From: Bacteroidia bacterium
Lineage (GTDB): Bacteria; Bacteroidota; Bacteroidia; NS11-12g; UBA955
Assembly (NCBI GenBank): GCA_044377005.1
Contig: JBILJV010000001.1
Coordinates: 34,999 to 98,998 of the forward strand
Reading direction: 5' to 3'
DNA: 64,000 nt
Shown here: piece after piece, positions 1 to 64,000 of the stretch
Position numbering within the stretch: the first letter of the stretch is position 1
Layout: every line of letters begins with the position of its first letter
Notes under the pieces: model-generated
What the model was told of the DNA's origin: nothing
What the model saw: the letters and a program-made list of their open reading frames with translations, nothing else
Databases searched by the model: none
Program-made: the position numbers and the translations under genes

Positions 1-20
1 AGACCGGTAAGGTATCGGAT

Positions 21-2228
21 TTGTATATAAATTGGCAAACAACACAAGTTAAACAAGAACTTTTTTCACAGGAAAAATGGAAAGAGGGCGATGGTTTTAA
101 TTCGATGCTTAAGCTTAATCTAAAGGGTGAAGTAATTAGTTATAAGTCCAATTTTAACATAACCTTTGATCAATTATTTAAAGATGGTCTTTCCAGAAAG
201 CAATTTTTGGAATGGTGTCATGCCATTGCTAGTCAAAGTTTTACAGATGACTTGGTGTTGCCCTATCGCAATGATAATTATGCATACATTGGTTTTTCAC
301 TAATATACAAATCTGTCGAAGATGAGATTTTATATGTGAGGGTTTTTAATAAGAAGTATGATTTAAATGATGTTGATTTGGTAACCAATCAAAATTTCAG
401 TAGAATTTTTGACAATATTCCGATGGATGTTATTATGTGGAATAATAATCAGGAATATATTTACATCAACAAAAATGCCATTAAAAGCGATGAAATTAGA
501 AACTGGTTGATAGGGAAAACAGATTTAGATTATTGCATATACCGAAATAAACCTTTGGATATTGCTTATAACAGAAGAAATGCATTCAATGAAGCTTTGT
601 TTACTAAGAAAAGGCAAATCGTTGAAGAAAAATTCGAAGTTGAAGGGAGTTATAAAATACATGTTAGAATTATCGATCCTATATTATCCAAAGAAAACGA
701 AATTCTAAATATCATAGGATACGGGATTGATATATCGGCATTGCGTAATTCTCAGGATTCTATAAGTCATTTAAATTATACTTTGAATGAGGCGAGAGAA
801 GGTGTTGCACTCTTAAATCCAAAAGGAGAATATTACTATTTGAACCATTCCCATATCTCAATGTTTGGTTTTGAAAGTCAAGATGAGTTATTAGGGAAAA
901 CTTGGCATATATTGTACGAGCAAGATGAAATAGACCGTTTAAATAATGAGATTTTTCCTGTTTTGGCCAAAGAGAAGATTTGGATTGGAGAAACAAGAGC
1001 CAAAAACAAACAAGGCGAATATGTTTATCAAGAAGTGACACTTACCATTGCACCCAATAATGACATGGTTTGTTTTTGTAGAGATATTAATCAAAGAAAA
1101 AGAGAGCAAATTGAGCTTGAAAAATTAGCAACAGTAGCTAAAAACACCTCAAACTTGGTATTAATCTGTGACAAAAATTACAAAATCGAATTTGTAAACA
1201 AATCATTTGAAGACATCACTGGTTTTAAGTTGTTAGAATGTAAAGGGAAGGATTTTTATTTCAACTTTAATTTCAATGAAGACAATGGCCAAATTATAGG
1301 AGATGTTGGAAGTATCGACCAAAACAGTGAATCAAGTTTGAACTTCCAAGTGCTACAAAGTACGAAATATTCTCAAACATTTTGGAGCGAAATTAGTGTA
1401 AATCCTATTGTTGGGTATGATGGAGAAATGTCACATTTAATCTTTGTGGAACGTGATATTACACCTCAAAAACAAGTAGAAAACTCAATTAAAGAATCAT
1501 TGGCAAAGGAAAAAGAGTTGAGTGAAATGAAGTCGCAATTCGTGAATTTGGCATCACATGAAATAAGAACACCTTTGGCTAGTATTTCATCAAGTGCTGA
1601 AATGATAAAATTGTATTTTGAAAATAAAAATGTAGATTCAGTAAAAGTGCACAATCACTTGAATAAAATCTCGATTCAAATTACTCGTTTGTCTGAGTTG
1701 CTGTCTAATCTTCTGTTTGTTGGTAAAATGGATGCTGCAAGTTTGGATTTGAATTTAAAATTAATAGATATTAAATCGTTTATTACAGAATTAGTCGACG
1801 ATTATAATGTGAGTATTGATGAAAAAAAACAAAGGTATTTGGAATTTAAAATGGTTTCAACTCTAGCAGAGCCTGTGTTTTTAAATATTGATAAGGTGCT
1901 AATCACTCATGCTATTATAAATATCATTAATAATGCATTTAAGTATTCCGAAGGAAAGCAAAATCCACTCTTGGTTTTAAAAATAAGTTCCTCAGAAGTA
2001 GAGGTTTGTGTTACTGATTATGGAATAGGAATCCCAATTAAAGAGCAGAAAAATTTATTCAAATCATTTTGGAGGGCGAGTAATACTATTAATATTCCTG
2101 GAATAGGACTGGGATTGGTGTTTGTTAAAAAAATAATTGAAGTATCTGGAGGTTATGTGTCTATTGACAGTGAAGTAAATAAATATACTTCCATCAAAGT
2201 TTGTTTGCCTGTTAAAAACATACAATAG
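21..2228 (+). CDS. Cytoplasmic multi-PAS sensor histidine kinase (TTG start)
   Basis: HisKA H-box SHEIRTPLASI; C-terminal HATPase_c with N, G1 (DYGIGI) and G2 (GIGLGL) motifs; several PAS-like blocks; no TM segment; in-frame stop at 9-11 places the start inside the window. Confidence 0.8.
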   Translation: MYINWQTTQVKQELFSQEKWKEGDGFNSMLKLNLKGEVISYKSNFNITFDQLFKDGLSRKQFLEWCHAIASQSFTDDLVLPYRNDNYAYIGFSLIYKSVEDEILYVRVFNKKYDLNDVDLVTNQNFSRIFDNIPMDVIMWNNNQEYIYINKNAIKSDEIRNWLIGKTDLDYCIYRNKPLDIAYNRRNAFNEALFTKKRQIVEEKFEVEGSYKIHVRIIDPILSKENEILNIIGYGIDISALRNSQDSISHLNYTLNEAREGVALLNPKGEYYYLNHSHISMFGFESQDELLGKTWHILYEQDEIDRLNNEIFPVLAKEKIWIGETRAKNKQGEYVYQEVTLTIAPNNDMVCFCRDINQRKREQIELEKLATVAKNTSNLVLICDKNYKIEFVNKSFEDITGFKLLECKGKDFYFNFNFNEDNGQIIGDVGSIDQNSESSLNFQVLQSTKYSQTFWSEISVNPIVGYDGEMSHLIFVERDITPQKQVENSIKESLAKEKELSEMKSQFVNLASHEIRTPLASISSSAEMIKLYFENKNVDSVKVHNHLNKISIQITRLSELLSNLLFVGKMDAASLDLNLKLIDIKSFITELVDDYNVSIDEKKQRYLEFKMVSTLAEPVFLNIDKVLITHAIINIINNAFKYSEGKQNPLLVLKISSSEVEVCVTDYGIGIPIKEQKNLFKSFWRASNTINIPGIGLGLVFVKKIIEVSGGYVSIDSEVNKYTSIKVCLPVKNIQ

Positions 2229-2315
2229 TCATACTCAATAATATTATTTTAATAATTGATGTTAAAAAATTTGCATTAAATTAATTTAATGATTTTCTTT
2301 GTAAAAAAAAATAAT

Positions 2316-2981
2316 ATGCAAACCAAATCTGTTTTACTTGTAGAAGACGAAAAAATCCTGAGAGAAAATATCGCTGAATTTTTAGAAGTCAAAGGATATG
2401 AAGTCGTTCAATGTCAAAATGGTAACGAAGCTTTGGGGCAATTATTAGAACATGATTTTGATATTATTGTTTCTGATATTGTTATGTCTGATTTAACTGG
2501 CACTCAGTTGTTAGAAAAAATCAGAACAATGAAGGTGAATAAAGAAGCGCCATTTATCTTTATTTCAGCTAAAACAGATCCTAAAGACATTAGAGAATCT
2601 ATGAATATTGGAGCAGATGATTATTTGCCTAAGCCTTTTTTATTCCACGACTTAGAACGTTCAATCCAAAAACGTTTAGAGCGTTTTGCAGAGGTAAAAT
2701 CATCCTCTCAAAGTGAAGATGGAATGTATAATAAAGTAAATGAACTTTCACCTGCAGAAGTCAATGCTCTTTCATTGTTAAATACGTTAACTAAGACTCA
2801 AAAAATAGTATTTGAAAAAATATCTAAAGGGATTTCTTCAAATGAAATTGCAGAACAATTGGATATTTCAGTTAGAACCGTTTTGAATCACAGGCACAAT
2901 ATTGCAAAGAAATTACAATTACAAGGTACATACTCAACCATGCGTTTAGGTCTTAAATTGAAGTCTAATACAATCTCTTAG
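2316..2981 (+). CDS. Response regulator, REC domain plus LuxR/GerE-type HTH
   Basis: N-terminal receiver (LLVEDE...IVSDIVMSDLTG...FISAKTD); C-terminal HTH resembling the LuxR family (LTKTQKIVFEKISKGISSNEIAEQLDISVRTVLNHRHNIAKKL); adjacent to the kinase; start taken at the internal ATG (MQTKS) rather than the track start 2289. Confidence 0.8.
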   Translation: MQTKSVLLVEDEKILRENIAEFLEVKGYEVVQCQNGNEALGQLLEHDFDIIVSDIVMSDLTGTQLLEKIRTMKVNKEAPFIFISAKTDPKDIRESMNIGADDYLPKPFLFHDLERSIQKRLERFAEVKSSSQSEDGMYNKVNELSPAEVNALSLLNTLTKTQKIVFEKISKGISSNEIAEQLDISVRTVLNHRHNIAKKLQLQGTYSTMRLGLKLKSNTIS

Positions 2982-2983
2982 TA

Positions 2984-3595
2984 TTAAAACAAAAGTGTAA
3001 CATAACAAGTTGCAAAACCAGTTCCATAGCCAACGTATAGTTGAGAAGGAGTGTGTGCATTAAGCTTTAAGCGGGCCCATCCAGTTGCACCACTTACTAA
3101 TAATAAACTAACTAGAAACATCGTAAAAACATTGAGGTGGCTGTTCATTGTTAAATAAAAATACAAAGCAATCAATCCACCACAACCAATGGCATGGGAA
3201 CTTATGGTCCATTTATAATTAATAAGGATATTGATTGCAATACACAGAATAGTGCCAATTAAAAAGCGAACAGGAAGACCTGAAAAGTCATTTTGATATA
3301 ATTGGTAGGCTGTATAAGTTAAAAGCAGCATTATCACTGAATAAGGAACCATTCGCTGTTTGGCATTAGACAAAATGTAGTTGGAAATAAGGTTAAATCG
3401 TTTTAATAAATACATACTTAACAATGGCATTAGCAATGTGTTAATAGCAATGTAAATGGAAAGTGTATAAAATTGTTCTTCGTAAAATTTACTGAAGTAA
3501 TAAGGGTGAAATTTCAGAATACTGAATAACCCCAAATTTAGTAAAATTAAAGGATGGGTAACAACTGAAACAAACTTAGCTGTATTTCTTAACAT
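2984..3595 (-). CDS. Polytopic membrane protein, possibly PAP2-like phosphatase fold
   Basis: About 6 predicted TM helices; weak PAP2-like motifs (SSHAIGCGG; ARLKLNAHTPSQ...GYGTG); family uncertain. Confidence 0.4.
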   Translation of the reverse strand: MLRNTAKFVSVVTHPLILLNLGLFSILKFHPYYFSKFYEEQFYTLSIYIAINTLLMPLLSMYLLKRFNLISNYILSNAKQRMVPYSVIMLLLTYTAYQLYQNDFSGLPVRFLIGTILCIAINILINYKWTISSHAIGCGGLIALYFYLTMNSHLNVFTMFLVSLLLVSGATGWARLKLNAHTPSQLYVGYGTGFATCYVTLLF

Positions 3596-3601
3596 GGATG
3601 T

Positions 3602-4618
3602 TTATTTTAGTTGTAATTCAGGGACTTGTCGTGGGGAATATTTCGCTGCAACTGTTGCAATTTCTTTGATATGCTCAGGGGTTGTACCGCAGCAACCACC
3701 TATCACATTAACCCACCCTTCTTTCATAAATTGCTCAACCACCTTGGCCATCGCTTGGGGAGATTCATCATACTCGCCAAATTCATTCGGTAATCCTGCA
3801 TTAGGATAAGCAGTTGTATATATCCAAGAAACTTTACTTATCTCACTAATGTGTGGCATCATGTCTTTGGCTCCCAAAGCACAATTTAAGCCGATACTTA
3901 ATAAATTAGCATGAGAAAGTGAATTCCAAAAAGCCTCAGGCGTTTGTCCACTCAGTGTTCTGCCACTGGCATCTGTTATGGTCCCAGAAACCATAACAGG
4001 AATATCCAATTGTCGTTCTTCTTTTATGGTATTTATGGCAAATAAAGCAGCCTTAGCATTCAATGTATCAAAGATTGTTTCAACTAATAATAAGTCAACC
4101 CCACCATCTATTAAAGCGATAATTTGTTCACTGTAAGCTTCACACAAATCGGAGAAAGTAACAGCCCTATAACCAGGTTGGTTTACATCAGGGCTAAGTG
4201 AAGCAGTTCTGTTGGTTGGTCCAATGGCTCCTGCCACGAATCTTGGTTTTTCAGGGTTACTTAATGTGTATTCATTGGCGATTTTTTTAGCAATTTTAGC
4301 CGCTTCTAAATTGATTTCCCGCACCAATTCAGTCATGTTGTAATCTGCCATTGAGATAGATTGCGCATTGAATGTATTGGTTTCAATGATATCTGCACCA
4401 GCCTCTAAAAATTGACCATGAATTTCGGAGATAATATGTGCTTGGGTTAAAACAAGCAAATCATTGTTACCTTTTACCAATTGTTCAATGTTTTTGAAAC
4501 GTTCACCACGGTACTGTTCTTCGCTCAAATTATATTTTTGAATCATAGTACCCATAGCACCATCAATAATCATGATGCGTTTACTTAAAATATCTTTAAT
4601 CGTTGTTTCTGTGCTCAT
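3602..4618 (-). CDS. Homocysteine S-methyltransferase domain protein (stand-alone MetH N-terminal Hcy-binding module)
   Basis: MIIDGAMGTMIQ start; Zn-binding Cys pattern including the C-terminal GGCCGTTPEHI motif typical of the Hcy-binding TIM barrel; 338 aa, with no pterin or B12 domains. Confidence 0.75.
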   Translation of the reverse strand: MSTETTIKDILSKRIMIIDGAMGTMIQKYNLSEEQYRGERFKNIEQLVKGNNDLLVLTQAHIISEIHGQFLEAGADIIETNTFNAQSISMADYNMTELVREINLEAAKIAKKIANEYTLSNPEKPRFVAGAIGPTNRTASLSPDVNQPGYRAVTFSDLCEAYSEQIIALIDGGVDLLLVETIFDTLNAKAALFAINTIKEERQLDIPVMVSGTITDASGRTLSGQTPEAFWNSLSHANLLSIGLNCALGAKDMMPHISEISKVSWIYTTAYPNAGLPNEFGEYDESPQAMAKVVEQFMKEGWVNVIGGCCGTTPEHIKEIATVAAKYSPRQVPELQLK

Positions 4619-4629
4619 TGTATTTATTT

Positions 4630-4668
4630 GTTTGTAAAAACCCCTCTTTCTGTGAATTAAATTAACAA
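4630..4668 (-). terminator. Rho-independent terminator downstream of lpd
   Basis: CCCCTCTTT...AAAGAGGGG stem (9 bp) followed by a T-run on the minus strand. Confidence 0.55.
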
Positions 4669-4718
4669 AAAGAGGGGTTTTCGAAAAAGTATTTAACTCA
4701 ATTGAATGAGTTAATGTT

Positions 4719-6104
4719 TTATAAGTGAATACATTCGTTGTAAGCTTGCGCTACAGCTTCCATGATAGCTTCACTCATCGTTGGATGAGGATGGATAGAT
4801 TTAATGATTTCATGTCCTGTAGTTTCTAAGTTACGAGCTACTACTGCTTCTGCAATCATGTCAGTAACACCTTCGCCTACCATGTGACAACCCAACCATT
4901 CGCCATATTTAGCATCAAAAATAACTTTAACAAATCCGTCTTTGTGTCCACTAGCACTTGCTTTACCACTAGCAGAGAATGGGAATTTACCCACTTTAAT
5001 GTCATAACCTTTTTCTTTGGCTTGTGCTTCGGTATATCCTACTGATGCTACTTCAGGATGGGTGTAAGTGCAACCTGGAATATTATTATAATTGATAGCA
5101 TGTGGGTGTAAACCAGCAATGGCTTCAACACAAGTAATGCCTTCAGCACTTGCTACGTGAGCTAATGCAGGGCCATGAACAATGTCGCCAATAGCATAAA
5201 CACCTGCAATATTTGTTTTATAGAAATCATCAACTAAAACTTTGCCTTTGTCTGTTTTTACTCCAGCTGCTTCTAATCCTAAGTTTTCTAAGTTTGTAAC
5301 AATACCAGCTGCACTTAATACAATATCACACTCAATAGTTTTCATGCCTTCAGGGGTTTTAATACTTACTTTGCAACCTTTTCCAGCCGTATCAACAGAT
5401 TCAACTGAACTGTTTACTAAAATGTCAACACCATTCTTTTTGTATGTTTTTTCCATCGCTTTACTTACCTCTTCGTCTTCAACAGGTAATATGCGTGGCA
5501 TAAATTCAACCACAGTTACATTGGTTCCCATAGTATTGTAGAAGTAAGCAAACTCCATTCCGATAGCACCTGAACCTATAACGACCATTGTTTTTGGTTG
5601 CACTGGTAGAACCATTGCTTCTCTGTATCCAATCACTTTTTTACCATCTTGTTTAATGTTTGGTAATTCTCTACTTCTAGCACCAGTTGCTAAAATAATA
5701 TGGTCTGCTTCGTGTATTTCTTTTTTACCATCTAAATCAACTTCCACTTTTTTAGCACCTGCTAATTTGCCATAACCTTTAATGACAGTGATTTTGTTTT
5801 TCTTCATTAAAAACTCAATCCCTTTGCTCATGTTGTTAGCAACACCACGGCTTCTTTTTACCACTGCTTCAAAATCATGGTTGAATTCTTTTACAGTAAT
5901 ACCGTAATCTGCACTGTGTTTTAAATATTCATATACTTGAGCTGATTTTAATAATGCTTTAGTAGGAATACAACCCCAATTCAAGCAAACGCCTCCTAAT
6001 TCAGCTTTTTCAACTACAGCAACTGTTTTGCCTAATTGTGATGCGCGAATGGCAGCAACATAACCACCTGGTCCGCTACCTATAACAATGATGTCAAATT
6101 TCAT
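4719..6104 (-). CDS. lpdA: Dihydrolipoyl dehydrogenase (E3)
   Basis: FAD-binding GSGPGGYVAA; redox disulfide GGVCLNWGCIPTK; NAD-binding GSGAIGMEFA; C-terminal HPT interface motif. Confidence 0.92.
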   Translation of the reverse strand: MKFDIIVIGSGPGGYVAAIRASQLGKTVAVVEKAELGGVCLNWGCIPTKALLKSAQVYEYLKHSADYGITVKEFNHDFEAVVKRSRGVANNMSKGIEFLMKKNKITVIKGYGKLAGAKKVEVDLDGKKEIHEADHIILATGARSRELPNIKQDGKKVIGYREAMVLPVQPKTMVVIGSGAIGMEFAYFYNTMGTNVTVVEFMPRILPVEDEEVSKAMEKTYKKNGVDILVNSSVESVDTAGKGCKVSIKTPEGMKTIECDIVLSAAGIVTNLENLGLEAAGVKTDKGKVLVDDFYKTNIAGVYAIGDIVHGPALAHVASAEGITCVEAIAGLHPHAINYNNIPGCTYTHPEVASVGYTEAQAKEKGYDIKVGKFPFSASGKASASGHKDGFVKVIFDAKYGEWLGCHMVGEGVTDMIAEAVVARNLETTGHEIIKSIHPHPTMSEAIMEAVAQAYNECIHL

Positions 6105-6257
6105 GATGTTAAAAATTTATTTGGTGCGAAAATACATCAAACCCTTGGTTTTTTAAAATCCAATTTTTAATAGATTAATTATTCTCTTTTTTGTTATTTA
6201 AAATCATTGCTAATAAAAGTCATTTTCTTAATTCAAATCAATTCTTAAATTCGTGCC

Positions 6258-7100
6258 ATGCATTTATATACCATTGATACTGGATTTTTTAAATTAGATG
6301 GAGGTGCCATGTTTGGCGTGGTTCCTAAAACTATTTGGAATAAACTGAATCCTGCTGATGAGAAAAATTTATGTAATTGGGCCATGCGTTGCTTGTTGAT
6401 TGAAGATGGAAACCAATTGATATTAATTGATAATGGAATTGGCAATAAACAATCTGAAAAGTTTTTTGGCTATTACGATTTAAACGGAACAGCCTCTCTA
6501 TATTCTTCTTTGAGTCAACTAGGATTTCACAGCGATGATATTACTGATGTGGTGCTTTCTCATCTGCATTTCGACCATTGTGGTGGAAGTATTGAATGGA
6601 ATAACGATAGAACCAAATATCTAACGGCTTTTAAAAATGCCACCTATTGGAGTAATGAAGAACATTGGCAACACGCCTTAGACAGCAACCCAAGAGAAAA
6701 ACCAAGTTTTTTAACAGAAAATATTCTCCCAATTCAAGAAAGTGGACAGTTAAAGTTTGTGGAAATAGGTAACGAAGTGGCCGAATTTATGAAATTGCCA
6801 AAAGTATATGGGCATACTGAAGCCATGATGTTGCCTCATATTCAATACAATGGGAACACTGTTGTATTTTGTGCTGATTTAATTCCATCAATTGGACATT
6901 TGCCTGTCAATTACGTAATGGCTTATGACATTAAACCTTTAGAAAGTATGCGCGACAGACAATTGTTTTTGGAACAAGCGGTCAAAAATGACCACATCTT
7001 GTTTTTTGAACACGACCCTATTAACGAGTGTTGCACCGTAACTAAAAATGAGAGAGGACAATTTGTGCCTGATAGGATTTTTAAATTAGCCGATTTGTAA
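6258..7100 (+). CDS. MBL-fold metallo-hydrolase
   Basis: HLHFDHCGG metal-binding motif (HxHxDH); 280 aa. Confidence 0.75.
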   Translation: MHLYTIDTGFFKLDGGAMFGVVPKTIWNKLNPADEKNLCNWAMRCLLIEDGNQLILIDNGIGNKQSEKFFGYYDLNGTASLYSSLSQLGFHSDDITDVVLSHLHFDHCGGSIEWNNDRTKYLTAFKNATYWSNEEHWQHALDSNPREKPSFLTENILPIQESGQLKFVEIGNEVAEFMKLPKVYGHTEAMMLPHIQYNGNTVVFCADLIPSIGHLPVNYVMAYDIKPLESMRDRQLFLEQAVKNDHILFFEHDPINECCTVTKNERGQFVPDRIFKLADL

Positions 7101-7120
7101 GATTGCTAAAATCAATTAGG

Positions 7121-7756
7121 TTACATTTTAACTTTATTCTTTATCCATTTTTCTTTATCTAAATCGTAATTATGGTCAAACTTTAGAGATATAATGTCGA
7201 TAGTTTCAGTCTTATTGGTCCCTAATTTGGTGTTAATGATTTTTACCAAATCTTTCTTTGTGTTAAACACGTATGTTCTGGTAAAGGCTGAATCTTTTAC
7301 TGTTAATTGATTAATTTGAAGTAAGATATTTTTCTCTTTTTGACGTTTAATAATGGTTTTGTCTTCAATTAAAAAATGCAATAATTTATAATCAATGAAA
7401 TCCATATTTATTAAGTCTTGATCATTTAATTTATCAATTGGGTAATACTTCGGGTAAGCTGTTAGAGTGGTTTGTTTGCCTTTCGCTGTAATAATGTAAT
7501 TTTCACATACAATTGAATCATCAAAAGTTTGTTTAATATAATAGTTTAAATTTTGATTTTCTTTCAATCCAATACATTCTGCATCATAACTAAATTTTAT
7601 GCCATTATTATCTTCAGTATAGCGGTATTTAGCTTCTAAAGTTTTGGCTTGAGCCACCTTCTCTATGAAACTTGCAAAATCGTCTTTTGTGGTTTTTAAT
7701 TCGTTTTTACATGCAAACAAAAGTATAATTGGAATTAAAGTAATGAATCTATTCAT
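7121..7756 (-). CDS. Hypothetical lipoprotein
   Basis: Signal peptide with lipobox LLFAC; no recognisable domain. Confidence 0.5.
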   Translation of the reverse strand: MNRFITLIPIILLFACKNELKTTKDDFASFIEKVAQAKTLEAKYRYTEDNNGIKFSYDAECIGLKENQNLNYYIKQTFDDSIVCENYIITAKGKQTTLTAYPKYYPIDKLNDQDLINMDFIDYKLLHFLIEDKTIIKRQKEKNILLQINQLTVKDSAFTRTYVFNTKKDLVKIINTKLGTNKTETIDIISLKFDHNYDLDKEKWIKNKVKM

Positions 7757-7800
7757 TTTTATTGTTTAAAAACTAACAAAAAAAATAAATTTACCAAAAC

Positions 7801-8403
7801 TTAATGAATTCTATCACCTCTCAACTCCATTGATTTCATAATATCAGCTTCTGCAATCAAATACTCGTTCCAGCGGTTCATTACATAGTCAGATGGCAAA
7901 ATGTTTTTAGCTAAATTTAAAAAAGTGTGGTAATGCCCGGCTTCACTTTCCATAAATTCTCTGTAAAACACTTTGAGTTCTTCATCCTGAATATGCAAAC
8001 TTAGCAATCTAAAACGTTCGCAACTTCTGGCTTCTATCATCGCACTAATTAAAAGTTTTTCTACCGCTACTTGATCTGGTTTTAAACCGCGTTTTTCAAT
8101 GGCAAATAATTTGTTGACATAATCGTCTTTGCGAGGCATTTCAAAGGGTAGATTCCTTTTTTTGAGCTCTTTTAAGACTCGTCTAAAATGTCCCCATTCT
8201 TCAGCAACTATGGGTGTAACTTCCTCAACGATTTGAGGATAATGGGCGTATTTTACAATCAAAGAAATACCAGTAGTTGCCGCTTTTTGTTCACACCAAG
8301 CGTGGTCACTGAGTATAAATCCAATATTCATTTCGGCGATATTGACCCATCGTGGGTCAGTTGCCATAATAAGTCCTAACTTAGTTTTTTGATGTTCTTG
8401 CAT
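7801..8403 (-). CDS. miaE: tRNA-(ms2io6A)-hydroxylase, MiaE-like ferritin-fold diiron protein
   Basis: About 200 aa; ExxH diiron motifs (EQKAATTG...EEWGHF; MIEARSCERF; ESEAGHYHTF); overall similarity to the MiaE family. Confidence 0.7.
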   Translation of the reverse strand: MQEHQKTKLGLIMATDPRWVNIAEMNIGFILSDHAWCEQKAATTGISLIVKYAHYPQIVEEVTPIVAEEWGHFRRVLKELKKRNLPFEMPRKDDYVNKLFAIEKRGLKPDQVAVEKLLISAMIEARSCERFRLLSLHIQDEELKVFYREFMESEAGHYHTFLNLAKNILPSDYVMNRWNEYLIAEADIMKSMELRGDRIH

Positions 8404-8478
8404 TTTTTTAAATGGTGTGGTATTGGTAATTCAAGTCTTTAAAAATAAAACAAAATAATAACTGTTTATCGAACTTTT

Positions 8479-9699
8479 TTAATCAATTTCATGATAATTG
8501 AGGTCTTTACTAAATGTTTCTTTCATTAGATACAATGAAAGAAGTGCTATAAGCATACAAACACTACCTACTATGATTGCTGCGTTTTGAGCGCCCATAC
8601 TTTCGCTTAAAATTTTGAATGAAACAGTAATGGGAACAACGCTAAACCTTACGAAATTAGGGACAGTGTTGGTAACGGTGCTTCTTATATTAGTGCCAAA
8701 ATTCTCGGAGGCCACTTGAACAAACAATGCCCAATAACCTGTGCCAATACCTAGTAATAAACAACTTAATTTGAACTGATTAAAACTTTGAACAGGTGAA
8801 TTTAAATAATAAAGTATAAGCACAATTGATAAAAACAGATAAATGTAAATAACCTTTTTTCTACTTTTTAATAATTGACTTAACAGGCCACTTAGAACAT
8901 CTCCTACGCTTAATCCTATGTATGTGAACATGACAGCTGCTCCCAGCATTTCTTTTGTATTAATGCCGGCTATGCTTATAAATCTAGGCGATAAATTAAT
9001 TAAGACACCAATCATAAACCAAATTGGAACACCAATGGCGATTGATTTAAGATATAAAAATGCACGTTCTTTGGTTTTAAATAGCATAAAGAAATTGCCT
9101 CTCGAAATGGATTTGTCGGTCTTCAATTGGCTATACATGCCTGATTCAAAGGCGCCAGCTCTTAAAAGTAACAATGCCAAACCTAGTCCTCCACCCAAAA
9201 AATAAGCAGTTTGCCATTCTACTATTTTGCCAACAAAGGCCGCAAAAACAGCTCCAAGTGCCCCAAACGAAACAATAATCATTGTGCCAATTCCTCTTTT
9301 TTCTTTGGTCATAGTTTCACTAACCAATGTAATGCCGGCCCCTAATTCACCAGCCAAACCTATCCCTGCAATAAATCTGCAAAGAGTATATTGTTCAATA
9401 TTAGTCACTAATCCATTCGCTATATTAGCCAAAGAGTACATTAAAATGGATCCAAATAAAACAGAAATTCTACCTTTTTTATCTCCCAAGACTCCCCACA
9501 ATAAACCGCCCAATAGCATTCCAAACATTTGCCAATTGAATAAGGAAATCTCATATGCTTTGTATGAATCGCCACTGATGCCTATAGCTGCCAAACTGGT
9601 TTCTTTTACTACATTGAATAAAATAAGGTCATAGATGTCTACAAAGTAACCAAGTGCAGCAATAATGACAATTAAATAGGTTTTATTATTGCTTTTCAT
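8479..9699 (-). CDS. MFS transporter
   Basis: About 12 TM helices; MFS signature GxLxDKKGR between TM2 and TM3. Confidence 0.75.
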   Translation of the reverse strand: MKSNNKTYLIVIIAALGYFVDIYDLILFNVVKETSLAAIGISGDSYKAYEISLFNWQMFGMLLGGLLWGVLGDKKGRISVLFGSILMYSLANIANGLVTNIEQYTLCRFIAGIGLAGELGAGITLVSETMTKEKRGIGTMIIVSFGALGAVFAAFVGKIVEWQTAYFLGGGLGLALLLLRAGAFESGMYSQLKTDKSISRGNFFMLFKTKERAFLYLKSIAIGVPIWFMIGVLINLSPRFISIAGINTKEMLGAAVMFTYIGLSVGDVLSGLLSQLLKSRKKVIYIYLFLSIVLILYYLNSPVQSFNQFKLSCLLLGIGTGYWALFVQVASENFGTNIRSTVTNTVPNFVRFSVVPITVSFKILSESMGAQNAAIIVGSVCMLIALLSLYLMKETFSKDLNYHEID

Positions 9700-9703
9700 C
9701 TTT

Positions 9704-11368
9704 TTAAAAACTAGTGCTCAATGTTAATCTTGCGCCACTAAAAGCTGGTTCTACACGACAAATACCTCCGGTGCAATTTACACCTTCCACTTGTTTAATG
9801 TACGCCAATGTTACCACTGTTGGTCCATCTGTGTATCCAACAAAACCACTATAATAATGAATGATTTCTGAAGGTATTATACTTGAGGGCGAACGGTATG
9901 GAACTGTATTTACCATGTCACCAATGCTGAAACTCCAATGTGGGGCATGGTTTATCTCGATTATAGCATTGGCAAAACTACCTAAATCTTGTTTGGTGTC
10001 TAAATATTGTGCTTCTATACGTAATGAAGTTTTGGGTGAAATTTTGTAAGTATATTCTACAAAAGGGGTTATGGTTTGAACATCTTTATATGAGGTGTCT
10101 TTTTGTTCATAACGCTGTTGGTCATAATAAATGGATTGTACTCCAAATTTTACTTTAGATTTTTTGTTTATTTTGTGTTGTACTTCAGCATAACGTTCAC
10201 TAAATAAATGTTTAGGATTGCCATTTGCATCACCATTAGTTTTTAAACTATTAACTCTAGATAAATTGAATGAAAATGTTGTGCCTCGTTTAGGTGTAAA
10301 AACTAAATCAGCTTGGTAGGCTTCTTCACCCAAAAACTGCGTAACAGCATTGTACCTGGCAAGTAATCGGTAGGTATTTTGTTTGGTAATAGATGGTAAA
10401 TATGCAATTAGACCATTATTAAGTGTTTCAAATGGAGAAGTCCTAAAAGAGAAGTTTTCTATTCTTTTATACTGAAGGTTAGCCCCAAATGACATTCTTT
10501 TTTTGGAACCTAAACCTGCTTTAGAATAACTTAATGTATTGTAGATGATATTGCCATCCCGATTCAAAAGTAAACTAGCATCTTGGTTGAAGATAGCTTC
10601 TTTGGTTTTGAATAAATATTCGGAATAAAATTTAAAATCTTTGTAGCCGATGTCTGCATAACCATTAAATGCATAAGTGTTGTATTTAGGGATAAATCGG
10701 GTTTCTAATGATTGTGAGTTGATAAAAGTAGCTACATTATTCATTGAGTTTTGGTCGAGGGTTCTGTTGACTATTGAAGAACCTAAGTTTAAACGAACAT
10801 TTTTGATTTTTATGTTGTACTCAGCATTAAATCCTTTGACAGCCTCGGGTGCCACACCAAAACGATCGCCTGAAAAAATATTTCCTTTTTGTTGGCCAGC
10901 AAAACCTTTTAATGAAAGGTTTTTGTAGTTGTATTTAACGCGTAAACCTTGAACCGCATAGTCGATACCAATTAAACGATCTTCATATGCGCGGAAAATC
11001 ATGCCTGTACCAAATTGGTCGTAAAAATGCCCGACTGTAATGTTTAAATTTTTTATTGATTTGGAAGCTTGCCAAAAACCAACGCCTTGTTTGTTGTAAA
11101 CGCTTATTGGGTTTAGCAATGGCGAGTTATTAAACATGTCATATCTTAATGAAAAGCTATAACCTTTCAAATCGTAGTTTAGGAAAAGCCAAGCATCTGC
11201 GCTCGACTTGTATTTATTATAAACCTCTGTAGTTGCACCAATTTTTTTATCACGGTCATAAGCTTGAACATTACTCATGAAGTTGCCTGAAAACTTACCC
11301 TTTTCATCTTTTTGTGCAAAAGTGGAAGAAAAACAGATTATAAAACTAAAAACAATTAGATATCTCAT
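9704..11368 (-). CDS. Outer-membrane beta-barrel protein (putative porin)
   Basis: Signal peptide; alternating amphipathic beta pattern throughout; C-terminal aromatic residue F. Confidence 0.55.
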   Translation of the reverse strand: MRYLIVFSFIICFSSTFAQKDEKGKFSGNFMSNVQAYDRDKKIGATTEVYNKYKSSADAWLFLNYDLKGYSFSLRYDMFNNSPLLNPISVYNKQGVGFWQASKSIKNLNITVGHFYDQFGTGMIFRAYEDRLIGIDYAVQGLRVKYNYKNLSLKGFAGQQKGNIFSGDRFGVAPEAVKGFNAEYNIKIKNVRLNLGSSIVNRTLDQNSMNNVATFINSQSLETRFIPKYNTYAFNGYADIGYKDFKFYSEYLFKTKEAIFNQDASLLLNRDGNIIYNTLSYSKAGLGSKKRMSFGANLQYKRIENFSFRTSPFETLNNGLIAYLPSITKQNTYRLLARYNAVTQFLGEEAYQADLVFTPKRGTTFSFNLSRVNSLKTNGDANGNPKHLFSERYAEVQHKINKKSKVKFGVQSIYYDQQRYEQKDTSYKDVQTITPFVEYTYKISPKTSLRIEAQYLDTKQDLGSFANAIIEINHAPHWSFSIGDMVNTVPYRSPSSIIPSEIIHYYSGFVGYTDGPTVVTLAYIKQVEGVNCTGGICRVEPAFSGARLTLSTSF

Positions 11369-11452
11369 TGAAGGTTCGAAAATAAGACAAATTCAATTAT
11401 TACGAAAATTTGTTTAATAATTGCTATTAATAGTTGATATATTTGCATTTCA

Positions 11453-12124
11453 ATGAAAAAGTGGTCTTTGTTAATTCTGTTTGGATGCGGTGTATTGTGT
11501 GCTCAGGAAAGTAAAGCCAAGTGGGGTTTAATGCTTTCGCCAGAATTAAAGTATAGACTTTTAGGTTCTGTTCCCTCCAAAGGTTTCAGATCTAATGAAA
11601 AATTAGGATTAGGATATTCTTTTGGATTGGTTAGTATAAAAAATATTTTACCCAAAACTGAGTTTGAATATGGTGTTCTTTTAGTTAATAAAGGATACAG
11701 GTCACAATTTGAAGCCATATTTGGAGACCAAATAGACCCTATAAATGGTGTTATTGGCATACCACAAAAGGTAACTCTAAAATACAATTACAACTATCTA
11801 ACATTGCCAGTTAAATTAAATTGCTATGTTGATGAAGATTATTTTATTTCATTTGGATTGCAGCCAGAAGTTTTATTGAGTGCAAATAGAGAAATAGTTT
11901 TCACTGATTCGAAAAATAGAACCAAAATTGAAAATATTAAGCCTGTTAATACTTCTTTTTTACTAAGTGCAGGTAAAGTTTTTCATTTAAATAATATTTC
12001 ATTTAGAATTGAACCGACATTGCAATTTGGATTAATAAACATTCACAAAAGGAGAATATTGGTTGGTAAAGAAAGGGAGTATTTGTTTAATGTTGGATTG
12101 GTAACCAAATGGTTTATAAATTAG
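11453..12124 (+). CDS. Small outer-membrane beta-barrel protein (OmpA-like barrel / PorT-like family)
   Basis: Signal peptide; 223 aa; alternating hydrophobic strands; typical size for an 8-10 strand barrel. Confidence 0.55.
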   Translation: MKKWSLLILFGCGVLCAQESKAKWGLMLSPELKYRLLGSVPSKGFRSNEKLGLGYSFGLVSIKNILPKTEFEYGVLLVNKGYRSQFEAIFGDQIDPINGVIGIPQKVTLKYNYNYLTLPVKLNCYVDEDYFISFGLQPEVLLSANREIVFTDSKNRTKIENIKPVNTSFLLSAGKVFHLNNISFRIEPTLQFGLINIHKRRILVGKEREYLFNVGLVTKWFIN

Positions 12125-12318
12125 ATATTTTAGTTACAATAGTAGAGCTTCATTAAAGTAATTAAAAATTAACTCATCAAGTTTTTTAAATATAAAATCT
12201 TTCATCAATAAGATGAAAAATTAATTACTTTTTTGTGATTAAAATTACAAAAATCTAAAATCACAAAATCAAAAATTTAAATTGTCCACATTGCTTTTAT
12301 ATCGTTTCGAAATAAAGT

Positions 12319-12326
12319 AATTTTGC
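12319..12326 (+). promoter_or_regulatory. Candidate Bacteroidetes sigma-A -7 element (TAnnTTTG) for carB
   Basis: TAATTTTG lies ~20 nt upstream of the carB ATG; consensus match only. Confidence 0.3.
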
Positions 12327-12345
12327 CAAATTTTAATCATCTAAT

Positions 12346-15162
12346 ATGCCAAAAGACAATTCCATAAAGTCAGTTTTAATAATCGGTAGCGGTCCCATCA
12401 TCATCGGTCAAGCATGTGAGTTTGACTATTCGGGGAGTCAGGCTGCTCGTTCACTCAGAGAAGAGGGAATTGAGGTGTCGCTTATCAATAGCAATCCAGC
12501 AACGATTATGACTGACAAAGTAACTGCAGACCATGTTTATTTGTGGCCATTAACTTGTCAAAGTATCGAAAAAATACTACAAGAGCGTCAAATAGATGCT
12601 GTATTGCCAACTATGGGTGGTCAAACGGCATTGAATTTATGTATCGAAGCAGAAGATTTAGGGATTTGGGAAAAATACAATGTAAGAATAATAGGAGTAG
12701 ATACAGCTGCTATTCAAAAAACAGAGAATAGAGAGTTGTTCAGACGATTAATGATAGATATTGGTGTGGGTGTAGCTACTTCAGAAACAGCAAATTCATA
12801 CCTTGAAGGTAAAGAAATTGCCCAACGCATTGGATATCCTTTGGTAATTCGTCCATCTTTTACACTAGGTGGTACAGGCGGTGGATTTGTCAACAACAAA
12901 AGCGAATTAGATGAAAAATTAAGAATCGGATTAGAAGCCTCTCCTACACACGAAGTGCTTGTTGAACAAGCCGTTTTAGGTTGGAAAGAATATGAATTAG
13001 AGTTATTGAGAGATAATAAAAATGACATCGCGGTAATCTGTACCATTGAAAATTTAGACCCTATGGGAATTCACACTGGAGACAGCATAACTATTGCTCC
13101 TGCTATGACTTTGAGCGATACATGTTACCAAAACATGCGTAATATGGCATTTAAAATGATGCGTAGTATTGGCAATTTTGCGGGTGGTTGTAACGTGCAA
13201 TTTGCTGTTAATCCAGAGAATGAAGATATTATTGCAATAGAGATTAACCCAAGGGTGTCGCGTTCATCAGCCTTGGCTAGTAAAGCCACAGGTTACCCAA
13301 TTGCAAAAATTGCTGCCAAATTGGCCATAGGCTACAATTTAGATGAGTTAAAAAATCCAGTAACCAAAACAACTTCTGCATTTTTCGAACCAGCAATCGA
13401 CTATGTCATTATAAAAATACCAAGATGGAATTTTGATAAATTTAAAGGTGCTGACAAATCTTTAGGACTGCAAATGAAATCAGTAGGTGAGGTAATGGCA
13501 ATAGGAAGAAGTTTTCAGGAAGCCTTACAAAAAGCTTGTCAATCTTTAGAGATTAGAAAGCATGGTTTGGGTGCTGATGGCACTGGTTCTAGAAATTTAG
13601 AAGAAATTGTTCATAGTTTGGAGTTTCCAAGTTGGGACCGTTTATTCCATTTAAAAGACGCTTTAGAAATGGGGGTGCCTATTTCTTCGGTTCAAAAATT
13701 AACGAGAATAGACCGATGGTATTTGGAGCAAATTGCTGATTTGGTAAAAACTGAAAAAGAAATCAGAAAGTTTACTTTAGACACCTTGCCAGAATCATTA
13801 ATAAAAACTGCTAAACAAAAAGGATACAGTGATTATCAAATTGCTTTTTTACTTAAAAATTGCAATGAAGATGAGGTTTATGAAAAACGTAAAGCAATGG
13901 GTATTCGCAGAACCTATAAAATGGTAGATACTTGTGCAGCTGAATTTCCCTCACCAACCAATTATTTTTACTCTTGTTTCGAGACAGAGAATGAAAGTGT
14001 GAGATCAGACAAAAAGAAAATAGTTGTATTAGGAAGTGGACCTAACCGTATAGGTCAGGGGATAGAATTTGACTACAGTTGTGTTCACGGCTTATTGGCT
14101 GCCAAAGAAACAGGTTTCGAAGCTATTATGGTTAATTGCAATCCAGAAACGGTTTCTACCGATTTTGACATGGCGAACAAATTGTATTTTGAACCAGTTT
14201 ATTGGGAACATTTGTGGGAAATAATCGAACACGAACAGCCTGAAGGTGTTATAGTGCAATTAGGTGGACAAACGGCGCTAAAATTAGCAGAAAAGTTACA
14301 CGAAAGAGGTATAAAAATTATTGGCACTTCTTTCCCTGATATGGACATGAGTGAAGATCGTGGATTGTTCAGTGACTTACTTAAAGAATTAAATATTCCT
14401 TACCCAAAATATGGTGTTTCAGAAACCGCAGATGAGGCTGTAAAAATAGCACAAGAGGTTGGTTATCCAGTTTTGGTTCGTCCAAGTTATGTATTGGGTG
14501 GGCAGGGTATGAAAATTGTTATAAATGATGAAGAGTTAGAAGCTGCAGTTATTGGGTTATTAGGTGACTTGCCTGGTAATAGAGTGTTAATTGATCATTT
14601 TTTAGACAGAGCTGAAGAGGCGGAATGTGATGTCATTTGTGATGGTGAAGATTACCATGTTATTGGCATGATGGAACACATAGAGCCGGCGGGCATTCAC
14701 AGTGGAGACAGTAGTGCCGTATTACCTCCGTTTAGTTTGAGCGAAAATGTAAAACAAAAAATGGAAGAGTATAGTAAAAAACTAGCTTTTTCAATGAATA
14801 TCAGAGGATTGTTAAACATCCAATTCGCAATTAAAAATGAAGAGGTTTATGTTATTGAAGCTAATCCAAGAGCAAGTAGAACGGTGCCATTTATTTGTAA
14901 AGCATACGATGTTCCTTATATAAATATTGCAACTAAAATAATGTTGGGGACTCATAAATTAAAAGATTTTAACATTCAACCAAAACAAGAAGGGTATGCT
15001 ATTAAATTACCTGTATTTTCATTCAATAAATTCCCTAACGTTAATAGAGAATTAGGGCCTGAAATGAAAAGTACGGGAGAAGCTATATTGTTTGTAAAGG
15101 ACACTAAAGATCCTGAATTTAGAGAAATCTACAGCAAGAAAAGTATGTACTTGAGTAGATAG
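12346..15162 (+). CDS. carB: Carbamoyl-phosphate synthase large subunit
   Basis: Two ATP-grasp halves with near-identical start motifs (VLIIGSGPIIIGQACEFDYSGSQA and VVLGSGPNRIGQGIEFDYSCVH); oligomerisation domain between them. Confidence 0.93.
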   Translation: MPKDNSIKSVLIIGSGPIIIGQACEFDYSGSQAARSLREEGIEVSLINSNPATIMTDKVTADHVYLWPLTCQSIEKILQERQIDAVLPTMGGQTALNLCIEAEDLGIWEKYNVRIIGVDTAAIQKTENRELFRRLMIDIGVGVATSETANSYLEGKEIAQRIGYPLVIRPSFTLGGTGGGFVNNKSELDEKLRIGLEASPTHEVLVEQAVLGWKEYELELLRDNKNDIAVICTIENLDPMGIHTGDSITIAPAMTLSDTCYQNMRNMAFKMMRSIGNFAGGCNVQFAVNPENEDIIAIEINPRVSRSSALASKATGYPIAKIAAKLAIGYNLDELKNPVTKTTSAFFEPAIDYVIIKIPRWNFDKFKGADKSLGLQMKSVGEVMAIGRSFQEALQKACQSLEIRKHGLGADGTGSRNLEEIVHSLEFPSWDRLFHLKDALEMGVPISSVQKLTRIDRWYLEQIADLVKTEKEIRKFTLDTLPESLIKTAKQKGYSDYQIAFLLKNCNEDEVYEKRKAMGIRRTYKMVDTCAAEFPSPTNYFYSCFETENESVRSDKKKIVVLGSGPNRIGQGIEFDYSCVHGLLAAKETGFEAIMVNCNPETVSTDFDMANKLYFEPVYWEHLWEIIEHEQPEGVIVQLGGQTALKLAEKLHERGIKIIGTSFPDMDMSEDRGLFSDLLKELNIPYPKYGVSETADEAVKIAQEVGYPVLVRPSYVLGGQGMKIVINDEELEAAVIGLLGDLPGNRVLIDHFLDRAEEAECDVICDGEDYHVIGMMEHIEPAGIHSGDSSAVLPPFSLSENVKQKMEEYSKKLAFSMNIRGLLNIQFAIKNEEVYVIEANPRASRTVPFICKAYDVPYINIATKIMLGTHKLKDFNIQPKQEGYAIKLPVFSFNKFPNVNRELGPEMKSTGEAILFVKDTKDPEFREIYSKKSMYLSR

Positions 15163-15428
15163 TAAGAAGGGGGTCCTTAATTTTTATTTGTAAAGAGGTG
15201 TCAACTTAAATACATTTACACCTATGGAACATGCGCCTTGCAAGCTTAAACTATAATTGCAACCCTCAAAGATTTTTTCGCCACACAGCGTTAGGAGAAT
15301 TTTGATTTGAGCTAAAGAAAAGTTAGCTATTATTTAAAATTTCAACTTTGGAATAAGATTTCTTTTTTTATTATAATAAAATTTAATTAACAATTTTTTA
15401 GAAAAATTCAATTATTATTGTAGGAATT

Positions 15429-17123
15429 ATGAGACATGTATTTTTCTTTGTAAGTCTTTTGTCATTAACTTCAGTTTTTGCACAACCAATTGAACTCGTT
15501 AGAAAATCTGAAATTAAATTTACACCCGGTTTGGATTTGATAATTGTACTGCCTGGTCAGGGGATTTTACAATTTAATAAATTAGACAAGAATTTGTATA
15601 ATTCTGTTATTTACGATTTTGAACTCAATAAAAAGTCGGAAAAGAAAAGTGAAGTTAACTTAACAAAAAGAATGTCATACTTAAACACTGTTTTGAGAGA
15701 CGATGGAATCCATATGTACTTTTCCAAGCAAAGTTATATCGGTTTTTTTCCTAAAACAAAAGTAGATGAAATTCTAATAGACAATAAAAACAAATTGGAA
15801 TTGTATCATTACAAAATGAAGAACTTTGTTAAAATTATGAACATTAATAAAATTGATGGACAAAATGTTTTTTCTGGATTTGAAATGTACAAACCATGGG
15901 GATTAAAAAGGGTGTCAAAGTTTGCTTTTGCTTGGTTACTTTATCCAATTGTAATTCCAGCCAGACCTAATACGAGACCATTTTTAGCCACATTAGAAGA
16001 GGGTAAACTTGAGTATATTAATAGAAAAGAATTTAAGTCATCTAAATATAGAAATATGGGAATCCATGATGTTAAAATTGATAAAGATGATGTGTATTTA
16101 GGTGTTACAAGTGGTGTAATAAGAAGCAAAACACCAATTAAAATAGTAAGAACTAATACTAGTTTTAGTGATATGGAGCATTTTTCGTACAGAACAGAAA
16201 AATTAACCCGTATCAACACCTTTCAATTTAATAACTCAAAACCAGATTCAGTTGGTTTTGATGCAACGACAGGGTTAAGATTGTTTTACGATTTTACAGG
16301 AGCAGCAGTTACTAAATTCCCTGAAAAGAAAAAGTTAAAGTATAAAGAAAACTTTGTAGGAAATTATTTCAATGATAAAGTGTCTTTAAAAACTAACAAA
16401 AATCAATTGGGCGATAAATCTTCTAATGAAGTTTATTCAAGCACATCTAATGTGAATTTCAGTAATTCAAAAATTAGAAAAACAATTAATAACCAAGATA
16501 TTGAAGTTGTTGTTTCAGAGAAAGTGACACCAATTTATGAAATTGAGGTTTATTATTCTGTAGACTCTAAAGGAAGAACAACAAGACAAACTAGAACCGT
16601 ATTGGTGGGATATACCTACACTAACTTGCAAGTCAATTTGATTAATCATACCAAAAATATTTCTAAAACCTATAGCGTTGACCCTGTGTTTGAACTAACA
16701 AATAAGAAAGAAATGAAAGAAAAATCAGGTGTTCCGTTAAAGTTTTATCATTATTTAGCTCCATCAGAAGGGTTTAATACAATTAAACACTCAGTTATTA
16801 GTTATGCAAGTGATGGTCAGTTTTATTTAAGTTATTTACATGGTTTGCATAATACACTCACCGTTATTTCAGTTGATTTTGATGGTTTTGGTGAAGAGTT
16901 TGTTAGTGAAATTGATGAGTCCTTTAATGATAGTAAAACTAAAAAGAGAATTGACGCTACTTTTGGTGGCGGTCCTGTAAAGATTTTTTCTAAAATTAAT
17001 CTTCAAACCATCTCAGAAAAAGAGTATTTATTAATTAAAGTATTATCCAAACAAAGTGGAACTGGTAAAAAGAAAACGAGTACTGGATACTTTAAAGAAC
17101 TAAGCATTTACAAAATGCTTTAA
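15429..17123 (+). CDS. Hypothetical secreted protein
   Basis: N-terminal signal peptide (SVFAQ); 564 aa; no recognisable domain. Confidence 0.5.
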   Translation: MRHVFFFVSLLSLTSVFAQPIELVRKSEIKFTPGLDLIIVLPGQGILQFNKLDKNLYNSVIYDFELNKKSEKKSEVNLTKRMSYLNTVLRDDGIHMYFSKQSYIGFFPKTKVDEILIDNKNKLELYHYKMKNFVKIMNINKIDGQNVFSGFEMYKPWGLKRVSKFAFAWLLYPIVIPARPNTRPFLATLEEGKLEYINRKEFKSSKYRNMGIHDVKIDKDDVYLGVTSGVIRSKTPIKIVRTNTSFSDMEHFSYRTEKLTRINTFQFNNSKPDSVGFDATTGLRLFYDFTGAAVTKFPEKKKLKYKENFVGNYFNDKVSLKTNKNQLGDKSSNEVYSSTSNVNFSNSKIRKTINNQDIEVVVSEKVTPIYEIEVYYSVDSKGRTTRQTRTVLVGYTYTNLQVNLINHTKNISKTYSVDPVFELTNKKEMKEKSGVPLKFYHYLAPSEGFNTIKHSVISYASDGQFYLSYLHGLHNTLTVISVDFDGFGEEFVSEIDESFNDSKTKKRIDATFGGGPVKIFSKINLQTISEKEYLLIKVLSKQSGTGKKKTSTGYFKELSIYKML

Positions 17124-17269
17124 GAGTGTTCTTGAATCAAATAATCAGATAATTAATGTTGTATTTCAATTGGTAATGATTAACATAATTAAAGTTTTTC
17201 AGGGCATTTGAATTCTATTTTTTAATTAAGAGGAAAAAGATTATAGACTCTCAAAAGTATAGAACCACT

Positions 17270-17300
17270 AAAAAAGCCTCACATTGTGAGGCTTTTTTAG
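17270..17300. terminator. Bidirectional rho-independent terminator between convergent genes
   Basis: AAAAAGCCTCACA-TTGT-GAGGCTTTTTT; stem flanked by an A-run and a T-run. Confidence 0.65.
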
Positions 17301-17326
17301 TGCAATATTATAAATGTAAAATTGAA

Positions 17327-17644
17327 TTACATTTGGTTGTCTAGTTTTTGAGCTAACATTGTTTTAGGTACTGCGCCTACAATTTTGTCAACTACTTCAC
17401 CACCTTTGAATACCAATAAAGTTGGGATACTACGGATGCCGTATTTAGAAGCAACGCCCGGATTTTCGTCAACGTTCAATTTGCCTATTACCGCTTTGCC
17501 ATCATATTCTTTTGCTAATTCTTCAACCAATGGTCCAATCATTCGGCATGGTCCACACCACTCTGCCCAAAAATCTACTAATACTGGTTTGTCTGAACTT
17601 AATACGTCTTGTTCCCAATTGGAATCTGTGAATTGTTTTGCCAT
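17327..17644 (-). CDS. trxA: Thioredoxin
   Basis: WCGPC active site; 105 aa; canonical fold motifs. Confidence 0.93.
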
Positions 17645-17783
17645 TTTGTTTATTTATTATTTACTTATATGCTTGTTAATTGTTATTCAAAAAAAGAGAA
17701 TTAAAAATGAATACTGCAAAGATAAAATCCACATTCCATTTCAAAGTATCAATTTTTATAATTCTACTATAGTTTTTGCTTGT

Positions 17784-19589
17784 TTATAATTTTTCCATTT
17801 CAGCCTGAATATAGGCTGTTAGTTTTTCGCCTTTTAATAACCCTTTAGATAACATCGCTAGGTTTAAAGCTTTTTGTGCTATTGAAACCGCTTCGTTTTC
17901 TTCATTTTCTATTAATATTTTGGCTTTAGGATGGTTAATGTTTAATACAGTTTGGTAGCTCAAAGGCATGTTGCCAAACATATTAAATCCATTCATTTTG
18001 CTCATTTCTCTCATTCTTCTGTCGTATTCACTTTCGGTAATAACAATTAATGATTCTTGAGGAGACAAGGCTTCTGCACTAAATTTGATGTCCGTTTGTT
18101 GATTGGCTTTCTCAAATATAGAAACTAATTTTTTGCTTTCATCTTCGTTCAGTAAAGCAATCGTTGTTGTTTCCACAGCTATTAATCGGTCAAGTGCATC
18201 GGCATCTACTCTTTTACACTGTACTTTTTCATTTTTTTGTTCTAAGTAGCCTGTAAAATGATTGTCTAATGGACCTTCAAATTTTAAAACTTTATAGTCT
18301 CTACTATTGGCAGCACTTACATAACTGTGTTGTGTTTCGGTATGGTTGGTGTACAACATAATGGTATTGCCGTCTTTGTCTGTTTGGTTTGGTTTTATTG
18401 CTTCTATAAAATCATTTATAGTGTAATATTGCCCTTCGGTAGTTTCCAACAAACAAAAGTCTTTGCCTTTTTCCGCAAATTTTTCGTCACTCAACATGCC
18501 ATATTTTACAAATAAATCAATGTTTTGCCATTTTGCTTCGTAATCAGTTCTGTTTTGTTTGAAAAGTTCAGTCAATTTATCTGCTACTTTTCTAGTGATG
18601 TGAGAAGTTATTTTCTTAACATTCCCATCGCTTTGTAAACTGCTTCTTGATACATTCAATGGAATGTCAGGTGAGTCTATAACGCCATGTAATAGCATCA
18701 AGAATTCTGGTAAAATATCTTTTACATTGTCAGTGACAAACACTTGGTTGCTGTATAACTGTACTTTGTGTTTTTCTGCTTCTATTGCACTGTCCACTTT
18801 AGGGAAATATAGTATTCCTGTTAAGTTGAAAGGGAAATCAACGTTCAAATGAATCCAGAACAAAGGTGCTTCTGCAAACGGATACAAGGTTTGGTAAAAC
18901 TTAACATAATCCTCATCTTTTAAGTCAGCAGGTTTGCTCAACCACAATGGCTTTTCTTCATTGATGATTTTGCCGTCAAACTCAATAGCTACAGGAAGGA
19001 ATTTACAATATTTGGTTAACAGTTGTGATATTTTGTAGTTTTCTAGAAAGTCCAAACTGTCTTCAGCAATGTGTAAGATAATATCGGTTCCTCTTTCGGT
19101 TCTGCTGCCTGATGTTATTGAAAACTGAGTGCTACCATCACATTCCCACAAGGCAGTTTGTGCACCCTCTTTGAAAGATAATGTGTTTATTTGAACCTTG
19201 CTCGCCACCATAAAGGCAGAATAAAATCCAAGTCCAAAATGGCCGATAACATTTGCATCTGCTTTGTCTTTGTATTTTTGAACAAACTCTTCAGCACCCG
19301 AAAAGGCCAATTGGTTGATGTATTTTTCAATTTCTTCTTCAGTCATACCCAATCCATTGTCGCTAATGGTTAAGGTTTTGTTTTCTTTGTCAATGGTAAC
19401 CTTAATTTTAAATTCGCCGGTATCCCCTTTAAATTCACCTATACTCGACAATGTTTTTAGTTTATTGCATGCGTCGGTGGCATTGGAAACGAGTTCTCTT
19501 AAAAATATTTCGTGATCACTGTAAAGGAATTTTTTAATGATTGGGAAAATGTTTTCGGTGTTTACGGATATTGAACCTGTTTTACTCAT
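17784..19589 (-). CDS. htpG: Molecular chaperone Hsp90 family
   Basis: N-terminal GHKL ATPase (ELVSNATDA; NGLGMT; HFGLGFYSAFMVA); about 600 aa. Confidence 0.92.
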   Translation of the reverse strand: MSKTGSISVNTENIFPIIKKFLYSDHEIFLRELVSNATDACNKLKTLSSIGEFKGDTGEFKIKVTIDKENKTLTISDNGLGMTEEEIEKYINQLAFSGAEEFVQKYKDKADANVIGHFGLGFYSAFMVASKVQINTLSFKEGAQTALWECDGSTQFSITSGSRTERGTDIILHIAEDSLDFLENYKISQLLTKYCKFLPVAIEFDGKIINEEKPLWLSKPADLKDEDYVKFYQTLYPFAEAPLFWIHLNVDFPFNLTGILYFPKVDSAIEAEKHKVQLYSNQVFVTDNVKDILPEFLMLLHGVIDSPDIPLNVSRSSLQSDGNVKKITSHITRKVADKLTELFKQNRTDYEAKWQNIDLFVKYGMLSDEKFAEKGKDFCLLETTEGQYYTINDFIEAIKPNQTDKDGNTIMLYTNHTETQHSYVSAANSRDYKVLKFEGPLDNHFTGYLEQKNEKVQCKRVDADALDRLIAVETTTIALLNEDESKKLVSIFEKANQQTDIKFSAEALSPQESLIVITESEYDRRMREMSKMNGFNMFGNMPLSYQTVLNINHPKAKILIENEENEAVSIAQKALNLAMLSKGLLKGEKLTAYIQAEMEKL

Positions 19590-19681
19590 ACTTTTATTTA
19601 TGCTTTATCTTGTAAACTTAAGTTTCAAAAATAGTACCTCCTTGTTTTCTAATGTAATTTTGTCATATTTGCAGACAAATA

Positions 19682-20431
19682 ATGTTTTTCTATCTGTCAA
19701 AACTGTTGCTTTTTGTCATTAAACCCATGGTTTGGGTTTTGCTGTTTTTATTCTCGGCATGGTTTACCAAAGAGGATGCAAAACGGAAAAGAAGATTAAT
19801 AAAGGGCTTACTTATTTTATTCGTTTTTTCAAACGGGGTAATCGTTAATGAATTGGTGTTGTTGTATGAAAGTGAGGGAACCAAAGATTTTAAACCGCGT
19901 TACGACTATGCCATTGTTTTGGGAGGTTTTAGTAAAATGGATTCTAGTTTAAACAGACCCGTTTTTTATGAAGCAAATGATAGATTGATGCAGGCTCTTA
20001 GTTTGTATTATCAAGGTAAAGTAGGTAAACTAATCATAAGTAGTGGAAGTGGCAGTTTGCTTAAGCAAGATGAAAAAGAAGCCGATGCTATTGCCATGTA
20101 TCTTAAAAGTATTAACATTCCCGATTCGGCGATTATTGTTGAAAATAAAAGCAGAAATACGTCAGAAAACATAAAGTACAGTAGCGAAATATTGGATTCA
20201 CTCAAAGTTAACAGTACTGTTTTGATTATTTCAAGTGCATGGCATTTGCCAAGGGTACAATTGTGCGAAGAAAATAGAAGCTTTGATTATTTCGCTACCA
20301 ATTACATAGCTGACAGAAAAAGAGATTATAGCATAGATGCCTATATCGTTCCTTCTGTTAAGGCAATGATGATTATGGAGTTAATGATAAAAGAATGGGT
20401 AGGTTATGTAACGTATGCTATAAAACATTAA
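19682..20431 (+). CDS. YdcF/ElyC-like DUF218 family membrane-anchored protein
   Basis: N-terminal TM; DUF218-like core (IVLGG ... SSAWHLPR). Confidence 0.6.
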   Translation: MFFYLSKLLLFVIKPMVWVLLFLFSAWFTKEDAKRKRRLIKGLLILFVFSNGVIVNELVLLYESEGTKDFKPRYDYAIVLGGFSKMDSSLNRPVFYEANDRLMQALSLYYQGKVGKLIISSGSGSLLKQDEKEADAIAMYLKSINIPDSAIIVENKSRNTSENIKYSSEILDSLKVNSTVLIISSAWHLPRVQLCEENRSFDYFATNYIADRKRDYSIDAYIVPSVKAMMIMELMIKEWVGYVTYAIKH

Positions 20432-20434
20432 AAA

Positions 20435-20908
20435 ATGAAAGTTGAGTCGAGTCATATCATAAAAAAGCAATTATTGAACATGGAACCGGTGGCACTTACC
20501 GAGTTGTGTCTTCGACTAATGAAATATAAAAAAGAGAACAAAGAATTGGTTTCATATTACTTGTTCAACAAAGGCGACGAGGCTGAATATGTGGAAATGG
20601 TGAATAATGAATTAACAGAACTGTTTGAAATGATTCCTAGAAATGGGAAATACAAAGAAGTAAAGCAAATTAGGAAAATACTAAGAATAGCGAACAAACA
20701 AATCAAGTATTCGGGATTGGCCACCACACAAGTGGAAGTTTTAATGCATTTTACCAAATTACTTAAACCCAAAGTAAAGTCATTGCAAATTTTGTCATTG
20801 GATAATATGTACATGCAACAACTTAAAAAAATAAACATAGCCATGGGCAAGTTGCACGAGGATTTGCAGTATGACTATTTAAAACAGTTGAGTGAATTGG
20901 AGGGGTAG
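20435..20908 (+). CDS. Hypothetical cytoplasmic protein
   Basis: Three-nucleotide gap after the upstream gene (operon); no recognisable motif. Confidence 0.45.
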   Translation: MKVESSHIIKKQLLNMEPVALTELCLRLMKYKKENKELVSYYLFNKGDEAEYVEMVNNELTELFEMIPRNGKYKEVKQIRKILRIANKQIKYSGLATTQVEVLMHFTKLLKPKVKSLQILSLDNMYMQQLKKINIAMGKLHEDLQYDYLKQLSELEG

Positions 20909-21027
20909 TGGGGGTTTTATTGAACTACGGAAACCTAATTAAAGGAATTTATTTTATCAAAACCTAATCCGATGATCAGCTTAAGTTTGTAATACAACAA
21001 ATTTTAACGCCTAAATTTCAATCAAAC

Positions 21028-21115
21028 ACCTTACTACCCACTCTTATCATATTGCTGCCACAATGTATAGCTAGCAAGTAATCACTAACTCATGCTCATG
21101 GAAACGATTTGGAAG
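21028..21115. repeat. Left direct repeat: decayed duplicate of the yggS 3' end (att-like)
   Basis: About 90% identical over ~88 bp to 23096..23183, with 8 mismatches and 1 indel; includes the stop-codon position; out of frame, so non-coding. Confidence 0.8.
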
Positions 21116-21226
21116 TTGTTTTTAAAAATTAAAGCCAAAGTCAGCAAACACAGGGAAGCTTGATATTTCTGGAGCGTTGATGGGGTTATAAACTTAAATC
21201 TACTTTTTTTAATAAGATTAATTAAG

Positions 21227-21257
21227 AAACAATGCAAGTTATTTACTTGCATTGTTT
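21227..21257. terminator. Perfect palindromic hairpin (13-bp stem), terminator-like
   Basis: AAACAATGCAAGT-tattt-ACTTGCATTGTTT followed by TTCTT; downstream of the minus-strand small ORF. Confidence 0.4.
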
Positions 21258-21302
21258 TCTTGATTGGATGATATTTACTTTTATCAAAATTATTATATAT
21301 AA

Positions 21303-21593
21303 TTAGGAAAATATTATAGCTCTCAATATAATAATAACAAATATTAACATTGAATTTAAAACAAATGTTCTCCTTTGCTTTTTATTTAAATTCCCCTTTA
21401 ACCTATTTCTATTAAACAAAACATAGAGAAACAATAGCAAAACAAGATAAATCCATAAATTGGGGACTCCCAGATAATTATTAAATATTGGCATTAATAC
21501 TACTATATCTAAAATGATTACTCTAATAATAAATTCATTTTTAGAAACTTCTTCAATAATTGGGTTATTCTCTTTTTCGTTTGATCTATTCAT
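21303..21593 (-). CDS. Small multi-TM membrane protein (immunity-protein-like)
   Basis: 96 aa; 2-3 hydrophobic helices; basic inter-helix loop (NRNRLKGNLNKKQRR); lies directly downstream of the Cys-rich lipoprotein gene. Confidence 0.45.
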   Translation of the reverse strand: MNRSNEKENNPIIEEVSKNEFIIRVIILDIVVLMPIFNNYLGVPNLWIYLVLLLFLYVLFNRNRLKGNLNKKQRRTFVLNSMLIFVIIILRAIIFS

Positions 21594-21638
21594 TTGTGTG
21601 GTAATTTTAATTAGAAATTTAAAAAAAAATATTCAAAC

Positions 21639-22349
21639 TCAATTACAAAAAGTATTTATACCACTTGAAGTTAGAAATTCATTTCTTGTTGGATTTAGCA
21701 ATATACTTCTAAAAGCACTAGGACAATTACCATAATGAGTATCAAGTGCATCATTATAACAAACTCCATGTGCAGCAACACATAATCCAATGCCGATAAA
21801 ACCACCCCCTAATGTAAAACCGGCTGTTATAGCAGCACCAACAATACAAACAGCATAATATCTATCACAAGATTTAATTGCATTTCCTGCGGCTTTACAT
21901 GCTTGGGAAACATTAGCTTTGGAAACGTCAGATCTTCCTAAAAGTCCACTAAGATGATTGCCAATAATAATATAATCTTCATCAGTTAAACTTCCAATAC
22001 TCATGTTTTGCAAATTTTGAATACTTGAAGTATACGACGAGATAAATTCATCAAATTCTGGGTTTGATTGAAGTGTAGCATATATTTCATTTGAAGTTAA
22101 CCCACTTGATAACATATTTCTCAATTGACAAAATTGTTCATTACTTAAATTATCAAAAGCAATTGATATACTTTTAACATTTAATGCAATATTATAATGT
22201 AAATTTTGCTCAACCAACAAAGATTCATTAAATAAGTTATTTCCCTTTTGAGAAACCTCCACGATTTTATCATTTTTTGTGGTTTTTTCTTTATTACATG
22301 CATTAAACATAAGAATAGTAAATACCATTAAAACCAATTTTATTAACAT
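21639..22349 (-). CDS. Lipoprotein with C-terminal Cys-rich glycine-zipper hydrophobic domain (bacteriocin/toxin-like)
   Basis: Lipobox ILMFNAC; C-terminus GAAITAGFTLGGGFIGIGLCVAAHGVCY with 7-8 Cys; start could alternatively be the upstream ATG at 22412. Confidence 0.45.
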   Translation of the reverse strand: MLIKLVLMVFTILMFNACNKEKTTKNDKIVEVSQKGNNLFNESLLVEQNLHYNIALNVKSISIAFDNLSNEQFCQLRNMLSSGLTSNEIYATLQSNPEFDEFISSYTSSIQNLQNMSIGSLTDEDYIIIGNHLSGLLGRSDVSKANVSQACKAAGNAIKSCDRYYAVCIVGAAITAGFTLGGGFIGIGLCVAAHGVCYNDALDTHYGNCPSAFRSILLNPTRNEFLTSSGINTFCN

Positions 22350-22654
22350 AGTTTTATGGTTTATTAGACTTAATAGGACTCTTAAATGATTTTTTAAAAT
22401 GAATTTTTTCATGATTTTTTATATTTATATTTTTTGCTTACTCTTGCCTTTTTCAGCATTCAGGGTATCGGGGTCGGGTGAGAGGCCGTCTCTTTTGTTA
22501 TTCAACATTACAAATGAATATCTATTTTTTTTGATTTAAAAGGAATAAATTATTCCATTTTTACTCCATTTTTGGAATAAAGTGGAATAATAATGTCACA
22601 ATAATGCTATATTTTTTAATTCAACTTGTAATTATAATTTTCTGAAATTGAATA

Positions 22655-23024
22655 ATGAAAACGATTGGATTCAACCTGATATAAATAAATATTAAAGAAA
22701 GGCAAACCAAAATTGAACATATTGCTAAATCAATAGGCGTATCAAATGGTGAGTTATCAAAAATATTAAATGGAGAAAGGCTTAATTACTACAAACACAT
22801 TCTTGCTATAGCCGATTATTTCAACCTTTCTTTTTTGGAATTAGTAAAAAATGACCTTCCCAATTATTTAAAAAACTTCTCCATCCGAAAACGCTGAGGT
22901 GTTTTTACTCAACAAATACATTGCTCAATGTAATGAAACGATTAGTTCAAAAGATGCCACTTTAAACACCCTTGACAACTTGGTTAAATCTGAACGTGAA
23001 GCCAAAGAAAGCTACAAACGCTAA
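22655..23024 (+). pseudogene. Decayed XRE-family HTH regulator (in-frame TAA at codon 10 plus a downstream frameshift)
   Basis: MKTIGFNLI*INIKERQTKIEHIAKSIGVSNGELSKILNGER matches the Cro/C1 HTH signature but is interrupted by a stop at 22682-22684; the C-terminal tail continues in another frame. Confidence 0.45.
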
Positions 23025-23095
23025 TACGAAAACTGTAAAGAAAAATTAAAACTGGCAGAAGGTAAAAGAATTTGATTCTATCTGTCTTAATCCCC

Positions 23096-23183
23096 TCACT
23101 CAAACACCTTACTGCCCACTCTTATCATATTGCTGCCACATTGTATGGCTAGCAAGTAATCACCACTCATGCCCATGGAAATG
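23096..23183. repeat. Right direct repeat: the authentic yggS 3' end
   Basis: Partner of 21028..21115; contiguous with the intact yggS reading frame. Confidence 0.8.
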
Positions 23184-23743
23184 GTTTGGAAGTCGGGGAA
23201 CAGATTTAATGCTTTTATGTTGTCGAAATAGTGGCGAAGTTGTTTGAATTCCTTTTCGACTTGCGCTTTATTGTCGGTGTTGCTTGCCATACCCATCAGT
23301 CCCATGATGTTGATGTTTTTAAATTCACTTAATTGAGGGTGTTTGATGAGTGTCATTAATTCTTCTTCTGATAAGCCAAATTTGGTTTCTTCTGAGGCAA
23401 TATAAACTTGTAATAAGCAATTGATGACCCTGTTATTTTTGAGTCCTTGTTTGTTTATTTCTTCCAATAGTTTAAAACTGTCCACACTTTGAATCAAATG
23501 AATAAACGGCGCAATGTATTTAACCTTGTTGGTTTGTAAATGACCTATTAAATGCCATTTGATATTATCGGGTAAGGCTTCTTTTCTTTCCAACAAAGCT
23601 TGAACTCTGTTTTCAGCAAGGTGTAACATGCCCGCCTCATACACTTGTTTAATTTCTTCGATTGTTCTGTATTTGGAAACAACAACCAAATCAACATTTT
23701 GGCCTATTTCTTGTTTAATTCTTAATATGTTTTCAGCAACCAT
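23096..23743 (-). CDS. yggS: YggS-family PLP-binding protein (PLP homeostasis)
   Basis: N-terminal LVVVSKYRTIEEI with the PLP-lysine context; about 215 aa, a single alanine-racemase-N-like barrel. Confidence 0.85.
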   Translation of the reverse strand: MVAENILRIKQEIGQNVDLVVVSKYRTIEEIKQVYEAGMLHLAENRVQALLERKEALPDNIKWHLIGHLQTNKVKYIAPFIHLIQSVDSFKLLEEINKQGLKNNRVINCLLQVYIASEETKFGLSEEELMTLIKHPQLSEFKNINIMGLMGMASNTDNKAQVEKEFKQLRHYFDNIKALNLFPDFQTISMGMSGDYLLAIQCGSNMIRVGSKVFE

Positions 23744-23759
23744 TATATTTGCAAAATTA

Positions 23760-24116
23760 ATGAAACCTTACGTGTATTTTTTCTTTTTGATTTTTGTGTT
23801 TTCTTCATGCCAATCGGGAGACAAACTCGAGGTGGTAGATTCTAAACCAGATTGGGTAATTGAAGAGAATAAAATGATTGATATCATTATGGATTTAAGG
23901 GTAGTAGAAGCCGCAGTGTATATCAATTCCAATCAAGCGCCAAGAAACAAAACCAAAGATTGGGAGTTTGTTATGAAAAAACACCAAGTCGTTGACAGTG
24001 TTTTTATAAAAAGTCACGAGTATTATGCTGGATATCCTCAAGTTCTCTCTGGAATGTACGAGAGAGTGATTGATAGATTAAGCGAAATGCAAGCCGAAAA
24101 TTACGAAAATCAATAA
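23760..24116 (+). CDS. Small lipoprotein (start refined to the internal ATG)
   Basis: MKPYVYFFFLIFVFSSCQ lipoprotein signal; the track ORF start at 23628 would overlap the yggS 5' end. Confidence 0.55.
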   Translation: MKPYVYFFFLIFVFSSCQSGDKLEVVDSKPDWVIEENKMIDIIMDLRVVEAAVYINSNQAPRNKTKDWEFVMKKHQVVDSVFIKSHEYYAGYPQVLSGMYERVIDRLSEMQAENYENQ

Positions 24117-24126
24117 GTAAATCTGA

Positions 24127-26520
24127 GTGAATTATCCCGTTTCTATAGAAGAAAAGTTAGGTTTTGACAAAATCAGAGAGCTTTTAAAAAAAGAAACCTC
24201 AACCGATATCGGTAAAGAGGCTATTGATAAAATAACCTTTTCCAATCAATACAATAAAATTCAAGAATCCTTACAATTAATTAGTGAGCTTGAGTTATTG
24301 TCACAAACAGGTCAGTTTTCGCATACTTTTTTCGAATTTCTCGAAGATGTATTGTCTTTTTTAAACCCAATCGAAAAAGAAGGTGCCATTATTTATGAAG
24401 AGGAGTGGCAAGTAATAAGTAGTGCATTGTCTTGTTTCAATCAAATGTATTTAGAGGTTAACAAACAACAACATTTGTTGCCTTTAATGACTCAAAAGCA
24501 ATCGCGTTTGGTGGATTTAACCCCTTGCCTTCGTTTGATTAATGAAGTGATAGATGTAGCAGGAAAAATGAAGCCTGATGCTTCACCTGCCTTGAAAACA
24601 ATATCGAATTCTATCAATGAAAAAGAAAGAGAAATACGCAAAATATTATTGTCTAAATTTGAACTGGCTAAAAAGAACGATTGGGCAGGTGATACTGAAA
24701 TAACCATTAGAAATGAGCGTTTGGTTATTCCTATTATAGCAGAACATAAACGTAAAATCAATGGCTTTGTTCATGATGACAGTCAGAGTGGTAAGTTCTT
24801 ATACATTGAACCCATAGAATGTTTTGAAGGGAATAATCAATTGAAAGAATTGGTGCTTGAGCGCAAAAAAGAAGTTGAACGTATTTTAAAACAGCTCACC
24901 AAGGATGTTTCTGTGTATAAACAAGCTATTTTACACCATGTACAATGGCATGCCTTTATGGATGTGGTTGTTGCCAAACAAAGGTTAAGCAGCAAGCTCA
25001 AAGCTATAGCCCCAGACATTGTAAAAGAACAATCTCAGGTTCATTTAATAAATGCCAAACATCCTTTATTATATTTACAGTTTGACAAGGACAATAAAAA
25101 AATAGAACCATTAAATTTTCAAACCAATAAAAATGTTCATTTAATATTAATTTCTGGTCCTAATGCAGGTGGAAAAAGTATAGCCTTAAAAACCATTGGA
25201 TTGCTGCAATACATGTTGCAATGTGGTTTGAAAGTGCCTGTTTCGGTAGGCAGTAGTATGAAAATTTACGATGGCATTTTTATAGATATAGGAGACAATC
25301 AATCGATAGAAAACAATTTGAGTTCATACAGCAGTCATTTGTGGAGTATGAAAACATTTATGTCTGAAATTTCATCTAAGTCACTTTATTTAATAGATGA
25401 AATAGGAAATGGAACAGACCCTTCTATTGGAAGCAGTATAGCGCAAGCCATATTAGAACAATTTTTGAAAGCCGAGGCCTTTGGGGTTGTAACCACGCAT
25501 TTTGGCGAACTTAAAGCATGGGCAAGCGAAACAAAAGGGGTTATCAATGCAAGGATGTTGTATGATTTGCAGCATTTAGAGCCTTTGTTTAAGTTGGAAT
25601 TGGGCAAGCCGGGTAGTTCATTTGCGCTCGAGGTTGCGTCTAAAGTCGGATTAAAATCGCAAGTAATTGAAAGGGTAAGAGAAGTCAATAAATGGAAAAA
25701 TCAAATTGATTTAGATGAGCTTATTGCTGAAAACGAAAAAAACAAACAAGAGTTAGTCGAAAATAACAAGAGAATACAAGAGAAGGAAAAGGTGCTAGAC
25801 CGTCTTTTGAATGATTATCAACAACTGAAGGAAGAATTAATGTCGAGTAAGCAAGCGATATTAAAAACGGCCAAACAAAAGGCAGAGGAGATTATTGATG
25901 AAAGCAATAAGAAGGTTGAGCAAACCATCAAAGAAATAAAGGTTGCGAATGCCGAAAAAGAGAAAACCAAAAAGATTAGGGCAGATTTGGAAAAACACAA
26001 AAAACAAATTGAGCCTAAATTAGATGAAGAGATTAAACAGGTTCAAAAAACAAAGCCTGTAGAAGTTTTGAAGCTAAAGGTTGGTGATTGGGTTGTTAGG
26101 AATGGACAAACGACTTCAGGGGAGGTTTTAACACTAAAAAGCACAAAGGCAGAAGTCTTGTTTGGGCAAATAAAAATGTGGTTGAATCTATCTGATTTAA
26201 GCCGTTCCCAAGCCATGTCCAAAAAATCGATGAAAAATCAACAAGTGAATATTCATTTGTTTGAGAAACAAAGTCAGTTTTATCCCAATATCGATGTACG
26301 AGGAGTGAGAGGCGAGGAGGCAGTTCAAAAAATTAGTTCATTTTTGGAAGATGCTCATTTAATTGGTGCTAAGGATTTAAAAGTGATTCATGGCAGAGGT
26401 CATGGCATATTAAGAACCTTGATTAAAGAGCATTTAAAACAAAACAAATGGGTCAAGAAGTTTGAATTTGAGACCGAACAATTGGGTGGTGACGGGGTAA
26501 CGTTGATTACCTTGAAATAG
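24127..26520 (+). CDS. mutS2: Endonuclease MutS2 (MutS ATPase plus C-terminal Smr domain)
   Basis: Walker A GPNAGGKS; coiled-coil linker; C-terminal Smr (VRGVRGEEA...IHGRGHGILR); GTG start. Confidence 0.88.
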   Translation: MNYPVSIEEKLGFDKIRELLKKETSTDIGKEAIDKITFSNQYNKIQESLQLISELELLSQTGQFSHTFFEFLEDVLSFLNPIEKEGAIIYEEEWQVISSALSCFNQMYLEVNKQQHLLPLMTQKQSRLVDLTPCLRLINEVIDVAGKMKPDASPALKTISNSINEKEREIRKILLSKFELAKKNDWAGDTEITIRNERLVIPIIAEHKRKINGFVHDDSQSGKFLYIEPIECFEGNNQLKELVLERKKEVERILKQLTKDVSVYKQAILHHVQWHAFMDVVVAKQRLSSKLKAIAPDIVKEQSQVHLINAKHPLLYLQFDKDNKKIEPLNFQTNKNVHLILISGPNAGGKSIALKTIGLLQYMLQCGLKVPVSVGSSMKIYDGIFIDIGDNQSIENNLSSYSSHLWSMKTFMSEISSKSLYLIDEIGNGTDPSIGSSIAQAILEQFLKAEAFGVVTTHFGELKAWASETKGVINARMLYDLQHLEPLFKLELGKPGSSFALEVASKVGLKSQVIERVREVNKWKNQIDLDELIAENEKNKQELVENNKRIQEKEKVLDRLLNDYQQLKEELMSSKQAILKTAKQKAEEIIDESNKKVEQTIKEIKVANAEKEKTKKIRADLEKHKKQIEPKLDEEIKQVQKTKPVEVLKLKVGDWVVRNGQTTSGEVLTLKSTKAEVLFGQIKMWLNLSDLSRSQAMSKKSMKNQQVNIHLFEKQSQFYPNIDVRGVRGEEAVQKISSFLEDAHLIGAKDLKVIHGRGHGILRTLIKEHLKQNKWVKKFEFETEQLGGDGVTLITLK

Positions 26521-27457
26521 ATTTTTTAAATTTTCGGTATCTGTAAATTAAGCCTGCCACGATTGCGCTTAAGAAAATCCATATTGCCGTATACCACGGT
26601 TGTGAGGTTTGGGCCATTGTAACAATAGGTTTGTTTTTAACAAATGTTTTAATCGAATCCTCGGTTAGTGAATCAATATGAGCATAATTCCCCATAATAA
26701 AAGTTTCACTGAATGTGTCTAGTTTTATGTTTATTTGAGGGAATTCAAATGGAGGATATTCAATTTGTGGAATGCCCATCATCATTGGTATTTCAAACTT
26801 TGTGGTAATTGGAAAAAGGACTGAATAGCTCCATTTTTCGTTAAAGTTAAATGTAATCGTTCCTGGGCGAAAAAAATTGGGATAGGAGAGTTGTGTTTTG
26901 GGGATTGTAAAGTGGGTGGATACGGATAAAGAGTCTGTTAACTCAATACTTAAGCTGTCCCAAGTCAATTGCTTTGGAATGTGAATTTGGAGTGATTCGT
27001 TATAGATTAATTGGGTGTCTAAAGTAAATTCGGAAGCAGAGATTTTGATTTTATGGATTGGTGAAGTATTGCTAGGAGGGGTATTAACGAGTATATTAAG
27101 AATATTAATGTATTGAAAATTAGTCGTATTGATCTTAAAGCTTGTATTAACAACGGGGTTGTATAAAGTATCTTGAGATAAAAGAGGGTTTGCTGATATT
27201 GCTAATAATATCAATCCACATGCATATTTGAGTTGAGATTGCGAAGTTGTATAAGGATTTTTGTATTTACTGATTTGATGTTTGTAAAATCTGCCACAAG
27301 CATTGGGGTTTTTAATGAGGAATTGGTCAATCTCATCTGGTTCAAAATTGGTAAAATCAATAACATTTTTAGTGCATGATTGGCAATGCTTTCCATTTTT
27401 GGTAGGAGTCATTTGCTCCCAATTTTCGTGACATGGTTTAGGTATGCTTACGAGCAT
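26507..27457 (-). CDS. Hypothetical protein with N-terminal Cys/His-rich motif and C-terminal TM anchor
   Basis: CHENW...HCQSCTKN metal-binding-like N-terminus; terminal TM helix; 14-nt convergent overlap with mutS2. Confidence 0.45.
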   Translation of the reverse strand: MLVSIPKPCHENWEQMTPTKNGKHCQSCTKNVIDFTNFEPDEIDQFLIKNPNACGRFYKHQISKYKNPYTTSQSQLKYACGLILLAISANPLLSQDTLYNPVVNTSFKINTTNFQYINILNILVNTPPSNTSPIHKIKISASEFTLDTQLIYNESLQIHIPKQLTWDSLSIELTDSLSVSTHFTIPKTQLSYPNFFRPGTITFNFNEKWSYSVLFPITTKFEIPMMMGIPQIEYPPFEFPQINIKLDTFSETFIMGNYAHIDSLTEDSIKTFVKNKPIVTMAQTSQPWYTAIWIFLSAIVAGLIYRYRKFKKSISR

Positions 27458-27584
27458 AATTTATAAACGATAATTAAGTCAAGGATATTGTAAAAATAAT
27501 TAACTTGACAAAAAGATGACAAAAGAAAAAGGAGAGGATTGTTATGTAATAAAATTTAAATTATTTCGAGATAATAAAAAAACC

Positions 27585-28565
27585 TTAAGCTAAAATCCAA
27601 TTAAATTTGTATTCCGTTTTAGGAACCACTATTCTATCTGCAATTTTGGTCATTCTCTTAGGTAAAGCCATTACGTAGTCTCTTGCTTTCTCGGCTTCTT
27701 CATTAAATCCTGTCATGGTTTCTATTTTCCATTCGTCAATTAAGGATTGCATAATATCGATATAATCGTGCGCCGTGTAAACGCCAATTCTTTGAGCGGC
27801 ATCACTGAAGTTGGAAAATATGCCTGTTTCTGATCCTAATTGTTTTAAACATTGAGATGGCATTAATATTTTACTTCGCATCATTGTTTCAAATGCAATC
27901 ATCATTTCACTCGGGTCTAGTTCGAAAATTTTGCTTACAAATAATTTATAGGCTTTAGCATGACGTGCTTCATCCGCTGCAACCAAACCGCAAAGTTTAG
28001 AAAGCATGTTGTTGCCTTCTTGCTTAGCTATAGATGCTACTCTTCTGTGTGAAATGTTAGTTGCCAATTCTTGAAAACTGGTATAAACGAAATTTTTATA
28101 AGGGTCGGTAGCGGCTAAATTATCAAAGCCATCTGCGATTAAAAATTGGGTTGATGCTTCAAACTGCCTCATGTCTATTCTGCCACATAAATACAAATAT
28201 CGGTTTAAAACATCGCCATGTCTGTTTTCTTCAGCGGTCCACCTTCTAAGCCACTTCATCCAACCGTTGTTCTCATATTGATTTACCCCCTTAATGCCAG
28301 ACAACCAAGTTTCGTAAGTTGGTAAAGCCTCTTCGGTAATAGTGTCTGCAACCAAAACCGCCAAAAAATCGTAAGACAAGTTTTGAGCTTGTTCTTGAAT
28401 GGTTTTTAAGTCGCTAATAAAGCTTGTATCAGAAGTTAATGGCAATAGTTCAGAGGCTTGCCAATTGGTTTCAATAGGTTTTAAATAGTCGTCGCTTATT
28501 GAATCTATAGTGGTCCCAATATGTAACATAACTTCGGAACGCTGATCACTGATTTCTGGGGTCAT
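27585..28565 (-). CDS. Acyl-ACP desaturase (soluble diiron fatty-acid desaturase family)
   Basis: Two EExxH diiron motifs (TAEENRHG and AADEARHA); about 326 aa. Confidence 0.7.
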   Translation of the reverse strand: MTPEISDQRSEVMLHIGTTIDSISDDYLKPIETNWQASELLPLTSDTSFISDLKTIQEQAQNLSYDFLAVLVADTITEEALPTYETWLSGIKGVNQYENNGWMKWLRRWTAEENRHGDVLNRYLYLCGRIDMRQFEASTQFLIADGFDNLAATDPYKNFVYTSFQELATNISHRRVASIAKQEGNNMLSKLCGLVAADEARHAKAYKLFVSKIFELDPSEMMIAFETMMRSKILMPSQCLKQLGSETGIFSNFSDAAQRIGVYTAHDYIDIMQSLIDEWKIETMTGFNEEAEKARDYVMALPKRMTKIADRIVVPKTEYKFNWILA

Positions 28566-28735
28566 TAAATGGTATTAAGTCTGTAAAGGTAATAATTTGT
28601 ATTAATTATTATGAAAATTATTATTCAGTGTAAATCAAAGTGTTCGATTTTATATTGAATTTTAACAAATTAAACATTATTTTAAAATTAATAGAAAATA
28701 GTTTTAATGTTATTAATGGATTGTTAATTAAATAA

Positions 28736-29572
28736 CTAGGCATTTAAATAAATGCCATCTTCTTTGATAATAATTAATTTCTGCTTGTAAAGTAAGCCAA
28801 TTGTTTTTTTAAAATTTTTTTTACTCATTCCCAGAATGGCTTTAATTTCATCGGGATGACTATTGTCAGTTAAATTTAAAACGCCCCCTTTTTTCTTTAT
28901 TTTCTCTAAAATCAATTGTGAACTAGGTTCAATAATATTTTTATATCCTATTGGTCTAAGAGTGACATCAATTTTGTGGTCGTCGCGAATCTTTTTAATG
29001 TAGCCTTTTATTTTATCACCAGTTGTGATGTCTATATAAATATCATCAAAATAAACCAAACCAAGGTGTTTTTCATTGATAACTACATTGAATCCCAAAT
29101 CAGTTTTGTTGGCAATAATTAATCTAACATCTTGACCTTCTTCTATTGTTAATTCCTCGTTTTTTAAAAAACGATTGATTCTTTCTGTGGCTGCAAGTCT
29201 TCCTGAACTTTTGTCTAAATACATGTAAACCAAATAAGACTGACCGACTCGCATTTTACTCACTTGCTCTTGGAAAGGTACAAATAAATCTTTCTCTAAT
29301 CCCCAATACATGAATGCACCGCCTCTGTTAATGTCCACAACCTCCAAACAAGCAAAACGATGCATTGTAATATAAGGCTTTAGAGTTGTAGCAACCCATC
29401 TTTCTTCATAATCCAAATAAACAAAAACCTCTATTTTATCATCCACTTTAATGTTTTTAGGGACATATTTATTGGGTAAAAGAACCTCATCTCCCTCTGC
29501 ATTTCCCAAAAAAGCACCCGGAGCGGTTAACCTCAAAACTTTCAGTGTATTGTAATTGCCTATTTCTATCAT
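28736..29572 (-). CDS. CvfB/YitL-family S1-like RNA-binding protein
   Basis: 278 aa; tandem S1-like OB folds plus a C-terminal winged-helix-like tail; N-terminus matches the CvfB family pattern. Confidence 0.65.
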   Translation of the reverse strand: MIEIGNYNTLKVLRLTAPGAFLGNAEGDEVLLPNKYVPKNIKVDDKIEVFVYLDYEERWVATTLKPYITMHRFACLEVVDINRGGAFMYWGLEKDLFVPFQEQVSKMRVGQSYLVYMYLDKSSGRLAATERINRFLKNEELTIEEGQDVRLIIANKTDLGFNVVINEKHLGLVYFDDIYIDITTGDKIKGYIKKIRDDHKIDVTLRPIGYKNIIEPSSQLILEKIKKKGGVLNLTDNSHPDEIKAILGMSKKNFKKTIGLLYKQKLIIIKEDGIYLNA

Positions 29573-29705
29573 CCAACGGCAAAGATAATGTTTTAGTTTG
29601 ATAAGCTTGGTTTGTGATAAATTTAGCTAATCGTTGATGCTAAACTTAAAAGGGAGTTAAATTTATTTTGAAAAAAACACTTATTATTTCAATAAAGCGT
29701 TGATA

Positions 29706-31076
29706 TTAAAGTTGCTTCAACTTTGAATCAAGTTTTTGTCCTAAAAATTGATTAAACCAATGAGCGCTTTCTTTCAAAGTTCTTTTTTTAGTCACAAAGT
29801 CCACGTGTATCAGTCCAAATCGAGGTTCATAGCCTTCAGCCCATTCAAAATTATCAATTAGGGACCATGTAAAATAGCCTTTGATATCTACACCTTCATC
29901 TTTAGCATTTAAAACTTCTTGAAGGTGCGATTGGTAAAATATTATTCGTTGGTAATCTTGTATGCTATTGTTTTCTATTATGTCATTAAGGGCTATGCCA
30001 TTTTCGGTAATGTATAAAGGCGTATTTAATTGGTATTGATTCAGCTTTATTAATGTATGATAAATACTAGGAGGGTGTATTTCCCAATTCATCATGGTTA
30101 ATTCTTTGGTTCTTTTTACCGCCGGTATATGTTTAATGGGGAGTAATGGGTTTAGATAATTGTACTTAAACAATTCTCTTGTATAGTTTTGCACTCCAAT
30201 AAAATCAAGTGGTGTCTTTAGTAAGTGTTCGTCTTTTTTAAGGTAGTTTTTCTGAGATTTGGTAAATAATTTGATGTTTTCAATCGGATAACCTTTGCCA
30301 ATAATTGGCTCAAAAAACAATCTGTTAATCAATATATCTGCAAGATTAGCTGCTTTTTTATTTTGAGGCTTTGAATCTATACTTTCAATGTGAGTAAAAG
30401 AAAATGAAGATCCAATCTGAAGTTCGGGATTTATTTTTTTTAAAGTATAATAGGTTATGTTAATACATAAGTTGGCGTGATGTAATGCCTTAATAAAGGG
30501 CTTTACTCCTCTTCTACCAGGGGCATGTATTCCAAAAAAATAACCTGCACCAACAAACACTGAAGGCTCATTCAATAATATCCAGTGTTTAACATTAGGT
30601 AATTGCTGAATACAAACAGTAGCATATTGCTTAAACCATTGCACGATTTCAGGATTAGTCCATCCGCCTTTTTTCTCAAGAGCCTGTGGTAAGTCCCAAT
30701 GATATAGGGTTATCCAAGGAGTGATTCCTTTTTCTAAACAATAAGCGACTATCGATTGGTAAAACTCAAATCCTTCATTGTTGATATTTTCGCCGTCGGG
30801 CATTACACGAGCCCAAGCAATGCTAAATCTAAAATGCTTGAACCCTATTGATTTTAAATGGTCAATATCTGTTTTGTAGTGTGTATAAAAATCAGCAGAG
30901 TTTTTTAAGTGTTCCCTGTTTTTAATGGGGTGTTTTTTGAAAAATCGGGTTGGGGGATTGCAAAATTCATCCCAAATAGAAGGCCCTTTCCCTCCTATGT
31001 CCGTAGCAGATTCTGTTTGTGCAGCAGAAATAGAAGCGCCCCAAATAAATGATTCACCAAAATGATTTATCGTCAA
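29706..31076 (-). CDS. GH1 beta-glucosidase
   Basis: GH1 signatures FIWGASISAAQTE, TLYHWDLPQ, acid/base LNEP, nucleophile ITENG. Confidence 0.88.
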   Translation of the reverse strand: MTINHFGESFIWGASISAAQTESATDIGGKGPSIWDEFCNPPTRFFKKHPIKNREHLKNSADFYTHYKTDIDHLKSIGFKHFRFSIAWARVMPDGENINNEGFEFYQSIVAYCLEKGITPWITLYHWDLPQALEKKGGWTNPEIVQWFKQYATVCIQQLPNVKHWILLNEPSVFVGAGYFFGIHAPGRRGVKPFIKALHHANLCINITYYTLKKINPELQIGSSFSFTHIESIDSKPQNKKAANLADILINRLFFEPIIGKGYPIENIKLFTKSQKNYLKKDEHLLKTPLDFIGVQNYTRELFKYNYLNPLLPIKHIPAVKRTKELTMMNWEIHPPSIYHTLIKLNQYQLNTPLYITENGIALNDIIENNSIQDYQRIIFYQSHLQEVLNAKDEGVDIKGYFTWSLIDNFEWAEGYEPRFGLIHVDFVTKKRTLKESAHWFNQFLGQKLDSKLKQL

Positions 31077-31894
31077 GCTGTGTGAATGTTAAATTCTTTT
31101 AGTAATTCATTAATCCCAATCTCTTCATCTTCCTCTGCCACACTTGTGTCTGTAGTCTCTTGGTAAGTATACAATTCCCACTTATTATTGTTGTATTCCA
31201 ATGCAGTAAGGTTCTCAACCCAATCGCCACTGTTAAGATAAAGAATGGATTTATTGTTTGTATGAATGGTTTTAATTACTGGTTGGTGAATGTGGCCACA
31301 AACCACAGTTTGACAATCTTCGGAAAGGCCATAATTAATACAAACTTCCTCAAAATCATTGATAAATTTAACTGCTTTTTTAACGCTATTTTTAATTGCT
31401 TTTGATAGAGAAACACGTTTGCGACCTATTTTGTCTAAGCAATAATTGACAAATGTGTTGAGGATGATTAAAAAGTCATAACATTTGCCACCAAATTTGG
31501 CAAGCCACTTAGCATGTTGAACACTAAAATCAAAGACATCTCCGTGGAAAAATAAGGTTTTGTTATTGTTTATGTTTAATACAAGTTTGTTTATGAGCTT
31601 TATTTGACCAAAGTTCATGTCAGCAAACTTTCTTAGTAACTCATCATGGTTGCCAGTAATGTAGTAAATATCAACGCCTTTGTTCGAAAGTTTGAGTAAG
31701 TGGCGAATTATTTTCATATGACTTTTAGGGAAATACTTTTTAGAAAATTGCCAAATGTCAATAATGTCACCATTTAAAATGAGGGTTCGGGGTTTGATGC
31801 TTTTTAGGTAAGATAAAAGCTCTTTAGCCCTACAACCATATGTGCCTAAATGAACGTCAGAGATCACTACTATATCTACGTTTCTTGCTTCCAT
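31073..31894 (-). CDS. Calcineurin-like metallophosphoesterase
   Basis: DxH...GDxxD...GNHD motif series; 4-nt overlap (ATGA) with the GH1 gene, indicating co-transcription. Confidence 0.65.
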   Translation of the reverse strand: MEARNVDIVVISDVHLGTYGCRAKELLSYLKSIKPRTLILNGDIIDIWQFSKKYFPKSHMKIIRHLLKLSNKGVDIYYITGNHDELLRKFADMNFGQIKLINKLVLNINNNKTLFFHGDVFDFSVQHAKWLAKFGGKCYDFLIILNTFVNYCLDKIGRKRVSLSKAIKNSVKKAVKFINDFEEVCINYGLSEDCQTVVCGHIHQPVIKTIHTNNKSILYLNSGDWVENLTALEYNNNKWELYTYQETTDTSVAEEDEEIGINELLKEFNIHTA

Positions 31895-32118
31895 TATTTT
31901 TTCAAACAGTTACGGATTGAAATAAAGAATAAGTCAAAAAAGAGAGATTGAATAAAGTCTAAAATTCGGTTTAACATGATACAAAATTCGCAGTTGAATA
32001 TAAAAAGAACATGAATTGTGTGTTAACAAAAAAAGACAATTAACATGTGTATAATTTTTTAGAAGTTAGAGTTAAAAAAATAACAATCACGCTATAAGGT
32101 ATGAAATAATTCAATGAA

Positions 32119-34047
32119 TTAATAATCTCCGCCCACTTTCCTGTCGTTTAACTTTGTGTTGTTGATTTTTGGTAATTTAGAAGGTTTAGTTGTTAAGTTG
32201 GCACTATCAGTCAAGCTTTCCATAAAAGCTATGATTTGTTTGATCTCTTTTTTGCTCAACTCCAGTTTGTCGGTCCCTAAAGTTTGATAGTCTAATTGGA
32301 TACCAACTCCTGCACCACCGCCATTGTTGTAAAATGTCATCACCTCATCTAAGGACTGATAGGCACCATTGTGCATATATGGTTTTGAAATGGCAATGTT
32401 TCTGACCGTAGGTGTTTTAAAAGAATATTCATAAAAAGGCACTTGTTCTTTAAGCAATGCACCCCCTCTGCCTTTGTCTTTGCCTAATACTTGCTTTTTT
32501 TGATGTGGGTTTTCTGATACACCCAAAACTTCCGACTCTGATTCTGAATAAAAAGGAGGTACGCTCCCATTAAAAATAGGGGCAAAATGACAAGTGCCAC
32601 AAGCGGCTTTGCCCATAAATAAATTAAACCCTTCCACGATGTTGTTTTCAGCTTGACTCAATTTGTTGGGAGGATTCAGCATCAATTGGTCAAATTTTGA
32701 ATTGAGTCCAATAATGGAACTTACATACACACTCATGGCAAATTGGGTGTTTTGAATGGAAATGGCTTGATTGGTATCCAAATGAAAGGCTTTGCTATAC
32801 AGCGTTTTATAATCGGAACTTTGGTTTAATTTGTCTAATATGTCGTTCCAATTGGTATTAAACTCCGAGCCATTTGTAATCACATGTTCCATTTGGTCTG
32901 TTAGGTCATGCGCTCTTAAGTCATGAAAATAGCGGTCACTATAGATGCAATTAATAAGGGTAGGGGAATTTCTGTTTAAATGACCATCAAAATTATAAGC
33001 CAAACTTTTAGCCAATTGATCGGTAAAACCTTTTTCGGGATTGTGGCAACTGGCACATGAGCGTTGGTTATTTGCAGACAAAATAGGGTCAAAGAATAAC
33101 AATTGACCCAATGTTTTGGCATCATCATTAATGAATTTTTTGGGTACATTGATATAATAATCTGAATTTAAAAAATCAGAGGCAAATAAATTATTAGATA
33201 AATAATTAAATGCTTGCGGTTTGTTGTTGATTTCTGAGGGTAGTTCTAATTCTGATGCTAAATGAGCTTTAAGCAGTTGGTCATATAGCGGATTAATCAC
33301 TTGGGTTAAAAACGCATAGCGATTGAATGTTTCAAAGTTATTGTTTTGTTTTAAATAGTCTATGCCTTTATTAAGGGTTTCAAAAATAGAATCACTCAAT
33401 AGTTTATTTTTAAGCTCTATTTCAGGTTGGAATATTGTTAAATCGGATTGCATGGTTTCAAATACACTTAAGGCATCTTGAATGCCATTACCAGAACCGG
33501 GCGTGTCAAAACCTGTTAAACCCAAAGTAGCTATTCTGACTAATTCAATTCTTGCGGCAATGAAAATGTCTCTTGAGTAAATTTCAGGTAAAGTCAATTG
33601 GTTCAACTGTTTAGTCATGTAATCCAATTGGATATGCATTTCTTTTGTCAAGTGTTCAGCAGAATCATCGAAGAGTAATTCGTCTAAAACTTGTAGGCCT
33701 TTAGGTTCTAGTACATTAGCTCCAAAGCTGTTTTGTTCCAACTTAGGCAAAGGAGCGCCATTGATATTTTCTTTAATAAATGTAGCATTATAGTGTTCAG
33801 CTAAATATTCCCATGATTTATAAGATTTTCTCAAACTTAAGTAACTCGATTTTAACGCTTCAAAACTCAATGTTTTTTGTTCAAACTTGGATACGTTCCA
33901 ATTGAATTCATTAACACTTGTTTTGAAATTCTCAAATCTTTTCATATCATTTTTTTTAATGATTTCAATGGGTGAATCACTGTTTTTGAAAGCAGAAATA
34001 CATAGAATGATGATAAAAAGTGAAGTTATAGTATATAATTTATTCAT
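32119..34047 (-). CDS. Di-heme cytochrome c peroxidase/MauG-family protein with ~300-aa N-terminal extension
   Basis: Two CxxCH motifs (CASCH, CGTCH) in the C-terminal half; signal peptide. Confidence 0.75.
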   Translation of the reverse strand: MNKLYTITSLFIIILCISAFKNSDSPIEIIKKNDMKRFENFKTSVNEFNWNVSKFEQKTLSFEALKSSYLSLRKSYKSWEYLAEHYNATFIKENINGAPLPKLEQNSFGANVLEPKGLQVLDELLFDDSAEHLTKEMHIQLDYMTKQLNQLTLPEIYSRDIFIAARIELVRIATLGLTGFDTPGSGNGIQDALSVFETMQSDLTIFQPEIELKNKLLSDSIFETLNKGIDYLKQNNNFETFNRYAFLTQVINPLYDQLLKAHLASELELPSEINNKPQAFNYLSNNLFASDFLNSDYYINVPKKFINDDAKTLGQLLFFDPILSANNQRSCASCHNPEKGFTDQLAKSLAYNFDGHLNRNSPTLINCIYSDRYFHDLRAHDLTDQMEHVITNGSEFNTNWNDILDKLNQSSDYKTLYSKAFHLDTNQAISIQNTQFAMSVYVSSIIGLNSKFDQLMLNPPNKLSQAENNIVEGFNLFMGKAACGTCHFAPIFNGSVPPFYSESESEVLGVSENPHQKKQVLGKDKGRGGALLKEQVPFYEYSFKTPTVRNIAISKPYMHNGAYQSLDEVMTFYNNGGGAGVGIQLDYQTLGTDKLELSKKEIKQIIAFMESLTDSANLTTKPSKLPKINNTKLNDRKVGGDY

Positions 34048-34074
34048 AATACATTGGGCTTATTGAATGAAAAA

Positions 34075-34103
34075 GAACCGATACTTTCGTATCGGTTCTT
34101 TTA
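34075..34103 (-). terminator. Rho-independent terminator (bidirectional-capable)
   Basis: GAACCGATAC-tttc-GTATCGGTTC flanked by an A-run and a T-run; downstream of the 34130..36013 gene. Confidence 0.65.
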
Positions 34104-34129
34104 ATGATTGTTTATGTTTTGAGATAAGG

Positions 34130-36013
34130 TTATTCAACAATGAATTTTTGAGTCATTCCTTCAGCATTTCTGATGAAATAAACACCAGATGCTAATTCTT
34201 CAATGTTAATTAAATTAACACCTCTTGCTACTATTACTCTTTGTCCTTGAGCATTGTAGATGGCAATATCAGTGGTTTGGTTAAAGTTTAATTCTCTAGA
34301 AGCAGGGTTTGGATAAACTGTAAAAACATTGCTTTCTTCTTTTAAAGTATTAATAATAGAAGTTTTATTTACTTTAAAACCAGAGATAGCATAGGTTAAT
34401 GAGTTGTTATATGGGAAAGTATTCGAAGTACTTGGATGTTGAGCATTAAATAACATAGTATTTTCGTCAATTGCAACTCCACCAGTTATTTCAGCACCTG
34501 GAGAACAAGCAGTAATTCTAATCAAATTATTGAAAGTAGGGTTAGGAATACTTAAATCTAATAAATATGTTTCACATACAATTGTAACATTTGAAGGCAT
34601 TCTGTTCCAGTTTGTACCATTTAAATCTTCTTGAATTATTAAGTATTCTTTTCCATCAATGTTGATGTTATGAATACCATCTGGGTTTGAAAAATGGATA
34701 GGAGGGTAAGCATATCTGTTTTGAGAATTAATAGCAGGTGCTAAAGGTCCACCTTCAATGTATGAACGTATTAAATTAGTCGCTGGGTCGAATTCTAAAA
34801 CTCTACCATAATAGTCATTAAATTTACCAGCTCTTACTGAGTCAGCAGCTTGAGCATCAGTTCCAGTAAAGTTTGAACCTTTCAATACTCTGAATCTAGC
34901 TTTATAACCATCAATTAAACCTTGGCTAATAACACCATAACGCGCATTACCGGTATTGTATGTAAAAGCATCTCTACCTGTTTCTGTAATATAAATTTTG
35001 CCATTAGCTACAGTTCCCCATTCTAATCTGTTAAACATAGATGCACCTCTTCTTACTGCAACGGTATTTAACTGTAACAATGTATCTAGGTTGTTTTCGA
35101 TTGAAATCCATTTAGTAGGGGCATCTTGTTTGTATACATACAATTGGCCTGTAGTAAAATCACCTGCATTTGTAGCAACAAATTTTGCTAATATACCTGG
35201 AGATCCATCTTCGAATAAATAAACGGTTTTGTTATCGTTCATTACAACACCACCTTCCCAACCAGCTCTTCCCCAGTTGTATTGTTTTCTTACAGCTTTT
35301 GCATTATTTGGATCTATTTCTACCATCCAATTTAAGTTTTCGAATTTTTTCAAAACTTTGCCATTAAAACCTGGAAAACCAGCAGGTGTAGTTGTTCCAA
35401 TAATGAAGTTAGCTGTATCTTTAATACCGCTACCATTACTAAATATACCACGATTGCTTGATTGCATCCACTCTTCAGCAGTCCAGATTCTACCACTTGG
35501 TGCATTAATACCACCGCAATTCATTCCTGTTTCACCAACAGTATTAACGAAATCTACGTTAAAGAATTTGCCTTTTCTACCATCAGTTAAGGTTTGGTCA
35601 ACAACTTCTAATTGGTCGTTAGCACCTCTTTTAAGTTTGAACATAGTCATACCACCACCATCACCAATTTTAGCATCGCTTGTTACCATTTCATGATTAA
35701 CAATGACGTTGCCTAAAATACCGTTAGAGTTAGCTGGCGCTTTAGAAAAACCGATAAAATCGTGCCATTGTTTAGCAACAGACTTACCAGCAGCATTGCC
35801 ATAAGTTGCTGTAGTTTGAACCGTGTCAACTCCACCAACAAACAATACTTGTTGTTTAAGTGGGGATCTTGGCATCCAGATGGTTTTTACAGACCATGCA
35901 GTGTCAATGTTCATTGGAAACGGTGTTTGTGCATTTGCTGCAAATGCAGACAAACCCAAAGCGATAAAAGTAAAAATTTTCTTTTTCATTTTAATTAAAT
36001 ATTGTTGATGCAA
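34130..36013 (-). CDS. Secreted beta-propeller-like protein with T9SS C-terminal sorting domain (possibly PhoX-like)
   Basis: Signal peptide; C-terminal ~80-aa Por-secretion CTD (TVYPNPASRELNF...); central region with PhoX-like PDG...QED pattern; function uncertain. Confidence 0.55.
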   Translation of the reverse strand: MHQQYLIKMKKKIFTFIALGLSAFAANAQTPFPMNIDTAWSVKTIWMPRSPLKQQVLFVGGVDTVQTTATYGNAAGKSVAKQWHDFIGFSKAPANSNGILGNVIVNHEMVTSDAKIGDGGGMTMFKLKRGANDQLEVVDQTLTDGRKGKFFNVDFVNTVGETGMNCGGINAPSGRIWTAEEWMQSSNRGIFSNGSGIKDTANFIIGTTTPAGFPGFNGKVLKKFENLNWMVEIDPNNAKAVRKQYNWGRAGWEGGVVMNDNKTVYLFEDGSPGILAKFVATNAGDFTTGQLYVYKQDAPTKWISIENNLDTLLQLNTVAVRRGASMFNRLEWGTVANGKIYITETGRDAFTYNTGNARYGVISQGLIDGYKARFRVLKGSNFTGTDAQAADSVRAGKFNDYYGRVLEFDPATNLIRSYIEGGPLAPAINSQNRYAYPPIHFSNPDGIHNINIDGKEYLIIQEDLNGTNWNRMPSNVTIVCETYLLDLSIPNPTFNNLIRITACSPGAEITGGVAIDENTMLFNAQHPSTSNTFPYNNSLTYAISGFKVNKTSIINTLKEESNVFTVYPNPASRELNFNQTTDIAIYNAQGQRVIVARGVNLINIEELASGVYFIRNAEGMTQKFIVE

Positions 36014-36222
36014 AACTGCATCGACTATATTACCATTAGTTTGTTTTCAAATGAAAAGATTAGAAAGTTTGTGTTAAAATTACAAAGCTTTAATGTGTTT
36101 TTTAAATTAAAACAGAAGCATGTGCATATGAAGTTTGTAGGATTTGGGGATTTAAATGTTTGTCAACTAACAAAATAGTTAAAGGTAGTATTGAATGAGC
36201 TATATTAACAAAAAGATGGTGT

Positions 36223-37839
36223 TTACTCTTTTGCAATTTTTATTCTCTCAATATTATTCCCTATAGTAAAACTCAAAGTGTAAATGCCGGATTTAAGCAT
36301 ATCGATATTGTTAATTAATATCGCATTATTTTCAATGTTATAATAGTTCGATAATACTAGTTTACCATCTGAAGAATACATTTTAATTAAACTAGAGGTT
36401 TCTTCTGAATTTGCTAATAGGATATTAATATGGTCTTTGCACGGATTGGGAAAGGCAATATTGTTTTTATTTTTTTCAATTGATGTGATAGCCGTAGTTT
36501 TATCTTGGTATATTCTTATGTAATCAATTTCCAAATTACTTTGAGTAAATGATTGACTAATATTAGGAAGTATGGCAATATTTATTAGTAGATATTGTTC
36601 CAAATCAAAGGGCCAAGTACTATTGTTTTTTATTTCAGGTTCATATGTATAATGAACGACTGAATCAACGCTGAACTCGATTTTATTTGGAGTCCATTCC
36701 ATAGAATATAAATGAAACGAATTAGATGCATTTGGAATTGTTTGTCCTCCAAAATTGATGGTATTGCCAAAACTAGAAGTGGTGTGAATAGCACTTTGAA
36801 CAAAATTTTGATTTTGTCCCCAATGTTCTAGAATATCTATTTCGCCGCATGCTGGCCAAGACATGTTTCCAAAACCTAAGTTGTGCCAATAAGCCCCTCT
36901 TTCATCAATGTTTTTTCCTAACATCCATACAGCAGGCCATGTTCCTACGCCAGAAGGGAGTTTTGCGCTAAACTCAACCCTGCCATATTTAAAGGCAAAT
37001 TTTGAATTAAGTCTAGCAGATGTGTATTGTTTGGTATGGCCCTGGTCAGTAAAATTTTCTCTTTTAGCAATCACTTTCAATAGGCCATTCTCAACAAAAG
37101 AATTACTAGGTCTGTTAGTATAATGTTGGATTTCGCCGTTATGCCAACTGTTAGATGTGGGGAGCTGAGTTTGATGATGCCATTTGTTATCGTTGATAGC
37201 GCCGTTGGTGTCAAATTCATCAGACCATACCAGTTTTGTGTATAGAGATTTAGTTGGAGGTGTTGCCAAGTATTCAAAGTCATCAATATAGGCAAGTACG
37301 CTGTCTCTGTTATTTTCTCCATTAATTTGAATTACAACTCTATTGAAATCTTTTCTTTGGATCGGAGGCAATGACCCTGTATTTAAATTTCTATAAGCGT
37401 CTTTGGCAAAATCAAATGTTATTGTTTGCCACTCGTCTGTAAGTATAGGTTTAATTATTTCCGATTGGGTCGACCAAGGTTCGTTAATGTTGCCATCTTG
37501 AAGTTTTAAAGAAATTTGGTTGATTTGAATACCAGAGAGTCTTTTAGAAGGGACATATACTTTTAATGAAAAGACACTTCCTTTGGATAGGTCAAAATTT
37601 CTATCATTGTCAAATCTGACATTGGCATATAAGCCACCTTTGTCTAAGTATTCCAAGACCTTTGAAGAGTTGTTTTGTGGAGTATTAATTGGATTTGGAA
37701 TTCCAAGTTTAATGAAGCAATCATCGCCTTTCCATGAATTGATATTCCCATTCCCTTCAAAATCGTCTTTTAAGATTTGTGAATTGGCGATAAAAGGATA
37801 AGTTATTCCAACTATAAAGAAGACGATTTTTTTAAACAT
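36223..37839 (-). CDS. GH16 beta-glucanase (laminarinase-like) with N-terminal CBM-like domain and T9SS CTD
   Basis: LVWSDEFD and catalytic EIDILE (ExDxxE) motifs; C-terminal AFPNPCKDHINI... sorting domain; signal peptide. Confidence 0.8.
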   Translation of the reverse strand: MFKKIVFFIVGITYPFIANSQILKDDFEGNGNINSWKGDDCFIKLGIPNPINTPQNNSSKVLEYLDKGGLYANVRFDNDRNFDLSKGSVFSLKVYVPSKRLSGIQINQISLKLQDGNINEPWSTQSEIIKPILTDEWQTITFDFAKDAYRNLNTGSLPPIQRKDFNRVVIQINGENNRDSVLAYIDDFEYLATPPTKSLYTKLVWSDEFDTNGAINDNKWHHQTQLPTSNSWHNGEIQHYTNRPSNSFVENGLLKVIAKRENFTDQGHTKQYTSARLNSKFAFKYGRVEFSAKLPSGVGTWPAVWMLGKNIDERGAYWHNLGFGNMSWPACGEIDILEHWGQNQNFVQSAIHTTSSFGNTINFGGQTIPNASNSFHLYSMEWTPNKIEFSVDSVVHYTYEPEIKNNSTWPFDLEQYLLINIAILPNISQSFTQSNLEIDYIRIYQDKTTAITSIEKNKNNIAFPNPCKDHINILLANSEETSSLIKMYSSDGKLVLSNYYNIENNAILINNIDMLKSGIYTLSFTIGNNIERIKIAKE

Positions 37840-38171
37840 ATTTGATTATTTTAAAATAAGTACTAGTTTGGCAAATGTAATTCTTTTTTAAATATATCAT
37901 TATAATGTATTTGTAAAAAAAGTTAAAAACCTATTAGATTATTTATTTTTCTCATAATAATTAACGAAATAATAAGTAAAAAATAATGAAGTTTTATGAA
38001 TTATTAAAAAAGTTGATAATGTAAATATAAATATTATTAGTATTGGGATGTTTGTAATTATTTAATATGTAGTGGATTAAATATTGTAGTAGTAGTGATG
38101 TAGTGTCTTTATTTGTTAATTCAATGTTAAAAAATTTAATTTGTTTTCGGATTTAATTAAAAATACATAAA

Positions 38172-40052
38172 ATGAAAAAAAATTACAAATTTAAAATGTC
38201 TAAAGTCAGTTTGATGTCTCAAATTGCTTTATTAACCCTATTATTTTCAAGCATTGGTTTACATGCTCAAAAATCTCCAATAGATTTTGAAACAGGAGGT
38301 AATGGTGCAACATGGACGTGGACAGTTTTTGAAAATAGCTCAAACCCAGCTATTGAAATCATTACAAATCCAGACCAGTCAGGTATTAATACTTCTTCTA
38401 AAGTTATGAAATTTACAGTTTTACAAGCTGGAAATCCTTGGGCAGGTTGTGAATCAAAACGTGGTTCAACAGATTTAGACACATTTTCTTGGAATTCAAA
38501 AAATAGAATCATAAAGATAATGGTTTGGAAGCCAATAATAAGTGATGTAGGGATAAAATTTGCTACAGATTCAGGATGGGCAGAAGTTGAAGTGAAGGTG
38601 GCTAATACCAAAATTAATGAATGGGAAGAGTTAACTTTTGATTTTACAGGTAAAATTAATCCACCATCACTAAAAGGTAATTTAAATCAAATTATTATTT
38701 TCCCAGATTTTCAAGCAAGAACTAGTGATAATATCTGTTACATAGACAATATTACATTTAATACTGGTACAGCATCTGAACCAACTACGGCTGCTCCAAC
38801 TCCTACACAAGCATCTGCAGATGTAATCTCAATGTTTAGTAATGCTTACACTAATAAATCTGTAAATTCATGGAGAACTGATTGGTCTAAAGCTACTCTT
38901 ACTGATATTCAAATAGCTGGAAATGATACCAAAAAATACACTTCTTTGGATTATGTAGGAATTGAAACTTTAGGAGCTAATTTGCTAGATGTTAGAAATA
39001 TGTTGTATTTTCATTTTGATGTATGGACTCCCAATGCTAATACAGTAAGTGTAAAATTAGTTGATGTTGGAGCTAATGGAACTTTTGGAGGAGGGGATGA
39101 TAAAGAACATCAAGTTACTTTAACACCTACAAAAAACGGTTGGAATAGTTTTGATGTGCCTATGTCTGACTTCACAGGATTAACCTCTAGAGAACATATT
39201 GCTCAGTTGATATTTAATTCTACACCATCAGGTCAAGGAACCTTATACATAGACAATATTTTCTATCACAAAACGCCGATTATCGACCCTAATACGCCAC
39301 AAGAAGCTGCTCCAACTCCAGTTTTTGTAGGAACAGATGTTATTTCTTTGTTTAGTAATTCATACACCAACAAAACGGTTAATACCTGGCGCACAGAATG
39401 GTCCGATAAATCTAATTTAACAGATTTACAAATTAAAGGAAATGATACAAAAAGATATACATCATTAAATTTTGTAGGTATTGAAACTCTTGATACTAAT
39501 GTAATTGATGCTTCTAAAATGGATAGATTTTATTTTAATGCATGGACGCCTAATTTAACTTCACTTAAAGTAAAATTAGTTGACTTTGGTGCTAATGGTG
39601 CTGTAGGTGGTGGTGATGATAAAGAACATGAACTAACATTGACTACTCCTACTTTAAATGCTTGGAATACTTATGACTTGCCTTTATCTAGTTTTACTGG
39701 TTTAACAACTAAATCACACATTGCTCAATACATATTAGTGGGAACTCCATCAGGTTCAGGTACTTTGTTTATTGACAATGTTTTATTTAGAAAAGAAGCA
39801 CTTTCTGTTTCTAGTACTACTTTAAATACTATCAGTGTTTATCCAAACCCAGCGACTGAACAAGTTACATTATCTTCAGTTACTACTATTACTTCAGTTG
39901 AATTGTTCAATAGCTTAGGTCAAAAAGTATTAAGCTTAAATTCTGATTCTAATATTGTAACAATCGATATTACTAATCTTAATAAAGGTGTTTATACTAT
40001 AAAAACAAATACTTATAATGGACAATCTGTTTCTAAAGTGATTGTAGAATAG
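38172..40052 (+). CDS. Secreted triple CBM-like-domain protein with T9SS CTD (putative beta-glucan-binding protein)
   Basis: Three ~170-aa homologous domains ending in IDNI(T/F)F-like strands; domains 2 and 3 form a 172-codon tandem repeat; C-terminal SVYPNPATEQVTL CTD. Confidence 0.7.
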   Translation: MKKNYKFKMSKVSLMSQIALLTLLFSSIGLHAQKSPIDFETGGNGATWTWTVFENSSNPAIEIITNPDQSGINTSSKVMKFTVLQAGNPWAGCESKRGSTDLDTFSWNSKNRIIKIMVWKPIISDVGIKFATDSGWAEVEVKVANTKINEWEELTFDFTGKINPPSLKGNLNQIIIFPDFQARTSDNICYIDNITFNTGTASEPTTAAPTPTQASADVISMFSNAYTNKSVNSWRTDWSKATLTDIQIAGNDTKKYTSLDYVGIETLGANLLDVRNMLYFHFDVWTPNANTVSVKLVDVGANGTFGGGDDKEHQVTLTPTKNGWNSFDVPMSDFTGLTSREHIAQLIFNSTPSGQGTLYIDNIFYHKTPIIDPNTPQEAAPTPVFVGTDVISLFSNSYTNKTVNTWRTEWSDKSNLTDLQIKGNDTKRYTSLNFVGIETLDTNVIDASKMDRFYFNAWTPNLTSLKVKLVDFGANGAVGGGDDKEHELTLTTPTLNAWNTYDLPLSSFTGLTTKSHIAQYILVGTPSGSGTLFIDNVLFRKEALSVSSTTLNTISVYPNPATEQVTLSSVTTITSVELFNSLGQKVLSLNSDSNIVTIDITNLNKGVYTIKTNTYNGQSVSKVIVE

Positions 40053-40071
40053 CCTTTTTATAAATTGTTGT

Positions 40072-40112
40072 TAAAAGCTAGATGTGGATTTAATTTGCAT
40101 CTAGCTTTTTTT
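40072..40112 (+). terminator. Rho-independent terminator
   Basis: AAAGCTAGATG-13 nt loop-CATCTAGCTTT followed by TTTTTT. Confidence 0.7.
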
Positions 40113-40169
40113 ATGCCCATGTTAAATTGAATAGGGTATTAAGTTGCTAATTTAAAATGAATTAGATGT

Positions 40170-43100
40170 TTACTCTTTGTTATTGTTGCTTTGGAAATTG
40201 ATTAAGAATTCAAATAAATCCTGATGAGTCTCTAATTTTAATTTTTTCCTTAAACGGTATCTGCTTATTTCTACCCCTCTAACAGATATGCTAAATAGTT
40301 GGGCCATTTCTTTGCTCGATAAATTCATTCTTAAGTATGCACAAAGTTTTAATTCTTTGGAATTTAAATCAGGATATGCCTTTTTTAAATTATTTAAAAA
40401 ATCACTTTGTACATTTTTAACATGATCTGTAAATTTATCCCATTCCTCATCTAGTTTTTCATCTGATTTTATTTGACGTAATATTTTTCTAATTTCATTT
40501 GTCTCAACTTGGTCTTTGTTCTGAATAACTAAATTGTTTAAATGACTTGTTAACTTACCTAAAAAAGCTTTTTTCTGAAGCAAATTCATCGCAGTACTTG
40601 CCAAGTCTTCACTTTTGTGCTTTATCTCCGCTTGAAGATTGTCATTAGTCAATTGCATTATCGCTTTTTCATTCTTTTCAAGCTCAAGTTGATGTTTATA
40701 GTTGATTTGACGTTGATCTTCCTCAAATTTAAGTTTAGCCTCAAGCATCCTAATTTGTGCTTTTTTCTGTAGTTTTTTCTTTTGTAGTTTAAGCAATAAA
40801 TAAAACACAGATAATATGATTAATAGATAAAGAAAATAAGCCCAAATATTTCTATACCAAGGGGCTTTGATTTCAAAATTGTATGAGAATTGCTTAAACT
40901 CGTTTAATGGTCCATGTCTTGATTTTAAAATAAAAGTGTACTTACCTTCTTTGAGATTTGTGTATTCTTTTTCAGAAGTTGAACTCCAATTACTCCATTT
41001 TTTATCATGACCTTCCAGTAAGTAACTAAATTCAATGTTTGATTTATGCCTCAAAAATGAACTTGCAAATGAAAACCGGATTGAGTTTGATTTGTAAGGG
41101 ATTGATGTTATTAAATTGTTGTTTTTGAGGAGATTGTTGAATCCTCCATAAATAATTGAATCGCCACTTCCCAAGGTTTTTACTGAACTTATGTAAGTTT
41201 TATAAGGGAATATTTGCTTAGAATACTTATTATAATTGATTTTATAAAAGCCAATGTCTGATCCTATTATTGTGTTTTCGGAATCGTAGCAGTAAATATT
41301 TTCAAAACCACTTAGTACTTGATTAAATAGTTCAGGAATATATTTAACAACTGGTTGAGAATCTTTAAAGTCCACTATGCCTAACATTTTGTCTTGAACA
41401 AACCAAATATTGCCATTTAAGTCTTCTTTTAAATACCTTATTGGGATATTGCCCAATATGTTTTTATAAAGTATGGAAGGAATTAACTTATCTCTTTTTT
41501 GGTCTATTTCATAAATGCCTTTAATTGTAGCTATTACAATTTTGTTTTTTATTTTAAAAACATGATTATCTAATTCAGAAGGTAATCCATCTTTAGCAGC
41601 GTATTTTTTAATCCTGTTATCTGTTATGTTGATTTTATATAATCCATGATAAGGGTGTGATACCCAAATGGAATTATTTTCTACCTCCAAATAACGGCTT
41701 GATTCAATAAAGTTTCTGATAGAACCATCGTTTTTGAGTTCCTTATTCTCTTTGCGAAAAAGTTGAATGCCAAAATAATTTCCGCATACTATTTTAGGAG
41801 GAATACTAACGTTTATTGGTTTAAATGTCCAAAAGCCTAAAGATTTAAAAATAGGGCTTACTTTGTCGTTATCGACTTTCCATAATCCATCATCTCTACT
41901 CACAATTAGTTGGTTTTCATAAGTATTAACATTCCAAGTTAGGCCATTCATTATAATTTTGGGTTTCAATGAAAGTGAACCTAATTCGTTTTTTTGTTTA
42001 ATATCTATAGATTGTAATCCTGTAGACAATGCAAAATATAAATCTCCATTTAATCTAATAGCACCATGCCCACTGCCGTTGTTAAATGAGTTGGGATTTA
42101 TATGGTAAATGGAATTTCCCCAATCAATAAGTGCGATACTGTTATCCATTCCTATCCAAGTACATCCATCAAACCCACTGTAAAGGCAGCGCATTGTATT
42201 GCTTACTAATCCTTGTTTTGTAGAAATATTTCCCAGTATATTTCCTTTTTTGTCTATTTTGTAAAGTCCTGAATTATATGAACCTAATAAAAAATGATTG
42301 GCGTTAATGACCTCAATAGTTGTAAAGTGATTTTCTTTTATTAAGGCATTAATTTTAAATGGGAGTAACTGATTTTTGGTTAATAAGAATAACCCATTTC
42401 CTGTGGTACTCAATAAACTCGTATCGATTCCAAATGGCTTTATATCAGTGATTTGAAATCCATTAGGCAACAAACTTTGATTGATTAGGGATTCCCATCG
42501 GCCTTTGTTGTACAGCAGTATACCGCTTTTCTTGTCTTGAGCAATTAGTTTATTGTGGTGTTTTTTTAATGAAGTCCATGTTGTTTTCGGTTTAAAATAG
42601 GAGATACAGTTGTTCGAATATCTAAAAATAAACTGAGGTGTCATAAAAAAAACGTCTTGGTCAATTATTTCGATATTCCAGATATCGGCTAATGAACTAA
42701 CAAATGGTGGGAGTTGTTTTTTTAAAGATGTAAATATGAATTTTCCTGATTTGTCAGCTTTGAAATAGCCAAATTCGTCTTGTGCACCCACATATAATCG
42801 ACCATCATTGCTCATTGCAATAGATCTTACAATAGTTTTATTTGGAACAGGATATAATTCCCATTTTACACCATTGTATATCAAAAGGCCTTCGTTATTT
42901 GCAATAAACAATCTGCCCATATTATCCCTTTCAATATCCCAGTTTTGTGTGCCTGCAGAATATTCGGATTTTGAAAAAATAGAAACCTTTGCATTGTCAA
43001 TTTCCTCTTGTCCAAAGCAGTTGATAATGAAAAGAAGAAGATACAAGCCCAAAAATAACCCTTTTTTAGAGGTGCATTTTTCTTTGGTTTTGTTTCGGTA

Positions 43101-43187
43101 TTTTATTGATTTTCGGATGTTAATAATGCAAAAATAACCAAATTTTTCAGTTTGATGTAGTAAAGTAGTAGTTTTTATTGGTTGCAA
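40170..43187 (-). CDS. Transmembrane one-component regulator: periplasmic Reg_prop beta-propeller plus Y_Y_Y sensor, TM helix, coiled coil, LuxR-type HTH
   Basis: Reg_prop-like repeats (e.g. DGCTWIGMDNSIAL); Y_Y_Y block (FSYLLEGHDKKWSNW...YTFILKSR); TM IWAYFLYLLIILSVFYLLL; C-terminal HTH KLCAYLRMNLSSKEMAQLFSISVRGVEISRYRLRKKL; no HK or REC domain; true start uncertain (long pre-signal leader). Confidence 0.75.
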   Translation of the reverse strand: MQPIKTTTLLHQTEKFGYFCIINIRKSIKYRNKTKEKCTSKKGLFLGLYLLLFIINCFGQEEIDNAKVSIFSKSEYSAGTQNWDIERDNMGRLFIANNEGLLIYNGVKWELYPVPNKTIVRSIAMSNDGRLYVGAQDEFGYFKADKSGKFIFTSLKKQLPPFVSSLADIWNIEIIDQDVFFMTPQFIFRYSNNCISYFKPKTTWTSLKKHHNKLIAQDKKSGILLYNKGRWESLINQSLLPNGFQITDIKPFGIDTSLLSTTGNGLFLLTKNQLLPFKINALIKENHFTTIEVINANHFLLGSYNSGLYKIDKKGNILGNISTKQGLVSNTMRCLYSGFDGCTWIGMDNSIALIDWGNSIYHINPNSFNNGSGHGAIRLNGDLYFALSTGLQSIDIKQKNELGSLSLKPKIIMNGLTWNVNTYENQLIVSRDDGLWKVDNDKVSPIFKSLGFWTFKPINVSIPPKIVCGNYFGIQLFRKENKELKNDGSIRNFIESSRYLEVENNSIWVSHPYHGLYKINITDNRIKKYAAKDGLPSELDNHVFKIKNKIVIATIKGIYEIDQKRDKLIPSILYKNILGNIPIRYLKEDLNGNIWFVQDKMLGIVDFKDSQPVVKYIPELFNQVLSGFENIYCYDSENTIIGSDIGFYKINYNKYSKQIFPYKTYISSVKTLGSGDSIIYGGFNNLLKNNNLITSIPYKSNSIRFSFASSFLRHKSNIEFSYLLEGHDKKWSNWSSTSEKEYTNLKEGKYTFILKSRHGPLNEFKQFSYNFEIKAPWYRNIWAYFLYLLIILSVFYLLLKLQKKKLQKKAQIRMLEAKLKFEEDQRQINYKHQLELEKNEKAIMQLTNDNLQAEIKHKSEDLASTAMNLLQKKAFLGKLTSHLNNLVIQNKDQVETNEIRKILRQIKSDEKLDEEWDKFTDHVKNVQSDFLNNLKKAYPDLNSKELKLCAYLRMNLSSKEMAQLFSISVRGVEISRYRLRKKLKLETHQDLFEFLINFQSNNNKE

Positions 43188-43274
43188 TGTAATTCAAAAG
43201 ACTATTTTTGTCAAAAATTAGTTGTTATTTGTATCAATATAAAATTAATTTTATCAGTAGTAAATAAAAAGTAT

Positions 43275-46200
43275 ATGCCCAAAAAGAATATCGAAATGAT
43301 TAAAAAAATGCTAATCCAATTTTTTTTGTTATTAGCTCCATTGTTAGTATTTGCACAAAGTGAAAAAGTGGAAGTAATTAAGTCGGAAAATGGATTTAAA
43401 CTTTCAGTCAATGGAAAAGACCTGTTTATAAATGGAATGAATTGGGATTATTTTCCAGTGGGAACAAATTACAATTACAGTTTGTGGAATCAGTCGGATG
43501 ATTTGATAAAAGCTGCTTTGGACAATGAAATGTCCTATCTAAAAAATATGGGAGTTAATGCCATTCGACAATATTCGGGTGTCCCTGCCAAATGGGTAAC
43601 ATATATCTATAATAACTACGGAATTTACACCATGCTCAATCATTCTTTTGGTCGTTATGGATTAAATATCAATGGTAAATGGGAAGCCAATACAGACTAT
43701 TCTAATCCAGCAGTTAGGGAAGTTTTGCTAAAAGAAACTAAGGAAATGGTGTCTCAATATAAAGAAACGCCAGGAATTTTGTTGTTTTTGTTAGGAAATG
43801 AAAATAATTATGGTCTCTTTTGGAGAGGCGCTGAAACAGAAAGTATCCCATTTGCGGATAGAAAATCGACTAAAGATGCTTACTTTATGTATAAGCTTTT
43901 TAATGATGCTGTTAAAGAATTAAAAACAATTGACAAAAATCATCCAATAGCCATTTGTAATGGTGATTTATTGTTTTCTGACATTATTGCAAAAGAGTGT
44001 GCTGATGTTGATATTTTAGGAGTAAATTGCTATAGAGGTCTTACTTTTACTGACCTGTATGAGCGAGTAAAAAAGGAGTTAAATATCCCTATTCTTCTTA
44101 CTGAGTTTGGATCTGATGCTTACAATACTCGTTCAAATATTGAAGACCAAGAGTTTCAAGCACAAGTATTATTGAGTAATTGGAAGGAAATATACAGCAA
44201 TGCTGCTGGAATGGGAAAAAATAATAATAGTTTGGGTGGTTTTACTTTCCAATTCAGTGATGGATGGTGGAAAACAGGTCAAACAATCAATTTGGATGAA
44301 CACGATGTTACAGCTTCTTGGTCTAACGGTGGGTATGGTAACGATTATGTTCAGGGTGAAAATAATATGAATGAAGAGTGGTTTGGAATTTGTGCAAAAG
44401 GTAAAACAAATGAACGTGGTTTATATGAGTTATATCCAAGGGCGGCTTATTATGCGCTTCAGAATATACACAATTTCAACCCATATTTAAGTAATTCTAA
44501 TCTAATAAATACTTATTTTAATTCCATATCAATTTTAGATGCAGCCTTAAAGGCAAGAGGAGATAAATCTGTTTTGGAATCCAAAGACAAAGGGAAATTG
44601 TATTTAAGCAATTTACAAGCCAATTTTAACACCTATCAAACAGGAGGAAGTTTAATAACAACACCGTCCACTTCCAATCCCTTAAATTCAAATTCATATC
44701 CCAATGTTCAAGGCTTTGACCATATGCAATCTTTTAACTTTGGAATTACCGCAAGGCCTGCTCCTAATATGAAAGCAAATGTTCAATTTAATGTATTAGG
44801 GAATGTTGCTACTAATCCAATAGATGAAATATTCTATGAAAATAGAGGAAGACCAATAACCATTCAAACGCCATCTGGACCACAACAAATTAACTCAAAT
44901 AATAGAGTACAATTGTATAAAGCCAATTACAGTTGGGATGCTAAGGATTTTAAACTAACAGGATTTTATAGAACAGGTCATTACCATTGGGGTTATGAAG
45001 GTGACTTTTTTGGATTATATCCTGAAGCCAATTATGGTCCTAATATTGATATATACAACGGCAATGCACCTTTTGGTTTTGAAATAGAAGGTAAAAAAAA
45101 TATTAAAGGTTTAAAGCTGGCTTTTGGTCCTGAATTATGGTGGGGAGCCAATCCAGCTTTTTTGTTAAAATACAATCGAAAAATAGCAGGGTTAGATGTT
45201 ACAGGGATTTTTCATGAGGATATTACTCAAAGAAATAATCTACAAAGTTCATTTGCAGTTCCTATGCCTAAAACTAGAAGATTAACCGTAGCAATAGGTA
45301 AGAAAATGAATCATTTTACCTTCGATTTGGGAGGGATTTGGGGCGGACAACCACTCAATGGAAGAACATTTCAAATGGTTTATGAAAATGTAGTCTACGA
45401 AGATAAAATTCAAAGTACAGATAATTTTGGGGGTAAAGCAAAACTCACCTATTCAAAAGGAGCTTTTCGTTGGTATGGTCTTGCTTCATATATGGGTTTA
45501 GTAGCTAATGGAGGGGTAGACCAAACCAAAACATTTACCGGTTGGGTTCTTAAGGATATAGGAAGCGGAAATATGTATAATGCACTTACAGGTCTGACAT
45601 ACAATATTGGTAAAATTCAAATAGCACCCAATTTTTTATTTCAAAAACCCTTAGTGGGTCCCATTGGCCCTAATTATTTAGCACCCGCTCGCCCAAGAAA
45701 CATTTTAGACGATCCTTTTTCTGTGAGAGGAAATAGAGAAACAGTGGGTGGAGAAATGTTGATTACATATGATCCAACACCTGCAACTTGGATGTATGAG
45801 TGGGATAATGACAGAATGGAAGATGCCAAATTTGCTTTTAGTTCAGGATTTGTTTACAGACATTTACCCACGGTTCAAGATGCCTCTATAGGTATTTTAG
45901 GAAATGGTCGTACCACTTTTGTCTTTCCGGGTTCTGCACCCGCGCAGGATCTTTGGGAACTAAACGCTAGAGTTGTTTCTAAAATTAATCCCGAATTCGG
46001 AATTATTGGGAATTTGTATTTTGGAAATGGTCAAGCCAATGGAAACGATACTAGAACAATCAATAGATATGGAATGGATATTAGAACTATTTATAAAAAA
46101 ATGAAACTAATTACCATTGTTAAAATAGATGATTGGGGTCCATTTGACTATCACCGAGATTTTAACCAAACTTTCCCACTTCAATTGATAGGTGATTGGT

Positions 46201-46418
46201 CAATAGAAGTTGGAAAGCCTGATTGGTTTATGCTCCCAGGAACGAAACTTGGATTCAGAACAACATATAGGACTTTAAATAAATACTCCAACAGATATTC
46301 ACCAATTACAACTTTAAATAATTTAGGTCAATTTGTCCCTGACCCCAATGCACTTGGTTTTCCGAATGGTAACGAATGGGAGCTAAGAACCTACATTCAA
46401 ATCAATATCAATAATTAA
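43275..46418 (+). CDS. Fusion protein: clan GH-A-like glycosidase TIM barrel (NE and TEFG motifs) plus ~600-aa beta-rich porin-like C-terminal domain
   Basis: Signal peptide LLVFAQS; N-terminal domain with LGNENNYG (acid/base-like) and ILLTEFGSDAYN (nucleophile-like); C-terminal half rich in Gly/aromatic residues with alternating strands; start refined from 43182 to the ATG at 43275. Confidence 0.5.
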   Translation: MPKKNIEMIKKMLIQFFLLLAPLLVFAQSEKVEVIKSENGFKLSVNGKDLFINGMNWDYFPVGTNYNYSLWNQSDDLIKAALDNEMSYLKNMGVNAIRQYSGVPAKWVTYIYNNYGIYTMLNHSFGRYGLNINGKWEANTDYSNPAVREVLLKETKEMVSQYKETPGILLFLLGNENNYGLFWRGAETESIPFADRKSTKDAYFMYKLFNDAVKELKTIDKNHPIAICNGDLLFSDIIAKECADVDILGVNCYRGLTFTDLYERVKKELNIPILLTEFGSDAYNTRSNIEDQEFQAQVLLSNWKEIYSNAAGMGKNNNSLGGFTFQFSDGWWKTGQTINLDEHDVTASWSNGGYGNDYVQGENNMNEEWFGICAKGKTNERGLYELYPRAAYYALQNIHNFNPYLSNSNLINTYFNSISILDAALKARGDKSVLESKDKGKLYLSNLQANFNTYQTGGSLITTPSTSNPLNSNSYPNVQGFDHMQSFNFGITARPAPNMKANVQFNVLGNVATNPIDEIFYENRGRPITIQTPSGPQQINSNNRVQLYKANYSWDAKDFKLTGFYRTGHYHWGYEGDFFGLYPEANYGPNIDIYNGNAPFGFEIEGKKNIKGLKLAFGPELWWGANPAFLLKYNRKIAGLDVTGIFHEDITQRNNLQSSFAVPMPKTRRLTVAIGKKMNHFTFDLGGIWGGQPLNGRTFQMVYENVVYEDKIQSTDNFGGKAKLTYSKGAFRWYGLASYMGLVANGGVDQTKTFTGWVLKDIGSGNMYNALTGLTYNIGKIQIAPNFLFQKPLVGPIGPNYLAPARPRNILDDPFSVRGNRETVGGEMLITYDPTPATWMYEWDNDRMEDAKFAFSSGFVYRHLPTVQDASIGILGNGRTTFVFPGSAPAQDLWELNARVVSKINPEFGIIGNLYFGNGQANGNDTRTINRYGMDIRTIYKKMKLITIVKIDDWGPFDYHRDFNQTFPLQLIGDWSIEVGKPDWFMLPGTKLGFRTTYRTLNKYSNRYSPITTLNNLGQFVPDPNALGFPNGNEWELRTYIQININN

Positions 46419-46451
46419 TGAAATTTCAACTCTTGCTAATATAAAAATAAT

Positions 46452-47858
46452 ATGAAAATGATAAATAAGTTAAGTGTTCAAATAGGTTTTATCGCCCTAT
46501 TTTTAATGGTTCAATTAGGGTGTAAACGCGAATTATCAGAGGATGCTGTATTGCCTCAATTTAGCAAAAATCCATATGTTTTTACCGATAACTTTATAGG
46601 ATTAGGTTCTGATTTTTATTTCCCTTTTGCAGATGCTAAGCCAGATGTTTTTTCAGTTGACTTAAAAGAGGGTTTCGAAAGCAATGCTTCAGTTAGAATT
46701 GATGTGCCCAATGAGACTGATCCAGGAGGAGCTTATGCTGGGGCAATTTTTAGAATAGATGGTGCTGGTAGAAATTTAAGTAATTATGATGCAATAACTT
46801 TTTATGTTAAAGCCTCTACTGGAACAAAATTAGGTGATGTTGGATTTGGGATTGATTACATTCAAGACAAAAATAAAGTGTCTATTCAAAATGTAAATGT
46901 TGGAACCAATTGGACCAAAGTTATTATTCCTATTCCCGATCCTACTCAATTGGTTAATGAAAGAGGTGTTTTTTGGTTTGCAGCTGGTACACAAGAGACT
47001 AATGGGGCAGGATATGTACTTTGGTTTGATGAAATTAAATTTGAGAAATTAGGGACTGTGGGAAAGCCAACTTCAAGGATTTTAAATGGCGAAGTTAGCA
47101 CGGTAAAGTCCTTTGTTGGAGCCTCAATAACGGTTACAGGTTTGAATCATATTTTTAATCTAACAAATGGTCAAGATGTTATTGTGAATTCTACTTCTGC
47201 ATATTATAACTTTTCAAGTTCAAATACTTCTGTGGCATCAGTTAATGACTCAGGAATTGTGAAAATATTAGCTATAGGTACAGCAGAAATAACGGCTAGA
47301 GTCAATGGGATATTAGCGAAAGGTAAGTTGATTATTGAGTCAAAAGGTAATTTACCTGGCGCACCTATCCCAACTAGGTCAGCAATCGATGTTAAATCTA
47401 TTTTTAGTGATGCTTATGTCAATGCAACTGAAAGTAATTTTACACCAGGTTTTGGCGGCTCTACTACAGTTTTTGACCAATTGACAACCAGTAGCGGTAA
47501 GATAATACAATATAATAATAATAATTATACAGGAATAATCTTTGGGAATACAGTCGATGCATCTTCTCTTGGTTTTTTACATATTGATGCATACGTAGAA
47601 AATGCATCATCTGTAATTGGAATTCAAATTAGAGATATTGGGGCAAATAAAACAATTGAGACTGACGTGTTTACAGGGAATCCAATAGGAGATGATAAGG
47701 ATAAAAGAATGAATTTGTCTGGATTTGAAGCAGGAGTATGGAAGTCTTTTGATATTCCTTTAAATGCAGGCATTCTGAATCAAAAAAATAATTTAGGTGC
47801 AATTATTTTAACCGGAGGTCCAAATTTTATGATAGACAATATCTATTTTTATAAATAA
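46452..47858 (+). CDS. Surface lipoprotein with CBM-like domain, Big_2 Ig-like domain and CBM-like domain (SGBP-like)
   Basis: Lipobox VQLGC; central Big_2 signature (SVASVNDSGIVKILAIGTAEITARV); C-terminal domain homologous to the repeats of the 38172 protein (AIDVKSIFSDAYVN...IDNIYFY). Confidence 0.65.
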   Translation: MKMINKLSVQIGFIALFLMVQLGCKRELSEDAVLPQFSKNPYVFTDNFIGLGSDFYFPFADAKPDVFSVDLKEGFESNASVRIDVPNETDPGGAYAGAIFRIDGAGRNLSNYDAITFYVKASTGTKLGDVGFGIDYIQDKNKVSIQNVNVGTNWTKVIIPIPDPTQLVNERGVFWFAAGTQETNGAGYVLWFDEIKFEKLGTVGKPTSRILNGEVSTVKSFVGASITVTGLNHIFNLTNGQDVIVNSTSAYYNFSSSNTSVASVNDSGIVKILAIGTAEITARVNGILAKGKLIIESKGNLPGAPIPTRSAIDVKSIFSDAYVNATESNFTPGFGGSTTVFDQLTTSSGKIIQYNNNNYTGIIFGNTVDASSLGFLHIDAYVENASSVIGIQIRDIGANKTIETDVFTGNPIGDDKDKRMNLSGFEAGVWKSFDIPLNAGILNQKNNLGAIILTGGPNFMIDNIYFYK

Positions 47859-47865
47859 AGGCAAT

Positions 47866-48708
47866 TTGAAGAGAATTTTAAATAAACAATTAATGAATAA
47901 ATCGAATAAATTAACACTATTGACAATTTTAGCAATTTCTATGGGAGGATGTAAGGTAGAACCCATTCAGAACTTACCGGAAAAAAAATATGAATTGGTT
48001 TGGAGTGATGAGTTTGTAGGTGATTCTGGCGTTAATCCTAATGCTTTAAATTGGACTTACGATATTGGCACTGGACAAAATGGTTGGGGAAATAATGAAC
48101 TTCAATCCTATACCAACAATCCCCAAAATGTATCTTTGGATGGTTCTGGGAATTTGGTTATTTCTGCTTTGAAAAGTACTACAGTTAACTACACTTCGGC
48201 AAGAATAAAAACAGAAGGTCTTTTTGCTCATCAGTTTGGAAGAGTTGAAGCACGTATAAAAACACCAACAGGTTCAGGAATTTGGCCTGCATTTTGGATG
48301 TTAGGAGCAGATTTTAAGGATGTTGGCTGGCCTAAGTGTGGTGAAATTGATATTATGGAACAAAAAGGCAAATTTTCAAACATAACTTATGGTTCAATTC
48401 ACGGACCAGGATATGCTGGTGGTCAAGCTATTACTACGCCATACGGATTAAAAGATAATAGGTTTGATGCTGATTTTAATGTTTACGCGGTTGAATGGGG
48501 CCAAAATTATATTGATTTTTTTGTCAATAATTATTTTTACAAAAGAGTAACCCCCAACGATGTTAAGGGTGAATGGGTATTTAATAAACCTTTTTTTATT
48601 ATCCTGAATATTGCTGTTGGTGGAAATTTTGTTGGTCCTCCCAATATCAATACCCCTTTCCCAAGTTATATGTATGTTGATTATGTTAGAGTTTACAAAG
48701 AAATATAA
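47866..48708 (+). CDS. GH16 laminarinase-like lipoprotein
   Basis: Lipobox MGGC; LVWSDEF; catalytic EIDIME; 280 aa single catalytic domain. Confidence 0.82.
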   Translation: MKRILNKQLMNKSNKLTLLTILAISMGGCKVEPIQNLPEKKYELVWSDEFVGDSGVNPNALNWTYDIGTGQNGWGNNELQSYTNNPQNVSLDGSGNLVISALKSTTVNYTSARIKTEGLFAHQFGRVEARIKTPTGSGIWPAFWMLGADFKDVGWPKCGEIDIMEQKGKFSNITYGSIHGPGYAGGQAITTPYGLKDNRFDADFNVYAVEWGQNYIDFFVNNYFYKRVTPNDVKGEWVFNKPFFIILNIAVGGNFVGPPNINTPFPSYMYVDYVRVYKEI

Positions 48709-48854
48709 CAAATAAAAAATGGAATTTAATTCAATATGTATTTAAATTCTTATTTAAATTTTTATTATATATTAAAAATTTACTATCTCATCTAAAATAT
48801 ATCCAATAGTCGGTTATTCATTTACCTTAAAAACGAAGCAATAGTTACCATATT

Positions 48855-51800
48855 ATGTCAGGTCAAAAACAAAATAAAAAAGCTACTTTGGTAGAGATAA
48901 AAAGATTGAAAATAGAAGGAGAAAACTTCTTTTGTATTTCAAATTATGATGAAATGCGTCCCTTTTTTATGAGTGTGGTTAGCGATTCGCACCATTGGAT
49001 GTTTATATCTAGCAATGGGGGAATTTCTGCTGGTCGCAAGAATGCCGAATATGCTTTGTTCCCCTATTATACTGCGGATAAAATTACGGAATCCTATGAT
49101 ATAACAGGCTCTAAATCTATTTTTCAAATTATTCAAAATGAAAAAATTCATGTTTGGGAACCCTTTTCAGAAAGGAATAATAGCTTGTTCAACGTTTCTA
49201 GAAATTTGTATAAAAATGCAATTGGGAATAAAATTATTTTCGAAGAAATAAATCACACTTTTGAACTTACATTCAGGTACGAATGGAACTCAAGTGATCA
49301 ATACGGTTTTGTTCGTAAATCTTCTCTAGCAAACAATGGCAATCAAGCCTTAACCGTTGCTATATTAGATGGAATACAAAATATTATGCCTGATGGTGTC
49401 GGTGCTGATTTGCAAAACTCAACGAGTATTTTGGTAGATGCTTATAAACGCAATGAACTTGAGATAGAATCAGGTATGGGTATCTATGCACTCAGTGCAA
49501 TAATAGTTGACAAGGCTGAACCAAGTGAAGCTCTAAAAGCAAATATTGCTTGGTCTATAGGTTTTGATAAACCCAAATTCTTGCTTTCTTCCCTTCAACT
49601 TAATGCCTTCAGAAACGGAGAGGATGTTGTTCAAGAAGAGGATATTAAGGCAGAAAAAGGGGCTTATTTTATTAATCAAAAAATAACCTTAGCCAGTGGC
49701 GAAAAGAAATCTTGGTTAATTGTAGCTGATGTTAACCAAAGTCAAGCAAATGTAGTCGAACTGACCAATGAAATTATTTCAAATAATGAACTAAAAAAGC
49801 AAATTGAAAATGATATAGAATTAGGCTCTAAGCGCTTAAAGGAACTGAATGCTTCCTCTGATGGAATTCAATTGTCAGATGATGTTTACAGAGATACTCG
49901 ACATTTTTCTAATACTCTTTTTAATATAATGAGAGGGGGTATTTTTGATTTTAACTATCAAATTGAAAAAAAAGACCTCGTCAGTTATCTTGAAAATGCC
50001 AATAAAGATGTTTATGAAATTCACAAGGACTTGTTGCATAGCTTGGATGAAGTTTTTAACGTTTTTCAATTGCAAGAAATATACAGCACAATTAATGACA
50101 ATAATTTTAAACGACTTTGTATAGAGTATTTGCCACTTAAGTTTAGCCGAAGACATGGAGACCCAAGTAGACCATGGAATAAATTTTCTATCAATACACG
50201 TAATGCGGATGATCATTCTAAGGTGTTGGATTATGAGGGGAATTGGAGAGATATTTTTCAGAATTGGGAAGCTTTGTCCATCTCTTATCCTGCATTTACC
50301 AAAGGGATGATTCATAAGTTTTTGAATGCAACAACATTCGAAGGCTATAATCCTTATAGGGTTACAAAGAGTGGATTTGATTGGGAAACCGTAGAGCCGG
50401 ATAATCCTTGGTCGTATATCGGTTATTGGGGTGATCATCAAATTGTTTATTTGCTCAAATTGTTGGAAATAAATGAGAAATACTATCCAGGCCAACTGAG
50501 TAGTCAATTCAGTGAAAACCTATTTGTGTATGCCAATGTTCCTTATAAAATTAAAAATTATCAGGCGATTTTAAAAAATGCGAAAGACACTATTCAATTT
50601 GATAAAAAGTTAGATGAAGAAATTAGAGAAAAACGAGTTTTAATTGGTTCAGATGCTGCATTGCTTTTTGCGCAAAATGATAAAATTTACAATGTCAATT
50701 TTATTGAAAAAATATTGGCCACAATTTTATCTAAACTTTCAAATTTTATTCCCGAAGGTGGTATTTGGATGAATACCCAAAGACCTGAATGGAACGATGC
50801 TAATAATGCTTTGGTTGGAAATGGAGTTTCTATGGTTACATTATATTACCTCAGAAGGTTCCTTGAATTCTTCGAAAAACTAATTGAACCAATAGATGAA
50901 GAGCGCGTAGAATTGTCGAATGAGTTAATCATTTTCTTTAAAAAAATTCATGCTACATTCGATGACAACTTAGCTTTGTTAGATTCAGGGATAAATGACA
51001 GTCAACGAAAAGCAATTCTTGATAGCTTAGGACAAGCAGGAAGCGATTACCGTGAACATATTTATAAACATGCTTTTTGGGGCGAAAAAAGAACTATATC
51101 ATACCGAAGACTTAAAAGCTTTGTTAAAGTAAGTCTTCAGTTTATTGAACATACCATTAAGGCTAATAAGCGTCATGATAATATGTATCATTCATACAAT
51201 TTAATGACACTGAATAGCAAAAACGAAATTTCAATCAACTATTTAAGTGAAATGCTTGAAGGTCAAGTTGCCGTTTTAAGCTCCGGATATTTGTCTCCTG
51301 AAAGTGCCCTTAAATTATTGGATAGTATGAAAAGTAGTGCCCTTTTTAGAGAAGATCAACAAAGCTATTTACTCTATCCTAATAAGCATCTTCCTAAGTT
51401 TTTAGATAAAAATAGAATTCCTATTGAATTAATCAAACAATCGCATCTTCTTTCACTTATGTTTAATGATGGAAATAAATCAATTATAGAGCAAGATTTA
51501 AAAGGGGAATTTCGATTCAATGGGAATTTTAAAAATTCAAATGACTTGAGTAATGCTATTGATTTATTAAGCCATTCTAAATATGCATCATTTCTTAAAA
51601 GTGAAAAGAAACAACTCTTAGAAATTTTCGAATCTGTATTTAATCACAAGTCATTTACTGGTCGCTCAGGCACTTTTTATGGATATGAAGGTTTAGGTTC
51701 TATTTATTGGCACATGGTTTCTAAACTGCAATTAGCAGTCCAAGAAATGTGTATTCAAGCAATAGAGTTACATGAAAGTACTGAACTTGTTGCAGGCTTG

Positions 51801-52307
51801 TTGAAGCATTATTACGAAATAAATGAAGGTGTTGGTGTGCATAAATCACCCACCATTTATGGGGCATTCCCAACCGATCCATACTCGCATACGCCAAGTA
51901 ACAAAGGAGCACAACAGCCTGGAATGACTGGTCAAGTAAAAGAGGATATTCTGAGTCGATTTGGTGAATTAGGTGTTTTTGTCTCGAAAGGTTGTTTGTT
52001 TTTTAACCCTTGCTTGTTGAGAAAAAATGAATTTATATCTCAAAATCGACAGTTTCATTATGTAACTCTTGACATGGAACACAAATCATTAATGCCTGAA
52101 ATTGGTTCCTTGTGTTTTACCTATTGCCAAATTCCTATTGTATATAGATTGTCAAATGATAATTATCTTGAAATTGAAAAAAGTGACGGCACTGTTTTAA
52201 GGAATAATTCATTGTATTTAAATGAAGAATTAAGTCAACAAATATTTAAAAGAACGGGTGCTATATCTATAATTACAGTTTATATCAATGAATCTATTTT
52301 GAAATAA
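48855..52307 (+). CDS. Large cytoplasmic protein, candidate glycoside phosphorylase/hydrolase (GH94-clan, e.g. GH149/GH161-like)
   Basis: 1150 aa with no signal peptide, embedded in a glycoside-hydrolase operon next to an MFS importer; family assignment is inferential and no motif was verified. Confidence 0.35.
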   Translation: MSGQKQNKKATLVEIKRLKIEGENFFCISNYDEMRPFFMSVVSDSHHWMFISSNGGISAGRKNAEYALFPYYTADKITESYDITGSKSIFQIIQNEKIHVWEPFSERNNSLFNVSRNLYKNAIGNKIIFEEINHTFELTFRYEWNSSDQYGFVRKSSLANNGNQALTVAILDGIQNIMPDGVGADLQNSTSILVDAYKRNELEIESGMGIYALSAIIVDKAEPSEALKANIAWSIGFDKPKFLLSSLQLNAFRNGEDVVQEEDIKAEKGAYFINQKITLASGEKKSWLIVADVNQSQANVVELTNEIISNNELKKQIENDIELGSKRLKELNASSDGIQLSDDVYRDTRHFSNTLFNIMRGGIFDFNYQIEKKDLVSYLENANKDVYEIHKDLLHSLDEVFNVFQLQEIYSTINDNNFKRLCIEYLPLKFSRRHGDPSRPWNKFSINTRNADDHSKVLDYEGNWRDIFQNWEALSISYPAFTKGMIHKFLNATTFEGYNPYRVTKSGFDWETVEPDNPWSYIGYWGDHQIVYLLKLLEINEKYYPGQLSSQFSENLFVYANVPYKIKNYQAILKNAKDTIQFDKKLDEEIREKRVLIGSDAALLFAQNDKIYNVNFIEKILATILSKLSNFIPEGGIWMNTQRPEWNDANNALVGNGVSMVTLYYLRRFLEFFEKLIEPIDEERVELSNELIIFFKKIHATFDDNLALLDSGINDSQRKAILDSLGQAGSDYREHIYKHAFWGEKRTISYRRLKSFVKVSLQFIEHTIKANKRHDNMYHSYNLMTLNSKNEISINYLSEMLEGQVAVLSSGYLSPESALKLLDSMKSSALFREDQQSYLLYPNKHLPKFLDKNRIPIELIKQSHLLSLMFNDGNKSIIEQDLKGEFRFNGNFKNSNDLSNAIDLLSHSKYASFLKSEKKQLLEIFESVFNHKSFTGRSGTFYGYEGLGSIYWHMVSKLQLAVQEMCIQAIELHESTELVAGLLKHYYEINEGVGVHKSPTIYGAFPTDPYSHTPSNKGAQQPGMTGQVKEDILSRFGELGVFVSKGCLFFNPCLLRKNEFISQNRQFHYVTLDMEHKSLMPEIGSLCFTYCQIPIVYRLSNDNYLEIEKSDGTVLRNNSLYLNEELSQQIFKRTGAISIITVYINESILK

Positions 52308-52311
52308 TAGA

Positions 52312-53595
52312 ATGTGTAAGATCCGTCTGTTATATCGTCTTTTGTGCATACTTTCGGTTATTCTAATTGCTTGCAATAATCACAATTCTGTAAAAAGGAA
52401 TAAAGGTGAAAAGCCCTTTAGCAAAAAAGCTTTTCAAATATTAGGGGATACGAATTACCAAGCAATTTGCTATGGAGGGTATAGGAAAAATACTCGAGAT
52501 TCACAGCCTACTTTATCTCAAATAACAGAAGATATGCGGATTTTGAATGCAATGGGGATTAAACTGTTACGAACCTATAACACTCATTACAATGAAATAG
52601 AAACTTTATTGCAGGCAATCACACATTTACGTTCTGAAAATTCGAATTTTGAAATGTATGTAATGCTAGGAGTTTGGATAGAATGTGAAAATGCATGGAC
52701 AGAAAAAGAGCCTAGCCATGACAAGGAAAATGAGAAAGCAAATGCGGCAGAGATAAAAAAAGCGGTTGAATTGGTCAATCAATATCCTGAAATAATTAAA
52801 ATGATAGCCGTTGGAAATGAAGCAATGGTAAAGTGGGCTACTAATTATTATGTTCAACCTAATGTAATTTATAAATGGGTTAATTATCTTCAGTTGTTGA
52901 AGAAAAAAAATCAGTTAGACAGGGATTTATGGATTACCTCTTCAGATAATTTCGCATCATGGGGTGGAGGCGATACTTCATATCATGTCGATGATTTAAA
53001 AAAACTTTATCAGGCCGTTGATTTTGTTTCTATTCATACTTATCCAATGCATGATACCTATTATAATCCTAGTTTCTGGGGAACATTGCCAATAGAAAAT
53101 CAATTGTCAAATGAAACTCAAATAGACTCTATTATGAATAGAACATTGGATTATGCAAAAATGCAATATCTTGGAGTTTATAATTATATGAAATCTATTG
53201 GCGTTAATAAGCCAATTCACATAGGAGAAACAGGTTGGTCAACGAATTCTAATGATTTGTATGGGAGTAAAGGAACAAGCGCTTGTGATGAATATAAATC
53301 GGCTAGATATTATCAACTCATTCGCGAATGGACCAATAAAGAAAAAATGACCTGTTTTTATTTTGAAGCCTTTGATGAAAATTGGAAAGATGCCAATAAT
53401 ATTGGTGGTTCTGAAAATCATTTTGGTTTATTTAAAATCAATGGAAATGCCAAATATGCACTTTGGAATAAAGTGGATAAAGGCGTTTTTAAGGGATTAA
53501 CTAGGGATGGGAACATCATTGAAAAAACATACAAAGGGAATAAAAAAAAATTGATGAAAACTGTAGAATTGCCTTTTAAATTAAAACAAAAATAA
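52312..53595 (+). CDS. GH17-like beta-1,3-glucanase/transglycosylase lipoprotein
   Basis: Lipobox LIAC; acid/base AVGNEAMV and nucleophile IGETGWST match GH17 motifs (xGNE / ETGWPS). Confidence 0.6.
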   Translation: MCKIRLLYRLLCILSVILIACNNHNSVKRNKGEKPFSKKAFQILGDTNYQAICYGGYRKNTRDSQPTLSQITEDMRILNAMGIKLLRTYNTHYNEIETLLQAITHLRSENSNFEMYVMLGVWIECENAWTEKEPSHDKENEKANAAEIKKAVELVNQYPEIIKMIAVGNEAMVKWATNYYVQPNVIYKWVNYLQLLKKKNQLDRDLWITSSDNFASWGGGDTSYHVDDLKKLYQAVDFVSIHTYPMHDTYYNPSFWGTLPIENQLSNETQIDSIMNRTLDYAKMQYLGVYNYMKSIGVNKPIHIGETGWSTNSNDLYGSKGTSACDEYKSARYYQLIREWTNKEKMTCFYFEAFDENWKDANNIGGSENHFGLFKINGNAKYALWNKVDKGVFKGLTRDGNIIEKTYKGNKKKLMKTVELPFKLKQK

Positions 53596-55104
53596 ATGAA
53601 TATTTTGCCAAACATATCATTCTTTAACAAGTTTTTGCTTGTCGTTACTTGTATGGCTTTAGTTCAATGCACAAATGATAATATGAAAATTGAAGTTTAT
53701 GAAACCTCCAAAAGCGGAAATGCCTTAACTCTTGTTTCTGATTTTAAAACAGCTGAAAAGATAGTAAATATGTCAATTGACCCAGAGGTAACCTATCAAA
53801 CTATTGTTGGTTTTGGAGGTTCATTTACAGAAGCTTCAGCCTCTTTGCTCAACCAATTAAGTAAAGAGAAAAAAGAAGAAATACTGCAAGCCTATTTTGG
53901 TGATAATGGAGCTAAATATTCTTTAAGTAGAACACACATGGCATCTTGCGATTTTTCAAATACTAATTACACGTATGCCAAGCTTGAAAATGATTTGGAT
54001 TTGAAAGGCTTTACAATTGAAAATGATATTGATGATTTAATCCCAATGATATTAGAGGCTAAAAAAATATCGAAAGAAGGTTTTAAAATGATTGCTTCGC
54101 CATGGACTGCACCACCTTGGATGAAAGACAATAATCATTATGTGGGAGGGAAATTATTGCCTCAATATTACGATGTTTTTGCCTTGTATTTTTCTAAATA
54201 TTTGGATGCTTATAAAGATAAAGGAATTGATGTTTGGGGACTTACTCCCATTAATGAACCTCATGGGAATGGGAATAATTGGGAAAGTACCCATTTTACT
54301 CCTAAAGAAATGACAGATTTTGTTGAAAATCATTTGGGTCCTAAACTTGAAAAAGATGGGTGGAACGATATTAAAATTTTAGGTTATGACCAAAATAGAG
54401 CTGGAATAATAGAATGGGTGGATGAGATGTTCAGAAGTGATAAATCTTCCAAATATTTTGCAGGAACAGCTTTTCATTGGTATGAGAGTACCTATGAGGT
54501 TTTTCCGGAAGCATTGTCTTATGCACATCATAAAGCCCCCAATAAATTACTTATCGAAACAGAAGGTTGTGTGGACTCAGAAGTGCCCAAATGGCGAAAT
54601 GACCAATGGTATTGGGAAATGGAGGCAACGGATTGGGGTTGGGATTGGGCGAGTGAAAAAGACAAATACTTGCATCCTAAATATTCACCTGTCAACAGGT
54701 ATGCCATAGATATTATTGGGTGTTTAAATAATTATGTAAATGGTTGGGTGGATTGGAATATGGTATTAAATAAACAAGGTGGTCCTAATTGGTTCAAAAA
54801 TTGGTGCATTGCGCCGGTTATTGTTGATGCCGAAAATGATGAAGTTTATTACACTCCATTGTATTATGTAATGACACATTTTAGTAGATTTATGAGGCCC
54901 AGCGCTATGAAAATTAAATGTGAAATAGATCAAAAGTATCTTCATGCAACTGCTGTAAAAAATCCAGATGGAACTATTGCTGTTGCTGTGTTTAATCCAA
55001 TCAATGAAACAGTTGCTATAAAATTAAAACTAAATAACCAATTCCAAACATGGACCATAAACCCCCATGCCATTCAAACAATACTCATCAACAATTATAA
55101 ATAG
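53596..55104 (+). CDS. GH30 family glycosidase lipoprotein (probable beta-1,6-glucanase)
   Basis: Lipobox VQC; GFGGSFTEASA N-terminal signature; acid/base INEP; LLIETEG nucleophile region. Confidence 0.65.
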   Translation: MNILPNISFFNKFLLVVTCMALVQCTNDNMKIEVYETSKSGNALTLVSDFKTAEKIVNMSIDPEVTYQTIVGFGGSFTEASASLLNQLSKEKKEEILQAYFGDNGAKYSLSRTHMASCDFSNTNYTYAKLENDLDLKGFTIENDIDDLIPMILEAKKISKEGFKMIASPWTAPPWMKDNNHYVGGKLLPQYYDVFALYFSKYLDAYKDKGIDVWGLTPINEPHGNGNNWESTHFTPKEMTDFVENHLGPKLEKDGWNDIKILGYDQNRAGIIEWVDEMFRSDKSSKYFAGTAFHWYESTYEVFPEALSYAHHKAPNKLLIETEGCVDSEVPKWRNDQWYWEMEATDWGWDWASEKDKYLHPKYSPVNRYAIDIIGCLNNYVNGWVDWNMVLNKQGGPNWFKNWCIAPVIVDAENDEVYYTPLYYVMTHFSRFMRPSAMKIKCEIDQKYLHATAVKNPDGTIAVAVFNPINETVAIKLKLNNQFQTWTINPHAIQTILINNYK

Positions 55105-55125
55105 TCTTATATTAAACCATCAATC

Positions 55126-56688
55126 ATGTCAGTTTTATCTTCAAATAGCAGAGAAAAAGTTCCCTTTATTCAAAAAATTTCATTTGGTTCGGGTCACTTA
55201 GTCCTCAATTTATTGCCTGGAGCACTAGGAGTATTTAGCTTTTTTCTTTTTACAACCTTTGGTATGGATCCAGTTCTTGCAGGTTTGTTAGGTGGTTTGC
55301 CAAGGATTTATGATGCATTAACCGACCCAATTATGGGTTTTATATCAGATAATACAAAGTCTAAATGGGGAAGAAGGAGGCCATATATTTTTATTGGCGC
55401 TATCCTTAGTGGTATTTTCTATATTTTATTGTGGCAACTAAGTCCTGAAAATTCTCAAATGTATAACTTTTGGTATTTTTTGATTTTTTCAATTGTTTTT
55501 TTTACCGGAAATACCATTTATGCAACCCCTCTTGTTGGTCTTGGTTATGAAATGACATCAGATTATAATGAAAGAACAAAATTAATGGCCTTCTCCCAAA
55601 CGATTGGTCAGTTTGCTTGGATGATAGTCCCTTGGTTTTGGGTGGTCATTGCGGATCCTAAAATATTTGCAACCCAGGCAGAAGGGGTAAGTCAATTATC
55701 GTTTTATGTAGGTGCAGCATGTATCGTTTTTGGTATATTGCCTGCATTTTTTTGTAAAGGGATAGACTCTCAAAACATGGGAAATAGAAAGGAAATTAGT
55801 TTAAAAACAGTAGGGTCTAACATGAAAGACTTATTTGTTTCAATGAAGCAAGTCTCCAAAAACAAGCCATTTATGAAATTGTGTGGTGCTACTTTCTTGA
55901 TATTTAATGGGTTTCAAATTGTAGCGGCATTTAGTGTATTTATTATAGTGTTTTATATGTACAACGGGAGCTATGCCGCAGCAGGAACTTGGCCTGCATG
56001 GTTTTCAACTATTTCTGCTCTTTTAACAGCTTTTTTGGTTATCCCTATTATTACATGGATGTCAAAAAAATGGGGTAAAAGAAATGCATTTATTATTTCA
56101 ACGATTATTTCAATTGTTGGTTATATTCTAAAATGGTTTGGGTTTAATACTGAATTAAATTCGCAATTCAATCAAACAGTTTTATCTCATAAAATGACCA
56201 ATGCGGTAGGCTCATTTTTTGAATTGATAAATCCAATGCTCGCCGATTTGAATATGTCTTGGTTTTCAATCAATACCTCAAATGAAATGCCTTGGTTAAT
56301 ATTTTTACCCATCCCATTTATTGCATTTGGCTTAGGGGGACTATTTACGTTAATGATGAGTATGACAGCAGATGTTTGTGATTTGGATGAACTTGAAAAT
56401 GGTATGCCTAGAAAAGAAGGAACCTTTGGTGCTATTTATTGGTGGATGGTCAAGTTAGGTCAAGCGCTAGCTTTAGTTCTAAGTGGATTAGTGTTAAAAT
56501 TAATTGGTTTTGATGGTGGTGCAGCTTCACAATCTACTGAAACTATGTACTATTTAAGAATTGCAGATATTATTATTCCTTCGGTAACAGCAGCTATTGC
56601 AATAGTTATTATGTGGAAATATAATTTAGATGAAGAAAAGTCTAAAAAAATTAAAGAAGATTTAATTGCAAGAAGAGGCGAAATATAA
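55126..56688 (+). CDS. MFS glycoside-pentoside-hexuronide (GPH) family sugar:cation symporter
   Basis: 12 TM helices; GPH-family motif DxxTDPIMGFISD in loop 2-3; conserved RRRPYI motif. Confidence 0.75.
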   Translation: MSVLSSNSREKVPFIQKISFGSGHLVLNLLPGALGVFSFFLFTTFGMDPVLAGLLGGLPRIYDALTDPIMGFISDNTKSKWGRRRPYIFIGAILSGIFYILLWQLSPENSQMYNFWYFLIFSIVFFTGNTIYATPLVGLGYEMTSDYNERTKLMAFSQTIGQFAWMIVPWFWVVIADPKIFATQAEGVSQLSFYVGAACIVFGILPAFFCKGIDSQNMGNRKEISLKTVGSNMKDLFVSMKQVSKNKPFMKLCGATFLIFNGFQIVAAFSVFIIVFYMYNGSYAAAGTWPAWFSTISALLTAFLVIPIITWMSKKWGKRNAFIISTIISIVGYILKWFGFNTELNSQFNQTVLSHKMTNAVGSFFELINPMLADLNMSWFSINTSNEMPWLIFLPIPFIAFGLGGLFTLMMSMTADVCDLDELENGMPRKEGTFGAIYWWMVKLGQALALVLSGLVLKLIGFDGGAASQSTETMYYLRIADIIIPSVTAAIAIVIMWKYNLDEEKSKKIKEDLIARRGEI

Positions 56689-56722
56689 GTTTTACTTTTT
56701 AAGTAATTTGTATTTTAAGAGT

Positions 56723-58258
56723 TTACTTTAGTTTATTCTCCAAAATCAAAAAGGGAATTCCCTCTTTTATCCATTGTTCTTCTATGCCTATTTTTGGCAC
56801 AACTTCCATAATCAATGACCCCAAGCAAATGTCCATGTCGCCGTCATTATCAAAGTCGCCACAATCCATTAATATCCATCTTCCTTTGTTTACTTTATCT
56901 ATGGAATAGGCCTTGTAGTTATTGGCTTTGTAAAAATTGCCACCTAAGTTTTTATAAAACACAAATCCTTGTTCCAATTGATGTTGCCAATCAGGGAAAA
57001 ATGAGATAGCGGCAATGTCCTTGTGACCGTCATTGTCAAAGTCGTGAACAAATGCCGAGTATGCGCCATTTAAGGGAAGAAATAAACTGTTTTTGAAGAT
57101 ATTTTTCCCTTCGTTTTCATAAAAATAAATGCCGTGATATGGTTTTAATATGGGTAAAAAGTCAGCATTGTCGCCAGCTGTATAGATTATGTCTTTTTTG
57201 CCATCGTTATTCAAGTCTTGAATTTGTAGGGACGACGAACCATAAGAAGGGGGGAATTGCAAAACTCTTTCTCTCTGAAACTGACCATTTCCTTGATTGT
57301 AATATATATCAATACCCTCGTCGGCTTGCGCAAATAGGGCAACAATGTCTTGTTTGCCATCATTGTTCATGTCTTCAATATAAGCCTTAGTTGCGCCTGG
57401 TTTGTCCAATAATATATGTTTCTTGTAATCGCCATTGCCTAAGTTTTTAAACCACGACAAGCATCCTGTAAATTTACCAAATTCGCAAACCACTAGGTCT
57501 TTCAAACCATCGCCATCAATGTCTGATACGCTTGTATGAACAGGTCTTCTTAGCTGGTCAATAAGTATTGTAGCTCCTTCAATTCCATTTTTTGGAAGCG
57601 ACATTATCATACCTTTAGGGTTATCAGTAGGCGCAAACTGTCCCATAAAAGTAACGTATTGTTGGGTTTCTGTCTCATTAACACAAACCGCACCTTCTTC
57701 AACCTCTATAGCACGTTTAATGCTAAAATCGGGGTTTAATTCAATAAATTGTTGTTTGTTGGCGTCACCAAAGTAAAGTCCTCCATTTTTTTTGAATTTA
57801 AGTAAAGTAGTGGAAGGTGGCGAAAAAACGTTAGGTGGAATGAAGGCTTTAAAAAAAGGGTTGTTTTTTTCTAAAGCCATAGGCGTGGTTTTTAATTCTT
57901 CAGGAGCATTTTCAATAAAATATTTTTTTATTTTTTGCCAATCTTCATTGCTGATTACAGGTTTTGATGGGTAAATATTTTTTTGAATTAAGAAGGAGTC
58001 CCCCTCATTGTTTTCAAACAAAGAAAGTCTTTCTACTTCCGATTTGTAAATACCTAAAAAGTGACCCATTTTAGGTAAAACATGTTGTTCCCACATTGCT
58101 TTACTTAAGTGTCCAGGTTGTGGAAGTTGATGACATCCTTGGCAATATCTTTCAGCTAAAGCATACCCTTCATCATTGTTATTGGAAGTTGTATTGCACG
58201 ACCAAATCAGTAAGTGTAACGTAATGAATAGGATAAAATAGAGTAAAAGTCTGAACAT
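56723..58258 (-). CDS. Lipoprotein with N-terminal c-type heme motif (CxxCH) and FG-GAP beta-propeller repeats
   Basis: CQGCHQLP with a downstream Met (PKMGHF); five or more DxDxDGxxD calcium-binding FG-GAP repeats (DIDGDGLKD, DMNNDGKQD, DLNNDGKKD, DFDNDGHKD, DFDNDGDMD). Confidence 0.65.
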   Translation of the reverse strand: MFRLLLYFILFITLHLLIWSCNTTSNNNDEGYALAERYCQGCHQLPQPGHLSKAMWEQHVLPKMGHFLGIYKSEVERLSLFENNEGDSFLIQKNIYPSKPVISNEDWQKIKKYFIENAPEELKTTPMALEKNNPFFKAFIPPNVFSPPSTTLLKFKKNGGLYFGDANKQQFIELNPDFSIKRAIEVEEGAVCVNETETQQYVTFMGQFAPTDNPKGMIMSLPKNGIEGATILIDQLRRPVHTSVSDIDGDGLKDLVVCEFGKFTGCLSWFKNLGNGDYKKHILLDKPGATKAYIEDMNNDGKQDIVALFAQADEGIDIYYNQGNGQFQRERVLQFPPSYGSSSLQIQDLNNDGKKDIIYTAGDNADFLPILKPYHGIYFYENEGKNIFKNSLFLPLNGAYSAFVHDFDNDGHKDIAAISFFPDWQHQLEQGFVFYKNLGGNFYKANNYKAYSIDKVNKGRWILMDCGDFDNDGDMDICLGSLIMEVVPKIGIEEQWIKEGIPFLILENKLK

Positions 58259-58349
58259 ACTGCAAAAAAGATTTTACGCAATTTTCATATTTTAACATCA
58301 ACTTAAAGGTAACTTGATGTTAAGTTTTAGTAAAACATGAGGTGTTATT

Positions 58350-59474
58350 TTACTTCGATACCTGTATCAAACCATTGCAAATGTTTTCCCAAGAGAAAAC
58401 GGCTTTGTGTGCTTCGGCATTTTTCGAGAATTCATCCTCACGTTGGTGTTCGTAAAAGTCTATTAATGCAGCAGCAATGTCTTCTTCTTTTTTACTTGTG
58501 ACATAACCTACCACTCCGTTCGGAACCGTTTCTGCTAAACCTCCCACATCAGTCACCAACATTGGTTTGTTAAAGTGATAGGCAATTTGCGTAACCCCAC
58601 TTTGGGTCGCTGAATGATAGGTTTGTACCACCATGTCTGAAGCGCAAAAATACTTGGATACTTCGGAGTTGGGGATAAATTCGTGATGCTTTACAATAGC
58701 TTCTTCTATGTTTAATGTTTTCATTAAATCGAAATAAGGCTGGCTATCTTCATAGAACTCTCCTGCCACAATTAACTTTACATTTTTGTCTTTCAGTCCG
58801 CTTTTGGCAAAGGATTTTAAAAGTAAATCGAGGCCTTTGTAGGCTCTAATAAATCCAAAAAATAACAAATAATGAATATTTGGGTCAAGGTTTAAAGCTA
58901 ATTTTGCCTCTCTTTTATCAATCATTTCACCAAAGTTATCGTACATTGGGTGTGGGATAAATTGAGATGGTTTCTCAGGTATTAATACTTTCAAATCGTT
59001 CAATACAGATTGACTCATAGTGATAAATCCATCCATGCTTTTTACGAAATAGTTAGTAAAAACTTTGTCGTAAAAATGTTTTTCGTGTGGGTGAATATTG
59101 TCTGCAATAGCTACTATTCTGCTTGTTTTGTTCGACTTTATAATACGTGCGACTGTTCCCAAAACAGGCGCCATAAAAGGCATCCAGTAACGGAAAACAA
59201 CCAAGTCGGGAGCCGATTTTTTGTATTTTAATCCTACATTAATCCAATTCAATGGATTGATGGAATTCATAGCGCTGTTTATCTTAGTGTTTTCAGGAGC
59301 TAGGTCACTTGAGTACTGTGTTTTGCCTGGGAATAATATCGAAGGATATTGTAATTTGAAACTCAATATTTCACATTCATGCCCTTGGTCTATAAATGCT
59401 TTGCAAAGCCTTTCGTTGTAAGTGCTAAGTCCACCTCTAAGTGGCCAACCTGGACCTGCAATAACAATTCTCAT
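58350..59474 (-). CDS. GT4-family glycosyltransferase
   Basis: GT-B C-terminal EX7E-like region (EFIPNSEVSKYF...DMVVQTY...VTDVGGLAETV). Confidence 0.7.
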   Translation of the reverse strand: MRIVIAGPGWPLRGGLSTYNERLCKAFIDQGHECEILSFKLQYPSILFPGKTQYSSDLAPENTKINSAMNSINPLNWINVGLKYKKSAPDLVVFRYWMPFMAPVLGTVARIIKSNKTSRIVAIADNIHPHEKHFYDKVFTNYFVKSMDGFITMSQSVLNDLKVLIPEKPSQFIPHPMYDNFGEMIDKREAKLALNLDPNIHYLLFFGFIRAYKGLDLLLKSFAKSGLKDKNVKLIVAGEFYEDSQPYFDLMKTLNIEEAIVKHHEFIPNSEVSKYFCASDMVVQTYHSATQSGVTQIAYHFNKPMLVTDVGGLAETVPNGVVGYVTSKKEEDIAAALIDFYEHQREDEFSKNAEAHKAVFSWENICNGLIQVSK

Positions 59475-59477
59475 GAC

Positions 59478-60434
59478 TTATAAATTGGTTTTTTCTGAGA
59501 TAGAATACTTGTTTCTGTCTCCACTATTTCTACTAACTAATTCGCCTAAAAAGCCTGCTAAAAATAACTGTGTGCCCAAAACCATAAACATTAATCCAAT
59601 GTAAAACAAAGGGGAGCTCGTCACTAAAGCAGCTCTTTCATTAATAATAATGTGAATCAGTTTGTTGACCAATAAATAAAAAGCGATTAAAAAACCTACT
59701 ATAAAACTTAATAAACCATACAATCCAAAAAAGTGCATCGGTTTTTTTCCGAATTTACCCATAAAGAAGATACTCAATAAGTCGAGCAATCCATTTACAA
59801 ATCGGTTCAAACCAAATTTAGTAGTGCCATATTTTCTAGCTCTGTGTTCTACTACTTTTTCGCCAATTTTTTCAAATCCTTCAGATTTGGCTATAACAGG
59901 AATATAACGGTGCATTTCACCATATACTTCTATGTTTTTAACTACCAAATGGCTATATGCCTTTAATCCGCAGTTGAAATCATTCAAATGAATACCACTC
60001 ATTTTTCTAGTTGCCCAATTAAAAAGTTTGGTTGGAATGGTTTTTGTAATAGGGTCGTAACGCTTTTTTTTCCAACCAGATATTAAGTCATATCCTTCGG
60101 TTTTAATTAAGTTGTACAACTCTGGGATTTCATCGGGACTATCTTGTAAATCTGCATCCATTGTAATGATAACCTCACCATTCGAGGCTTCAAAACCACT
60201 GTTTAGTGCGGCTGATTTCCCAAAATTGCGTCTGAAGCGGATGCCTTTTACTGCCATATTTTCACTGCTTAACTGTTGGATAATTTCCCAACTGTTGTCA
60301 GTGCTTCCATCATCAATAAAAATGACTTCATAGGTCAATTGATGGTGGTCAACTACTTTCTTTATCCATTGATACAACTCAGGTAAAGACTCTGCTTCGT
60401 TGAGCAAAGGAATAATAATAGACAAATTAGTCAT
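59478..60434 (-). CDS. GT2 polyprenyl-phosphate glycosyltransferase (GtrB/DPM1-like) with C-terminal TM helices
   Basis: SIIIPLLNE...IFIDDGSTD...DADLQ DXD motif; two C-terminal TM helices. Confidence 0.75.
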   Translation of the reverse strand: MTNLSIIIPLLNEAESLPELYQWIKKVVDHHQLTYEVIFIDDGSTDNSWEIIQQLSSENMAVKGIRFRRNFGKSAALNSGFEASNGEVIITMDADLQDSPDEIPELYNLIKTEGYDLISGWKKKRYDPITKTIPTKLFNWATRKMSGIHLNDFNCGLKAYSHLVVKNIEVYGEMHRYIPVIAKSEGFEKIGEKVVEHRARKYGTTKFGLNRFVNGLLDLLSIFFMGKFGKKPMHFFGLYGLLSFIVGFLIAFYLLVNKLIHIIINERAALVTSSPLFYIGLMFMVLGTQLFLAGFLGELVSRNSGDRNKYSISEKTNL

Positions 60435-61008
60435 GCTTGATTTCTTTTTTAAGGATGGCTGAAATAACCAAGTTTATAATGGTGTGAATAATAATATTAG
60501 AAATTAAACCTATAATTATAACACTTGTAGGGGTCATAAATTTTTTACTTATTTCAATGGTTTGAGTAATTTGTTCATCGCTCATTTTTTGTTTTTTTAA
60601 ATCGGCAATAATTTTGTCCATTTGTTCAGAAATAACTACATCATAATCAATGATAAAGTTGATGTAAATAGCCGAAAATAAAGTAATAAAAATGGTAATA
60701 ATAAGGGTATATTTAAATCCTAATTTAAAACTTTGCTTAAAACTCATCCAACCATCTAAAAATTGTTCTCTATAACTTTTAAGTAAGAAATGTAGTAACA
60801 TAGTAGAGAAAGCAATGGATAAAACACCCACTACTAAACTTATTATTTTACTGTTTTCTATCTCAGAATCATTGATAAACTGATTGACAACCGTAATGAT
60901 AATGTGTAAAAATAGTCCAATTAATGCAAACTTAATAATATGGTTATTAAGTGCGGTTTTGTTGGTTTTGTTCTGTTTAGTGCTGTCTACTATTGTTGTG
61001 TTTTCCAT
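60427..61008 (-). CDS. Membrane protein, DUF4199-like
   Basis: Four TM helices; 8-nt overlap with the upstream GT2 gene. Confidence 0.45.
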   Translation of the reverse strand: MENTTIVDSTKQNKTNKTALNNHIIKFALIGLFLHIIITVVNQFINDSEIENSKIISLVVGVLSIAFSTMLLHFLLKSYREQFLDGWMSFKQSFKLGFKYTLIITIFITLFSAIYINFIIDYDVVISEQMDKIIADLKKQKMSDEQITQTIEISKKFMTPTSVIIIGLISNIIIHTIINLVISAILKKEIKHD

Positions 61009-61010
61009 TA

Positions 61011-62294
61011 TTATTTGTTAAAGTATATTTGATTTTTAATGCAGGTCCCTTCTATGAAGTATGAAAGTGGCTTGTTTAAATAGTAGCTGTTCCATGACAA
61101 AGATTGATTGTTTTTTCGGTCAATGATGGTTTGCTTGTGTGGGTTTATAATAACAAATGAAGCCTCTTGTTTTACATCTATACAAGGTAATTCAATGTTT
61201 AATAAGTTGCTAGGATTGTAGTTTAGTTTTTCAAAGAGTTGTTCATCATTCATTTGAGGGAAAAATCTGTTTCTGCCTTCTATCGCAATACCTAAAGCCA
61301 TTTGTAAGGTAATAGCACCAAAAGAAGCATATTCAAACTCAAGTGCTTTTTTCTCTATTTCTAATGGATAGTGGTCGGTGCATATTGCATTTATAGTGCC
61401 GTCATAAAGTCCTTCCCATAATGCTCTAACATCATTCGCATGTCTTAGTGGTGGGGTCAATTTTAAGTTGCTGTCAAAGTCTGAAATGGCTTCATCAGTT
61501 AAGGCTAAATTCATAACTGCCACATCACAAGTTACTTTTATTCCTTGTAATTTTGCTTGACGGATTAGTTCAACAGAACGTTCTGTTGATATTTTTGAAA
61601 TATGAACGCAGTGTTGATGGTAGTCGGCAAGTTCTATTTCTCTTTGAACCATTAAATATTCAGCATGTTGAGGAATGCCTTTTAGTCCTAAACTTAATGC
61701 AATAGTGCCTTCTGAAACATAAGCCCCTTTTGACAATTGTTTTGATACACAAAAACTGTAAATTAATCCATTAAAGTTTTTGCTGTATAAAATAGCCTTA
61801 CTCATGGTTCCACTGTTTTCAATCGGATTATTGCTGTTTGAAAAGGCTATGGCACCACTTTTTTTCATGTCAAACATTTCTGATAAATCATCCGATTGCA
61901 TATTATGGGTAATAGTGCCTAATGGTAAAAAACGAACAGGGAATTTGTTGGCTTGGTTCATTACAAATTCAATGTCAGCCTTGGCGTTTCTTGGTGGGTT
62001 TGAATTGGGTAATAAACATAGATGCGAAAATCCACCGGCTAAAGCGGTTTTATTTAGAGACTCAAATGTGTCGCGATGTTCATAGCCGGGTTCAGAACTG
62101 TTGCATCTTAAATCAACAAATGAAGAGGTGATTAAACATTCCGAAAAATCATAAACTTTTTCAAATTGTTGATCATCAATAGCCTGTCCGAAATCACTAA
62201 TTATGCCATCAATGATAGCTAAGTCGCCCGTCTGTCCGTTGAAAGGAGAGTGTATATCGGCAACTGTAATATTTTTAAGCAGATAGCTTTGCAT
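61011..62294 (-). CDS. Dihydroorotase-like amidohydrolase lacking the N-terminal HxH metal ligands (probable non-catalytic PyrC-like)
   Basis: Collinear with type I DHOase, but the canonical DLHVHxREPG is replaced by DLRCNSSEPG; the DH of the ATDHAPH-equivalent is retained (CTDHYP). Confidence 0.6.
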   Translation of the reverse strand: MQSYLLKNITVADIHSPFNGQTGDLAIIDGIISDFGQAIDDQQFEKVYDFSECLITSSFVDLRCNSSEPGYEHRDTFESLNKTALAGGFSHLCLLPNSNPPRNAKADIEFVMNQANKFPVRFLPLGTITHNMQSDDLSEMFDMKKSGAIAFSNSNNPIENSGTMSKAILYSKNFNGLIYSFCVSKQLSKGAYVSEGTIALSLGLKGIPQHAEYLMVQREIELADYHQHCVHISKISTERSVELIRQAKLQGIKVTCDVAVMNLALTDEAISDFDSNLKLTPPLRHANDVRALWEGLYDGTINAICTDHYPLEIEKKALEFEYASFGAITLQMALGIAIEGRNRFFPQMNDEQLFEKLNYNPSNLLNIELPCIDVKQEASFVIINPHKQTIIDRKNNQSLSWNSYYLNKPLSYFIEGTCIKNQIYFNK

Positions 62295-63984
62295 GTGGTT
62301 TAAAAAAACGAATCAAAAGTATTTCAATTAATAAAAATAACAAAACAAAAGTAATACACCATTTCCATAGTTGTTGTCCCTTTTTAATATTTTTAAAATT
62401 GGAGTTGAATGATTCTACAGTTTGGTCGATATATTCGATGTTGTTGTTTTTGCAAAAAGTTTCCATGTCATCAGATTCAATGGTTCTGGTGTCGCTCTCA
62501 CTTCGGTCGTAATTAAAGGATAAATAAGCGCGAATGCTATCACTGTTTTTGTTCTTTAGTTGGTAATGGCCTGCTTGAGTTAGTTCATATAGGTCGGTTA
62601 AATAGAGCTCATTGTCCTTGTTTAAAATCCCCGGAACAATTTGCTCTTTAGGATTTACCAATACTATATCTTTGTCTGACTGATAAGGCAAAGCTGTTGA
62701 GATAGGCTCTATTTGCCCAATTTGATAATAAAGACTCGATTTTAACTGATTTAACAATCCCATTTTTATTATCAAAGGTACAAACAATGCATGGTTTTGT
62801 AAATTTGAATAGGCCGCATTCAGAGGAACGGGAAACATAAATAAATGACCTTTTTTTACAGGAATATCTTGAAGGAAAATGGAGCCGTCTTCCAAAGAAG
62901 CTATGGTAATGCCTTGTTGTATCTGTAAGGGGTATTTCTTCTGTATGATAGGATAATCGGGCAGTTTGTTTTTTTTCTCAAATATGTCTTTGATGACAGG
63001 ATGCAGCTCATCTAATTGTTTCATTTTTAAAGGTGCTTCTATAGCTTTTTCGCCAATTTTAACTCCATAAGTTGAGAGCGTGTTTTTTAAGCCTCCAAAG
63101 GGTTCTGAAACATTTGGAAAAATAACCACATTCCCTCCATTTTTTAAATATTGGTCTAACTCGCTAAGCAAGCCTGACATTAGCTCTTTGGGTTCATTTA
63201 TAACGATGAGTGAACTGTTTTTGAAGTTGCTGTAGTTGATGTTGCCATAGTTGCTGTGCTGAATTGTAAACCCTGGATTGTCCTGAAAAATAGCGTCAAT
63301 AAATGGATTGATAATTTCAGAAATACATACTATTTGATGCTGTTCTTTGATGTAAAAATTAAAATACAGTTGGTCGTCTGTAGGAATTAAATCACCCCCA
63401 AGTTTCAATTCGCAAGTATGTAAACCACTGTTTTCAAGTGTAAATTGAATGGTTGTAGTGTTTTTGTCAAATGAAGAAATGTTAAAGTTAGAAATTCCCT
63501 TTGGTTGCCCATTAATCATTAATTCTAAGTTTAAATCTTCATAATCATTGTCAGAGTAATTGCTAATTTGAACGTTCAATAAAATAGTTTCATTTTTTTG
63601 AATAACAGGGGAGCTTAACCAACATGTGTCAATAGATAAATTGTCAACAATTGGTCCATTTACTTTGATGAATTGACAAACAATACTGCTGTCCAAATAC
63701 TTTTCTGTAATATGATTTTTACTTTTTTGGAAGTCAGAAATTACATAACTCCTTTTGTCACCATTTTCTTGATTTAAAAGTCTATTTTGAAGTTTGAGTA
63801 AATCGCTTAGAGGAAAACTTTGCGACTGTGGACTTATTTTATCAAGTGCTTCTAAAGCATCTTCCTTGTTTACAAAATGCAACAGGGAAGGGTCTTGATT
63901 ACTTGTAATAAATTGTATTCTATCAAGTTTATTGCTTTGCTCTATTATGATTCGTGCCCTGTTTTTTGCTGCTTCAAACATCAA
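62275..63984 (-). CDS. Hypothetical protein with C-terminal TM anchor (N-terminus may extend beyond the window)
   Basis: C-terminal WKWCITFVLLFLLIEILLIRFF helix; the frame is open to the window edge. Confidence 0.4.
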   Translation of the reverse strand: MMFEAAKNRARIIIEQSNKLDRIQFITSNQDPSLLHFVNKEDALEALDKISPQSQSFPLSDLLKLQNRLLNQENGDKRSYVISDFQKSKNHITEKYLDSSIVCQFIKVNGPIVDNLSIDTCWLSSPVIQKNETILLNVQISNYSDNDYEDLNLELMINGQPKGISNFNISSFDKNTTTIQFTLENSGLHTCELKLGGDLIPTDDQLYFNFYIKEQHQIVCISEIINPFIDAIFQDNPGFTIQHSNYGNINYSNFKNSSLIVINEPKELMSGLLSELDQYLKNGGNVVIFPNVSEPFGGLKNTLSTYGVKIGEKAIEAPLKMKQLDELHPVIKDIFEKKNKLPDYPIIQKKYPLQIQQGITIASLEDGSIFLQDIPVKKGHLFMFPVPLNAAYSNLQNHALFVPLIIKMGLLNQLKSSLYYQIGQIEPISTALPYQSDKDIVLVNPKEQIVPGILNKDNELYLTDLYELTQAGHYQLKNKNSDSIRAYLSFNYDRSESDTRTIESDDMETFCKNNNIEYIDQTVESFNSNFKNIKKGQQLWKWCITFVLLFLLIEILLIRFFKPHAKLSA

Positions 63985-64000
63985 ACCTTCAGAACCAGTT

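Follow-up and report, generated by a model that had tools for sequence, protein, structure and literature searches.

A duplicated yggS gene end in the window

The window, which is the whole 64-kb stretch of DNA analysed here, carries an intact yggS gene whose last part is present twice. The gene encodes a PLP-binding YggS-family protein with an Ala_racemase_N domain and scored 179.5 bits with TIGR00044 (cut-off 106). The inserted DNA between the two copies is called the island below. The features of the region are given in window coordinates, from left to right. The related loci named by L-numbers and the operon with its "home" locus are described in the following sections.

20909–21017, no strand: native spacer from orf157 to the original yggS end, homologous to the empty site and unusually diverged in the window lineage
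21018 to about 21119, minus strand: left repeat, the displaced and dead duplicate of the yggS end (final ~100 nt with the stop codon), its frame broken by a 1-nt insertion
21122–21196, minus strand: remnant of the operon's 230-aa terminal gene, ...NPINAPEISSFPVFADFGFNF*, comprising its final ~20 codons; L001 has an intact version
21227–21257, no strand: perfect 13-bp palindrome with a 5-nt loop (arms 21227–21239 and 21245–21257), 46 nt downstream of the 96-aa gene, at the putative deletion scar
21303–21593, minus strand: 96-aa multi-pass membrane protein, 33–35% identical to the 92-aa membrane protein of the home operon
21639–22412, minus strand: 257-aa lipoprotein with a lipobox, 9 Cys and a Cys- and Gly-rich hydrophobic C-terminal helix pair
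22437–22497, minus strand: GC-rich conserved leader upstream of the first cargo gene, common to L001, L055 and L125
22549–22591, no strand: inverted repeat ATTATTCCA...TGGAATAAT in the intergenic region between the XRE gene and the cargo
22648–23078, plus strand: XRE-family regulator pseudogene in three frames, with two frameshifts and an in-frame stop at 23022–23024
23066–23095, no strand: spacer from the XRE stop to the yggS stop, resembling the native yggS-downstream spacer of L003 and L066 minus a 9-nt insertion
23096 to about 23197, minus strand: right repeat, the working yggS 3' end (last 33 codons and stop)
23096–23743, minus strand: yggS, intact, 215 aa

The two gene ends form a direct repeat in two blocks. 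Positions 21018–21085 and 23096–23163 aligned over 68 nt with 94% identity, and positions 21088–21116 and 23165–23193 aligned over 29 nt with 90% identity. A 1-nt indel separated the blocks. With BLAST, the repeat covered 99 nt with 8 mismatches and 1 gap (90.9% identity). The original prediction had described a diverged direct repeat of ~88 bp at the yggS 3' end. The repeat was real, and its 8 mismatches and 1 indel had been counted correctly. However, it measured 98/99 nt and not 88, its left copy started at 21018 and not at 21028, and the two intervals given for the copies were 10 nt out of register with each other. In the case of the predicted 2.07-kb insertion, the length corresponded to the repeat period of 2078 nt, and the DNA separating both copies was ~1.98 kb.

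The right copy translates as the yggS end. The left copy reads TTSKSFP*A*VSDYLLAIHCGSNMIRVGSKVFD*; it is broken by the indel and no longer translates. This copy adjoins native-type spacer, and the working yggS end adjoins island DNA. The view of the left copy as a decaying relic was upheld, as it is a dead, displaced gene end beside native spacer and has lost its frame.

We considered whether the repeat could have arisen by chance, through misassembly or as one copy of a dispersed repeat family; the AT-rich background gave the sole support for this. A repeat core of 39 nt occurred exactly twice in the window, compared to 0 expected occurrences in 100 shuffles. No further copies were present in the window, which answered the concern that the repeat might belong to a generic family. 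The window structure (3.4 kb) was found at 99.9–100% identity in four independent metagenome assemblies. This meant that it was not an assembly artefact, and a diverged form of it was present in L001. We regard an origin by chance or artefact as having next to no probability. A metagenome scan with a 26-nt repeat core gave 0 matches, the pattern being too strict for relatives at 88–92% identity.

Gene content of the island

The genes that had been predicted from the sequence, namely a cysteine-rich lipoprotein, a small TM protein and a nonsense/frameshifted XRE gene, were all present in the window. The frame of the XRE pseudogene also closes at a TAA at 22693, soon after the first shift. Compared to the intact 142-aa XRE protein of L001, the window XRE showed 92–94% identity in amino acids and 92.5% in DNA. 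The L001 protein carries a Cro/C1-type helix-turn-helix above the Pfam threshold (HTH_26, 25.2 bits against a cut-off of 22), whereas the repaired window sequence gave 19.9 bits, under the same cut-off. The XRE coding end reads ...GAATCAAATTCTTTTACC.

For the 257-aa lipoprotein, a word-index search gave one relative that was 96% identical. An exhaustive HMMER search gave two further relatives at 25–28% identity, with the same cysteine pattern and the Gly-rich hydrophobic stretch. The relative whose context was looked up, P0056, adjoins an HTH gene. Judged from these sequences, the lipoprotein appears to be a member of a small uncharacterised family located next to HTH genes. Its AlphaFold (AF2) model was all-helical, with pLDDT of about 80 for residues 70–230, and a fold search with the model gave no match with E below 0.3. 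The top matches, to subunits of alpha-pore-forming toxins (E 0.3–3, TM below 0.25), were too weak to count as evidence.

The 96-aa membrane protein and the 230-aa remnant matched the XRE operon family, and the window cargo was tied to this family on that basis. The end of the 230-aa gene reads GGCTTTAATTTTTAAAA. When the cargo was compared to Pfam, NCBIfam, PADLOC and PHROGs, no fitting family was obtained, and PADLOC and PHROGs gave just a generic XRE HTH. A search of the cargo against bacteriocin databases had been proposed as a check. A pair of bacteriocin and immunity genes was not borne out, since the four databases gave no bacteriocin, toxin or immunity domain. The cargo is uncharacterised: an XRE-controlled operon of Cys-rich secreted proteins and thioredoxin-like lipoproteins, together with a family of lipoproteins whose hydrophobic hairpin is rich in Cys and Gly.

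The smaller sequence features were also investigated. The perfect 13-bp palindrome is present, but it is not an attachment-site feature; it is probably a terminator hairpin. In the intergenic region between the XRE gene and the cargo, TGGAA repeats were conserved in all related operons, and the inverted repeat at 22549–22591 is likely to be an operator. In the case of the GC-rich leader, Rfam searches of the island and the leader gave nothing below E = 0.9, and folding of both strands gave z-scores near 0 with no covariation. A promoter/terminator consensus scan gave counts equal to those of shuffles. No tRNA gene was found by a tRNA scan of the 64-kb window. Two AAACCTAAT motifs, at 20931 and 20960, exist as had been noted, but they have no attachment-site role: 2 were seen where 2.15 were expected, and the native spacer in which they sit can be aligned to the empty site. 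A function as attachment-arm sites was ruled out by this chance frequency together with the native-spacer location.

Insertion site in related genomes and search for a recombinase

Related yggS loci were compared to find out how the site is occupied elsewhere. A YggS scan with one genome per species returned 50 loci. Altogether, 108 yggS loci were fetched from genomes and metagenomes, and 102 of them were checked for a duplicated gene end. Only L001 had one among the 102 scanned loci, and the window was the sole further case.

The site is empty in L002 (YggS 93% identical), with no island and no second gene end. The order there is yggS, a 118-nt spacer, orf157, a DUF218 gene and htpG, and the alignment across the site was unbroken. 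Empty sites in relatives had been proposed as a check, and the yggS–spacer–orf157 arrangement of L002 confirmed that DNA was inserted behind yggS. The insert is absent from the equivalent site of this relative, and the repeats keep the target gene yggS intact.

In L001 (YggS 97% identical), a 4.98-kb island is located between 112-nt repeats (89% identical) at the same site as in the window. The yggS-side junctions of the two islands were identical, and the left junctions agreed within a few nt. The two islands share an origin. The L001 island contains six genes, none of which encodes a recombinase:

XRE regulator, 142 aa, intact, facing the rest of the operon
two paralogous Cys-rich secreted proteins, about 178 aa
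two thioredoxin-like proteins with CxxC motifs, about 400 aa
terminal protein, 230 aa

This island is bounded 2 nt past the stop of the 230-aa gene and, on the other side, at the last XRE codons. Both ends coincide with the operon ends, and the L001 island is therefore just a copy of the XRE operon. This meant that there was no room for a lost backbone.

A third state was observed in L003, L065 and L066 (YggS 93% identical), where a gene for a 1610-aa secreted protein is located at almost the same point, without a repeat. Since the spacer between yggS and orf157 was found empty (L002), occupied by the XRE islet (window and L001) or occupied by the 1610-aa gene, it is an insertion hot spot with three states. 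The native spacers were also compared with the right junction of the window. The repeat could be extended by ~22 nt beyond the stop codon, where 20/22 positions equalled L003 if the 9-nt insertion was allowed. This alignment is only suggestive of a repeat that reaches ~22 nt past the stop codon. It is likewise no more than suggestive that the spacer at 23066–23095 may be part of the duplicated segment and may supply the last XRE codons.

The XRE operon was also found elsewhere. In at least 8 other assemblies, XRE homologues with 85–97% identity were located at a different position, the "home" locus, with sprT on one side and a 418-aa gene/crcB on the other. The operon that they face there resembles that of the island but varies in content: besides a lipoprotein and thioredoxin-like proteins, it includes two membrane proteins (92 aa and 130 aa) and a redoxin. 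Next to sprT, it closes with a protein that shares 96% identity with the 230-aa protein of L001. Minimal or variant XRE operons were located at two further loci, L055 and L125. At these three other chromosomal positions, the operon had neither flanking repeats nor an adjacent integrase.

The original prediction had interpreted the structure as a site-specific integrative element that lost its integrase. According to this explanation, a self-sufficient element that encoded a tyrosine integrase, and whose attachment site contained the yggS 3' end, entered the genome here, and the integrase and backbone were later deleted. The layout is the classic one of e14 at icd, with a duplicated 3' end, an intact target and a displaced pseudo-end, and the relic alleles of L001, described below, look foreign. 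The insertion and its Campbell-type single-crossover layout were supported, but the loss of an integrase was unsupported. Phage_integrase, recombinase and transposase domains were absent from the window island and from the L001 island. The better-preserved 4.98-kb island of L001 is filled by its six non-recombinase genes, and both of its ends, like those of the window island, are natural ends of a chromosomal operon that is integrase-free wherever else it was found. The window island has about 480 nt of non-coding DNA, all accounted for, and neither island has unassigned space. A cognate integrase elsewhere, which had been proposed for a search, was not found: a Pfam scan of the 47 largest ORFs of the 64-kb window gave no integrase, recombinase or transposase. 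The island also gave no match in plasmid, phage and viral-contig collections. The yggS gene was not a recurrent target in the scan of 102 of the 108 fetched loci, and our literature search found no paper linking yggS to an attachment site. An autonomous element of this kind is considered unlikely.

A transposon or insertion sequence was rejected as well. There was no transposase, and no inverted repeat was found between the island ends. The duplications that transposases make at their targets are far shorter than ~100 nt, and the duplication at yggS is too long for such an origin.

Relic alleles and the origin of the island

The alleles of the displaced gene ends were analysed to investigate where the duplicated segment came from. 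The island history was reconstructed from two lineages, the window and L001, and thus from few sequences. In the case of L001, the inner 70 nt of the relic were identical to yggS of the clade-B genome L066, including the L066-specific CAA-to-CAT change. L001's own yggS showed the clade-A states at all six informative sites of these 70 nt. At the two stop-proximal informative sites, the assignment of relic and yggS was reversed. The pattern fits the mosaic expected from one crossover with DNA that brought in a foreign piece of yggS. However, the evidence for the reciprocal switch in L001 consists of two synonymous sites. Divergence at four-fold sites was 0.124 between the window and L001 and 0.37–0.44 between the clades. 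Because the neutral clade divergence is this large, it is very unlikely that a freely decaying resident relic would be so close to clade B.

The window relic gave a different picture. It is of the window's own allele type, has a window-private T in common with the working copy and carries about 9–10 private changes. To explain this, it is necessary to assume that the working copy first converted the window relic and that decay followed.

The XRE genes of the two islands grouped together weakly, with 3 informative sites compared to 1 and 0 for the other groupings. The pair grouped with the clade-A home copy and not with clade B. This suggested that the islands have one common origin, close to the point at which the lineages of the window and L001 separated. 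The origins of the parts did not match, as the island XRE is of clade-A type and the yggS fragment of L001 resembles clade B or an ancestral state. One simple donor does not account for both.

These data bear on a rearrangement in place, without a circle. It could have been a large tandem duplication followed by deletion, in which the XRE end of the home operon was joined to the yggS spacer and the deletion spared the operon copy and about 100 nt of yggS. Alternatively, a replication template switch could have copied the operon into the site. Such a route agrees with the island being paralogous to an operon on chromosomes of the same clade, with the absence of mobile-element genes and with a right junction inside the last XRE codons, at a possible GTAAAA microhomology with the native spacer. 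However, the microhomology was weak (permutation p about 0.02, for a different segment). A rearrangement in place also predicts identical copies of the resident type, whereas the L001 relic is clade-B yggS over 70 nt and differs from its own gene at every informative site of this stretch. Retention of an ancestral state is implausible at a neutral clade divergence of about 0.4. In-place duplication–deletion or a template switch is possible but fits the relic alleles poorly, and its probability is low.

The explanation that we prefer, with a probability of roughly 0.6, is that the islet is a non-autonomous copy of a chromosomal operon, inserted at the yggS 3' end by a single crossover and now decaying. 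The operon copied would have consisted of an XRE repressor-like regulator facing secreted proteins and lipoproteins, a small membrane protein, thioredoxin-like proteins and the 230-aa terminal protein. The incoming DNA would also have carried about 105–130 nt of yggS 3' end and spacer. A Campbell-type single crossover at the yggS 3' end would have left yggS intact and displaced the resident gene end downstream as a dead relic, by about 2 kb in the window and about 5 kb in L001. We infer that this took place when the lineages of the window and L001 diverged or shortly before. The crossover could have been made by a tyrosine integrase acting in trans or by the host's homologous recombination, acting on a circle that had looped out.

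In the window lineage, the XRE gene would then have been inactivated, and about 3–4 kb, including most of the 230-aa gene, would have been lost or replaced. The relic was probably converted by the working copy and then acquired about 10 private changes. The lipoprotein and membrane-protein pair is probably still expressed without its regulator, with the transcript ending at the 13-bp hairpin. Several points were counted against the single-crossover explanation. No circular form, donor genome with the island or integrase was seen, and the switch in L001 is based on two synonymous sites. The extra gene-conversion step for the window relic, the mismatch in clade between the XRE gene and the yggS fragment, and the small number of lineages with the island were also counted against it.

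The XRE operon might also be a recombinase-free mobile cassette, although we give this a low probability. With a gene end copied on either side, it could loop out via recombination between these repeats or with a trans-acting integrase and then re-enter yggS of related lineages, and each re-entry by single crossover would swap host alleles into the attachment segment. This would explain why L001 has a relic with yggS alleles of the other clade but an operon of the resident clade. If a cassette moves without its own recombinase, this would be a simple route of operon spread between sister populations in the same lake.

Comparison with known systems

In E. coli K-12, the e14 insert at icd supplies a replacement icd 3' end, and the displaced end is icdC (PMC13626634). 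The yggS locus is similar in that the insert lies in the 3' end of a housekeeping gene, a slightly different replacement end keeps the gene functional and a pseudogene fragment remains on the far side. However, e14 is the remnant of a prophage; it spans 15 kb, has a site-specific recombination system of its own and leaves the chromosome when the SOS response is induced. In contrast, the islet measures 2–5 kb and lacks a recombinase, and what it carries is paralogous to an operon of the chromosome.

CIMEs are decayed ICEs or IMEs that keep attL and attR without integration and transfer genes (PMC5704250). The islet resembles them in having repeats on both sides, in lying where a target gene ends and in lacking its own integrase, and no integration or transfer genes were found in it. 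CIMEs are, however, defined by ICE or IME descent and by mobilisation via the integrase of a related element. In the case of the islet, there was no ICE or IME remnant, no related element at the site and no integrase. A CIME derived from an ICE or IME was rejected because the content is a chromosomal operon that lacks mobile-element genes elsewhere and gave no plasmid, phage or viral match.

Flexible genomic islets occur at hot spots between core genes, usually without a duplicated target gene end. The three-state spacer between yggS and orf157 is alike, and its cargo differs between co-occurring sister populations. Contigs of the window and L001 types are present in lake metagenomes such as JGI 3300042544, 3300042352 and 3300042481. 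The difference is that a ~100-nt duplication marks the route by which the DNA entered here. A duplicated gene end beside an island is insufficient alone to call a dead integrase element. The locus is a clean and dated case in which an accessory operon was acquired, and afterwards lost, by a lineage of uncultured freshwater Bacteroidota, at an insertion hot spot that lies behind a core gene. Structures of this kind are known; the locus adds one more case and is a modest illustration of genome flux.

The orf157-yggS spacer as an insertion site

The spacer between yggS and orf157, the next native gene, was compared among the relatives. A block of about 70 nt was common to both yggS clades, A (the window and its sister genome L001) and B (including L066):
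window 20925-21000, conserved spacer block
L003 13632-13709, conserved spacer block
L066 ~14190-14290, conserved spacer block
In three relatives (L003, L065 and L066), a gene for a 1610-aa secreted protein was inserted in this spacer, at most ~30 nt from the position of the XRE islet. This insertion showed no repeat at all in any of the three. The orf157-yggS spacer is an insertion hot spot.

The spacer and the relic, the displaced copy of the yggS 3' end (together window 20864-21125), showed only 77-79% identity to L001, and the adjoining 150-nt windows showed 95-99%. Across the matching region, all the other genomes agreed with one another. The divergence could be the result of faster change in the window lineage or of the import of a divergent allele into it.

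Elsewhere in the window, at 29706-56688, a gene cluster resembled a beta-glucan (laminarin-type) utilisation locus. It included GH1, two GH16, GH30, GH17, a GH2-like protein, a Y_Y_Y-domain regulator and an MFS_2 transporter. Type IX secretion tails were present on several of its proteins. No Pfam match was obtained for two large ORFs in the cluster (46452-47858 and 48855-52307).

The XRE operon and its intergenic region

The intergenic region that separates the first cargo gene from the XRE gene contained two elements. The first was a block of ~60 nt, GC-rich within AT-rich surroundings, with counterparts in L001 and in two relatives carrying the operon at further loci:
window 22437-22497, GC-rich block
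L001 ~1500-1560, counterpart
L055 ~7770-7860, counterpart, with an additional perfect hairpin inserted within it
L125 ~2040-2100, counterpart
The block was kept even in an operon that was 70% diverged, and it was missing at the 'home' loci. It gave no Rfam match, and neither fold nor covariation was significant. The second element was an inverted repeat, ATTATTCCA...TGGAATAAT (window 22549-22591). TGGAA repeats were conserved in this intergenic region across all related operons. It is likely an operator for the XRE protein.

One tyrosine integrase gene was found near a home-locus operon, in the clade-B assembly L051:
L051 16081-16432, Phage_int_SAM_5 and Phage_integrase domains
It lay ~8 kb from the operon, behind a GIY-YIG gene, and no connection with the operon was seen. 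The corresponding position in L053 and L059 lacked this gene.

Sister island and lake populations

The L001 island carried different cargo:
L001 1602-5083, cargo genes
These encoded two paralogous Cys-rich secreted proteins (33% identity) and two paralogues of ~400 aa with a thioredoxin-like CxxC domain at the C-terminal end. No family was matched by either pair. The combination suggested a disulfide-handling system that serves the secreted proteins.

Window-type islands (L130-L133) and L001-type islands came from JGI samples with neighbouring numbers (3300042544, 3300042352 and 3300042481), and the L001 record name, ME2018, indicated Lake Mendota. This lake may be home to two coexisting sister populations that differ in their cargo at one site.

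Follow-up and report, generated by a model that had tools for sequence, protein, structure and literature searches.

A mobile three-gene cassette at the yggS 3' end of a Bacteroidia bacterium pairs a cysteine-rich glycine-zipper lipoprotein with a small membrane protein, a possible effector and protector

A 2.08-kb insertion lies at the 3' end of yggS, between 99-bp direct repeats, in the 64,000-nt window (the whole stretch of DNA that was analysed). It carries a cassette of approximately 1.95 kb with genes for an XRE-family regulator, a lipoprotein and a small membrane protein, and its neighbours in the window are housekeeping genes. The GC content of this island is 27.4%, compared with 32.9% for the window. 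The features of the locus are listed below in window coordinates.

21018..21116, no strand: distal direct repeat copy, 99 bp, duplicated from the yggS 3' end but diverged and with a disrupted frame, marking the island boundary
21229..21266, minus strand: stem-loop directly 3' of the small membrane-protein gene, likely terminator of the two-gene operon (MFE -19.7 kcal/mol, z = -5.7 against 200 shuffles)
21303..21593, minus strand: small membrane protein, 96 aa, with three predicted TM segments, the second and third joined by a strongly basic loop
21639-22412, minus strand: lipoprotein ORF as called, 257 aa
21639..22349, minus strand: lipoprotein gene from M22, 236 aa, with a signal peptide and lipobox, then a helical N-domain and, at approximately residues 146-236, a C-terminal domain rich in cysteines
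21723..21905, minus strand: predicted helical hairpin, residues 149-209, with six cysteines (C-x9-C-x6-C-x21-C-x6-C-x11-C) and a 21-residue hydrophobic glycine-zipper tip
22296..22349, minus strand: signal peptide and lipobox MLIKLVLMVFTILMFNAC, with the family-invariant C18 and K20 (a cysteine and a lysine two residues on)
22350..22412, minus strand: N-terminal extension of the 257-aa call, 21 codons, probably an untranslated leader
22548..22596, no strand: four clustered TTATTCC/GGAATAA half-sites in the spacer that separates the XRE gene from the lipoprotein gene, possible XRE operator
22648..23075, plus strand: pseudogene of an XRE-family regulator, oriented divergently to the lipoprotein operon
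23096..23193, no strand: proximal direct repeat copy, the native 3' end of intact yggS (23096-23743, minus strand)

The two repeat copies are about 91–94% identical. Where they differ, contigs with an empty site match the yggS-proximal copy, and the distal copy bears a 1-nt insertion. The island is missing from four sister-strain contigs (L097, L099, L100, and L101), where a gene for a 157-aa protein abuts yggS directly. The 1.95-kb cassette was also found, with unchanged limits, in a second genomic context (L103 and L104), and in L095 the same hotspot holds restriction-modification, GmrSD, and AbiC genes. The yggS 3' end is a hotspot that varies between strains, with defence genes, a giant adhesin-like gene, and the lipoprotein cassette as its exchanged contents. 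The low GC content, the repeats and the empty sites agree with the initial annotation, which had placed these genes on a putative horizontally acquired segment; the cassette is a discrete, mobile, accessory three-gene unit. Direct repeats and empty sites are present, and neither an integrase nor a transposase gene was found inside the 2-kb island or adjoining it; the cassette contains no secretion or transport genes. Scans of the island with Rfam and for tRNAs, promoters, and terminators gave nothing meaningful. The stem-loop at 21229..21266 was not flagged by the simple terminator scan, and a GC-rich leader patch folds no better than shuffled sequence. The lipoprotein and 96-aa genes are presumably co-transcribed.

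The XRE gene of the window is dead, as the initial annotation had stated. Compared with the intact 142-aa orthologue of L105 it has four lesions: the start codon ATG is replaced by TTG, two nucleotides are deleted near 22683, one is inserted near 22870, and an AAA codon has become TAA at 23022. The 142-aa orthologue is intact in L103, L105, and L106. Against HTH_3 the window copy scores 21.7 bits, under the cut-off of 23; the XREs of distant loci score above the cut-off. XRE genes are adjacent to the lipoprotein gene in three of the four lineages of the family, their products have a common C-terminal tail, and they match phage repressor families and generic or defence-associated HTH models. 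The TTATTCC cluster is a possible operator of the XRE regulator; the divergent XRE-lipoprotein spacer in L092 contains three TTATTGC/GCAATAA sites.

The lipoprotein gene has two candidate starts. Over the 21 codons ahead of M22, changes accumulate as in neutral sequence (5.2 nonsynonymous, 0.8 synonymous), omega across the remainder of the gene is 0.11–0.15 (P = 3e-6 against neutrality), and distant homologues begin straight at the signal peptide; translation probably starts at M22 (22349) and gives the 236-aa form. A hydrophobic stretch comes after M22, then the lipobox LMFNAC; the seven family members that were aligned all have its cysteine, a pattern pointing to a lipoprotein (SPII substrate). 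The mature protein contains eight cysteines in addition to the lipobox cysteine, or 4.1% vs. 0.92% in the other proteins of the window (P = 2e-4). The earlier description of a 236–257-aa lipoprotein with seven or eight cysteines agrees with this, and the lipoprotein and 96-aa ORFs both exist at the coordinates given there. The lipoprotein is under purifying selection, which is strongest in the hairpin domain (omega 0–0.14).

The export signal of Bacteroidota lipoproteins is K-(D/E)2 or Q-A-(D/E)2 situated just after the lipidated cysteine (PMC5080379). Neither K-(D/E)2 nor any other acidic signal was found at this position in any homologue. The window lipoprotein continues as CNKEKTTKNDK, and the post-cysteine sequences of the family (CNKEKTTK, CKKETNSQ, CTKNDSLK, and CKKERSVE) have one acidic residue each and a neutral to positive net charge. 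Since the signal is missing from the homologues, the lipoprotein is predicted to be retained rather than released, probably facing the periplasm.

The hydrophobic segment quoted in the initial annotation, AVCIVGAAITAGFTLGGGFIGIGLCVAAHGVCYNDALDTHYGNC, is indeed found in the lipoprotein, and its glycine-zipper element is conserved in the homologues. The strict motif, (G/A/S)xxxGxxxG as defined in PMC12744356, is represented by AITAGFTLG in the window protein and occurs in all four distant homologues, e.g., AFATGGWAG in P0034, SAFTGPAWG and GPAWGVVLG in P0035, and AAFTGPAWG and GPAWGFFLG in P0037; when membership in the group of glycine-zipper toxins was assessed, GxxxGxxx(G/S/T) was also accepted. 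The lipobox and eight conserved cysteines are common to all relatives. The family-wide pattern C-x9-C-x6-C-x17-21-C-x6-C-x10-11-C, kept in P0034, P0035, and P0037, is symmetric about the hydrophobic glycine-zipper tip. The cysteine position sums in the window protein, 358/358/360, match a predicted turn at residues 176–181, and the AlphaFold model (all-alpha, pTM 0.68) places a turn exactly at the symmetry centre. In a second model, that of P0035, residues 160–208 form one continuous helix, so that the models by themselves do not establish the hairpin.

In our reading the segment folds as a helical hairpin with disulfide staples instead of crossing the membrane as one helix. Three nested disulfides are the putative staples; the predicted pairs are C151-C209, C161-C197, and C168-C190, along with C74-C235. 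The initial annotation had likened the composition to that of membrane-inserting class II bacteriocins and glycine-zipper toxins. The likeness to class II bacteriocins was not supported: as cysteines bracket the segment symmetrically and one AlphaFold model makes it a hairpin tip, it is probably not a free membrane-inserting helix, and a disulfide between the innermost cysteines, if formed, would prevent the 17–21-residue tip from crossing the bilayer as a single helix.

These observations bear on the idea of a diffusible or surface-displayed bacteriocin, of which the lipoprotein or its C-terminal fragment would be released and would kill relatives by class II-like insertion of the zipper. The conserved zipper motif, eight cysteines that would stabilise an extracellular protein, a T9SS-secreted protein encoded inside the cassette of one lineage, and the precedent of BcpT (PMC9308784) speak for it. 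However, release is argued against by the missing export signal after the lipidated cysteine, no leader peptide, transporter or protease gene was found, and the segment has paired cysteines at either end, which speaks against a free membrane-spanning helix. Such a bacteriocin is decidedly improbable.

The gene for the small membrane protein starts 45 nt past the lipoprotein stop codon. We regard it as coding because of its length in AT-rich DNA, its frame, which is intact in all variants, the membrane architecture of its product, and the analogous gene in distant loci. The product had been described as having two or three transmembrane helices and a basic loop; it does have three hydrophobic segments, and the loop NRNRLKGNLNKKQRR contains seven K/R in 15 residues. 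With the N-terminus predicted inside and the C-terminus outside, it is likely to be a three-helix protein of the inner membrane. Substitutions in the 96-aa ORF look neutral in lineage L001 (10 nonsynonymous and 2 synonymous), and on one lineage this gene evolved faster than the lipoprotein gene (Fisher P = 0.009).

A small membrane protein is encoded downstream of the lipoprotein in all four lineages, between which the lipoproteins are 22–39% identical. In three lineages (the window, L090, and L092-94) it is a directly adjacent 3-TM protein, 22–45 nt downstream; in the fourth, represented by L086 and L091, it is a 2-TM protein situated beyond an inserted T9SS gene. Pairwise comparison of the small membrane proteins revealed no significant similarity between lineages, and they are possibly unrelated. 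Every variant recovered, in whichever context, retains both reading frames. The pairing assumed in the initial annotation is thus supported as genuine and conserved, and the pair is accessory and mobile within a strain-variable hotspot. We propose the 96-aa protein as a possible cognate partner of the lipoprotein, or as its protector. Orphan immunity genes were looked for and not found.

Could the island be what is left of a larger integrated element, now decaying and without function, its ORFs persisting by chance or awaiting the loss that the XRE gene has already suffered? The four XRE lesions, the island's want of an integrase, and the apparently neutral substitutions of the small ORF on one lineage would fit. 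Strong purifying selection on the lipoprotein, reading frames unbroken for both ORFs in all variants and contexts, and identical cassette limits in two genomic contexts are at odds with this explanation, which we regard as very improbable.

When 1.84 billion representatives were searched exhaustively with HMMER, and a profile search was added, only four relatives of the lipoprotein emerged, all distant (22–27% identity), and the family amounts to five clusters among 5.8 billion proteins. As the family is extremely small, comparative evidence is thin. Metagenome scans added no further members, and no relatives occur in 2.9 million viral contigs. The lipoprotein has no relatives in Pfam, NCBIfam, PHROG, PADLOC, or PDB. 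Apart from HTH matches of the XREs, scans of the window proteins, family members and partners against Pfam, NCBIfam, PHROGs, and PADLOC gave sub-threshold noise only: PADLOC assigned zero families to the lipoproteins and small membrane proteins, and PHROGs gave nothing better than E = 0.005 for the pair, those matches being families of unknown function. A profile search of PDB sequences found nothing, and Foldseek comparison of the two AlphaFold models with PDB and viral libraries gave nothing at E < 0.1 (best PDB E-values 0.3 and 1.1). Consequently, neither protein could be linked by homology or fold to bacteriocin, colicin, glycine-zipper toxin or immunity families.

Several isolated matches were rejected. 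A match to the pore-forming toxin BSAP5b (E = 0.0018) covers only residues 1–48, i.e., the signal peptide, and one to Riean_0653 reaches 17 bits against a cut-off of 57. Foldseek matches to the alpha-pore-forming toxin SmhB/AhlB (E = 0.3, TM 0.16) and to BCL-xL/MCL-1 are not significant and are not evidence. A unimolecular spanin with a holin was dropped, since no endolysin accompanies the genes, their order does not fit and phage context is lacking. A saposin-like or CHCH-like fold has only the idea of nested disulfides in common with the hairpin and no sequence or fold support, and an entericidin-type lipoprotein pair was dropped because no match was found and the partner is not a lipoprotein.

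A close precedent by description is BcpT, an SPII lipoprotein toxin of Bacteroidales encoded by the Phocaeicola vulgatus plasmid pBCPT, with the small immunity gene BcpI downstream (PMC9308784). Like the cassette with its candidate immunity gene, it belongs to Bacteroidota, combines an SPII signal with an immunity gene directly downstream in the operon, resides on mobile DNA, and shows no similarity to characterised toxins. On the other hand, BcpT has 499 aa, is likely exposed at the outer surface and is activated by proteolysis, and BcpI is a 57-aa lipoprotein rather than a polytopic protein (PMC9308784). The window lipoprotein, compared with BcpT by description, differs in having no export signal and in possessing a cysteine ladder and a glycine-zipper hairpin, and no NCBIfam or Pfam model links the two.

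Membrane-depolarising glycine-zipper toxins, namely CdzC/D with CdzI (PMC5380434) and TelE, EsxX, and TspA (PMC12744356), resemble the cassette in the zipper motif on the C-terminal side, in the small or polytopic membrane protein encoded beside the toxin as its protector (in the cassette a candidate one), and in the accessory nature of the loci. They differ in type I or VII export, in leader or LXG domains, and in not being lipoproteins, nor are they described in these sources as cysteine-rich. In the window protein the zipper is bracketed by paired cysteines and is probably a hairpin tip, and no homology to these toxins was detected. No dedicated exporter of the kind that serves them (type I with a leader, or LXG/type VII) was found near the cassette.

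Pore-forming colicins form a ten-helix bundle around a hydrophobic hairpin, and immunity proteins of the E1 type have approximately 113 aa and three helices. The cassette is similar in its all-alpha lipoprotein model with a hydrophobic helical hairpin near the C-terminus and in the three-helix partner of about 100 aa encoded downstream. Unlike colicins, the window lipoprotein has no translocation or receptor domains and is lipidated and presumably disulfide-rich. No colicin Pfam family was matched at E <= 1 by any of seven members, and no colicin was among the top 50 Foldseek PDB matches for each model.

Another comparison is with the outer-membrane lipoproteins SlyB, YfgH, OsmB, and YiaD, which combine a lipoprotein anchor with a glycine-zipper helical element thought to lie in the membrane (bioRxiv 10.64898/2025.12.22.696046). 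These, in contrast, are chromosomal envelope-stress genes of Enterobacteria. Neither a cysteine ladder nor a membrane partner of its own nor an XRE gene is known to us from this group, and the same goes for eight conserved cysteines and a helical N-domain of about 100 residues, both of which characterise the present family. The lipoprotein could nevertheless stabilise the envelope in the manner of SlyB, YfgH, and OsmB, its outer-membrane hairpin oligomerising and the membrane protein being an accessory, with no role in conflict. Its predicted orientation towards the periplasm would suit this, and a glycine-zipper helical hairpin on a lipoprotein is the general design of 2TM glycine-zipper lipoproteins (bioRxiv 10.64898/2025.12.22.696046). 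Yet none of the seven members matches the glycine-zipper 2TM or Gly-zipper Pfam models (SlyB/Pcp/YfgH/OsmB) at E <= 1, SlyB structures are absent among the Foldseek PDB matches, and the lipoprotein is encoded by an extremely rare accessory gene on a mobile unit, accompanied by an XRE gene and a membrane partner, which together with the cysteines and the N-domain makes an envelope-stabilising role distinctly unlikely.

The SitA proteins of myxobacteria are polymorphic lipoprotein toxins, each with a cognate immunity gene, that are passed on together with outer-membrane content when cells exchange outer membranes (PMC8546572). The likeness to the cassette, if its pair is of the toxin-immunity kind, lies in the combination of a lipoprotein toxin and its immunity gene. 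SitA proteins differ in being modular and dependent on outer-membrane exchange, and the window lipoprotein lacks a recognisable enzymatic toxin domain. The toxin domains of SitA are mostly enzymatic, and no outer-membrane exchange system is known to us in Bacteroidota.

A role in phage exclusion (superinfection exclusion or abortive infection) also has to be considered. The lipoprotein and the inner-membrane protein would cooperate in the envelope of the carrier cell to block the entry of phage DNA or, upon infection, to collapse the membrane, and the XRE would act as a CI-like repressor. Known exclusion factors that are lipoproteins include Llp, Cor, and Ltp, and cI-rexA-rexB of lambda exemplifies a prophage immunity region; the L086 order of XRE, lipoprotein and, further on, membrane protein on one strand is cI-rexAB-like. 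The missing export signal suits action within the cell's own envelope, defence genes (restriction-modification, GmrSD, and AbiC) occupy the hotspot in L095, the 99-bp repeats at a gene 3' end are att-like, and the XREs match both phage repressor families and defence-associated HTH models. Against this, no family member occurs on the viral contigs, no phage genes or integrase lie beside any locus of the family, as would be looked for with factors of the Llp/Cor/Ltp type, and the lipoprotein and membrane protein have no PADLOC match and nothing meaningful in PHROGs. On balance, we consider phage exclusion unlikely.

Our preferred reading is that the pair comprises a membrane-active effector and its cognate membrane protector, of the toxin-immunity kind, with a probability of roughly 0.4; the whole of this functional reading is what we infer from the sequences and models. 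The hairpin tip would insert in the membrane and perturb it or oligomerise there, the small polytopic protein would neutralise this effect in the producer, and, in strains having an intact XRE, that regulator would repress the operon via the TTATTCC operator sites. The reading is suggested by the conserved pairing, the XRE adjacent in three of four lineages, the mobility of the cassette and the constraint on the lipoprotein; by the symmetric cysteine spacing and glycine zipper of every homologue, with the AlphaFold turn at the centre; and by a small protein that is fast-evolving on one lineage and unrecognisable between lineages, as cognate immunity proteins often are. According to PMC12744356, channel-forming antibacterial effectors are nearly always neutralised by polytopic membrane proteins. 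Counting against it, similarity to toxin or immunity families and secretion genes are missing, as are orphan immunity genes, and with no export signal there is no predicted route to the surface or to vesicles. The limit that an innermost disulfide would set on the tip, the continuous helix in the P0035 model, the thin comparative evidence and the doubtful homology of the small membrane proteins count against it too. Of the initial proposal of a toxin or bacteriocin with its immunity protein, the pair, its mobility and the glycine zipper stand, and BcpT/BcpI provides a precedent; a homology or fold link, an export signal, a transporter and an orphan immunity gene were not found.

More tentatively, and with some doubt, the cassette may represent a new class of Bacteroidota envelope conflict module, consisting of a lipid-anchored, disulfide-stapled hairpin that would present its glycine-zipper tip to a membrane, a fast-evolving three-helix neutraliser in the inner membrane and a dedicated XRE repressor, all in a 2-kb unit that would move between hotspots without its own recombinase, and serving as a contact- or vesicle-delivered bacteriocin or in phage exclusion. 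The significance of the locus is limited by the extreme rarity of the family and by a function that we infer. Whatever that function, the yggS 3' end is documented here as a hotspot that varies between strains, and the conserved cysteine pattern is a simple handle for finding and testing the family. If the pair is indeed an effector and its protector, the disulfide-stapled, lipid-anchored glycine-zipper hairpin would be a structurally new membrane-active design, the partner would be a new small immunity architecture among the few Bacteroidota antagonism systems outside gut Bacteroidales, and the cassette would exemplify a minimal 2-kb unit that moves from hotspot to hotspot although it encodes no recombinase.

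The lipoprotein gene and the small membrane-protein gene 3' of it are carried by a 2,078-bp insertion flanked by direct repeats at the 3' end of yggS (23096-23743, minus strand), which together with the empty sites of sister strains bears out the island placement proposed in the initial annotation. The features of this region are as follows.

21018-21116: distal copy of the 99-bp direct repeat, diverged and frame-disrupted
21229-21266: strong stem-loop 3' of the gene pair (MFE -19.7 kcal/mol, z = -5.7)
21303-21593, minus strand: small membrane-protein ORF, 96 aa
21639-22412, minus strand: lipoprotein ORF, 257 aa as called
22648-23075, plus strand: remnant of an XRE-family gene, divergent from the lipoprotein gene
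23096-23193: yggS-proximal, native copy of the direct repeat

The repeat corresponds to the final 33 codons of yggS, and its two copies are approximately 91–94% identical, varying with the alignment. The window, from an uncultured member of Bacteroidota, is AT-rich (32.9% GC), and the GC content of the island is 27.4%. The 157-aa gene neighboring the island has its nearest genome representative in a "Bacteroidia bacterium" MAG (92% identity), followed by matches at 42–58% identity mostly labeled Chitinophaga/Chitinophagaceae or other Bacteroidota MAGs. In four sister-strain contigs (L097, L099, L100, L101) this gene adjoins yggS with a single repeat copy, i.e., the site is empty. Elsewhere the site is occupied by other genes: L098 has a 1610-aa PKD/T9SS protein together with one of 139 aa, L095 an island in which GmrSD and AbiC accompany methylase fragments, and L105 a tandem of the cassette and the PKD gene, with a yggS 3' repeat copy bounding each. 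This interval between the yggS 3' end and the 157-aa gene (window 20909-23095) is a strain-variable integration hotspot. The pair itself might act in phage exclusion, a reading that the defence genes at this site bring to mind and that we consider somewhat unlikely; no relatives of the lipoprotein were found on viral contigs.

The island interior (window 21121-23067) recurs at 89–90% identity in a second context (L103 and L104) without the yggS repeats; there (positions 1398-3363 in L103) its neighbors are the gene of an unrelated secreted protein (418 aa) and that of a four-helix membrane protein (130 aa). Given this recurrence amid unrelated genes, and the other cargo and empty sites at yggS, the ~1.95-kb cassette is a discrete mobile unit. 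It contains no recombinase. A 55-aa ORF (window 21085-21252, minus strand), ending in ...FQIVSMSMS, mirrors the yggS C-terminal region and was rejected as a duplicated, frame-shifted yggS fragment. On the other side of yggS, the called ORF of a 162-aa DUF4296 protein (23628-24116, plus strand) overlaps the yggS 5' end by 116 nt; calls of 118–129 aa in related contigs make a later methionine its probable start.

Both ORFs of the pair are real. The 45-nt spacer between them and the trailing stem-loop fit a two-gene operon, in which the genes would be co-transcribed. The lipoprotein gene most likely starts at M22 (22349), yielding a 236-aa product, since distant homologues open straight with the signal peptide, and since the 21 upstream codons show 5.2 nonsynonymous vs. 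0.8 synonymous changes among strain variants while omega for the remaining gene is 0.11–0.15 (P = 3e-6 vs. neutrality). M22 is followed by the lipoprotein signal MLIKLVLMVFTILMFNAC, whose cysteine is invariant throughout the family. Within the otherwise AT-rich leader of the gene there is a GC-rich patch, GACGGCCTCTCACCCGACCCCGATACCCTGAATGCTG (window 22455-22495, minus strand), for which Rfam and tRNA scans gave no match and whose predicted folding is not stronger than that of shuffled sequence.

The lipoprotein family is rare. When 5.8 billion proteins were searched by word index, only its own 90% cluster was recovered; exhaustive HMMER against 1.84 billion representatives contributed two proteins of 230 aa (25–28% identity) and one fragment, and a profile search two further relatives, one of 331 aa. 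Two metagenome scans yielded none. No credible match was obtained in Pfam, NCBIfam, PHROGs, PADLOC, or with the PDB sequence profile; the sole toxin-named match, BSAP5b, spans just the signal peptide and was rejected.

Common to all family members are the lipobox, eight conserved cysteines besides that of the lipobox, and a helical N-domain in which an (N)LSNEQFC-like motif occurs. The C-terminal pattern is C-x9-C-x6-C-x(17-21)-C-x6-C-x(10-11)-C, with a further cysteine 1–3 residues from the C-terminus. The position sums of the inner and middle cysteine pairs are equal in all four divergent sequences (358/358, 357/357, 370/370, and 556/556), and that of the outer pair is one or two higher. Such symmetry would be required by an antiparallel helical hairpin with three nested disulfides. 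The AlphaFold model of the window lipoprotein, built on a seven-sequence alignment (pTM 0.68; pLDDT ~80–90 in the N-domain and 59–86 in the C-domain), has helices at 149–175 and 182–206, with the turn at FTLGGG, the exact symmetry center. The model of a distant homologue, P0035, is likewise all-alpha (pTM 0.71), but DSSP assigns a single continuous helix to residues 160–208, and hence it is mainly the cysteine symmetry that argues for the hairpin. Neither model has significant structural neighbors (best E-values 0.3 and 1.1 in PDB, 0.13 in the viral library). A clear match to a non-toxin structural family, which the initial annotation held would count against a toxin, appeared neither in the database searches nor in the model comparisons.

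The interval of 17–21 residues between the innermost cysteines is hydrophobic (mean Kyte-Doolittle 1.2–1.7), about half Gly/Ala/Ser, and in every member carries a glycine-zipper motif in the strict sense of PMC12744356, in agreement with the zipper noted initially. This segment would more likely form the tip of a stapled hairpin than span the membrane as a free helix. Within the lipoprotein, constraint is strongest in the C-terminal domain (omega 0–0.14).

The 96-aa partner contains the loop NRNRLKGNLNKKQRR in addition to three hydrophobic segments; by the positive-inside rule, its N-terminus would be cytoplasmic and its C-terminus periplasmic. Its counterparts at loci with divergent lipoproteins are listed here.

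L090: 101-aa 3-TM protein, 33 nt 3' of the lipoprotein gene
L092-94: 113-aa 3-TM protein, 22 nt 3' of the lipoprotein gene
L086 and L091: 64-aa 2-TM protein, separated from the lipoprotein gene by an inserted T9SS-tailed gene

Across lineages, these small proteins have no detectable sequence similarity, and only position and architecture are conserved. The product of the gene inserted in that one lineage (L086:6761-7720, L091:3402-4361) is 319 aa long, has a weak T9SS sorting domain at its C-terminus, and could be an extra secreted component of the module. In the related lineage L001, whose lipoprotein is 96% identical to that of the window, the small protein has accumulated 10 amino-acid and 2 silent changes vs. 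6 and 14 in the adjoining lipoprotein (Fisher P = 0.009), a pattern that would fit either relaxed constraint or cognate-partner diversification. The L001 protein (855-1157) is four codons longer at the N-terminus than that of the window, and its replacements are mostly conservative hydrophobic swaps.

An XRE gene adjoins the lipoprotein gene in three of four lineages. Intact 142-aa orthologues of the window remnant occur in L103, L105, and L106. Compared with that of L105, the remnant is damaged at four points: its ATG start codon reads TTG, two nucleotides are missing near 22683, one extra nucleotide is present near 22870, and AAA has become TAA at 23022. The regulator is indeed dead, as first noted. 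It aligns weakly with distant-lineage XREs (22–23% identity), partly covering their C-terminal tail. The pair, too, might be a decaying remnant, but this is highly improbable: the 96-aa ORF is intact in all copies of the window's own cluster, and the lipoprotein is under constraint. Four TTATTCC/GGAATAA sites within 50 bp (22548-22596) of the XRE–lipoprotein intergenic region suggest a candidate operator; three TTATTGC/GCAATAA sites occur in the counterpart spacer of L092, a distant locus. Synonymous divergence between L103 and L105 is 0.62 for the XRE gene (L103:1398-1826 vs. L105:3328-3756) and 0.086 for the neighboring lipoprotein gene; the cassette is therefore a mosaic of a pair that seems to have been shared recently and a regulator either older or brought in by recombination.

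Surface lipoproteins of Bacteroidota are marked by an export signal, K-(D/E)2 or Q-A-(D/E)2, after the lipidated cysteine (PMC5080379). It is absent from the family, whose members read CNKEK, CKKET, CTKND, and CKKER, with one acidic residue each and neutral to positive net charge. By this criterion, applied to BcpI by the authors of the BcpT study (PMC9308784), the lipoprotein is predicted to stay on the periplasmic side. A SlyB/YfgH-like envelope function could be imagined for a protein so placed, and is unlikely for this accessory pair. The missing signal weakens the idea of a released bacteriocin, and a strictly diffusible one is quite improbable; an effector delivered in another way would stay compatible.

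Taken together, an accessory, mobile, and regulator-linked location, a constrained membrane-seeking element, a fast-evolving obligate small membrane partner, and a hotspot with defence genes in other strains point to a conflict module. We tentatively favor an effector/protector (toxin-immunity-like) pair, with a probability of about 0.4. Precedents make it plausible: polytopic membrane proteins nearly always neutralize channel-forming antibacterial effectors (PMC12744356), and BcpT/BcpI of Bacteroidales combines a lipoprotein toxin with a small immunity gene downstream (PMC9308784). The present proteins are not relatives of either and do not belong to these systems, BcpT having been compared via NCBIfam and Pfam models. 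The features noted initially are all borne out. What stands of the toxin/immunity proposal is that the two genes form a real pair, cognate in appearance, on a mobile island; its picture of a membrane-inserting helix of the class II bacteriocin type is probably incorrect in its details. Although very small, the family is unusual in its predicted cysteine-ladder hairpin and in the minimal mobile cassette that carries it. Were the pair an effector with its protector, it would represent a system of a known kind whose protein family has no known relatives.

Follow-up and report, generated by a model that had tools for sequence, protein, structure and literature searches.

GH149 β-1,3-glucan phosphorylases of Bacteroidetes are encoded beside GH16, GH17, GH30/GH3 and a sugar transporter in clusters that may or may not contain SusCD, and the study that defined the family (Kuhaudomlarp et al. 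2018, PMC5827456) described 'CAZyme clusters lacking susCD-like gene pairs', in which no outer-membrane component was identified. In Formosa sp. Hel1_33_131, a cluster termed 'PUL 2' (FORMB_24670-24750, PMC6246565) has no SusC/SusD within it; its proteins are all laminarin-induced and were detected in bloom metaproteomes, and its first two genes were labelled 'hypothetical' or 'GH2 family'/'glycoside hydrolase', with no barrel described. The same genome carries two laminarin-induced SusCD PULs elsewhere (PMC6246565). A further type is represented by the BguR-regulated SusCD laminarin PULs (Formosa agariphila; Kappelmann variant B, PMC6298971; 10.64898/2026.01.10.698779).

Here we analysed a 64-kb stretch of Bacteroidia DNA (the window) and found that its 36.2-56.7 kb region is a β-1,3/1,6-glucan (laminarin) utilisation cluster without SusC/SusD, of the same type as Formosa 'PUL 2' and a member of the susCD-lacking GH149 clusters of Kuhaudomlarp et al. 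Because such clusters have already been described, the locus class is not new; its barrel-enzyme module appears to be undescribed. Window and 'PUL 2' share the order fusion (59% identity), lipoprotein (38%), GH16, GH149 (62%), GH17 (56%), GH30 (64%) and MFS transporter, and this synteny with a laminarin-induced cluster bears out the laminarin-type β-glucan locus proposed in an initial annotation of the window.

Gene content, control region and extent of the cluster

Downstream of the fusion and lipoprotein genes, the plus-strand operon encodes a GH16 endo-β-1,3(4)-glucanase lipoprotein (47893-48708; Pfam GH16, 73 bits; lipobox ...ISMGGC), present in 60 of 80 GH149 loci, whose start was set by the 271-aa gene calls in three other loci (L081-L083; the longest ORF begins at 47866). 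It is followed by a cytoplasmic GH149 β-1,3-glucan phosphorylase of 1150 aa without signal peptide (48855-52307), which matched the NCBIfam equivalog NF058639 over its full length (1757 bits; cut-off 1150). The next gene (52312-53595; lipobox ...VILIAC) encodes a GH17 endo-β-1,3-glucanase lipoprotein that reached only 29.6 bits in Pfam, yet matched the GH17 of PDB 6FCG at E = 1e-167 (562 bits, residues 10-422), identifying it as a homologue of FbGH17A, for which the structure was solved by Unfried et al. and the enzymology is given in PMC6246565. The GH30 lipoprotein (53596-55104; Pfam GH30, 249 bits, plus GH30C; lipobox ...MALVQC) is probably an exo-β-1,6-glucosidase that takes off laminarin side branches; activity of FbGH30 was reported in PMC6246565. 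The operon ends with an inner-membrane MFS transporter of the GPH family (55126-56688; Pfam MFS_2, 204 bits), which is found in 68 of the 80 loci and forms one protein with GH17 in L082 and Formosa; the next gene is convergent.

Three T9SS C-terminal domains, as initially annotated, were confirmed to the left of the operon by Pfam and TIGR04183, all of them type A. On the minus strand, 36223-37839 encodes a T9SS-secreted multidomain GH16 endo-β-glucanase (Pfam GH16, 78 bits; Por_Secre_tail, 40 bits) with a type-I signal peptide (leader MFKKIVFFIVGITYPFIANSQ), a weak N-terminal CBM4_9-like region (CBM_4_9, E = 7.5e-4), the GH16 domain and the CTD. The T9SS-secreted CBM protein encoded at 38172-40052 (plus strand) is a probable laminarin-binding protein. 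For the third T9SS cargo (34130-36013, minus strand; Por_Secre_tail, 38.6 bits; signal peptide), Pfam matched no other family, and its membership of the laminarin system is uncertain. The same holds for the cytoplasmic GH1 β-glucosidase (29706-31076, minus strand; Pfam GH1, 434 bits; no signal peptide), whose gene overlaps an upstream metallophosphoesterase gene by 4 bp. No homologues of the GH1, the metallophosphoesterase, a di-haem peroxidase or the 34130 T9SS protein were found near GH149 in 80 related loci, so that the left edge initially placed at 29706 has no synteny support; the conserved core spans about 36223-56688. The initially annotated GH1, two GH16, GH17, GH30 and GPH-type MFS families were all confirmed at their positions by HMM or, for GH17, by the 6FCG match. 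Two of the proteins first counted among CBM-rich binding proteins proved to be something else, namely the cytoplasmic phosphorylase at 48855-52307 and, for a 1078-aa ORF at 43182-46418, the enzyme-barrel fusion.

A BguR-type membrane-spanning one-component regulator, which had gone unmentioned in the initial annotation, is encoded on the minus strand at 40170-43187 (longest ORF; the true start is probably at about 43046 to 43120). It has an N-terminal signal anchor, Reg_prop, a Y_Y_Y domain (715-773), one TM helix (~781-803) followed by a charged linker, and a C-terminal LuxR/GerE-type HTH, while Pfam and NCBIfam searches found no HisKA, HATPase or receiver domain. Homologues in other loci measure 932-976 aa, and the architecture matches that of BguR, a regulator type that activates laminarin use (preprint 10.64898/2026.01.10.698779). 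Alignment with L081, L082 and L083 revealed a conserved divergent control region (43129-43210) with TATTTTTG, a TAnnTTTG-type -7 box, on the minus strand (43136->43129), a second TATTTTTG on the plus strand (43203-43210; 65 nt before the ATG at 43275) and a tandem GTAGTA-aa-GTAGTAG (43157-43171). These blocks are kept across all three loci, while the flanking spacer has diverged in L082; a sigma-70 consensus scan (80 sites versus 69 +/- 8.7 expected) was uninformative on the promoter. Going by sequence, the tandem repeat is a candidate regulator binding site, and the cluster would be controlled by the BguR-type activator, with the boxes presumably contributing.

SusC and SusD were absent from the large ORFs of the window in Pfam and NCBIfam searches, and Pfam readily detected Plug/CarbopepD_reg_2 and SusD_RagB in other GH149 loci as a positive control. 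A six-frame translation of the 64 kb, searched without filters using custom HMMs built from 15 SusC and 17 SusD sequences, likewise contained neither (top score 4.7 bits). The initially reported absence was thereby borne out, and it extends to the 4.2 kb past the right end, covered by a same-species contig (L086; 99.98% identity over 12.3 kb).

The enzyme-barrel fusion and its lipoprotein partner

In the SusC position, the window encodes a two-domain protein of 1047 aa (43275-46418, plus strand) consisting of a signal peptide (43275-43358), a TIM-barrel domain (~43359-44495), linker helices and a β-barrel (~44586-46415). Signal peptides are of type I throughout the family, and the sole Pfam match was a weak GH2_C, with no Plug or TonB_dep_Rec domain. 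The best fold match of the N-terminal domain was GH158, with both catalytic Glu invariant; by sequence, it is about 15-23% identical to GH158 (BuGH158, PDB 6PAL; GH158(Pro), PDB 9ORO; E = 1e-6). Characterised GH158 enzymes carry a C-terminal Ig-like domain where the fusion has a 600-residue outer-membrane barrel instead. Unfused TIM orthologues of ~430 aa occur in loci having SusCD, and unfused orthologues of the enzyme domain are lipoproteins or soluble secreted proteins.

The barrel region (~600 residues) had no Pfam match at E <= 5. An AF2 model of moderate confidence (pLDDT 67, pTM 0.48; alignment low in diversity, 74-96% identity) showed about 24 long antiparallel strands over residues 434-1038, and Foldseek matched it with probability 1.00 to porins, AlgE and TonB-dependent transporter barrels (MOMP, 7e-9; B. 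theta BtuB3, 2e-8; AlgE, 1e-7; PfeA, 1.6e-7). Strand hydropathy alternates more than in random sequence (2.27 versus 1.31), and the region contains no Cys. In other lineages, the barrel is found alone as an outer-membrane protein, and these relatives start with a signal peptide and end in an aromatic β-signal (...SF, ...FF, ...KF or ...SY). Going by the model, it is an outer-membrane β-barrel of an undescribed family. Two features count against a channel: the fusions end in ...INIGK or ...ININN, with no aromatic last residue, and a 24-strand barrel without recognisable plug would require gating of some kind. All nine turns of <=3 residues lie on one side of the model when strand 593-599 is counted. 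As short turns of outer-membrane proteins are conventionally periplasmic, the barrel N-terminus, and hence the enzyme domain, would lie in the periplasm.

The SusD position (46452-47858, plus strand) is taken by a lipoprotein of 468 aa with a CBM-like β-sandwich, a Big_2-like Ig domain and a second CBM-like β-sandwich. An acidic motif follows the lipid-anchored Cys, and the protein is probably surface-exposed.

In exopolysaccharide export porins such as BcsC and PgaA, the barrel forms the C-terminal part and is preceded by a periplasmic domain at the N-terminus. The fusion has a similar layout, AlgE is among its Foldseek matches and the opposite strand carries glycosyltransferase genes 2-4 kb downstream, so that it might belong to a BcsC- or PgaA-like apparatus with periplasmic hydrolases that secretes or remodels β-glucan rather than taking it up. 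We consider this highly improbable, as the operon is purely catabolic (GH16, GH149, GH17, GH30, MFS), the orthologues are up about 200-fold with laminarin as growth substrate, the regulator is of a type activating laminarin use, and in L083, a close relative, the glycosyltransferase genes are not kept beside the locus.

Distribution and induction of the fusion-lipoprotein pair

The pair was found in 44 of the 80 GH149 loci, in which the barrel never occurred without the TIM domain and the lipoprotein gene came next in 42 of the 44. Where upstream sequence was adequate (n = 68), 38 loci had the fusion only, 16 SusC/D only, six both and eight neither, an anti-correlation with an odds ratio of 0.08 (p = 1.9e-5, kinship ignored). 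Directly after the regulator, the gene was the fusion in 19 loci and SusC in six, with both never present. Six loci combining the pair with SusC and/or SusD count against substitution.

T9SS delivery was likewise tied to the SusCD-less layout: of 18 fusion-type loci, 15 have the CBM protein as T9SS cargo, whereas nine of ten SusCD-type loci have it as a lipoprotein (p = 2.7e-4, kinship ignored), and large GH16 homologues of fusion-type loci carry a CTD in five of seven scored cases (one lipobox, one other). This company of T9SS-secreted proteins is consistent with hydrolysis outside the cell and subsequent porin-type uptake. The initial annotation had gone further and proposed a Sus-independent, T9SS/lipoprotein-based capture system. 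On this reading, T9SS enzymes and lipoproteins would perform all capture and breakdown, small sugars would enter via general porins and the locus would have no dedicated outer-membrane component. Three T9SS cargo genes next to the operon, the association just described, and an inner-membrane MFS with cytoplasmic GH149 and GH1, which suit small oligosaccharides, are in line with this proposal. However, it leaves unexplained the first two operon genes, the most conserved and most strongly expressed, one of which is an outer-membrane barrel by fold, and T9SS cargo was not seen within +/-10 kb in 17/38 fusion-type loci. We regard it as unlikely in this form: with the SusC/SusD slot holding a conserved barrel fusion and CBM lipoprotein, T9SS/lipoprotein capture misses the likeliest outer-membrane component.

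In Formosa, the fusion orthologue FORMB_24670 accounted for 1.19 %riBAQ of the membrane proteome on laminarin versus 0.006 on glucose, a 196-fold difference (PMC6246565, Table S3). On laminarin it exceeded both laminarin-induced TonB-dependent receptors (0.46 and 0.45), with a fraction profile like theirs. Since this cluster coexists with two SusCD PULs, the pair may supplement SusCD instead of replacing it, and Sus-independence of the whole organism does not follow; the rest of the genome behind the window could also encode laminarin SusCD pairs. Outer-membrane passage would then proceed through SusC/SusD encoded elsewhere; the barrel would merely anchor a GH158-like laminarinase at the outer membrane, facing the periplasm or the exterior, and the lipoprotein would bind glycans at the surface in the ordinary way. 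Besides the coexistence in Formosa, the 'selfish' uptake of fluorescent laminarin, which its authors credited to SusCD, the six loci with SusC and/or SusD adjoining the pair, the treatment of such clusters as lacking their own transporter (PMC5827456, 2018) and unfused enzyme domains that can work without a barrel speak for an accessory role. In contrast, a barrel of ~600 residues and ~24 strands is much bigger than an anchor requires and stands alone as an outer-membrane protein in other lineages. Moreover, the pair sits precisely in the regulator-proximal SusC/SusD slot with strong local anti-correlation, outnumbers TonB-dependent receptors on laminarin, and here lies in 64 kb + 4.2 kb without SusC/SusD. 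We rate an accessory role as possible but clearly short of an even chance.

Proposed uptake route and relation to known systems

We tentatively favour the pair as an alternative outer-membrane route for laminarin oligosaccharides, while placing it somewhat below an even chance. Along this route, the T9SS-secreted CBM-GH16 enzyme and CBM protein would bind and cleave laminarin extracellularly, and the surface CBM-Ig-CBM lipoprotein would pass oligosaccharides to the barrel of the fusion, acting as a dedicated TonB-independent channel. The periplasmic GH158-like endo-β-1,3-glucanase domain would cleave the entering chain, which may also prevent back-diffusion. The GH30 (debranching), GH17 and GH16 lipoproteins, in their presumed compartments, would shorten the products, the GPH-type transporter would carry small oligosaccharides into the cytoplasm, and GH149 would phosphorolyse them to glucose-1-phosphate; the adjacent GH1 might complete laminaribiose breakdown. 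If the channel is real, this overlooked and very widespread pair would represent an outer-membrane glycan route besides SusCD.

Like SusC/SusD 'utilisomes', the pair consists of a large outer-membrane barrel and a surface lipoprotein whose genes, in that order, open a glycan operon beside a regulator and are co-induced by the substrate. By Foldseek, the barrel also resembles TonB-dependent transporters including B. thetaiotaomicron BtuB, which has its own surface lipoprotein. In contrast to SusC, the fusion has neither plug nor CarboxypepD_reg domain, and neither sequence nor profile comparison relates it to SusC (hhalign probability 0.2%), while the lipoprotein is all-β with CBM folds, whereas SusD-like proteins are almost wholly α-helical. 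Hence, there is presumably no TonB coupling.

Maltoporin and chitoporin, sugar porins with a specific substrate, work together with external hydrolysis and share with the proposed route the principle that oligosaccharides released by secreted enzymes enter via a dedicated TonB-independent barrel. Their barrels, like those of BcsC and PgaA, are smaller, with 14-18 strands and no fused glycoside hydrolase; to our knowledge, none of these types occurs in Bacteroidota laminarin loci, and homology of the fusion barrel to sugar porins or BcsC/PgaA-type barrels was not detected.

The BguR-regulated SusCD PULs share the regulator architecture and GH16, GH149, GH17, GH30 and MFS with the window. In these PULs, SusC-SusD and a lipoprotein SGBP come after the regulator, whereas the window has the barrel-enzyme fusion and the CBM lipoprotein, with its CBM and GH16 proteins being T9SS cargo. 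The window also differs from Formosa 'PUL 2', in which a PKD/CBM lipoprotein lies between GH16 and GH149, the MFS transporter is fused to GH17 and a further GH17 is present; in the window the MFS stands alone, a CBM and a GH16 protein are secreted by the T9SS, and the regulator is encoded divergently beside the operon.

Gene content and the search for SusC/SusD

Open reading frame listing and profile searches agreed on the enzyme set named in the initial annotation: a GH1 (29706-31076, minus strand, 434 bits), two GH16 proteins found by profile search (36223-37839, minus strand, with a T9SS C-terminal domain, and 47893-48708, plus strand), a GH17 (52312-53595, plus strand, weak in Pfam and with E = 1e-167 to PDB 6FCG, a GH17), a GH30 (53596-55104, plus strand, 249 bits) and a GPH-type MFS transporter (55126-56688, plus strand, 204 bits). 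That list, sound for the enzymes, lacked the regulator gene at 40170-43187 (minus strand). It also took 48855-52307 (plus strand) for a binding protein, where there is instead a full-length GH149 beta-1,3-glucan phosphorylase of 1150 aa, which matches NF058639 (NCBIfam) over profile positions 5-1134 of 1134 with 1757 bits against a curated equivalog cut-off of 1150. Kuhaudomlarp et al. 2018 (PMC5827456) established this family, and the protein in the window is 63% identical to its best match among GTDB representatives. The co-oriented GH16, GH149, GH17, GH30 and MFS sugar transporter genes, syntenic with 80 GH149 loci, make this a laminarin cluster of the GH149 type. All genes from 43275 to 56688 share one orientation with gaps of 0-146 bp, and a convergent gene follows at the end.

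The locus had been proposed to start at the GH1 gene (29706). However, GH1, a metallophosphoesterase, a di-haem peroxidase and the T9SS protein at 34130 have no conserved linkage to GH149 loci and, judged by gene neighbourhood, should not be counted as members of the system on present evidence. The peroxidase, a di-haem cytochrome c peroxidase/MauG/MbnH-like protein with an N-terminal extension of about 300 residues, adjoins this 627-aa T9SS cargo (32119-36013 for both, minus strand), in which Pfam and NCBIfam recognised no domain besides the CTD; neither protein has homologues near GH149 in the other loci.

Type-A T9SS sorting domains at the ends of three adjacent gene products (34130-36013, 36223-37839 and 38172-40052) were recovered by both Pfam and NCBIfam, as the initial annotation had it. 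Each of the three combines a type-I signal peptide with a C-terminal Por_Secre_tail, as expected of T9SS cargo. No T9SS machinery family was recognised among the window ORFs scanned, a set that takes in only part of the ORFs of <340 aa. GH1 and the 1150-aa GH149 are leaderless and predicted to be cytoplasmic, and lipoprotein leaders are predicted for a 468-aa protein, the small GH16, GH17 and GH30.

Plug, TonB_dep_Rec, CarbopepD_reg and SusD families were found on no large ORF of the window with Pfam or NCBIfam, while in other GH149 loci, used as a positive control, Pfam did recognise authentic SusC and SusD. Custom HMMs derived from 15 SusC and 17 SusD proteins encoded in such loci, run with filters off against the six-frame translation of the window, reached a maximum of 4.7 bits. 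A contig from the same species (L086; 99.98% identity over 12.3 kb) extends 4.2 kb beyond the right end, and this extension carries BatA-like, fumarase C and DUF4145 genes and no SusC or SusD. Because Pfam/NCBIfam, the custom HMMs and this extension were all blank, the reported lack of SusC/SusD is confirmed within the range tested. The ORFs of 1078 and 468 aa, suspected as SusC and SusD from their size and position, were excluded by Pfam, NCBIfam, the custom HMMs and hhalign (probability 0.2% between the barrel profile of the former and a SusC alignment).

The fusion protein and its lipoprotein partner

The gene at 43275-46418 (plus strand) encodes a type-I signal peptide followed by an enzyme domain of about 380 residues and a C-terminal region of about 600 residues. 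The enzyme domain has the clan GH-A (alpha/beta)8 fold with a Glu acid/base and Glu nucleophile pair: E169 (in LGNEN) and E270 (in LLTEFG) fall on the catalytic glutamate pair of GH158 in the alignment, are invariant in 67 fusion homologues, and their spacing is given as the same 86 residues as in the published Glu143 and Glu229 pair. Because the domain resembles GH158 only weakly in sequence (E = 9e-7, about 23% identity across 150 residues), we refer to it as GH158-like and not as a GH158 member; GH5, GH2 and GH157 are nearly equal as fold matches. The domain is a putative endo-beta-1,3-glucanase.

The C-terminal region was modelled by AlphaFold2 as about 24 long antiparallel strands (pLDDT 67; strands about 80-86), and Foldseek matched it with probability 1.00 to outer-membrane barrels, namely Campylobacter MOMP (7e-9), B. 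thetaiotaomicron BtuB3 (2e-8), AlgE (1e-7) and, at about 2-3e-7, PfeA, ChuA and BtuB. Hydropathy alternation of the predicted strands was 2.27 versus 1.31 for composition-matched random draws, and the region contains no cysteine. It had no Pfam match at E <= 5, and a search of PDB sequences with a barrel-only profile found nothing (best E = 0.76). Searching 1.84 billion representative proteins yielded 474 relatives. Some are barrel-only proteins of about 560-620 aa, one with a clear signal peptide, that end in ...SF, ...FF, ...KF or ...SY, whereas the C-termini of the fusion proteins read ...INIGK or ...ININN and so lack an aromatic beta-signal. The fold matches, the signal peptide of the fusion, the beta-signal of its barrel-only relatives and the enrichment of an orthologue in the membrane proteome speak for an integral, presumably closed outer-membrane beta-barrel, and the non-aromatic ends of the fusion proteins speak against one.

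Including the short predicted strand at 593-599 brings the model to 24 strands, with every one of the nine turns of <=3 residues on the same side. Under the rule customarily applied to outer-membrane proteins, such an arrangement would place both termini of the barrel, and hence the enzyme domain, in the periplasm. A segment of about 50 residues rich in Asp, Pro and Trp (DDPF..NRE..DPTPxTW.YxWDNDRxEDA; window 45684-45836, fusion residues ~797-847), which is not a strand, is the most conserved element of the barrel family, being invariant in 67 fusions and retained by distant barrel-only relatives, and is a candidate constriction or sugar-binding site. Among the relatives that define the architecture variants (P0245, P0376, P0271, P0272, P0300 and P0333), the barrel also occurs as a standalone outer-membrane protein of about 580 aa, in a 1218-aa protein together with CBM4_9 and one TIM domain, and in an Ala-rich sequence of 1351 aa that has two TIM domains in tandem.

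The gene in the SusD position (46452-47858, plus strand) encodes the 468-aa protein, a CBM lipoprotein. Its lipobox is followed by acidic residues, CKRELSED here and CERDLSDD in many homologues. Such an acidic motif marks surface-exported lipoproteins in Bacteroidota, and the protein is predicted to be surface-exposed.

Other regions of the window hold further genes. At 8479-11368 (minus strand), an MFS_1/Sugar_tr transporter gene is immediately preceded by one for a DUF6029 protein (554 aa, 395 bits). The two, which also occur together on a same-species contig, may form another pair of an outer-membrane protein and an inner-membrane transporter. ORFs at 15429-17123 (plus strand, 564 aa), which is conserved on a same-species contig, and 26507-27457 (minus strand, 316 aa) matched no Pfam family, and the product of 27585-28565 (minus strand) belongs to the soluble acyl-ACP desaturases (FA_desaturase_2, 423 bits). 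The left end (21-2981, plus strand) encodes a histidine kinase with a PAS domain and a response regulator of the LuxR type, both unrelated to the laminarin locus given their distance and orientation.

Distribution, regulation and Formosa orthologues

A scan for GH149 relatives yielded 80 loci, each taken with as much as 10 kb of flanking sequence per side. The fusion is present in 44 of them, never as a barrel without the TIM domain, and in 42 of these 44 the lipoprotein followed within 200 bp. SusC/SusD was absent near the fusion in 38 of the 44. Of 68 loci that reach 8 kb or more upstream of GH149, 38 had the fusion only, 16 SusC/D only, six both and eight neither, so that fusion and SusC/D are anti-correlated (odds ratio 0.08, Fisher p = 1.9e-5, a statistic that ignores kinship). 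Unfused TIM orthologues of about 430 aa (61-66% identity) lie just upstream of GH149 in eight barrel-less loci, four of which have SusC/SusD; their leaders are mixed, with four lipoproteins and four type-I signal peptides, and so single out no compartment for the enzyme domain. The layout of the window is common to three close relatives (96%, 88% and about 90% identity). A near-complete relative (JGI 3300071567, Ga0621872_00008, 2.95 Mb), whose lipoprotein is 90% identical, keeps the order of genes between the T9SS GH16 and the MFS transporter. Cultured carriers in which the regulator adjoins the fusion and the locus lacks SusCD include Flavobacterium aquatile LMG 4008, Patiriisocius sp. Uisw_017 and Winogradskyella sp. 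PE311. The MFS transporter is fused to GH17 in the 88%-identical locus L082 (15117-16397) and in the Formosa locus L006 (16227-18563) and unfused in the window (55126-56688) and in locus L083, indicating that this fusion was gained or lost among close relatives.

Delivery signals differ between the two kinds of loci: of 18 fusion-type loci, 15 encode the CBM protein as T9SS cargo, and nine of ten SusCD-type loci encode it as a lipoprotein (p = 2.7e-4). The large GH16 follows the same split (p = 5.4e-3). This association lends some real support to the role of T9SS that the initial annotation had suggested. Its version of uptake, which has no dedicated outer-membrane component, we regard as improbable.

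The regulator (40170-43187, minus strand) consists of an N-terminal signal anchor, a Reg_prop and Y_Y_Y sensor, one TM helix at about residues 781-803, a charged linker and a LuxR/GerE-type HTH at residues 932-997 (NCBIfam); Pfam and NCBIfam detected no HisKA, HATPase_c or receiver domain on it. Its predicted domains follow the layout of BguR, a membrane-bound one-component regulator that activates laminarin PULs according to a 2026 preprint (10.64898/2026.01.10.698779). Homologues with 23-49% identity adjoin either SusC or the fusion in other loci: the regulator is directly followed by the fusion in 19 loci, none with SusC/D, and directly by SusC in six, none with the fusion. Mechanical ORF calls for regulator (TTG 43187, minus strand) and fusion (TTG 43182, plus strand) overlap head to head at 43182-43187, and both are over-extended. 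The start of the fusion is most likely the ATG at 43275, in agreement with gene calls in close relatives, and the regulator has no canonical start codon ahead of its signal peptide. Relatives whose spacer between the two genes has otherwise diverged kept three elements: a minus-strand TATTTTTG at 43136->43129, GTAGTA-aa-GTAGTAG at 43157-43171 and a plus-strand TATTTTTG at 43203-43210. The two TATTTTTG elements may be divergent Bacteroidota-type -7 boxes around a candidate regulator site, GTAGTA-aa-GTAGTAG, in which case the regulator would start downstream of the TTG at 43187. A sigma-70 promoter and terminator scan, a method unsuited to Bacteroidota, gave nothing above shuffled expectation.

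The Formosa sp. Hel1_33_131 locus corresponds to laminarin 'PUL 2' of this strain, with a gene order that matches the published tags GH16 (24690), FbGH17A (24720), FbGH30 (24730) and MFS-GH17B (24740), and based on this position we assigned the fusion to FORMB_24670 and the lipoprotein to FORMB_24680. PUL 2 proteins are laminarin-induced in Formosa, an orthologous system and not the genome studied here (Unfried et al. 2018, PMC6246565). In the enriched membrane proteome, FORMB_24670 reached 1.19 %riBAQ on laminarin, whereas glucose gave 0.006 and the control 0.004 (PMC6246565, Table S3). The laminarin level is above both laminarin-induced TonB-dependent receptors (0.46 and 0.45), and its intracellular, membrane and extracellular levels (0.18/1.19/0.67) resemble the profile of those receptors. 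Detection of FORMB_24680 was essentially limited to laminarin (PMC6246565). Both proteins also occur in bloom metaproteomes, listed as 'hypothetical' or 'GH2 family'/'glycoside hydrolase', and a Muricauda paper (2026) termed the gene corresponding to the fusion a 'GH2 beta-glycosidase'. Formosa has, in addition, two laminarin-induced SusCD PULs (PMC6246565), so the pair can coexist with SusCD. The barrel might accordingly do no more than anchor the enzyme while uptake runs through SusCD encoded elsewhere, which could be the case in Formosa. Set beside the local anti-correlation of fusion and SusC/D and the abundance of FORMB_24670, we consider a pure anchor the main alternative, only slightly less probable than a channel.

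Proposed route of uptake and relation to known systems

The scheme that we tentatively prefer, and for which we would claim somewhat less than an even chance, assigns the barrel a channel role and builds on the observed family assignments, domain architecture and gene co-occurrence. T9SS-secreted CBM-GH16 and the CBM protein would work on laminarin outside the cell, and the surface CBM lipoprotein and the fusion barrel would pass oligosaccharides across the outer membrane. Trimming of these oligosaccharides would then fall to GH30, GH17, GH16 and the tethered GH158-like domain, followed by import through the MFS transporter and cytoplasmic phosphorolysis by GH149. We infer the channel role; an export role of the fusion, the opposite assignment, seems to us very improbable. 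A further-reaching reading, possible and yet doubtful, is that fusion and lipoprotein form an autonomous, TonB-independent glycan translocon of the outer membrane, in which the lipoprotein would capture beta-1,3-glucan chains at the cell surface, these would be threaded into the barrel, and cleavage by the tethered glucanase on the periplasmic side, as each chain comes out, would act as a ratchet. The pair would then be a second, SusCD-independent solution to glycan import in Bacteroidota, widespread and highly expressed in marine bloom bacteria.

PULDB, metaproteomic substrate prediction based on SusC/D and models of laminarin turnover by Bacteroidota rest on the SusC/SusD paradigm, and the pair is present at higher levels than the TonB-dependent receptors induced by laminarin in the one organism with proteomics. 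Should the pair carry oligosaccharides across the outer membrane, surveys based on SusC/D would underestimate the number of laminarin users, the 'selfish' and 'sharing' modes of uptake would have to be reconsidered, and glycan import by SusCD-less Bacteroidota clusters would become directly testable. Even with the barrel as a mere anchor, a very large family of 'hypothetical', 'glycosidase' or 'GH2' proteins gains a defined architecture and a proposed substrate. At 90% identity the fusion family comprises >5,600 clusters and the lipoprotein family >1,300, with source annotations limited to hypothetical, glycosidase, GH2-TIM or Ig-like.

Compared with known systems, the cluster lacks the adjacent susC-like and susD-like genes of a Bacteroidota PUL in the strict sense, in the window as well as in the 4.2 kb to its right. 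This class of locus is already known, as clusters of GH149 with GH16, GH17 and GH30 and without susCD were noted in 2018 (PMC5827456) and proteomic work exists on a homologous cluster. Our search of freely accessible literature found no described GH-barrel fusion, barrel or TonB-independent laminarin porin in Bacteroidota. TonB-dependent transporters, defined by a plug and a TonB box in a 22-strand barrel, resemble the fusion at the level of the barrel fold only, and the fusion has no Plug domain. GH158 enzymes carry an Ig-like domain C-terminal to the catalytic barrel, whereas helices and a predicted outer-membrane beta-barrel follow in the fusion. What appears to be new are the first two genes, a barrel-laminarinase-like fusion and a CBM lipoprotein, which take the place of SusC/SusD and show a local anti-correlation with them.

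Follow-up and report, generated by a model that had tools for sequence, protein, structure and literature searches.

A unit of about 170 residues, found twice in protein A and once in lipoprotein B of a freshwater Bacteroidota β-glucan (laminarin-type) utilization locus, is predicted to be a non-catalytic β-sandwich module of the carbohydrate-binding-module (CBM) type. We call it D2-type after the first of its copies in A. With a probability of about 0.6, it represents an uncharacterized β-glucan-binding CBM family that serves two display routes, the type IX secretion system (T9SS) and lipid anchoring. This reading builds on what was observed of homology and fold, of secretion signals and gene context, and of the distribution across the family; binding would follow from fold and context, and the most likely ligand would be laminarin-type β-glucan, i.e. 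β-1,3-glucan with or without β-1,6 branches. The window (the whole 64,000-nucleotide stretch of contig JBILJV010000001.1 that was analyzed) contained both open reading frames named in the initial annotation, at the positions given in Table 1.

Table 1. Features of the β-glucan locus in window coordinates
Feature	Coordinates	Strand	Residues	Description	Basis
D1-type module of T9SS-secreted GH16 (ORF 36223..37839)	37252..37785	-	19-196	N-terminal module	BLASTP to D1 E 2e-5; hhalign 94.8%
Protein A	38172..40052	+	626 aa	Signal peptide-D1-D2-D3-CTD; non-catalytic T9SS cargo	ORF, Pfam, NCBIfam
A, Sec signal peptide	38172..38267	+	1-32	...SSIGLHA, followed by QK	Translation, inspection only
A, D1	38268..38780	+	33-203	8QX6-like, CBMxx-type β-sandwich; sister family of D2	phmmer, profile, hhalign
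A, D2	38781..39287	+	204-372	D2-type CBM-like module	BLASTP, AlphaFold2, Foldseek
A, D3	39288..39809	+	373-546	Second D2-type module	61-63% identity to D2
A, C-terminal sorting domain (CTD)	39837..40046	+	556-625	Type A T9SS	PF18962, TIGR04183
BguR-type regulator	40170..43187	-		Membrane-spanning one-component regulator: propellers, Y_Y_Y, TM helix, LuxR/GerE HTH	Pfam, NCBIfam
GH158-like protein	43275..46418	+	1047 aa	Sec signal, GH158-like TIM barrel, ~600 aa of unassigned family	In SusC/SusD position upstream of B
Protein B	46452..47858	+	468 aa	Lipoprotein: lipobox Cys24, low-confidence linker, CBM30-like, Ig-like, D2-type	ORF, AlphaFold2
B, lipoprotein signal peptide	46452..46523	+		Lipobox LMVQLG-C24, then KRELSED	Inspection
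B, B_N	46656..47060	+	~69-203	CBM30-like β-sandwich, not D2-type	Profile, Pfam, hhalign
B, Ig-like (Big_2) spacer	47061..47351	+	204-300		Pfam, pLDDT 85-96
B, B_C	47352..47855	+	301-468	Divergent D2-type module; end of protein	BLASTP, D2 HMM
GH16 lipoprotein	47866-48708	+			Pfam, NCBIfam
GH149 β-1,3-glucan phosphorylase	48855-52307	+			NCBIfam 1757 bits
GH17	52312-53595	+			Pfam, NCBIfam
GH30	53596-55104	+			Pfam, NCBIfam
MFS transporter	55126-56688	+			Pfam, NCBIfam

D2 and D3 were tandem homologues as judged by BLASTP (61% identity, E 8e-78), with 61-63% identity at the protein level and 69% at the DNA level. The 172-codon spacing from ADVISMF to TDVISLF that had been reported was reproduced. 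The reported identity of about 50% was too low, and the duplication is not exact because two one-residue indels shift the offset to 174 codons at the IDN motif. Tandem Repeats Finder detected no D2/D3 repeat at the DNA level. The orthology of D3 was position-specific in four related loci (L001 and L003-L005), and D3 arose by an old tandem duplication. The predicted recurrence of the domain at the C terminus of B was borne out by BLASTP, in which B_C matched D2 with 30% identity (E 3.5e-21) and D3 with 28% (E 1e-17). The equivalent domain scored about 130 bits with the D2 HMM in orthologues of B, a protein with more than 1342 homologues. Clear D2-type copies were thus three in number: D2, D3, and B_C.

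The AlphaFold2 model of D2 was a β-sandwich with a pLDDT of 96, in keeping with the CBM fold expected from the initial annotation. Its best Foldseek match was CBM11 of Clostridium thermocellum Lic26A-Cel5E (1V0A, 6R3M), specifically the mixed-linkage glucan complex 6R3M (E 1.6e-7, TM 0.65), followed by CBM30 and then by CBM8 and CBM29; a match to a non-carbohydrate-binding family was looked for and none was found. The D2-type domain had no Pfam, NCBIfam, or solved-structure (PDB) relative in the databases searched. The Pfam CBM_11 model reached 24.3 bits in A, just under its 27-bit cut-off, and exceeded the cut-off in several multi-copy relatives. CBM11 and the D2-type modules have a common core motif, G-x-D-x-E-H...W...F, and hhalign aligned D2 with CtCBM11 at 85.7% over 46 columns that include G-x-D-x-E-H...W; identity to CBM11 was only 16%. 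Global alignment of D2 onto the CBM11 binding cleft had a probability of 2% and yielded no residue-level map of the cleft. Five aromatic or acidic positions (Tyr-23, Trp-35, Asp-80, Trp-121, and Gln-142) were nearly invariant across the family. The D2-type family is large and Bacteroidota-wide, distantly related to CBM11 and sister to the 8QX6/"CBMxx" family. CBM11 itself occurs as an appendage of cellulosomal enzymes in Firmicutes, and its ligands are β-1,3-1,4 and β-1,4 glucans, a mixed-linkage ligand also being named in the title of 6R3M.

Protein A, labeled "hypothetical protein" by both NCBI and JGI, was correctly described as T9SS-secreted: its type A CTD scored 51.6 bits with PF18962 in Pfam (cut-off 27) and 46.8 bits with TIGR04183 in NCBIfam (cut-off 23). 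Like other CBM-bearing type A cargo, it combines a Sec signal at the N terminus with a Por_Secre_tail domain at the C terminus, but it has no catalytic domain. A Pro/Thr/Ala-rich linker directly precedes D2. Protein A carries one D1-type and two D2-type modules separated by Pro/Thr-rich linkers; it would be exported by the T9SS through its CTD and may then bind glucan multivalently, staying on the cell surface or being released.

Protein B is a lipoprotein, as had been proposed; its lipobox is kept in orthologues and is followed there by a conserved C-[EK]-R-x-[LI]-S-[DE]-[DE] sequence. The profile of B_N matched the CBM30 structures 1WMX and 2C24 (E 4e-4), and the Pfam CBM30 model gave E 0.04; B_N is distantly CBM30-like and not a D2-type copy. 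The Big_2 domain ascribed to B was below the Pfam threshold here (18.1 versus 22.8 bits), but it scored up to 36.5 bits in orthologues and gave a confident β-sandwich model (pLDDT 85-96). B would be lipid-anchored via Cys-24, with the linker, the CBM30-like domain, and the Ig-like spacer placing a single D2-type module distally; it would therefore act as surface glycan-binding proteins (SGBPs) do, and may trap glucan on behalf of both the neighboring GH16 lipoprotein and the outer-membrane protein whose gene lies immediately upstream. The surface-export signal of Bacteroidota lipoproteins, reportedly described by Lauber et al. in 2016, is said to lie at +2 to +5 after the Cys. Surface exposure of B is uncertain, because its acidic residues are at +3, +6, and +7 from the lipid-anchor Cys rather than at the +2 to +5 signal positions.

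B resembles the SusE/F-like SGBP-B proteins of Bacteroidota PULs (7K44, 7KWB, 6E57) in being a lipoprotein of tandem β-sandwiches with a distal CBM-like domain, and its gene likewise lies between that of an outer-membrane component, just upstream, and that of a surface GH16, downstream. However, Foldseek TM-scores between B and these structures were low (0.13-0.24), and "SGBP-like" is an analogy only because Pfam and NCBIfam searches found no SusC/SusD at this locus. In the SusC/SusD position is the GH158-like protein, a fusion with a candidate outer-membrane barrel, and its gene forms a conserved pair with that of B.

The window encodes two GH16 proteins, GH149, GH17, GH30, the GH158-like protein, an MFS transporter, and the BguR-type regulator, which probably starts downstream of the TTG given for it. 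The remainder of the operon after B spans 47866..56688 (+). From the known activities of these gene families, GH17 and GH30 would process oligosaccharides generated at the surface; uptake would be through the MFS transporter, followed by phosphorolysis by GH149, with the BguR-type regulator controlling these downstream steps. The regulator assignment follows the description of BguR in bioRxiv 10.64898/2026.01.10.698779. The same paper reports that one protein of the F. agariphila laminarin locus contains "so far unclassified" CBMs. That locus is BguR-controlled and has an enzyme set matching the window (GH16/GH17/GH30/GH149/GH158); it resembles the present locus in encoding an unclassified CBM-like protein alongside these enzymes.

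D2-type relatives numbered at least 573, of which the best 80 loci were kept for comparison; these 80 were all from Bacteroidota. The module occurred in 1-5 tandem copies per protein; in B-like lipoproteins the B_N-Ig base was constant and the copy number was 1, 2, or 3. The two proposed routes of surface display proved to be family-wide. Among the carriers, about 56 complete proteins had a CTD and no lipobox, i.e. the design of A, versus 24 that had a lipobox and ended exactly at the D2-type domain. The relatives showed strong linkage to such genes: a β-glucan enzyme gene lay within 10 kb in 37 of the 80 related loci. Of the 44 loci that spanned 15 kb or more, 28 had a GH16/17/30/149/158-like gene or BguR-like regulator, and the other 16 had no recognizable β-glucan gene nearby. 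In four loci (L011, L073, L077, and L079) a D1/D2-type lipoprotein followed BguR-SusC-SusD and preceded GH16, which is the true SGBP slot; Flavobacterium, Gillisia, and Flagellimonas have a D2-type module in this slot. Some relatives combined the module with CBM48, which is of an α-glucan-binding type.

The closest relatives of D1 were PDB 8QX6 (phmmer E 7.7e-6) and the N-terminal domain of the neighboring GH16 protein, which carries GH16 and Por_Secre_tail domains in Pfam. A D1-type profile matched 8QX6 at E 3.9e-19; its match to 1GUI, the CBM4-2 of T. maritima Lam16A, which binds laminarin, had E 0.014. D1 and the GH16 N-terminal domain are by sequence members of the CBMxx/8QX6 family; 8QX6 is presumably the crystal structure of the laminarin-binding CBMxx_IV from the Christiangramia forsetii SGBP. 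D2, D3, and B_C were not detected by the 8QX6 search, nor did their own profile match 8QX6, their similarity being profile-to-profile only. A D2-type module was directly C-terminal to a D1-type one in about 50 of the 80 loci. Laminarin binding by the C. forsetii CBMxx modules was established by gel electrophoresis, ITC, and crystal structure (Zuhlke et al., bioRxiv 10.1101/2023.09.07.556657; Environ Microbiol 2024;26:e16624), and the Ig-like modules of the same SGBP did not bind (bioRxiv 10.1101/2023.09.07.556657). CBMxx and D2-type modules are both β-sandwiches that recur in tandem in surface proteins without catalytic function encoded in laminarin loci; proline-containing linkers and a position N-terminal to GH16 are likewise common to CBMxx and the modules here. 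Unlike the case of protein A, T9SS cargo is unmentioned in that paper (bioRxiv 10.1101/2023.09.07.556657).

The initial annotation counted three homologous domains in A and five copies of one module overall. That D1, D2, D3, B_N, and B_C are all copies of a single module is highly improbable, although all five have a similar terminal (I/F)D(N/E)I-x-F strand. D1 had no BLASTP match to D2 or D3 and was related to them only profile-to-profile (93.4% and 95.1%, hhalign; 93-95% for the D1 and D2 profiles). The D2 profile missed 8QX6 even at E 10, and in the 80 loci the 8QX6 fragment matched D1-type positions only, never D2-type ones. B_N reached up to 48% against D2 in one hhalign comparison but only 20% in a second, and matched CBM30 instead. 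The homology of D2 and D3 stands, and the five copies become three clear copies, one sister-family copy (D1), and a different, CBM30-like domain (B_N).

A ligand other than laminarin is possible because the nearest solved relatives bind other glucans: CBM11 is complexed with a β-1,3-1,4 tetrasaccharide, and CBM30 binds β-1,4 and mixed-linkage glucans. A CBM whose main ligand is β-1,3-1,4-, β-1,6-, or β-1,4-glucan, or whose specificity is broadly for "glucan," would also suit the GH30 and GH16 families, which include β-1,6- and mixed-linkage-active enzymes, the pairing with CBM48, and the long loci lacking β-1,3-glucan genes. We nevertheless consider it unlikely, given that GH149 and GH17 are β-1,3-specific families accompanied by a GH158-like gene, that the module occupies the SGBP slot of BguR-SusCD-GH16 loci, and that laminarin binding is reported for the sister family. 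Still less probable is a CBM-like β-sandwich that binds no sugar and acts as a structural spacer or protein-protein docking domain, for example in assembly with the outer-membrane protein or other surface proteins. Such non-binding Ig-like or CBM-like sandwiches are common in SGBPs (e.g. the Ig-like modules of Cf-SGBP), the CBM11 binding-site mapping failed, and B_C has lost several family-conserved residues (Trp-35 to Phe, Gln-142 to Ala, and E-H to D-K). Against this, the nearly invariant positions persist across the family, every top structural match is a genuine CBM, and distal arrays of 1-5 copies, whose number varies while the base stays constant, fit binding better than spacing.

We favor the D2-type module as a β-glucan-binding CBM with laminarin as its probable target; if its main ligand were another glucan, the locus would target more than laminarin. 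The D2-type repeat is real and widespread in the Bacteroidota, yet a fairly ordinary kind of module.

Two proteins encoded in the window carry the domains considered here, and both open reading frames are present exactly where the initial annotation had placed them. Protein A is predicted cargo of the type IX secretion system (T9SS) and contains domains D1, D2, and D3 ahead of its T9SS C-terminal domain. Protein B is a lipoprotein composed of an N-terminal domain (B_N), an Ig-like domain, and a C-terminal domain (B_C). D2 (A residues 204-372) and D3 (A residues 373-546) were 61% identical in a BLASTP comparison (E 8e-78), and B_C (B residues 301-468) was 30% identical to D2 (E 3.5e-21) and 28% identical to D3 (E 1e-17). 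As judged from the sequences, similarities of this order far exceed what chance would give. The repeat is therefore real, and the interpretation placed on it is reasonable though unproven. D2 and D3 had been described as an exact 172-codon tandem duplication at about 50% amino acid identity. The copies are indeed in tandem, and the motifs ADVISMF and TDVISLF are spaced by 172 codons. However, two single-residue indels bring the offset at the closing IDN motif to 174 codons, so that the duplication is not exact, and the amino acid identity is higher (62.6% over the alignment). At the DNA level identity between the copies drops to 69%, which explains why Tandem Repeats Finder reported no DNA-level repeat.

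Features of the locus
Feature	Position	Strand	Remarks
642-aa protein	32119-34047	-	CxxCH motifs; upstream of GH16
627-aa T9SS cargo protein	34130-36013	-	no recognised domain besides the C-terminal domain; upstream of GH16
T9SS-secreted GH16	36223-37839	-	N-terminal D1-type (8QX6-like) module; divergent from gene A
GTAGT clusters	38069-38104 and 43157-43172	+	precede gene A and the 1047-aa gene by about 70-105 nt
Protein A	38172-40052	+	626 aa
Regulator	40170-43187	-	beta-propeller repeats, Y_Y_Y, one predicted membrane helix, C-terminal LuxR/GerE-type HTH
1047-aa "hypothetical protein"	43275-46418	+	in the place of SusC/SusD, between regulator and B
Protein B	46452-47858	+	468 aa
Second GH16	47866-48708		lipoprotein
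GH149 beta-1,3-glucan phosphorylase	48855-52307	+	full-length; NCBIfam equivalog, 1757 bits

When 185,579 species genomes were scanned, at least 573 relatives were found, the best 80 loci of which were kept for analysis. The closest of these, L001, comes from the metagenome-assembled genome (MAG) "Bacteroidia bacterium" isolate ME2018-05-07 and shows synteny with the window, protein identities being 73-96%. The identity of D2 to the first copies in L001, L003, L004, and L005 was 88, 72, 69, and 66%, respectively, but only ∼61% to the second copies. Each copy is thus nearer to the copy at the same position in related genomes than to its own neighbor, indicating that the duplication is old and that both copies have been kept.

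The remaining two domains differ from this set. BLASTP matched D1 (A residues 33-203) to neither D2 nor D3. The matches of D1 were to the adjacent T9SS-secreted GH16, in its N-terminal domain (BLASTP, E 2e-5), and to PDB 8QX6, a "PKD domain-containing protein" (phmmer, E 7.7e-6) that is presumably Cf-SGBP-CBMxx_IV. A D1-type profile built from the related loci matched nearly the whole 8QX6 chain (E 3.9e-19, 72 bits), the next match being CBM4-2 of Thermotoga Lam16A at E 0.014. In contrast to D1, neither D2 and D3 nor B_C has direct sequence similarity to the 8QX6-like family: 8QX6 was absent from a search of PDB sequences with the D2 profile at E values up to 10, and among the best 80 of at least 573 loci the 8QX6 fragment fell in the D1-type position only, never in a D2-type domain. 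D1-type and D2-type modules resemble each other only in profile-to-profile comparison (hhalign, 93.4 and 95.1%). For B_N (about residues 69-203), hhalign against D2 gave 20-48%, and the B_N profile showed remote similarity to CBM30 structures in the PDB (E 4e-4), although the Pfam CBM30 score of 14.3 bits was below the cut-off of 27 and gave no family-level match. The count of five copies of one module in the initial annotation accordingly becomes three copies of one family (D2, D3, and B_C), one copy of a sister family (D1), and one CBM30-like domain (B_N). The profile-level likeness of D1 to D2 is what could still be read as placing all five beta-sandwich domains in a single family, a reading that we consider highly improbable given the separate matches of D1 and B_N.

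No Pfam or NCBIfam model covers the D2-type module, and the NCBI and JGI name for A, B, and their close relatives is "hypothetical protein". Sub-threshold matches to Pfam CBM_11 (PF03425) were found in 7 of 28 members of the D2-type family; B gave none, and scores reached 28.9-33.3 bits in some multi-copy relatives (gathering score 27). An AlphaFold2 model of the module, based on an alignment of 39 sequences, was a nine-strand beta-sandwich with a pLDDT of 96.1. The top Foldseek matches were CBM11 structures (6R3M, 6R31, and 1V0A; E 1.6e-7 to 2.3e-7, TM 0.65, 16% identity), the first-ranked of which holds a mixed-linkage glucan tetrasaccharide. These were followed by CBM30, CBM8, CBM29, and the CBM-like module of GH50 agarases. 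The structure prediction proposed in the initial annotation thus returned a CBM-type fold. The model is superimposable on CtCBM11, but protein A misses the Pfam CBM_11 threshold (24.3 versus 27 bits), and the D2 profile detected nothing significant among PDB sequences, CBM11 appearing at E 0.14. The D2-type module therefore falls outside both CBM11, by HMM threshold, and the 8QX6 family, by direct sequence similarity, yet shares their fold. In comparison with Pfam, NCBIfam, and the PDB, it is a candidate new CBM family.

An hhalign comparison of the D2-type module with the CtCBM11 sequence gave 85.7% over only 46 columns, within which the two share a G-x-D-x-E-H...W...F core. The conserved binding-cleft tyrosines of CtCBM11 are Tyr22, Tyr53, and Tyr129; a global alignment of the two modules had a probability of only 2% and, being unreliable, was rejected for mapping binding residues. 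Near-invariant positions across the D2-type family are Y23, W35, D80, G97, W121, Q142, D158, and N159 (residue 1 being A residue 204). B_C retains most of these, with W35 replaced by F, Q142 by A, and E-H by D-K.

AlphaFold2 modelled B as three beta-rich domains following a low-confidence stretch (residues 23-68), with a mean pLDDT of 72. The middle domain, previously annotated as Big_2, was modelled as an Ig-like beta domain at pLDDT 85-96; its PF02368 score in B itself (18.1 bits) is below the gathering score of 22.8, whereas orthologues score 25-36.5 bits. A lipobox with Cys24 was read by inspection and is kept in all 24 B-like relatives and relatives in the position of an SGBP (surface glycan-binding protein). 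Foldseek with the whole B model listed SGBP-B structures at TM values of 0.24 or less, supporting a loose SGBP-like resemblance only, since multi-domain alignments with low TM dominate. Like SusE/F-type SGBPs, B has a predicted lipoprotein signal and a string of beta-sandwiches with a distal putative glycan-binding domain. Such proteins are encoded beside susC/susD, however, whereas B follows the GH158-like 1047-aa gene.

The best 80 of the at least 573 relatives were all from Bacteroidota, most of them from freshwater MAGs, Flavobacterium, Saprospiraceae, and Chitinophagaceae, with Gillisia limnaea and Flagellimonas also represented. The proteins carry 1-5 tandem D2-type modules. The proposal that the module is delivered by two routes was borne out by a sharp split among complete proteins: about 56 have a T9SS C-terminal domain and no lipobox, and 24 have a lipoprotein signal and end at most 3 residues past the last module. 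Both designs are encoded together in at least 10 loci. In A the T9SS C-terminal domain (residues 556-625) scored 51.6 bits with PF18962 (cut-off 27) and 46.8 bits with TIGR04183 (cut-off 23), and the window encodes three proteins with such a domain. Recent swapping of modules between the routes was considered and rejected. In most cases the nearest neighbor belonged to the same route (125 of 136 for T9SS, 52 of 56 for lipoproteins); the family lineages that serve the two routes are thus old and mostly distinct. Some T9SS proteins in other loci (L043:6841-11259, L036:9020-10747, and L048:8972-10759) join a D2-type module to CBM48/AMPK-type modules, which bind alpha-glucan or glycogen.

Homologues of the GH16, GH17, GH30, GH149, or GH158-like genes of the window lie within 10 kb in 37 of the 80 loci, and 28 of the 44 loci of at least 15 kb have such an enzyme gene or a BguR-like regulator. 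Two locus types were distinguished. A canonical type (L011, L073, L077, and L079) consists of a BguR-like regulator, SusC, SusD, a D1/D2-type lipoprotein, and GH16, and here the D2-type lipoproteins do lie adjacent to susC/susD. The window type (L001, L003-L007, L015, L026, L035, and L067) consists of a BguR-like regulator, the GH158-like 1047-aa protein, a B-like lipoprotein, GH16, GH149, GH17, GH30, and an MFS transporter. In the window, the GH149 gene shares an operon with GH17, GH30, and MFS, and its product has no evident signal peptide. The presence of one T9SS-exported and one lipoprotein GH16 means that the catalytic GH16 also has both export versions in the locus. L001 retains both the 627-aa and the 642-aa protein next to its locus (95-96% identity).

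In the regulator, neither a kinase nor a receiver domain was detected. It matches the BguR one-component regulator of marine laminarin loci described in a 2026 preprint; the lineage here is likely freshwater. With the listed TTG start its gene would overlap the neighboring one, and the true start probably lies farther downstream. The 64-kb window contains only two GTAGT clusters (at least three pentamers within 35 nt), against 0.21 expected from shuffles, and both are conserved in L001. They hint at co-regulation: one operator, conceivably that of the BguR-type regulator, may be common to both genes; a general operator was rejected because both positions are occupied only in the window and L001. 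The regulator type and enzyme set match those of the Formosa agariphila laminarin locus, which has BguR together with GH16, GH17, GH30, GH149, and GH158 and which encodes a protein with "so far unclassified" CBMs (bioRxiv 10.64898/2026.01.10.698779). The existence of such modules is thus familiar to specialists, and it is well established that beta-glucan loci encode CBM-bearing SGBPs and T9SS cargo.

We conclude that the D2-type module is most probably a non-catalytic glycan-binding module, and we infer a laminarin-type beta-1,3-glucan as its ligand. The sister CBMxx family binds laminarin in the C. forsetii SGBP, as gel-shift and ITC assays and a crystal complex have established (bioRxiv 10.1101/2023.09.07.556657). 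The combinations with CBM48 indicate that the D2-type family may not be bound to beta-1,3-glucan alone; set against the enzymes encoded around the module, another glucan ligand seems unlikely to us. The B-like lipoproteins of window-type loci have a constant B_N-Ig base with one to three D2-type modules, and a copy number that varies while the base stays constant fits a binding module. That the D2-type module is instead a non-binding spacer or docking domain we regard as still less probable. As a glycan-binding module, it would sit in B at the distal end of a lipid-anchored domain chain, capturing substrate for the neighboring GH16 lipoprotein and the putative outer-membrane protein. Protein A, in which Pro/Thr-rich linkers join two D2-type modules and one D1-type module, would be a T9SS-exported multivalent binder. 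What the data show is fold, homology, export signals, and gene context; ligand, surface exposure, and partners are inferred.

The SusCD-less architecture around B is a more unusual feature than the repeat. No SusC or SusD was found in the 64-kb window. The 1047-aa protein combines a Sec signal with a GH158-like TIM barrel (PDB 9ORO, E 2e-5), and for its C-terminal ∼600 residues no Pfam or PDB relative was found. Its 473 relatives among 1.84 billion representatives include fused forms (∼1000-1100 aa) and shorter ones (564-615 aa). Of the shorter forms, several start with signal-peptide-like N termini and most end in ...Y-x-Y-x-F, as outer-membrane beta-barrel proteins do, so that the ∼600-aa region may be an outer-membrane barrel. 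By sequence, this suggests an enzyme-barrel fusion. The gene pair of 1047-aa protein and B-like lipoprotein is kept in all of the window-type loci, and the arrangement is shared by several lineages (Bacteroidia MAGs, Flavobacterium lotistagni, Saprospiraceae, and Phaeodactylibacter). B could then be the glycan-capturing partner of this protein (a GH158-like endo-beta-1,3-glucanase domain plus an outer-membrane barrel of an undescribed family) rather than a SusC/SusD accessory, the two forming a SusCD-independent beta-glucan "utilisome"; we hold this to be a doubtful proposition at present.

Beta-glucans of the laminarin type account for a major flux of carbon in aquatic environments, and Bacteroidota begin to use them by capturing them at the surface. 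With at least 573 loci in the species genomes scanned, the D2-type module is abundant; it occupies the SGBP slot of canonical laminarin loci and occurs in many T9SS proteins. Identifying its ligand would probably give rise to a new CAZy CBM family or enlarge an existing one, would improve the annotation of freshwater and marine glucan loci, and would show whether T9SS-secreted and lipoprotein-anchored binders split glucan capture between them. A conserved beta-glucan locus that has a GH158-like/putative-barrel fusion in place of SusC/SusD could matter more, if it is a true alternative uptake route.
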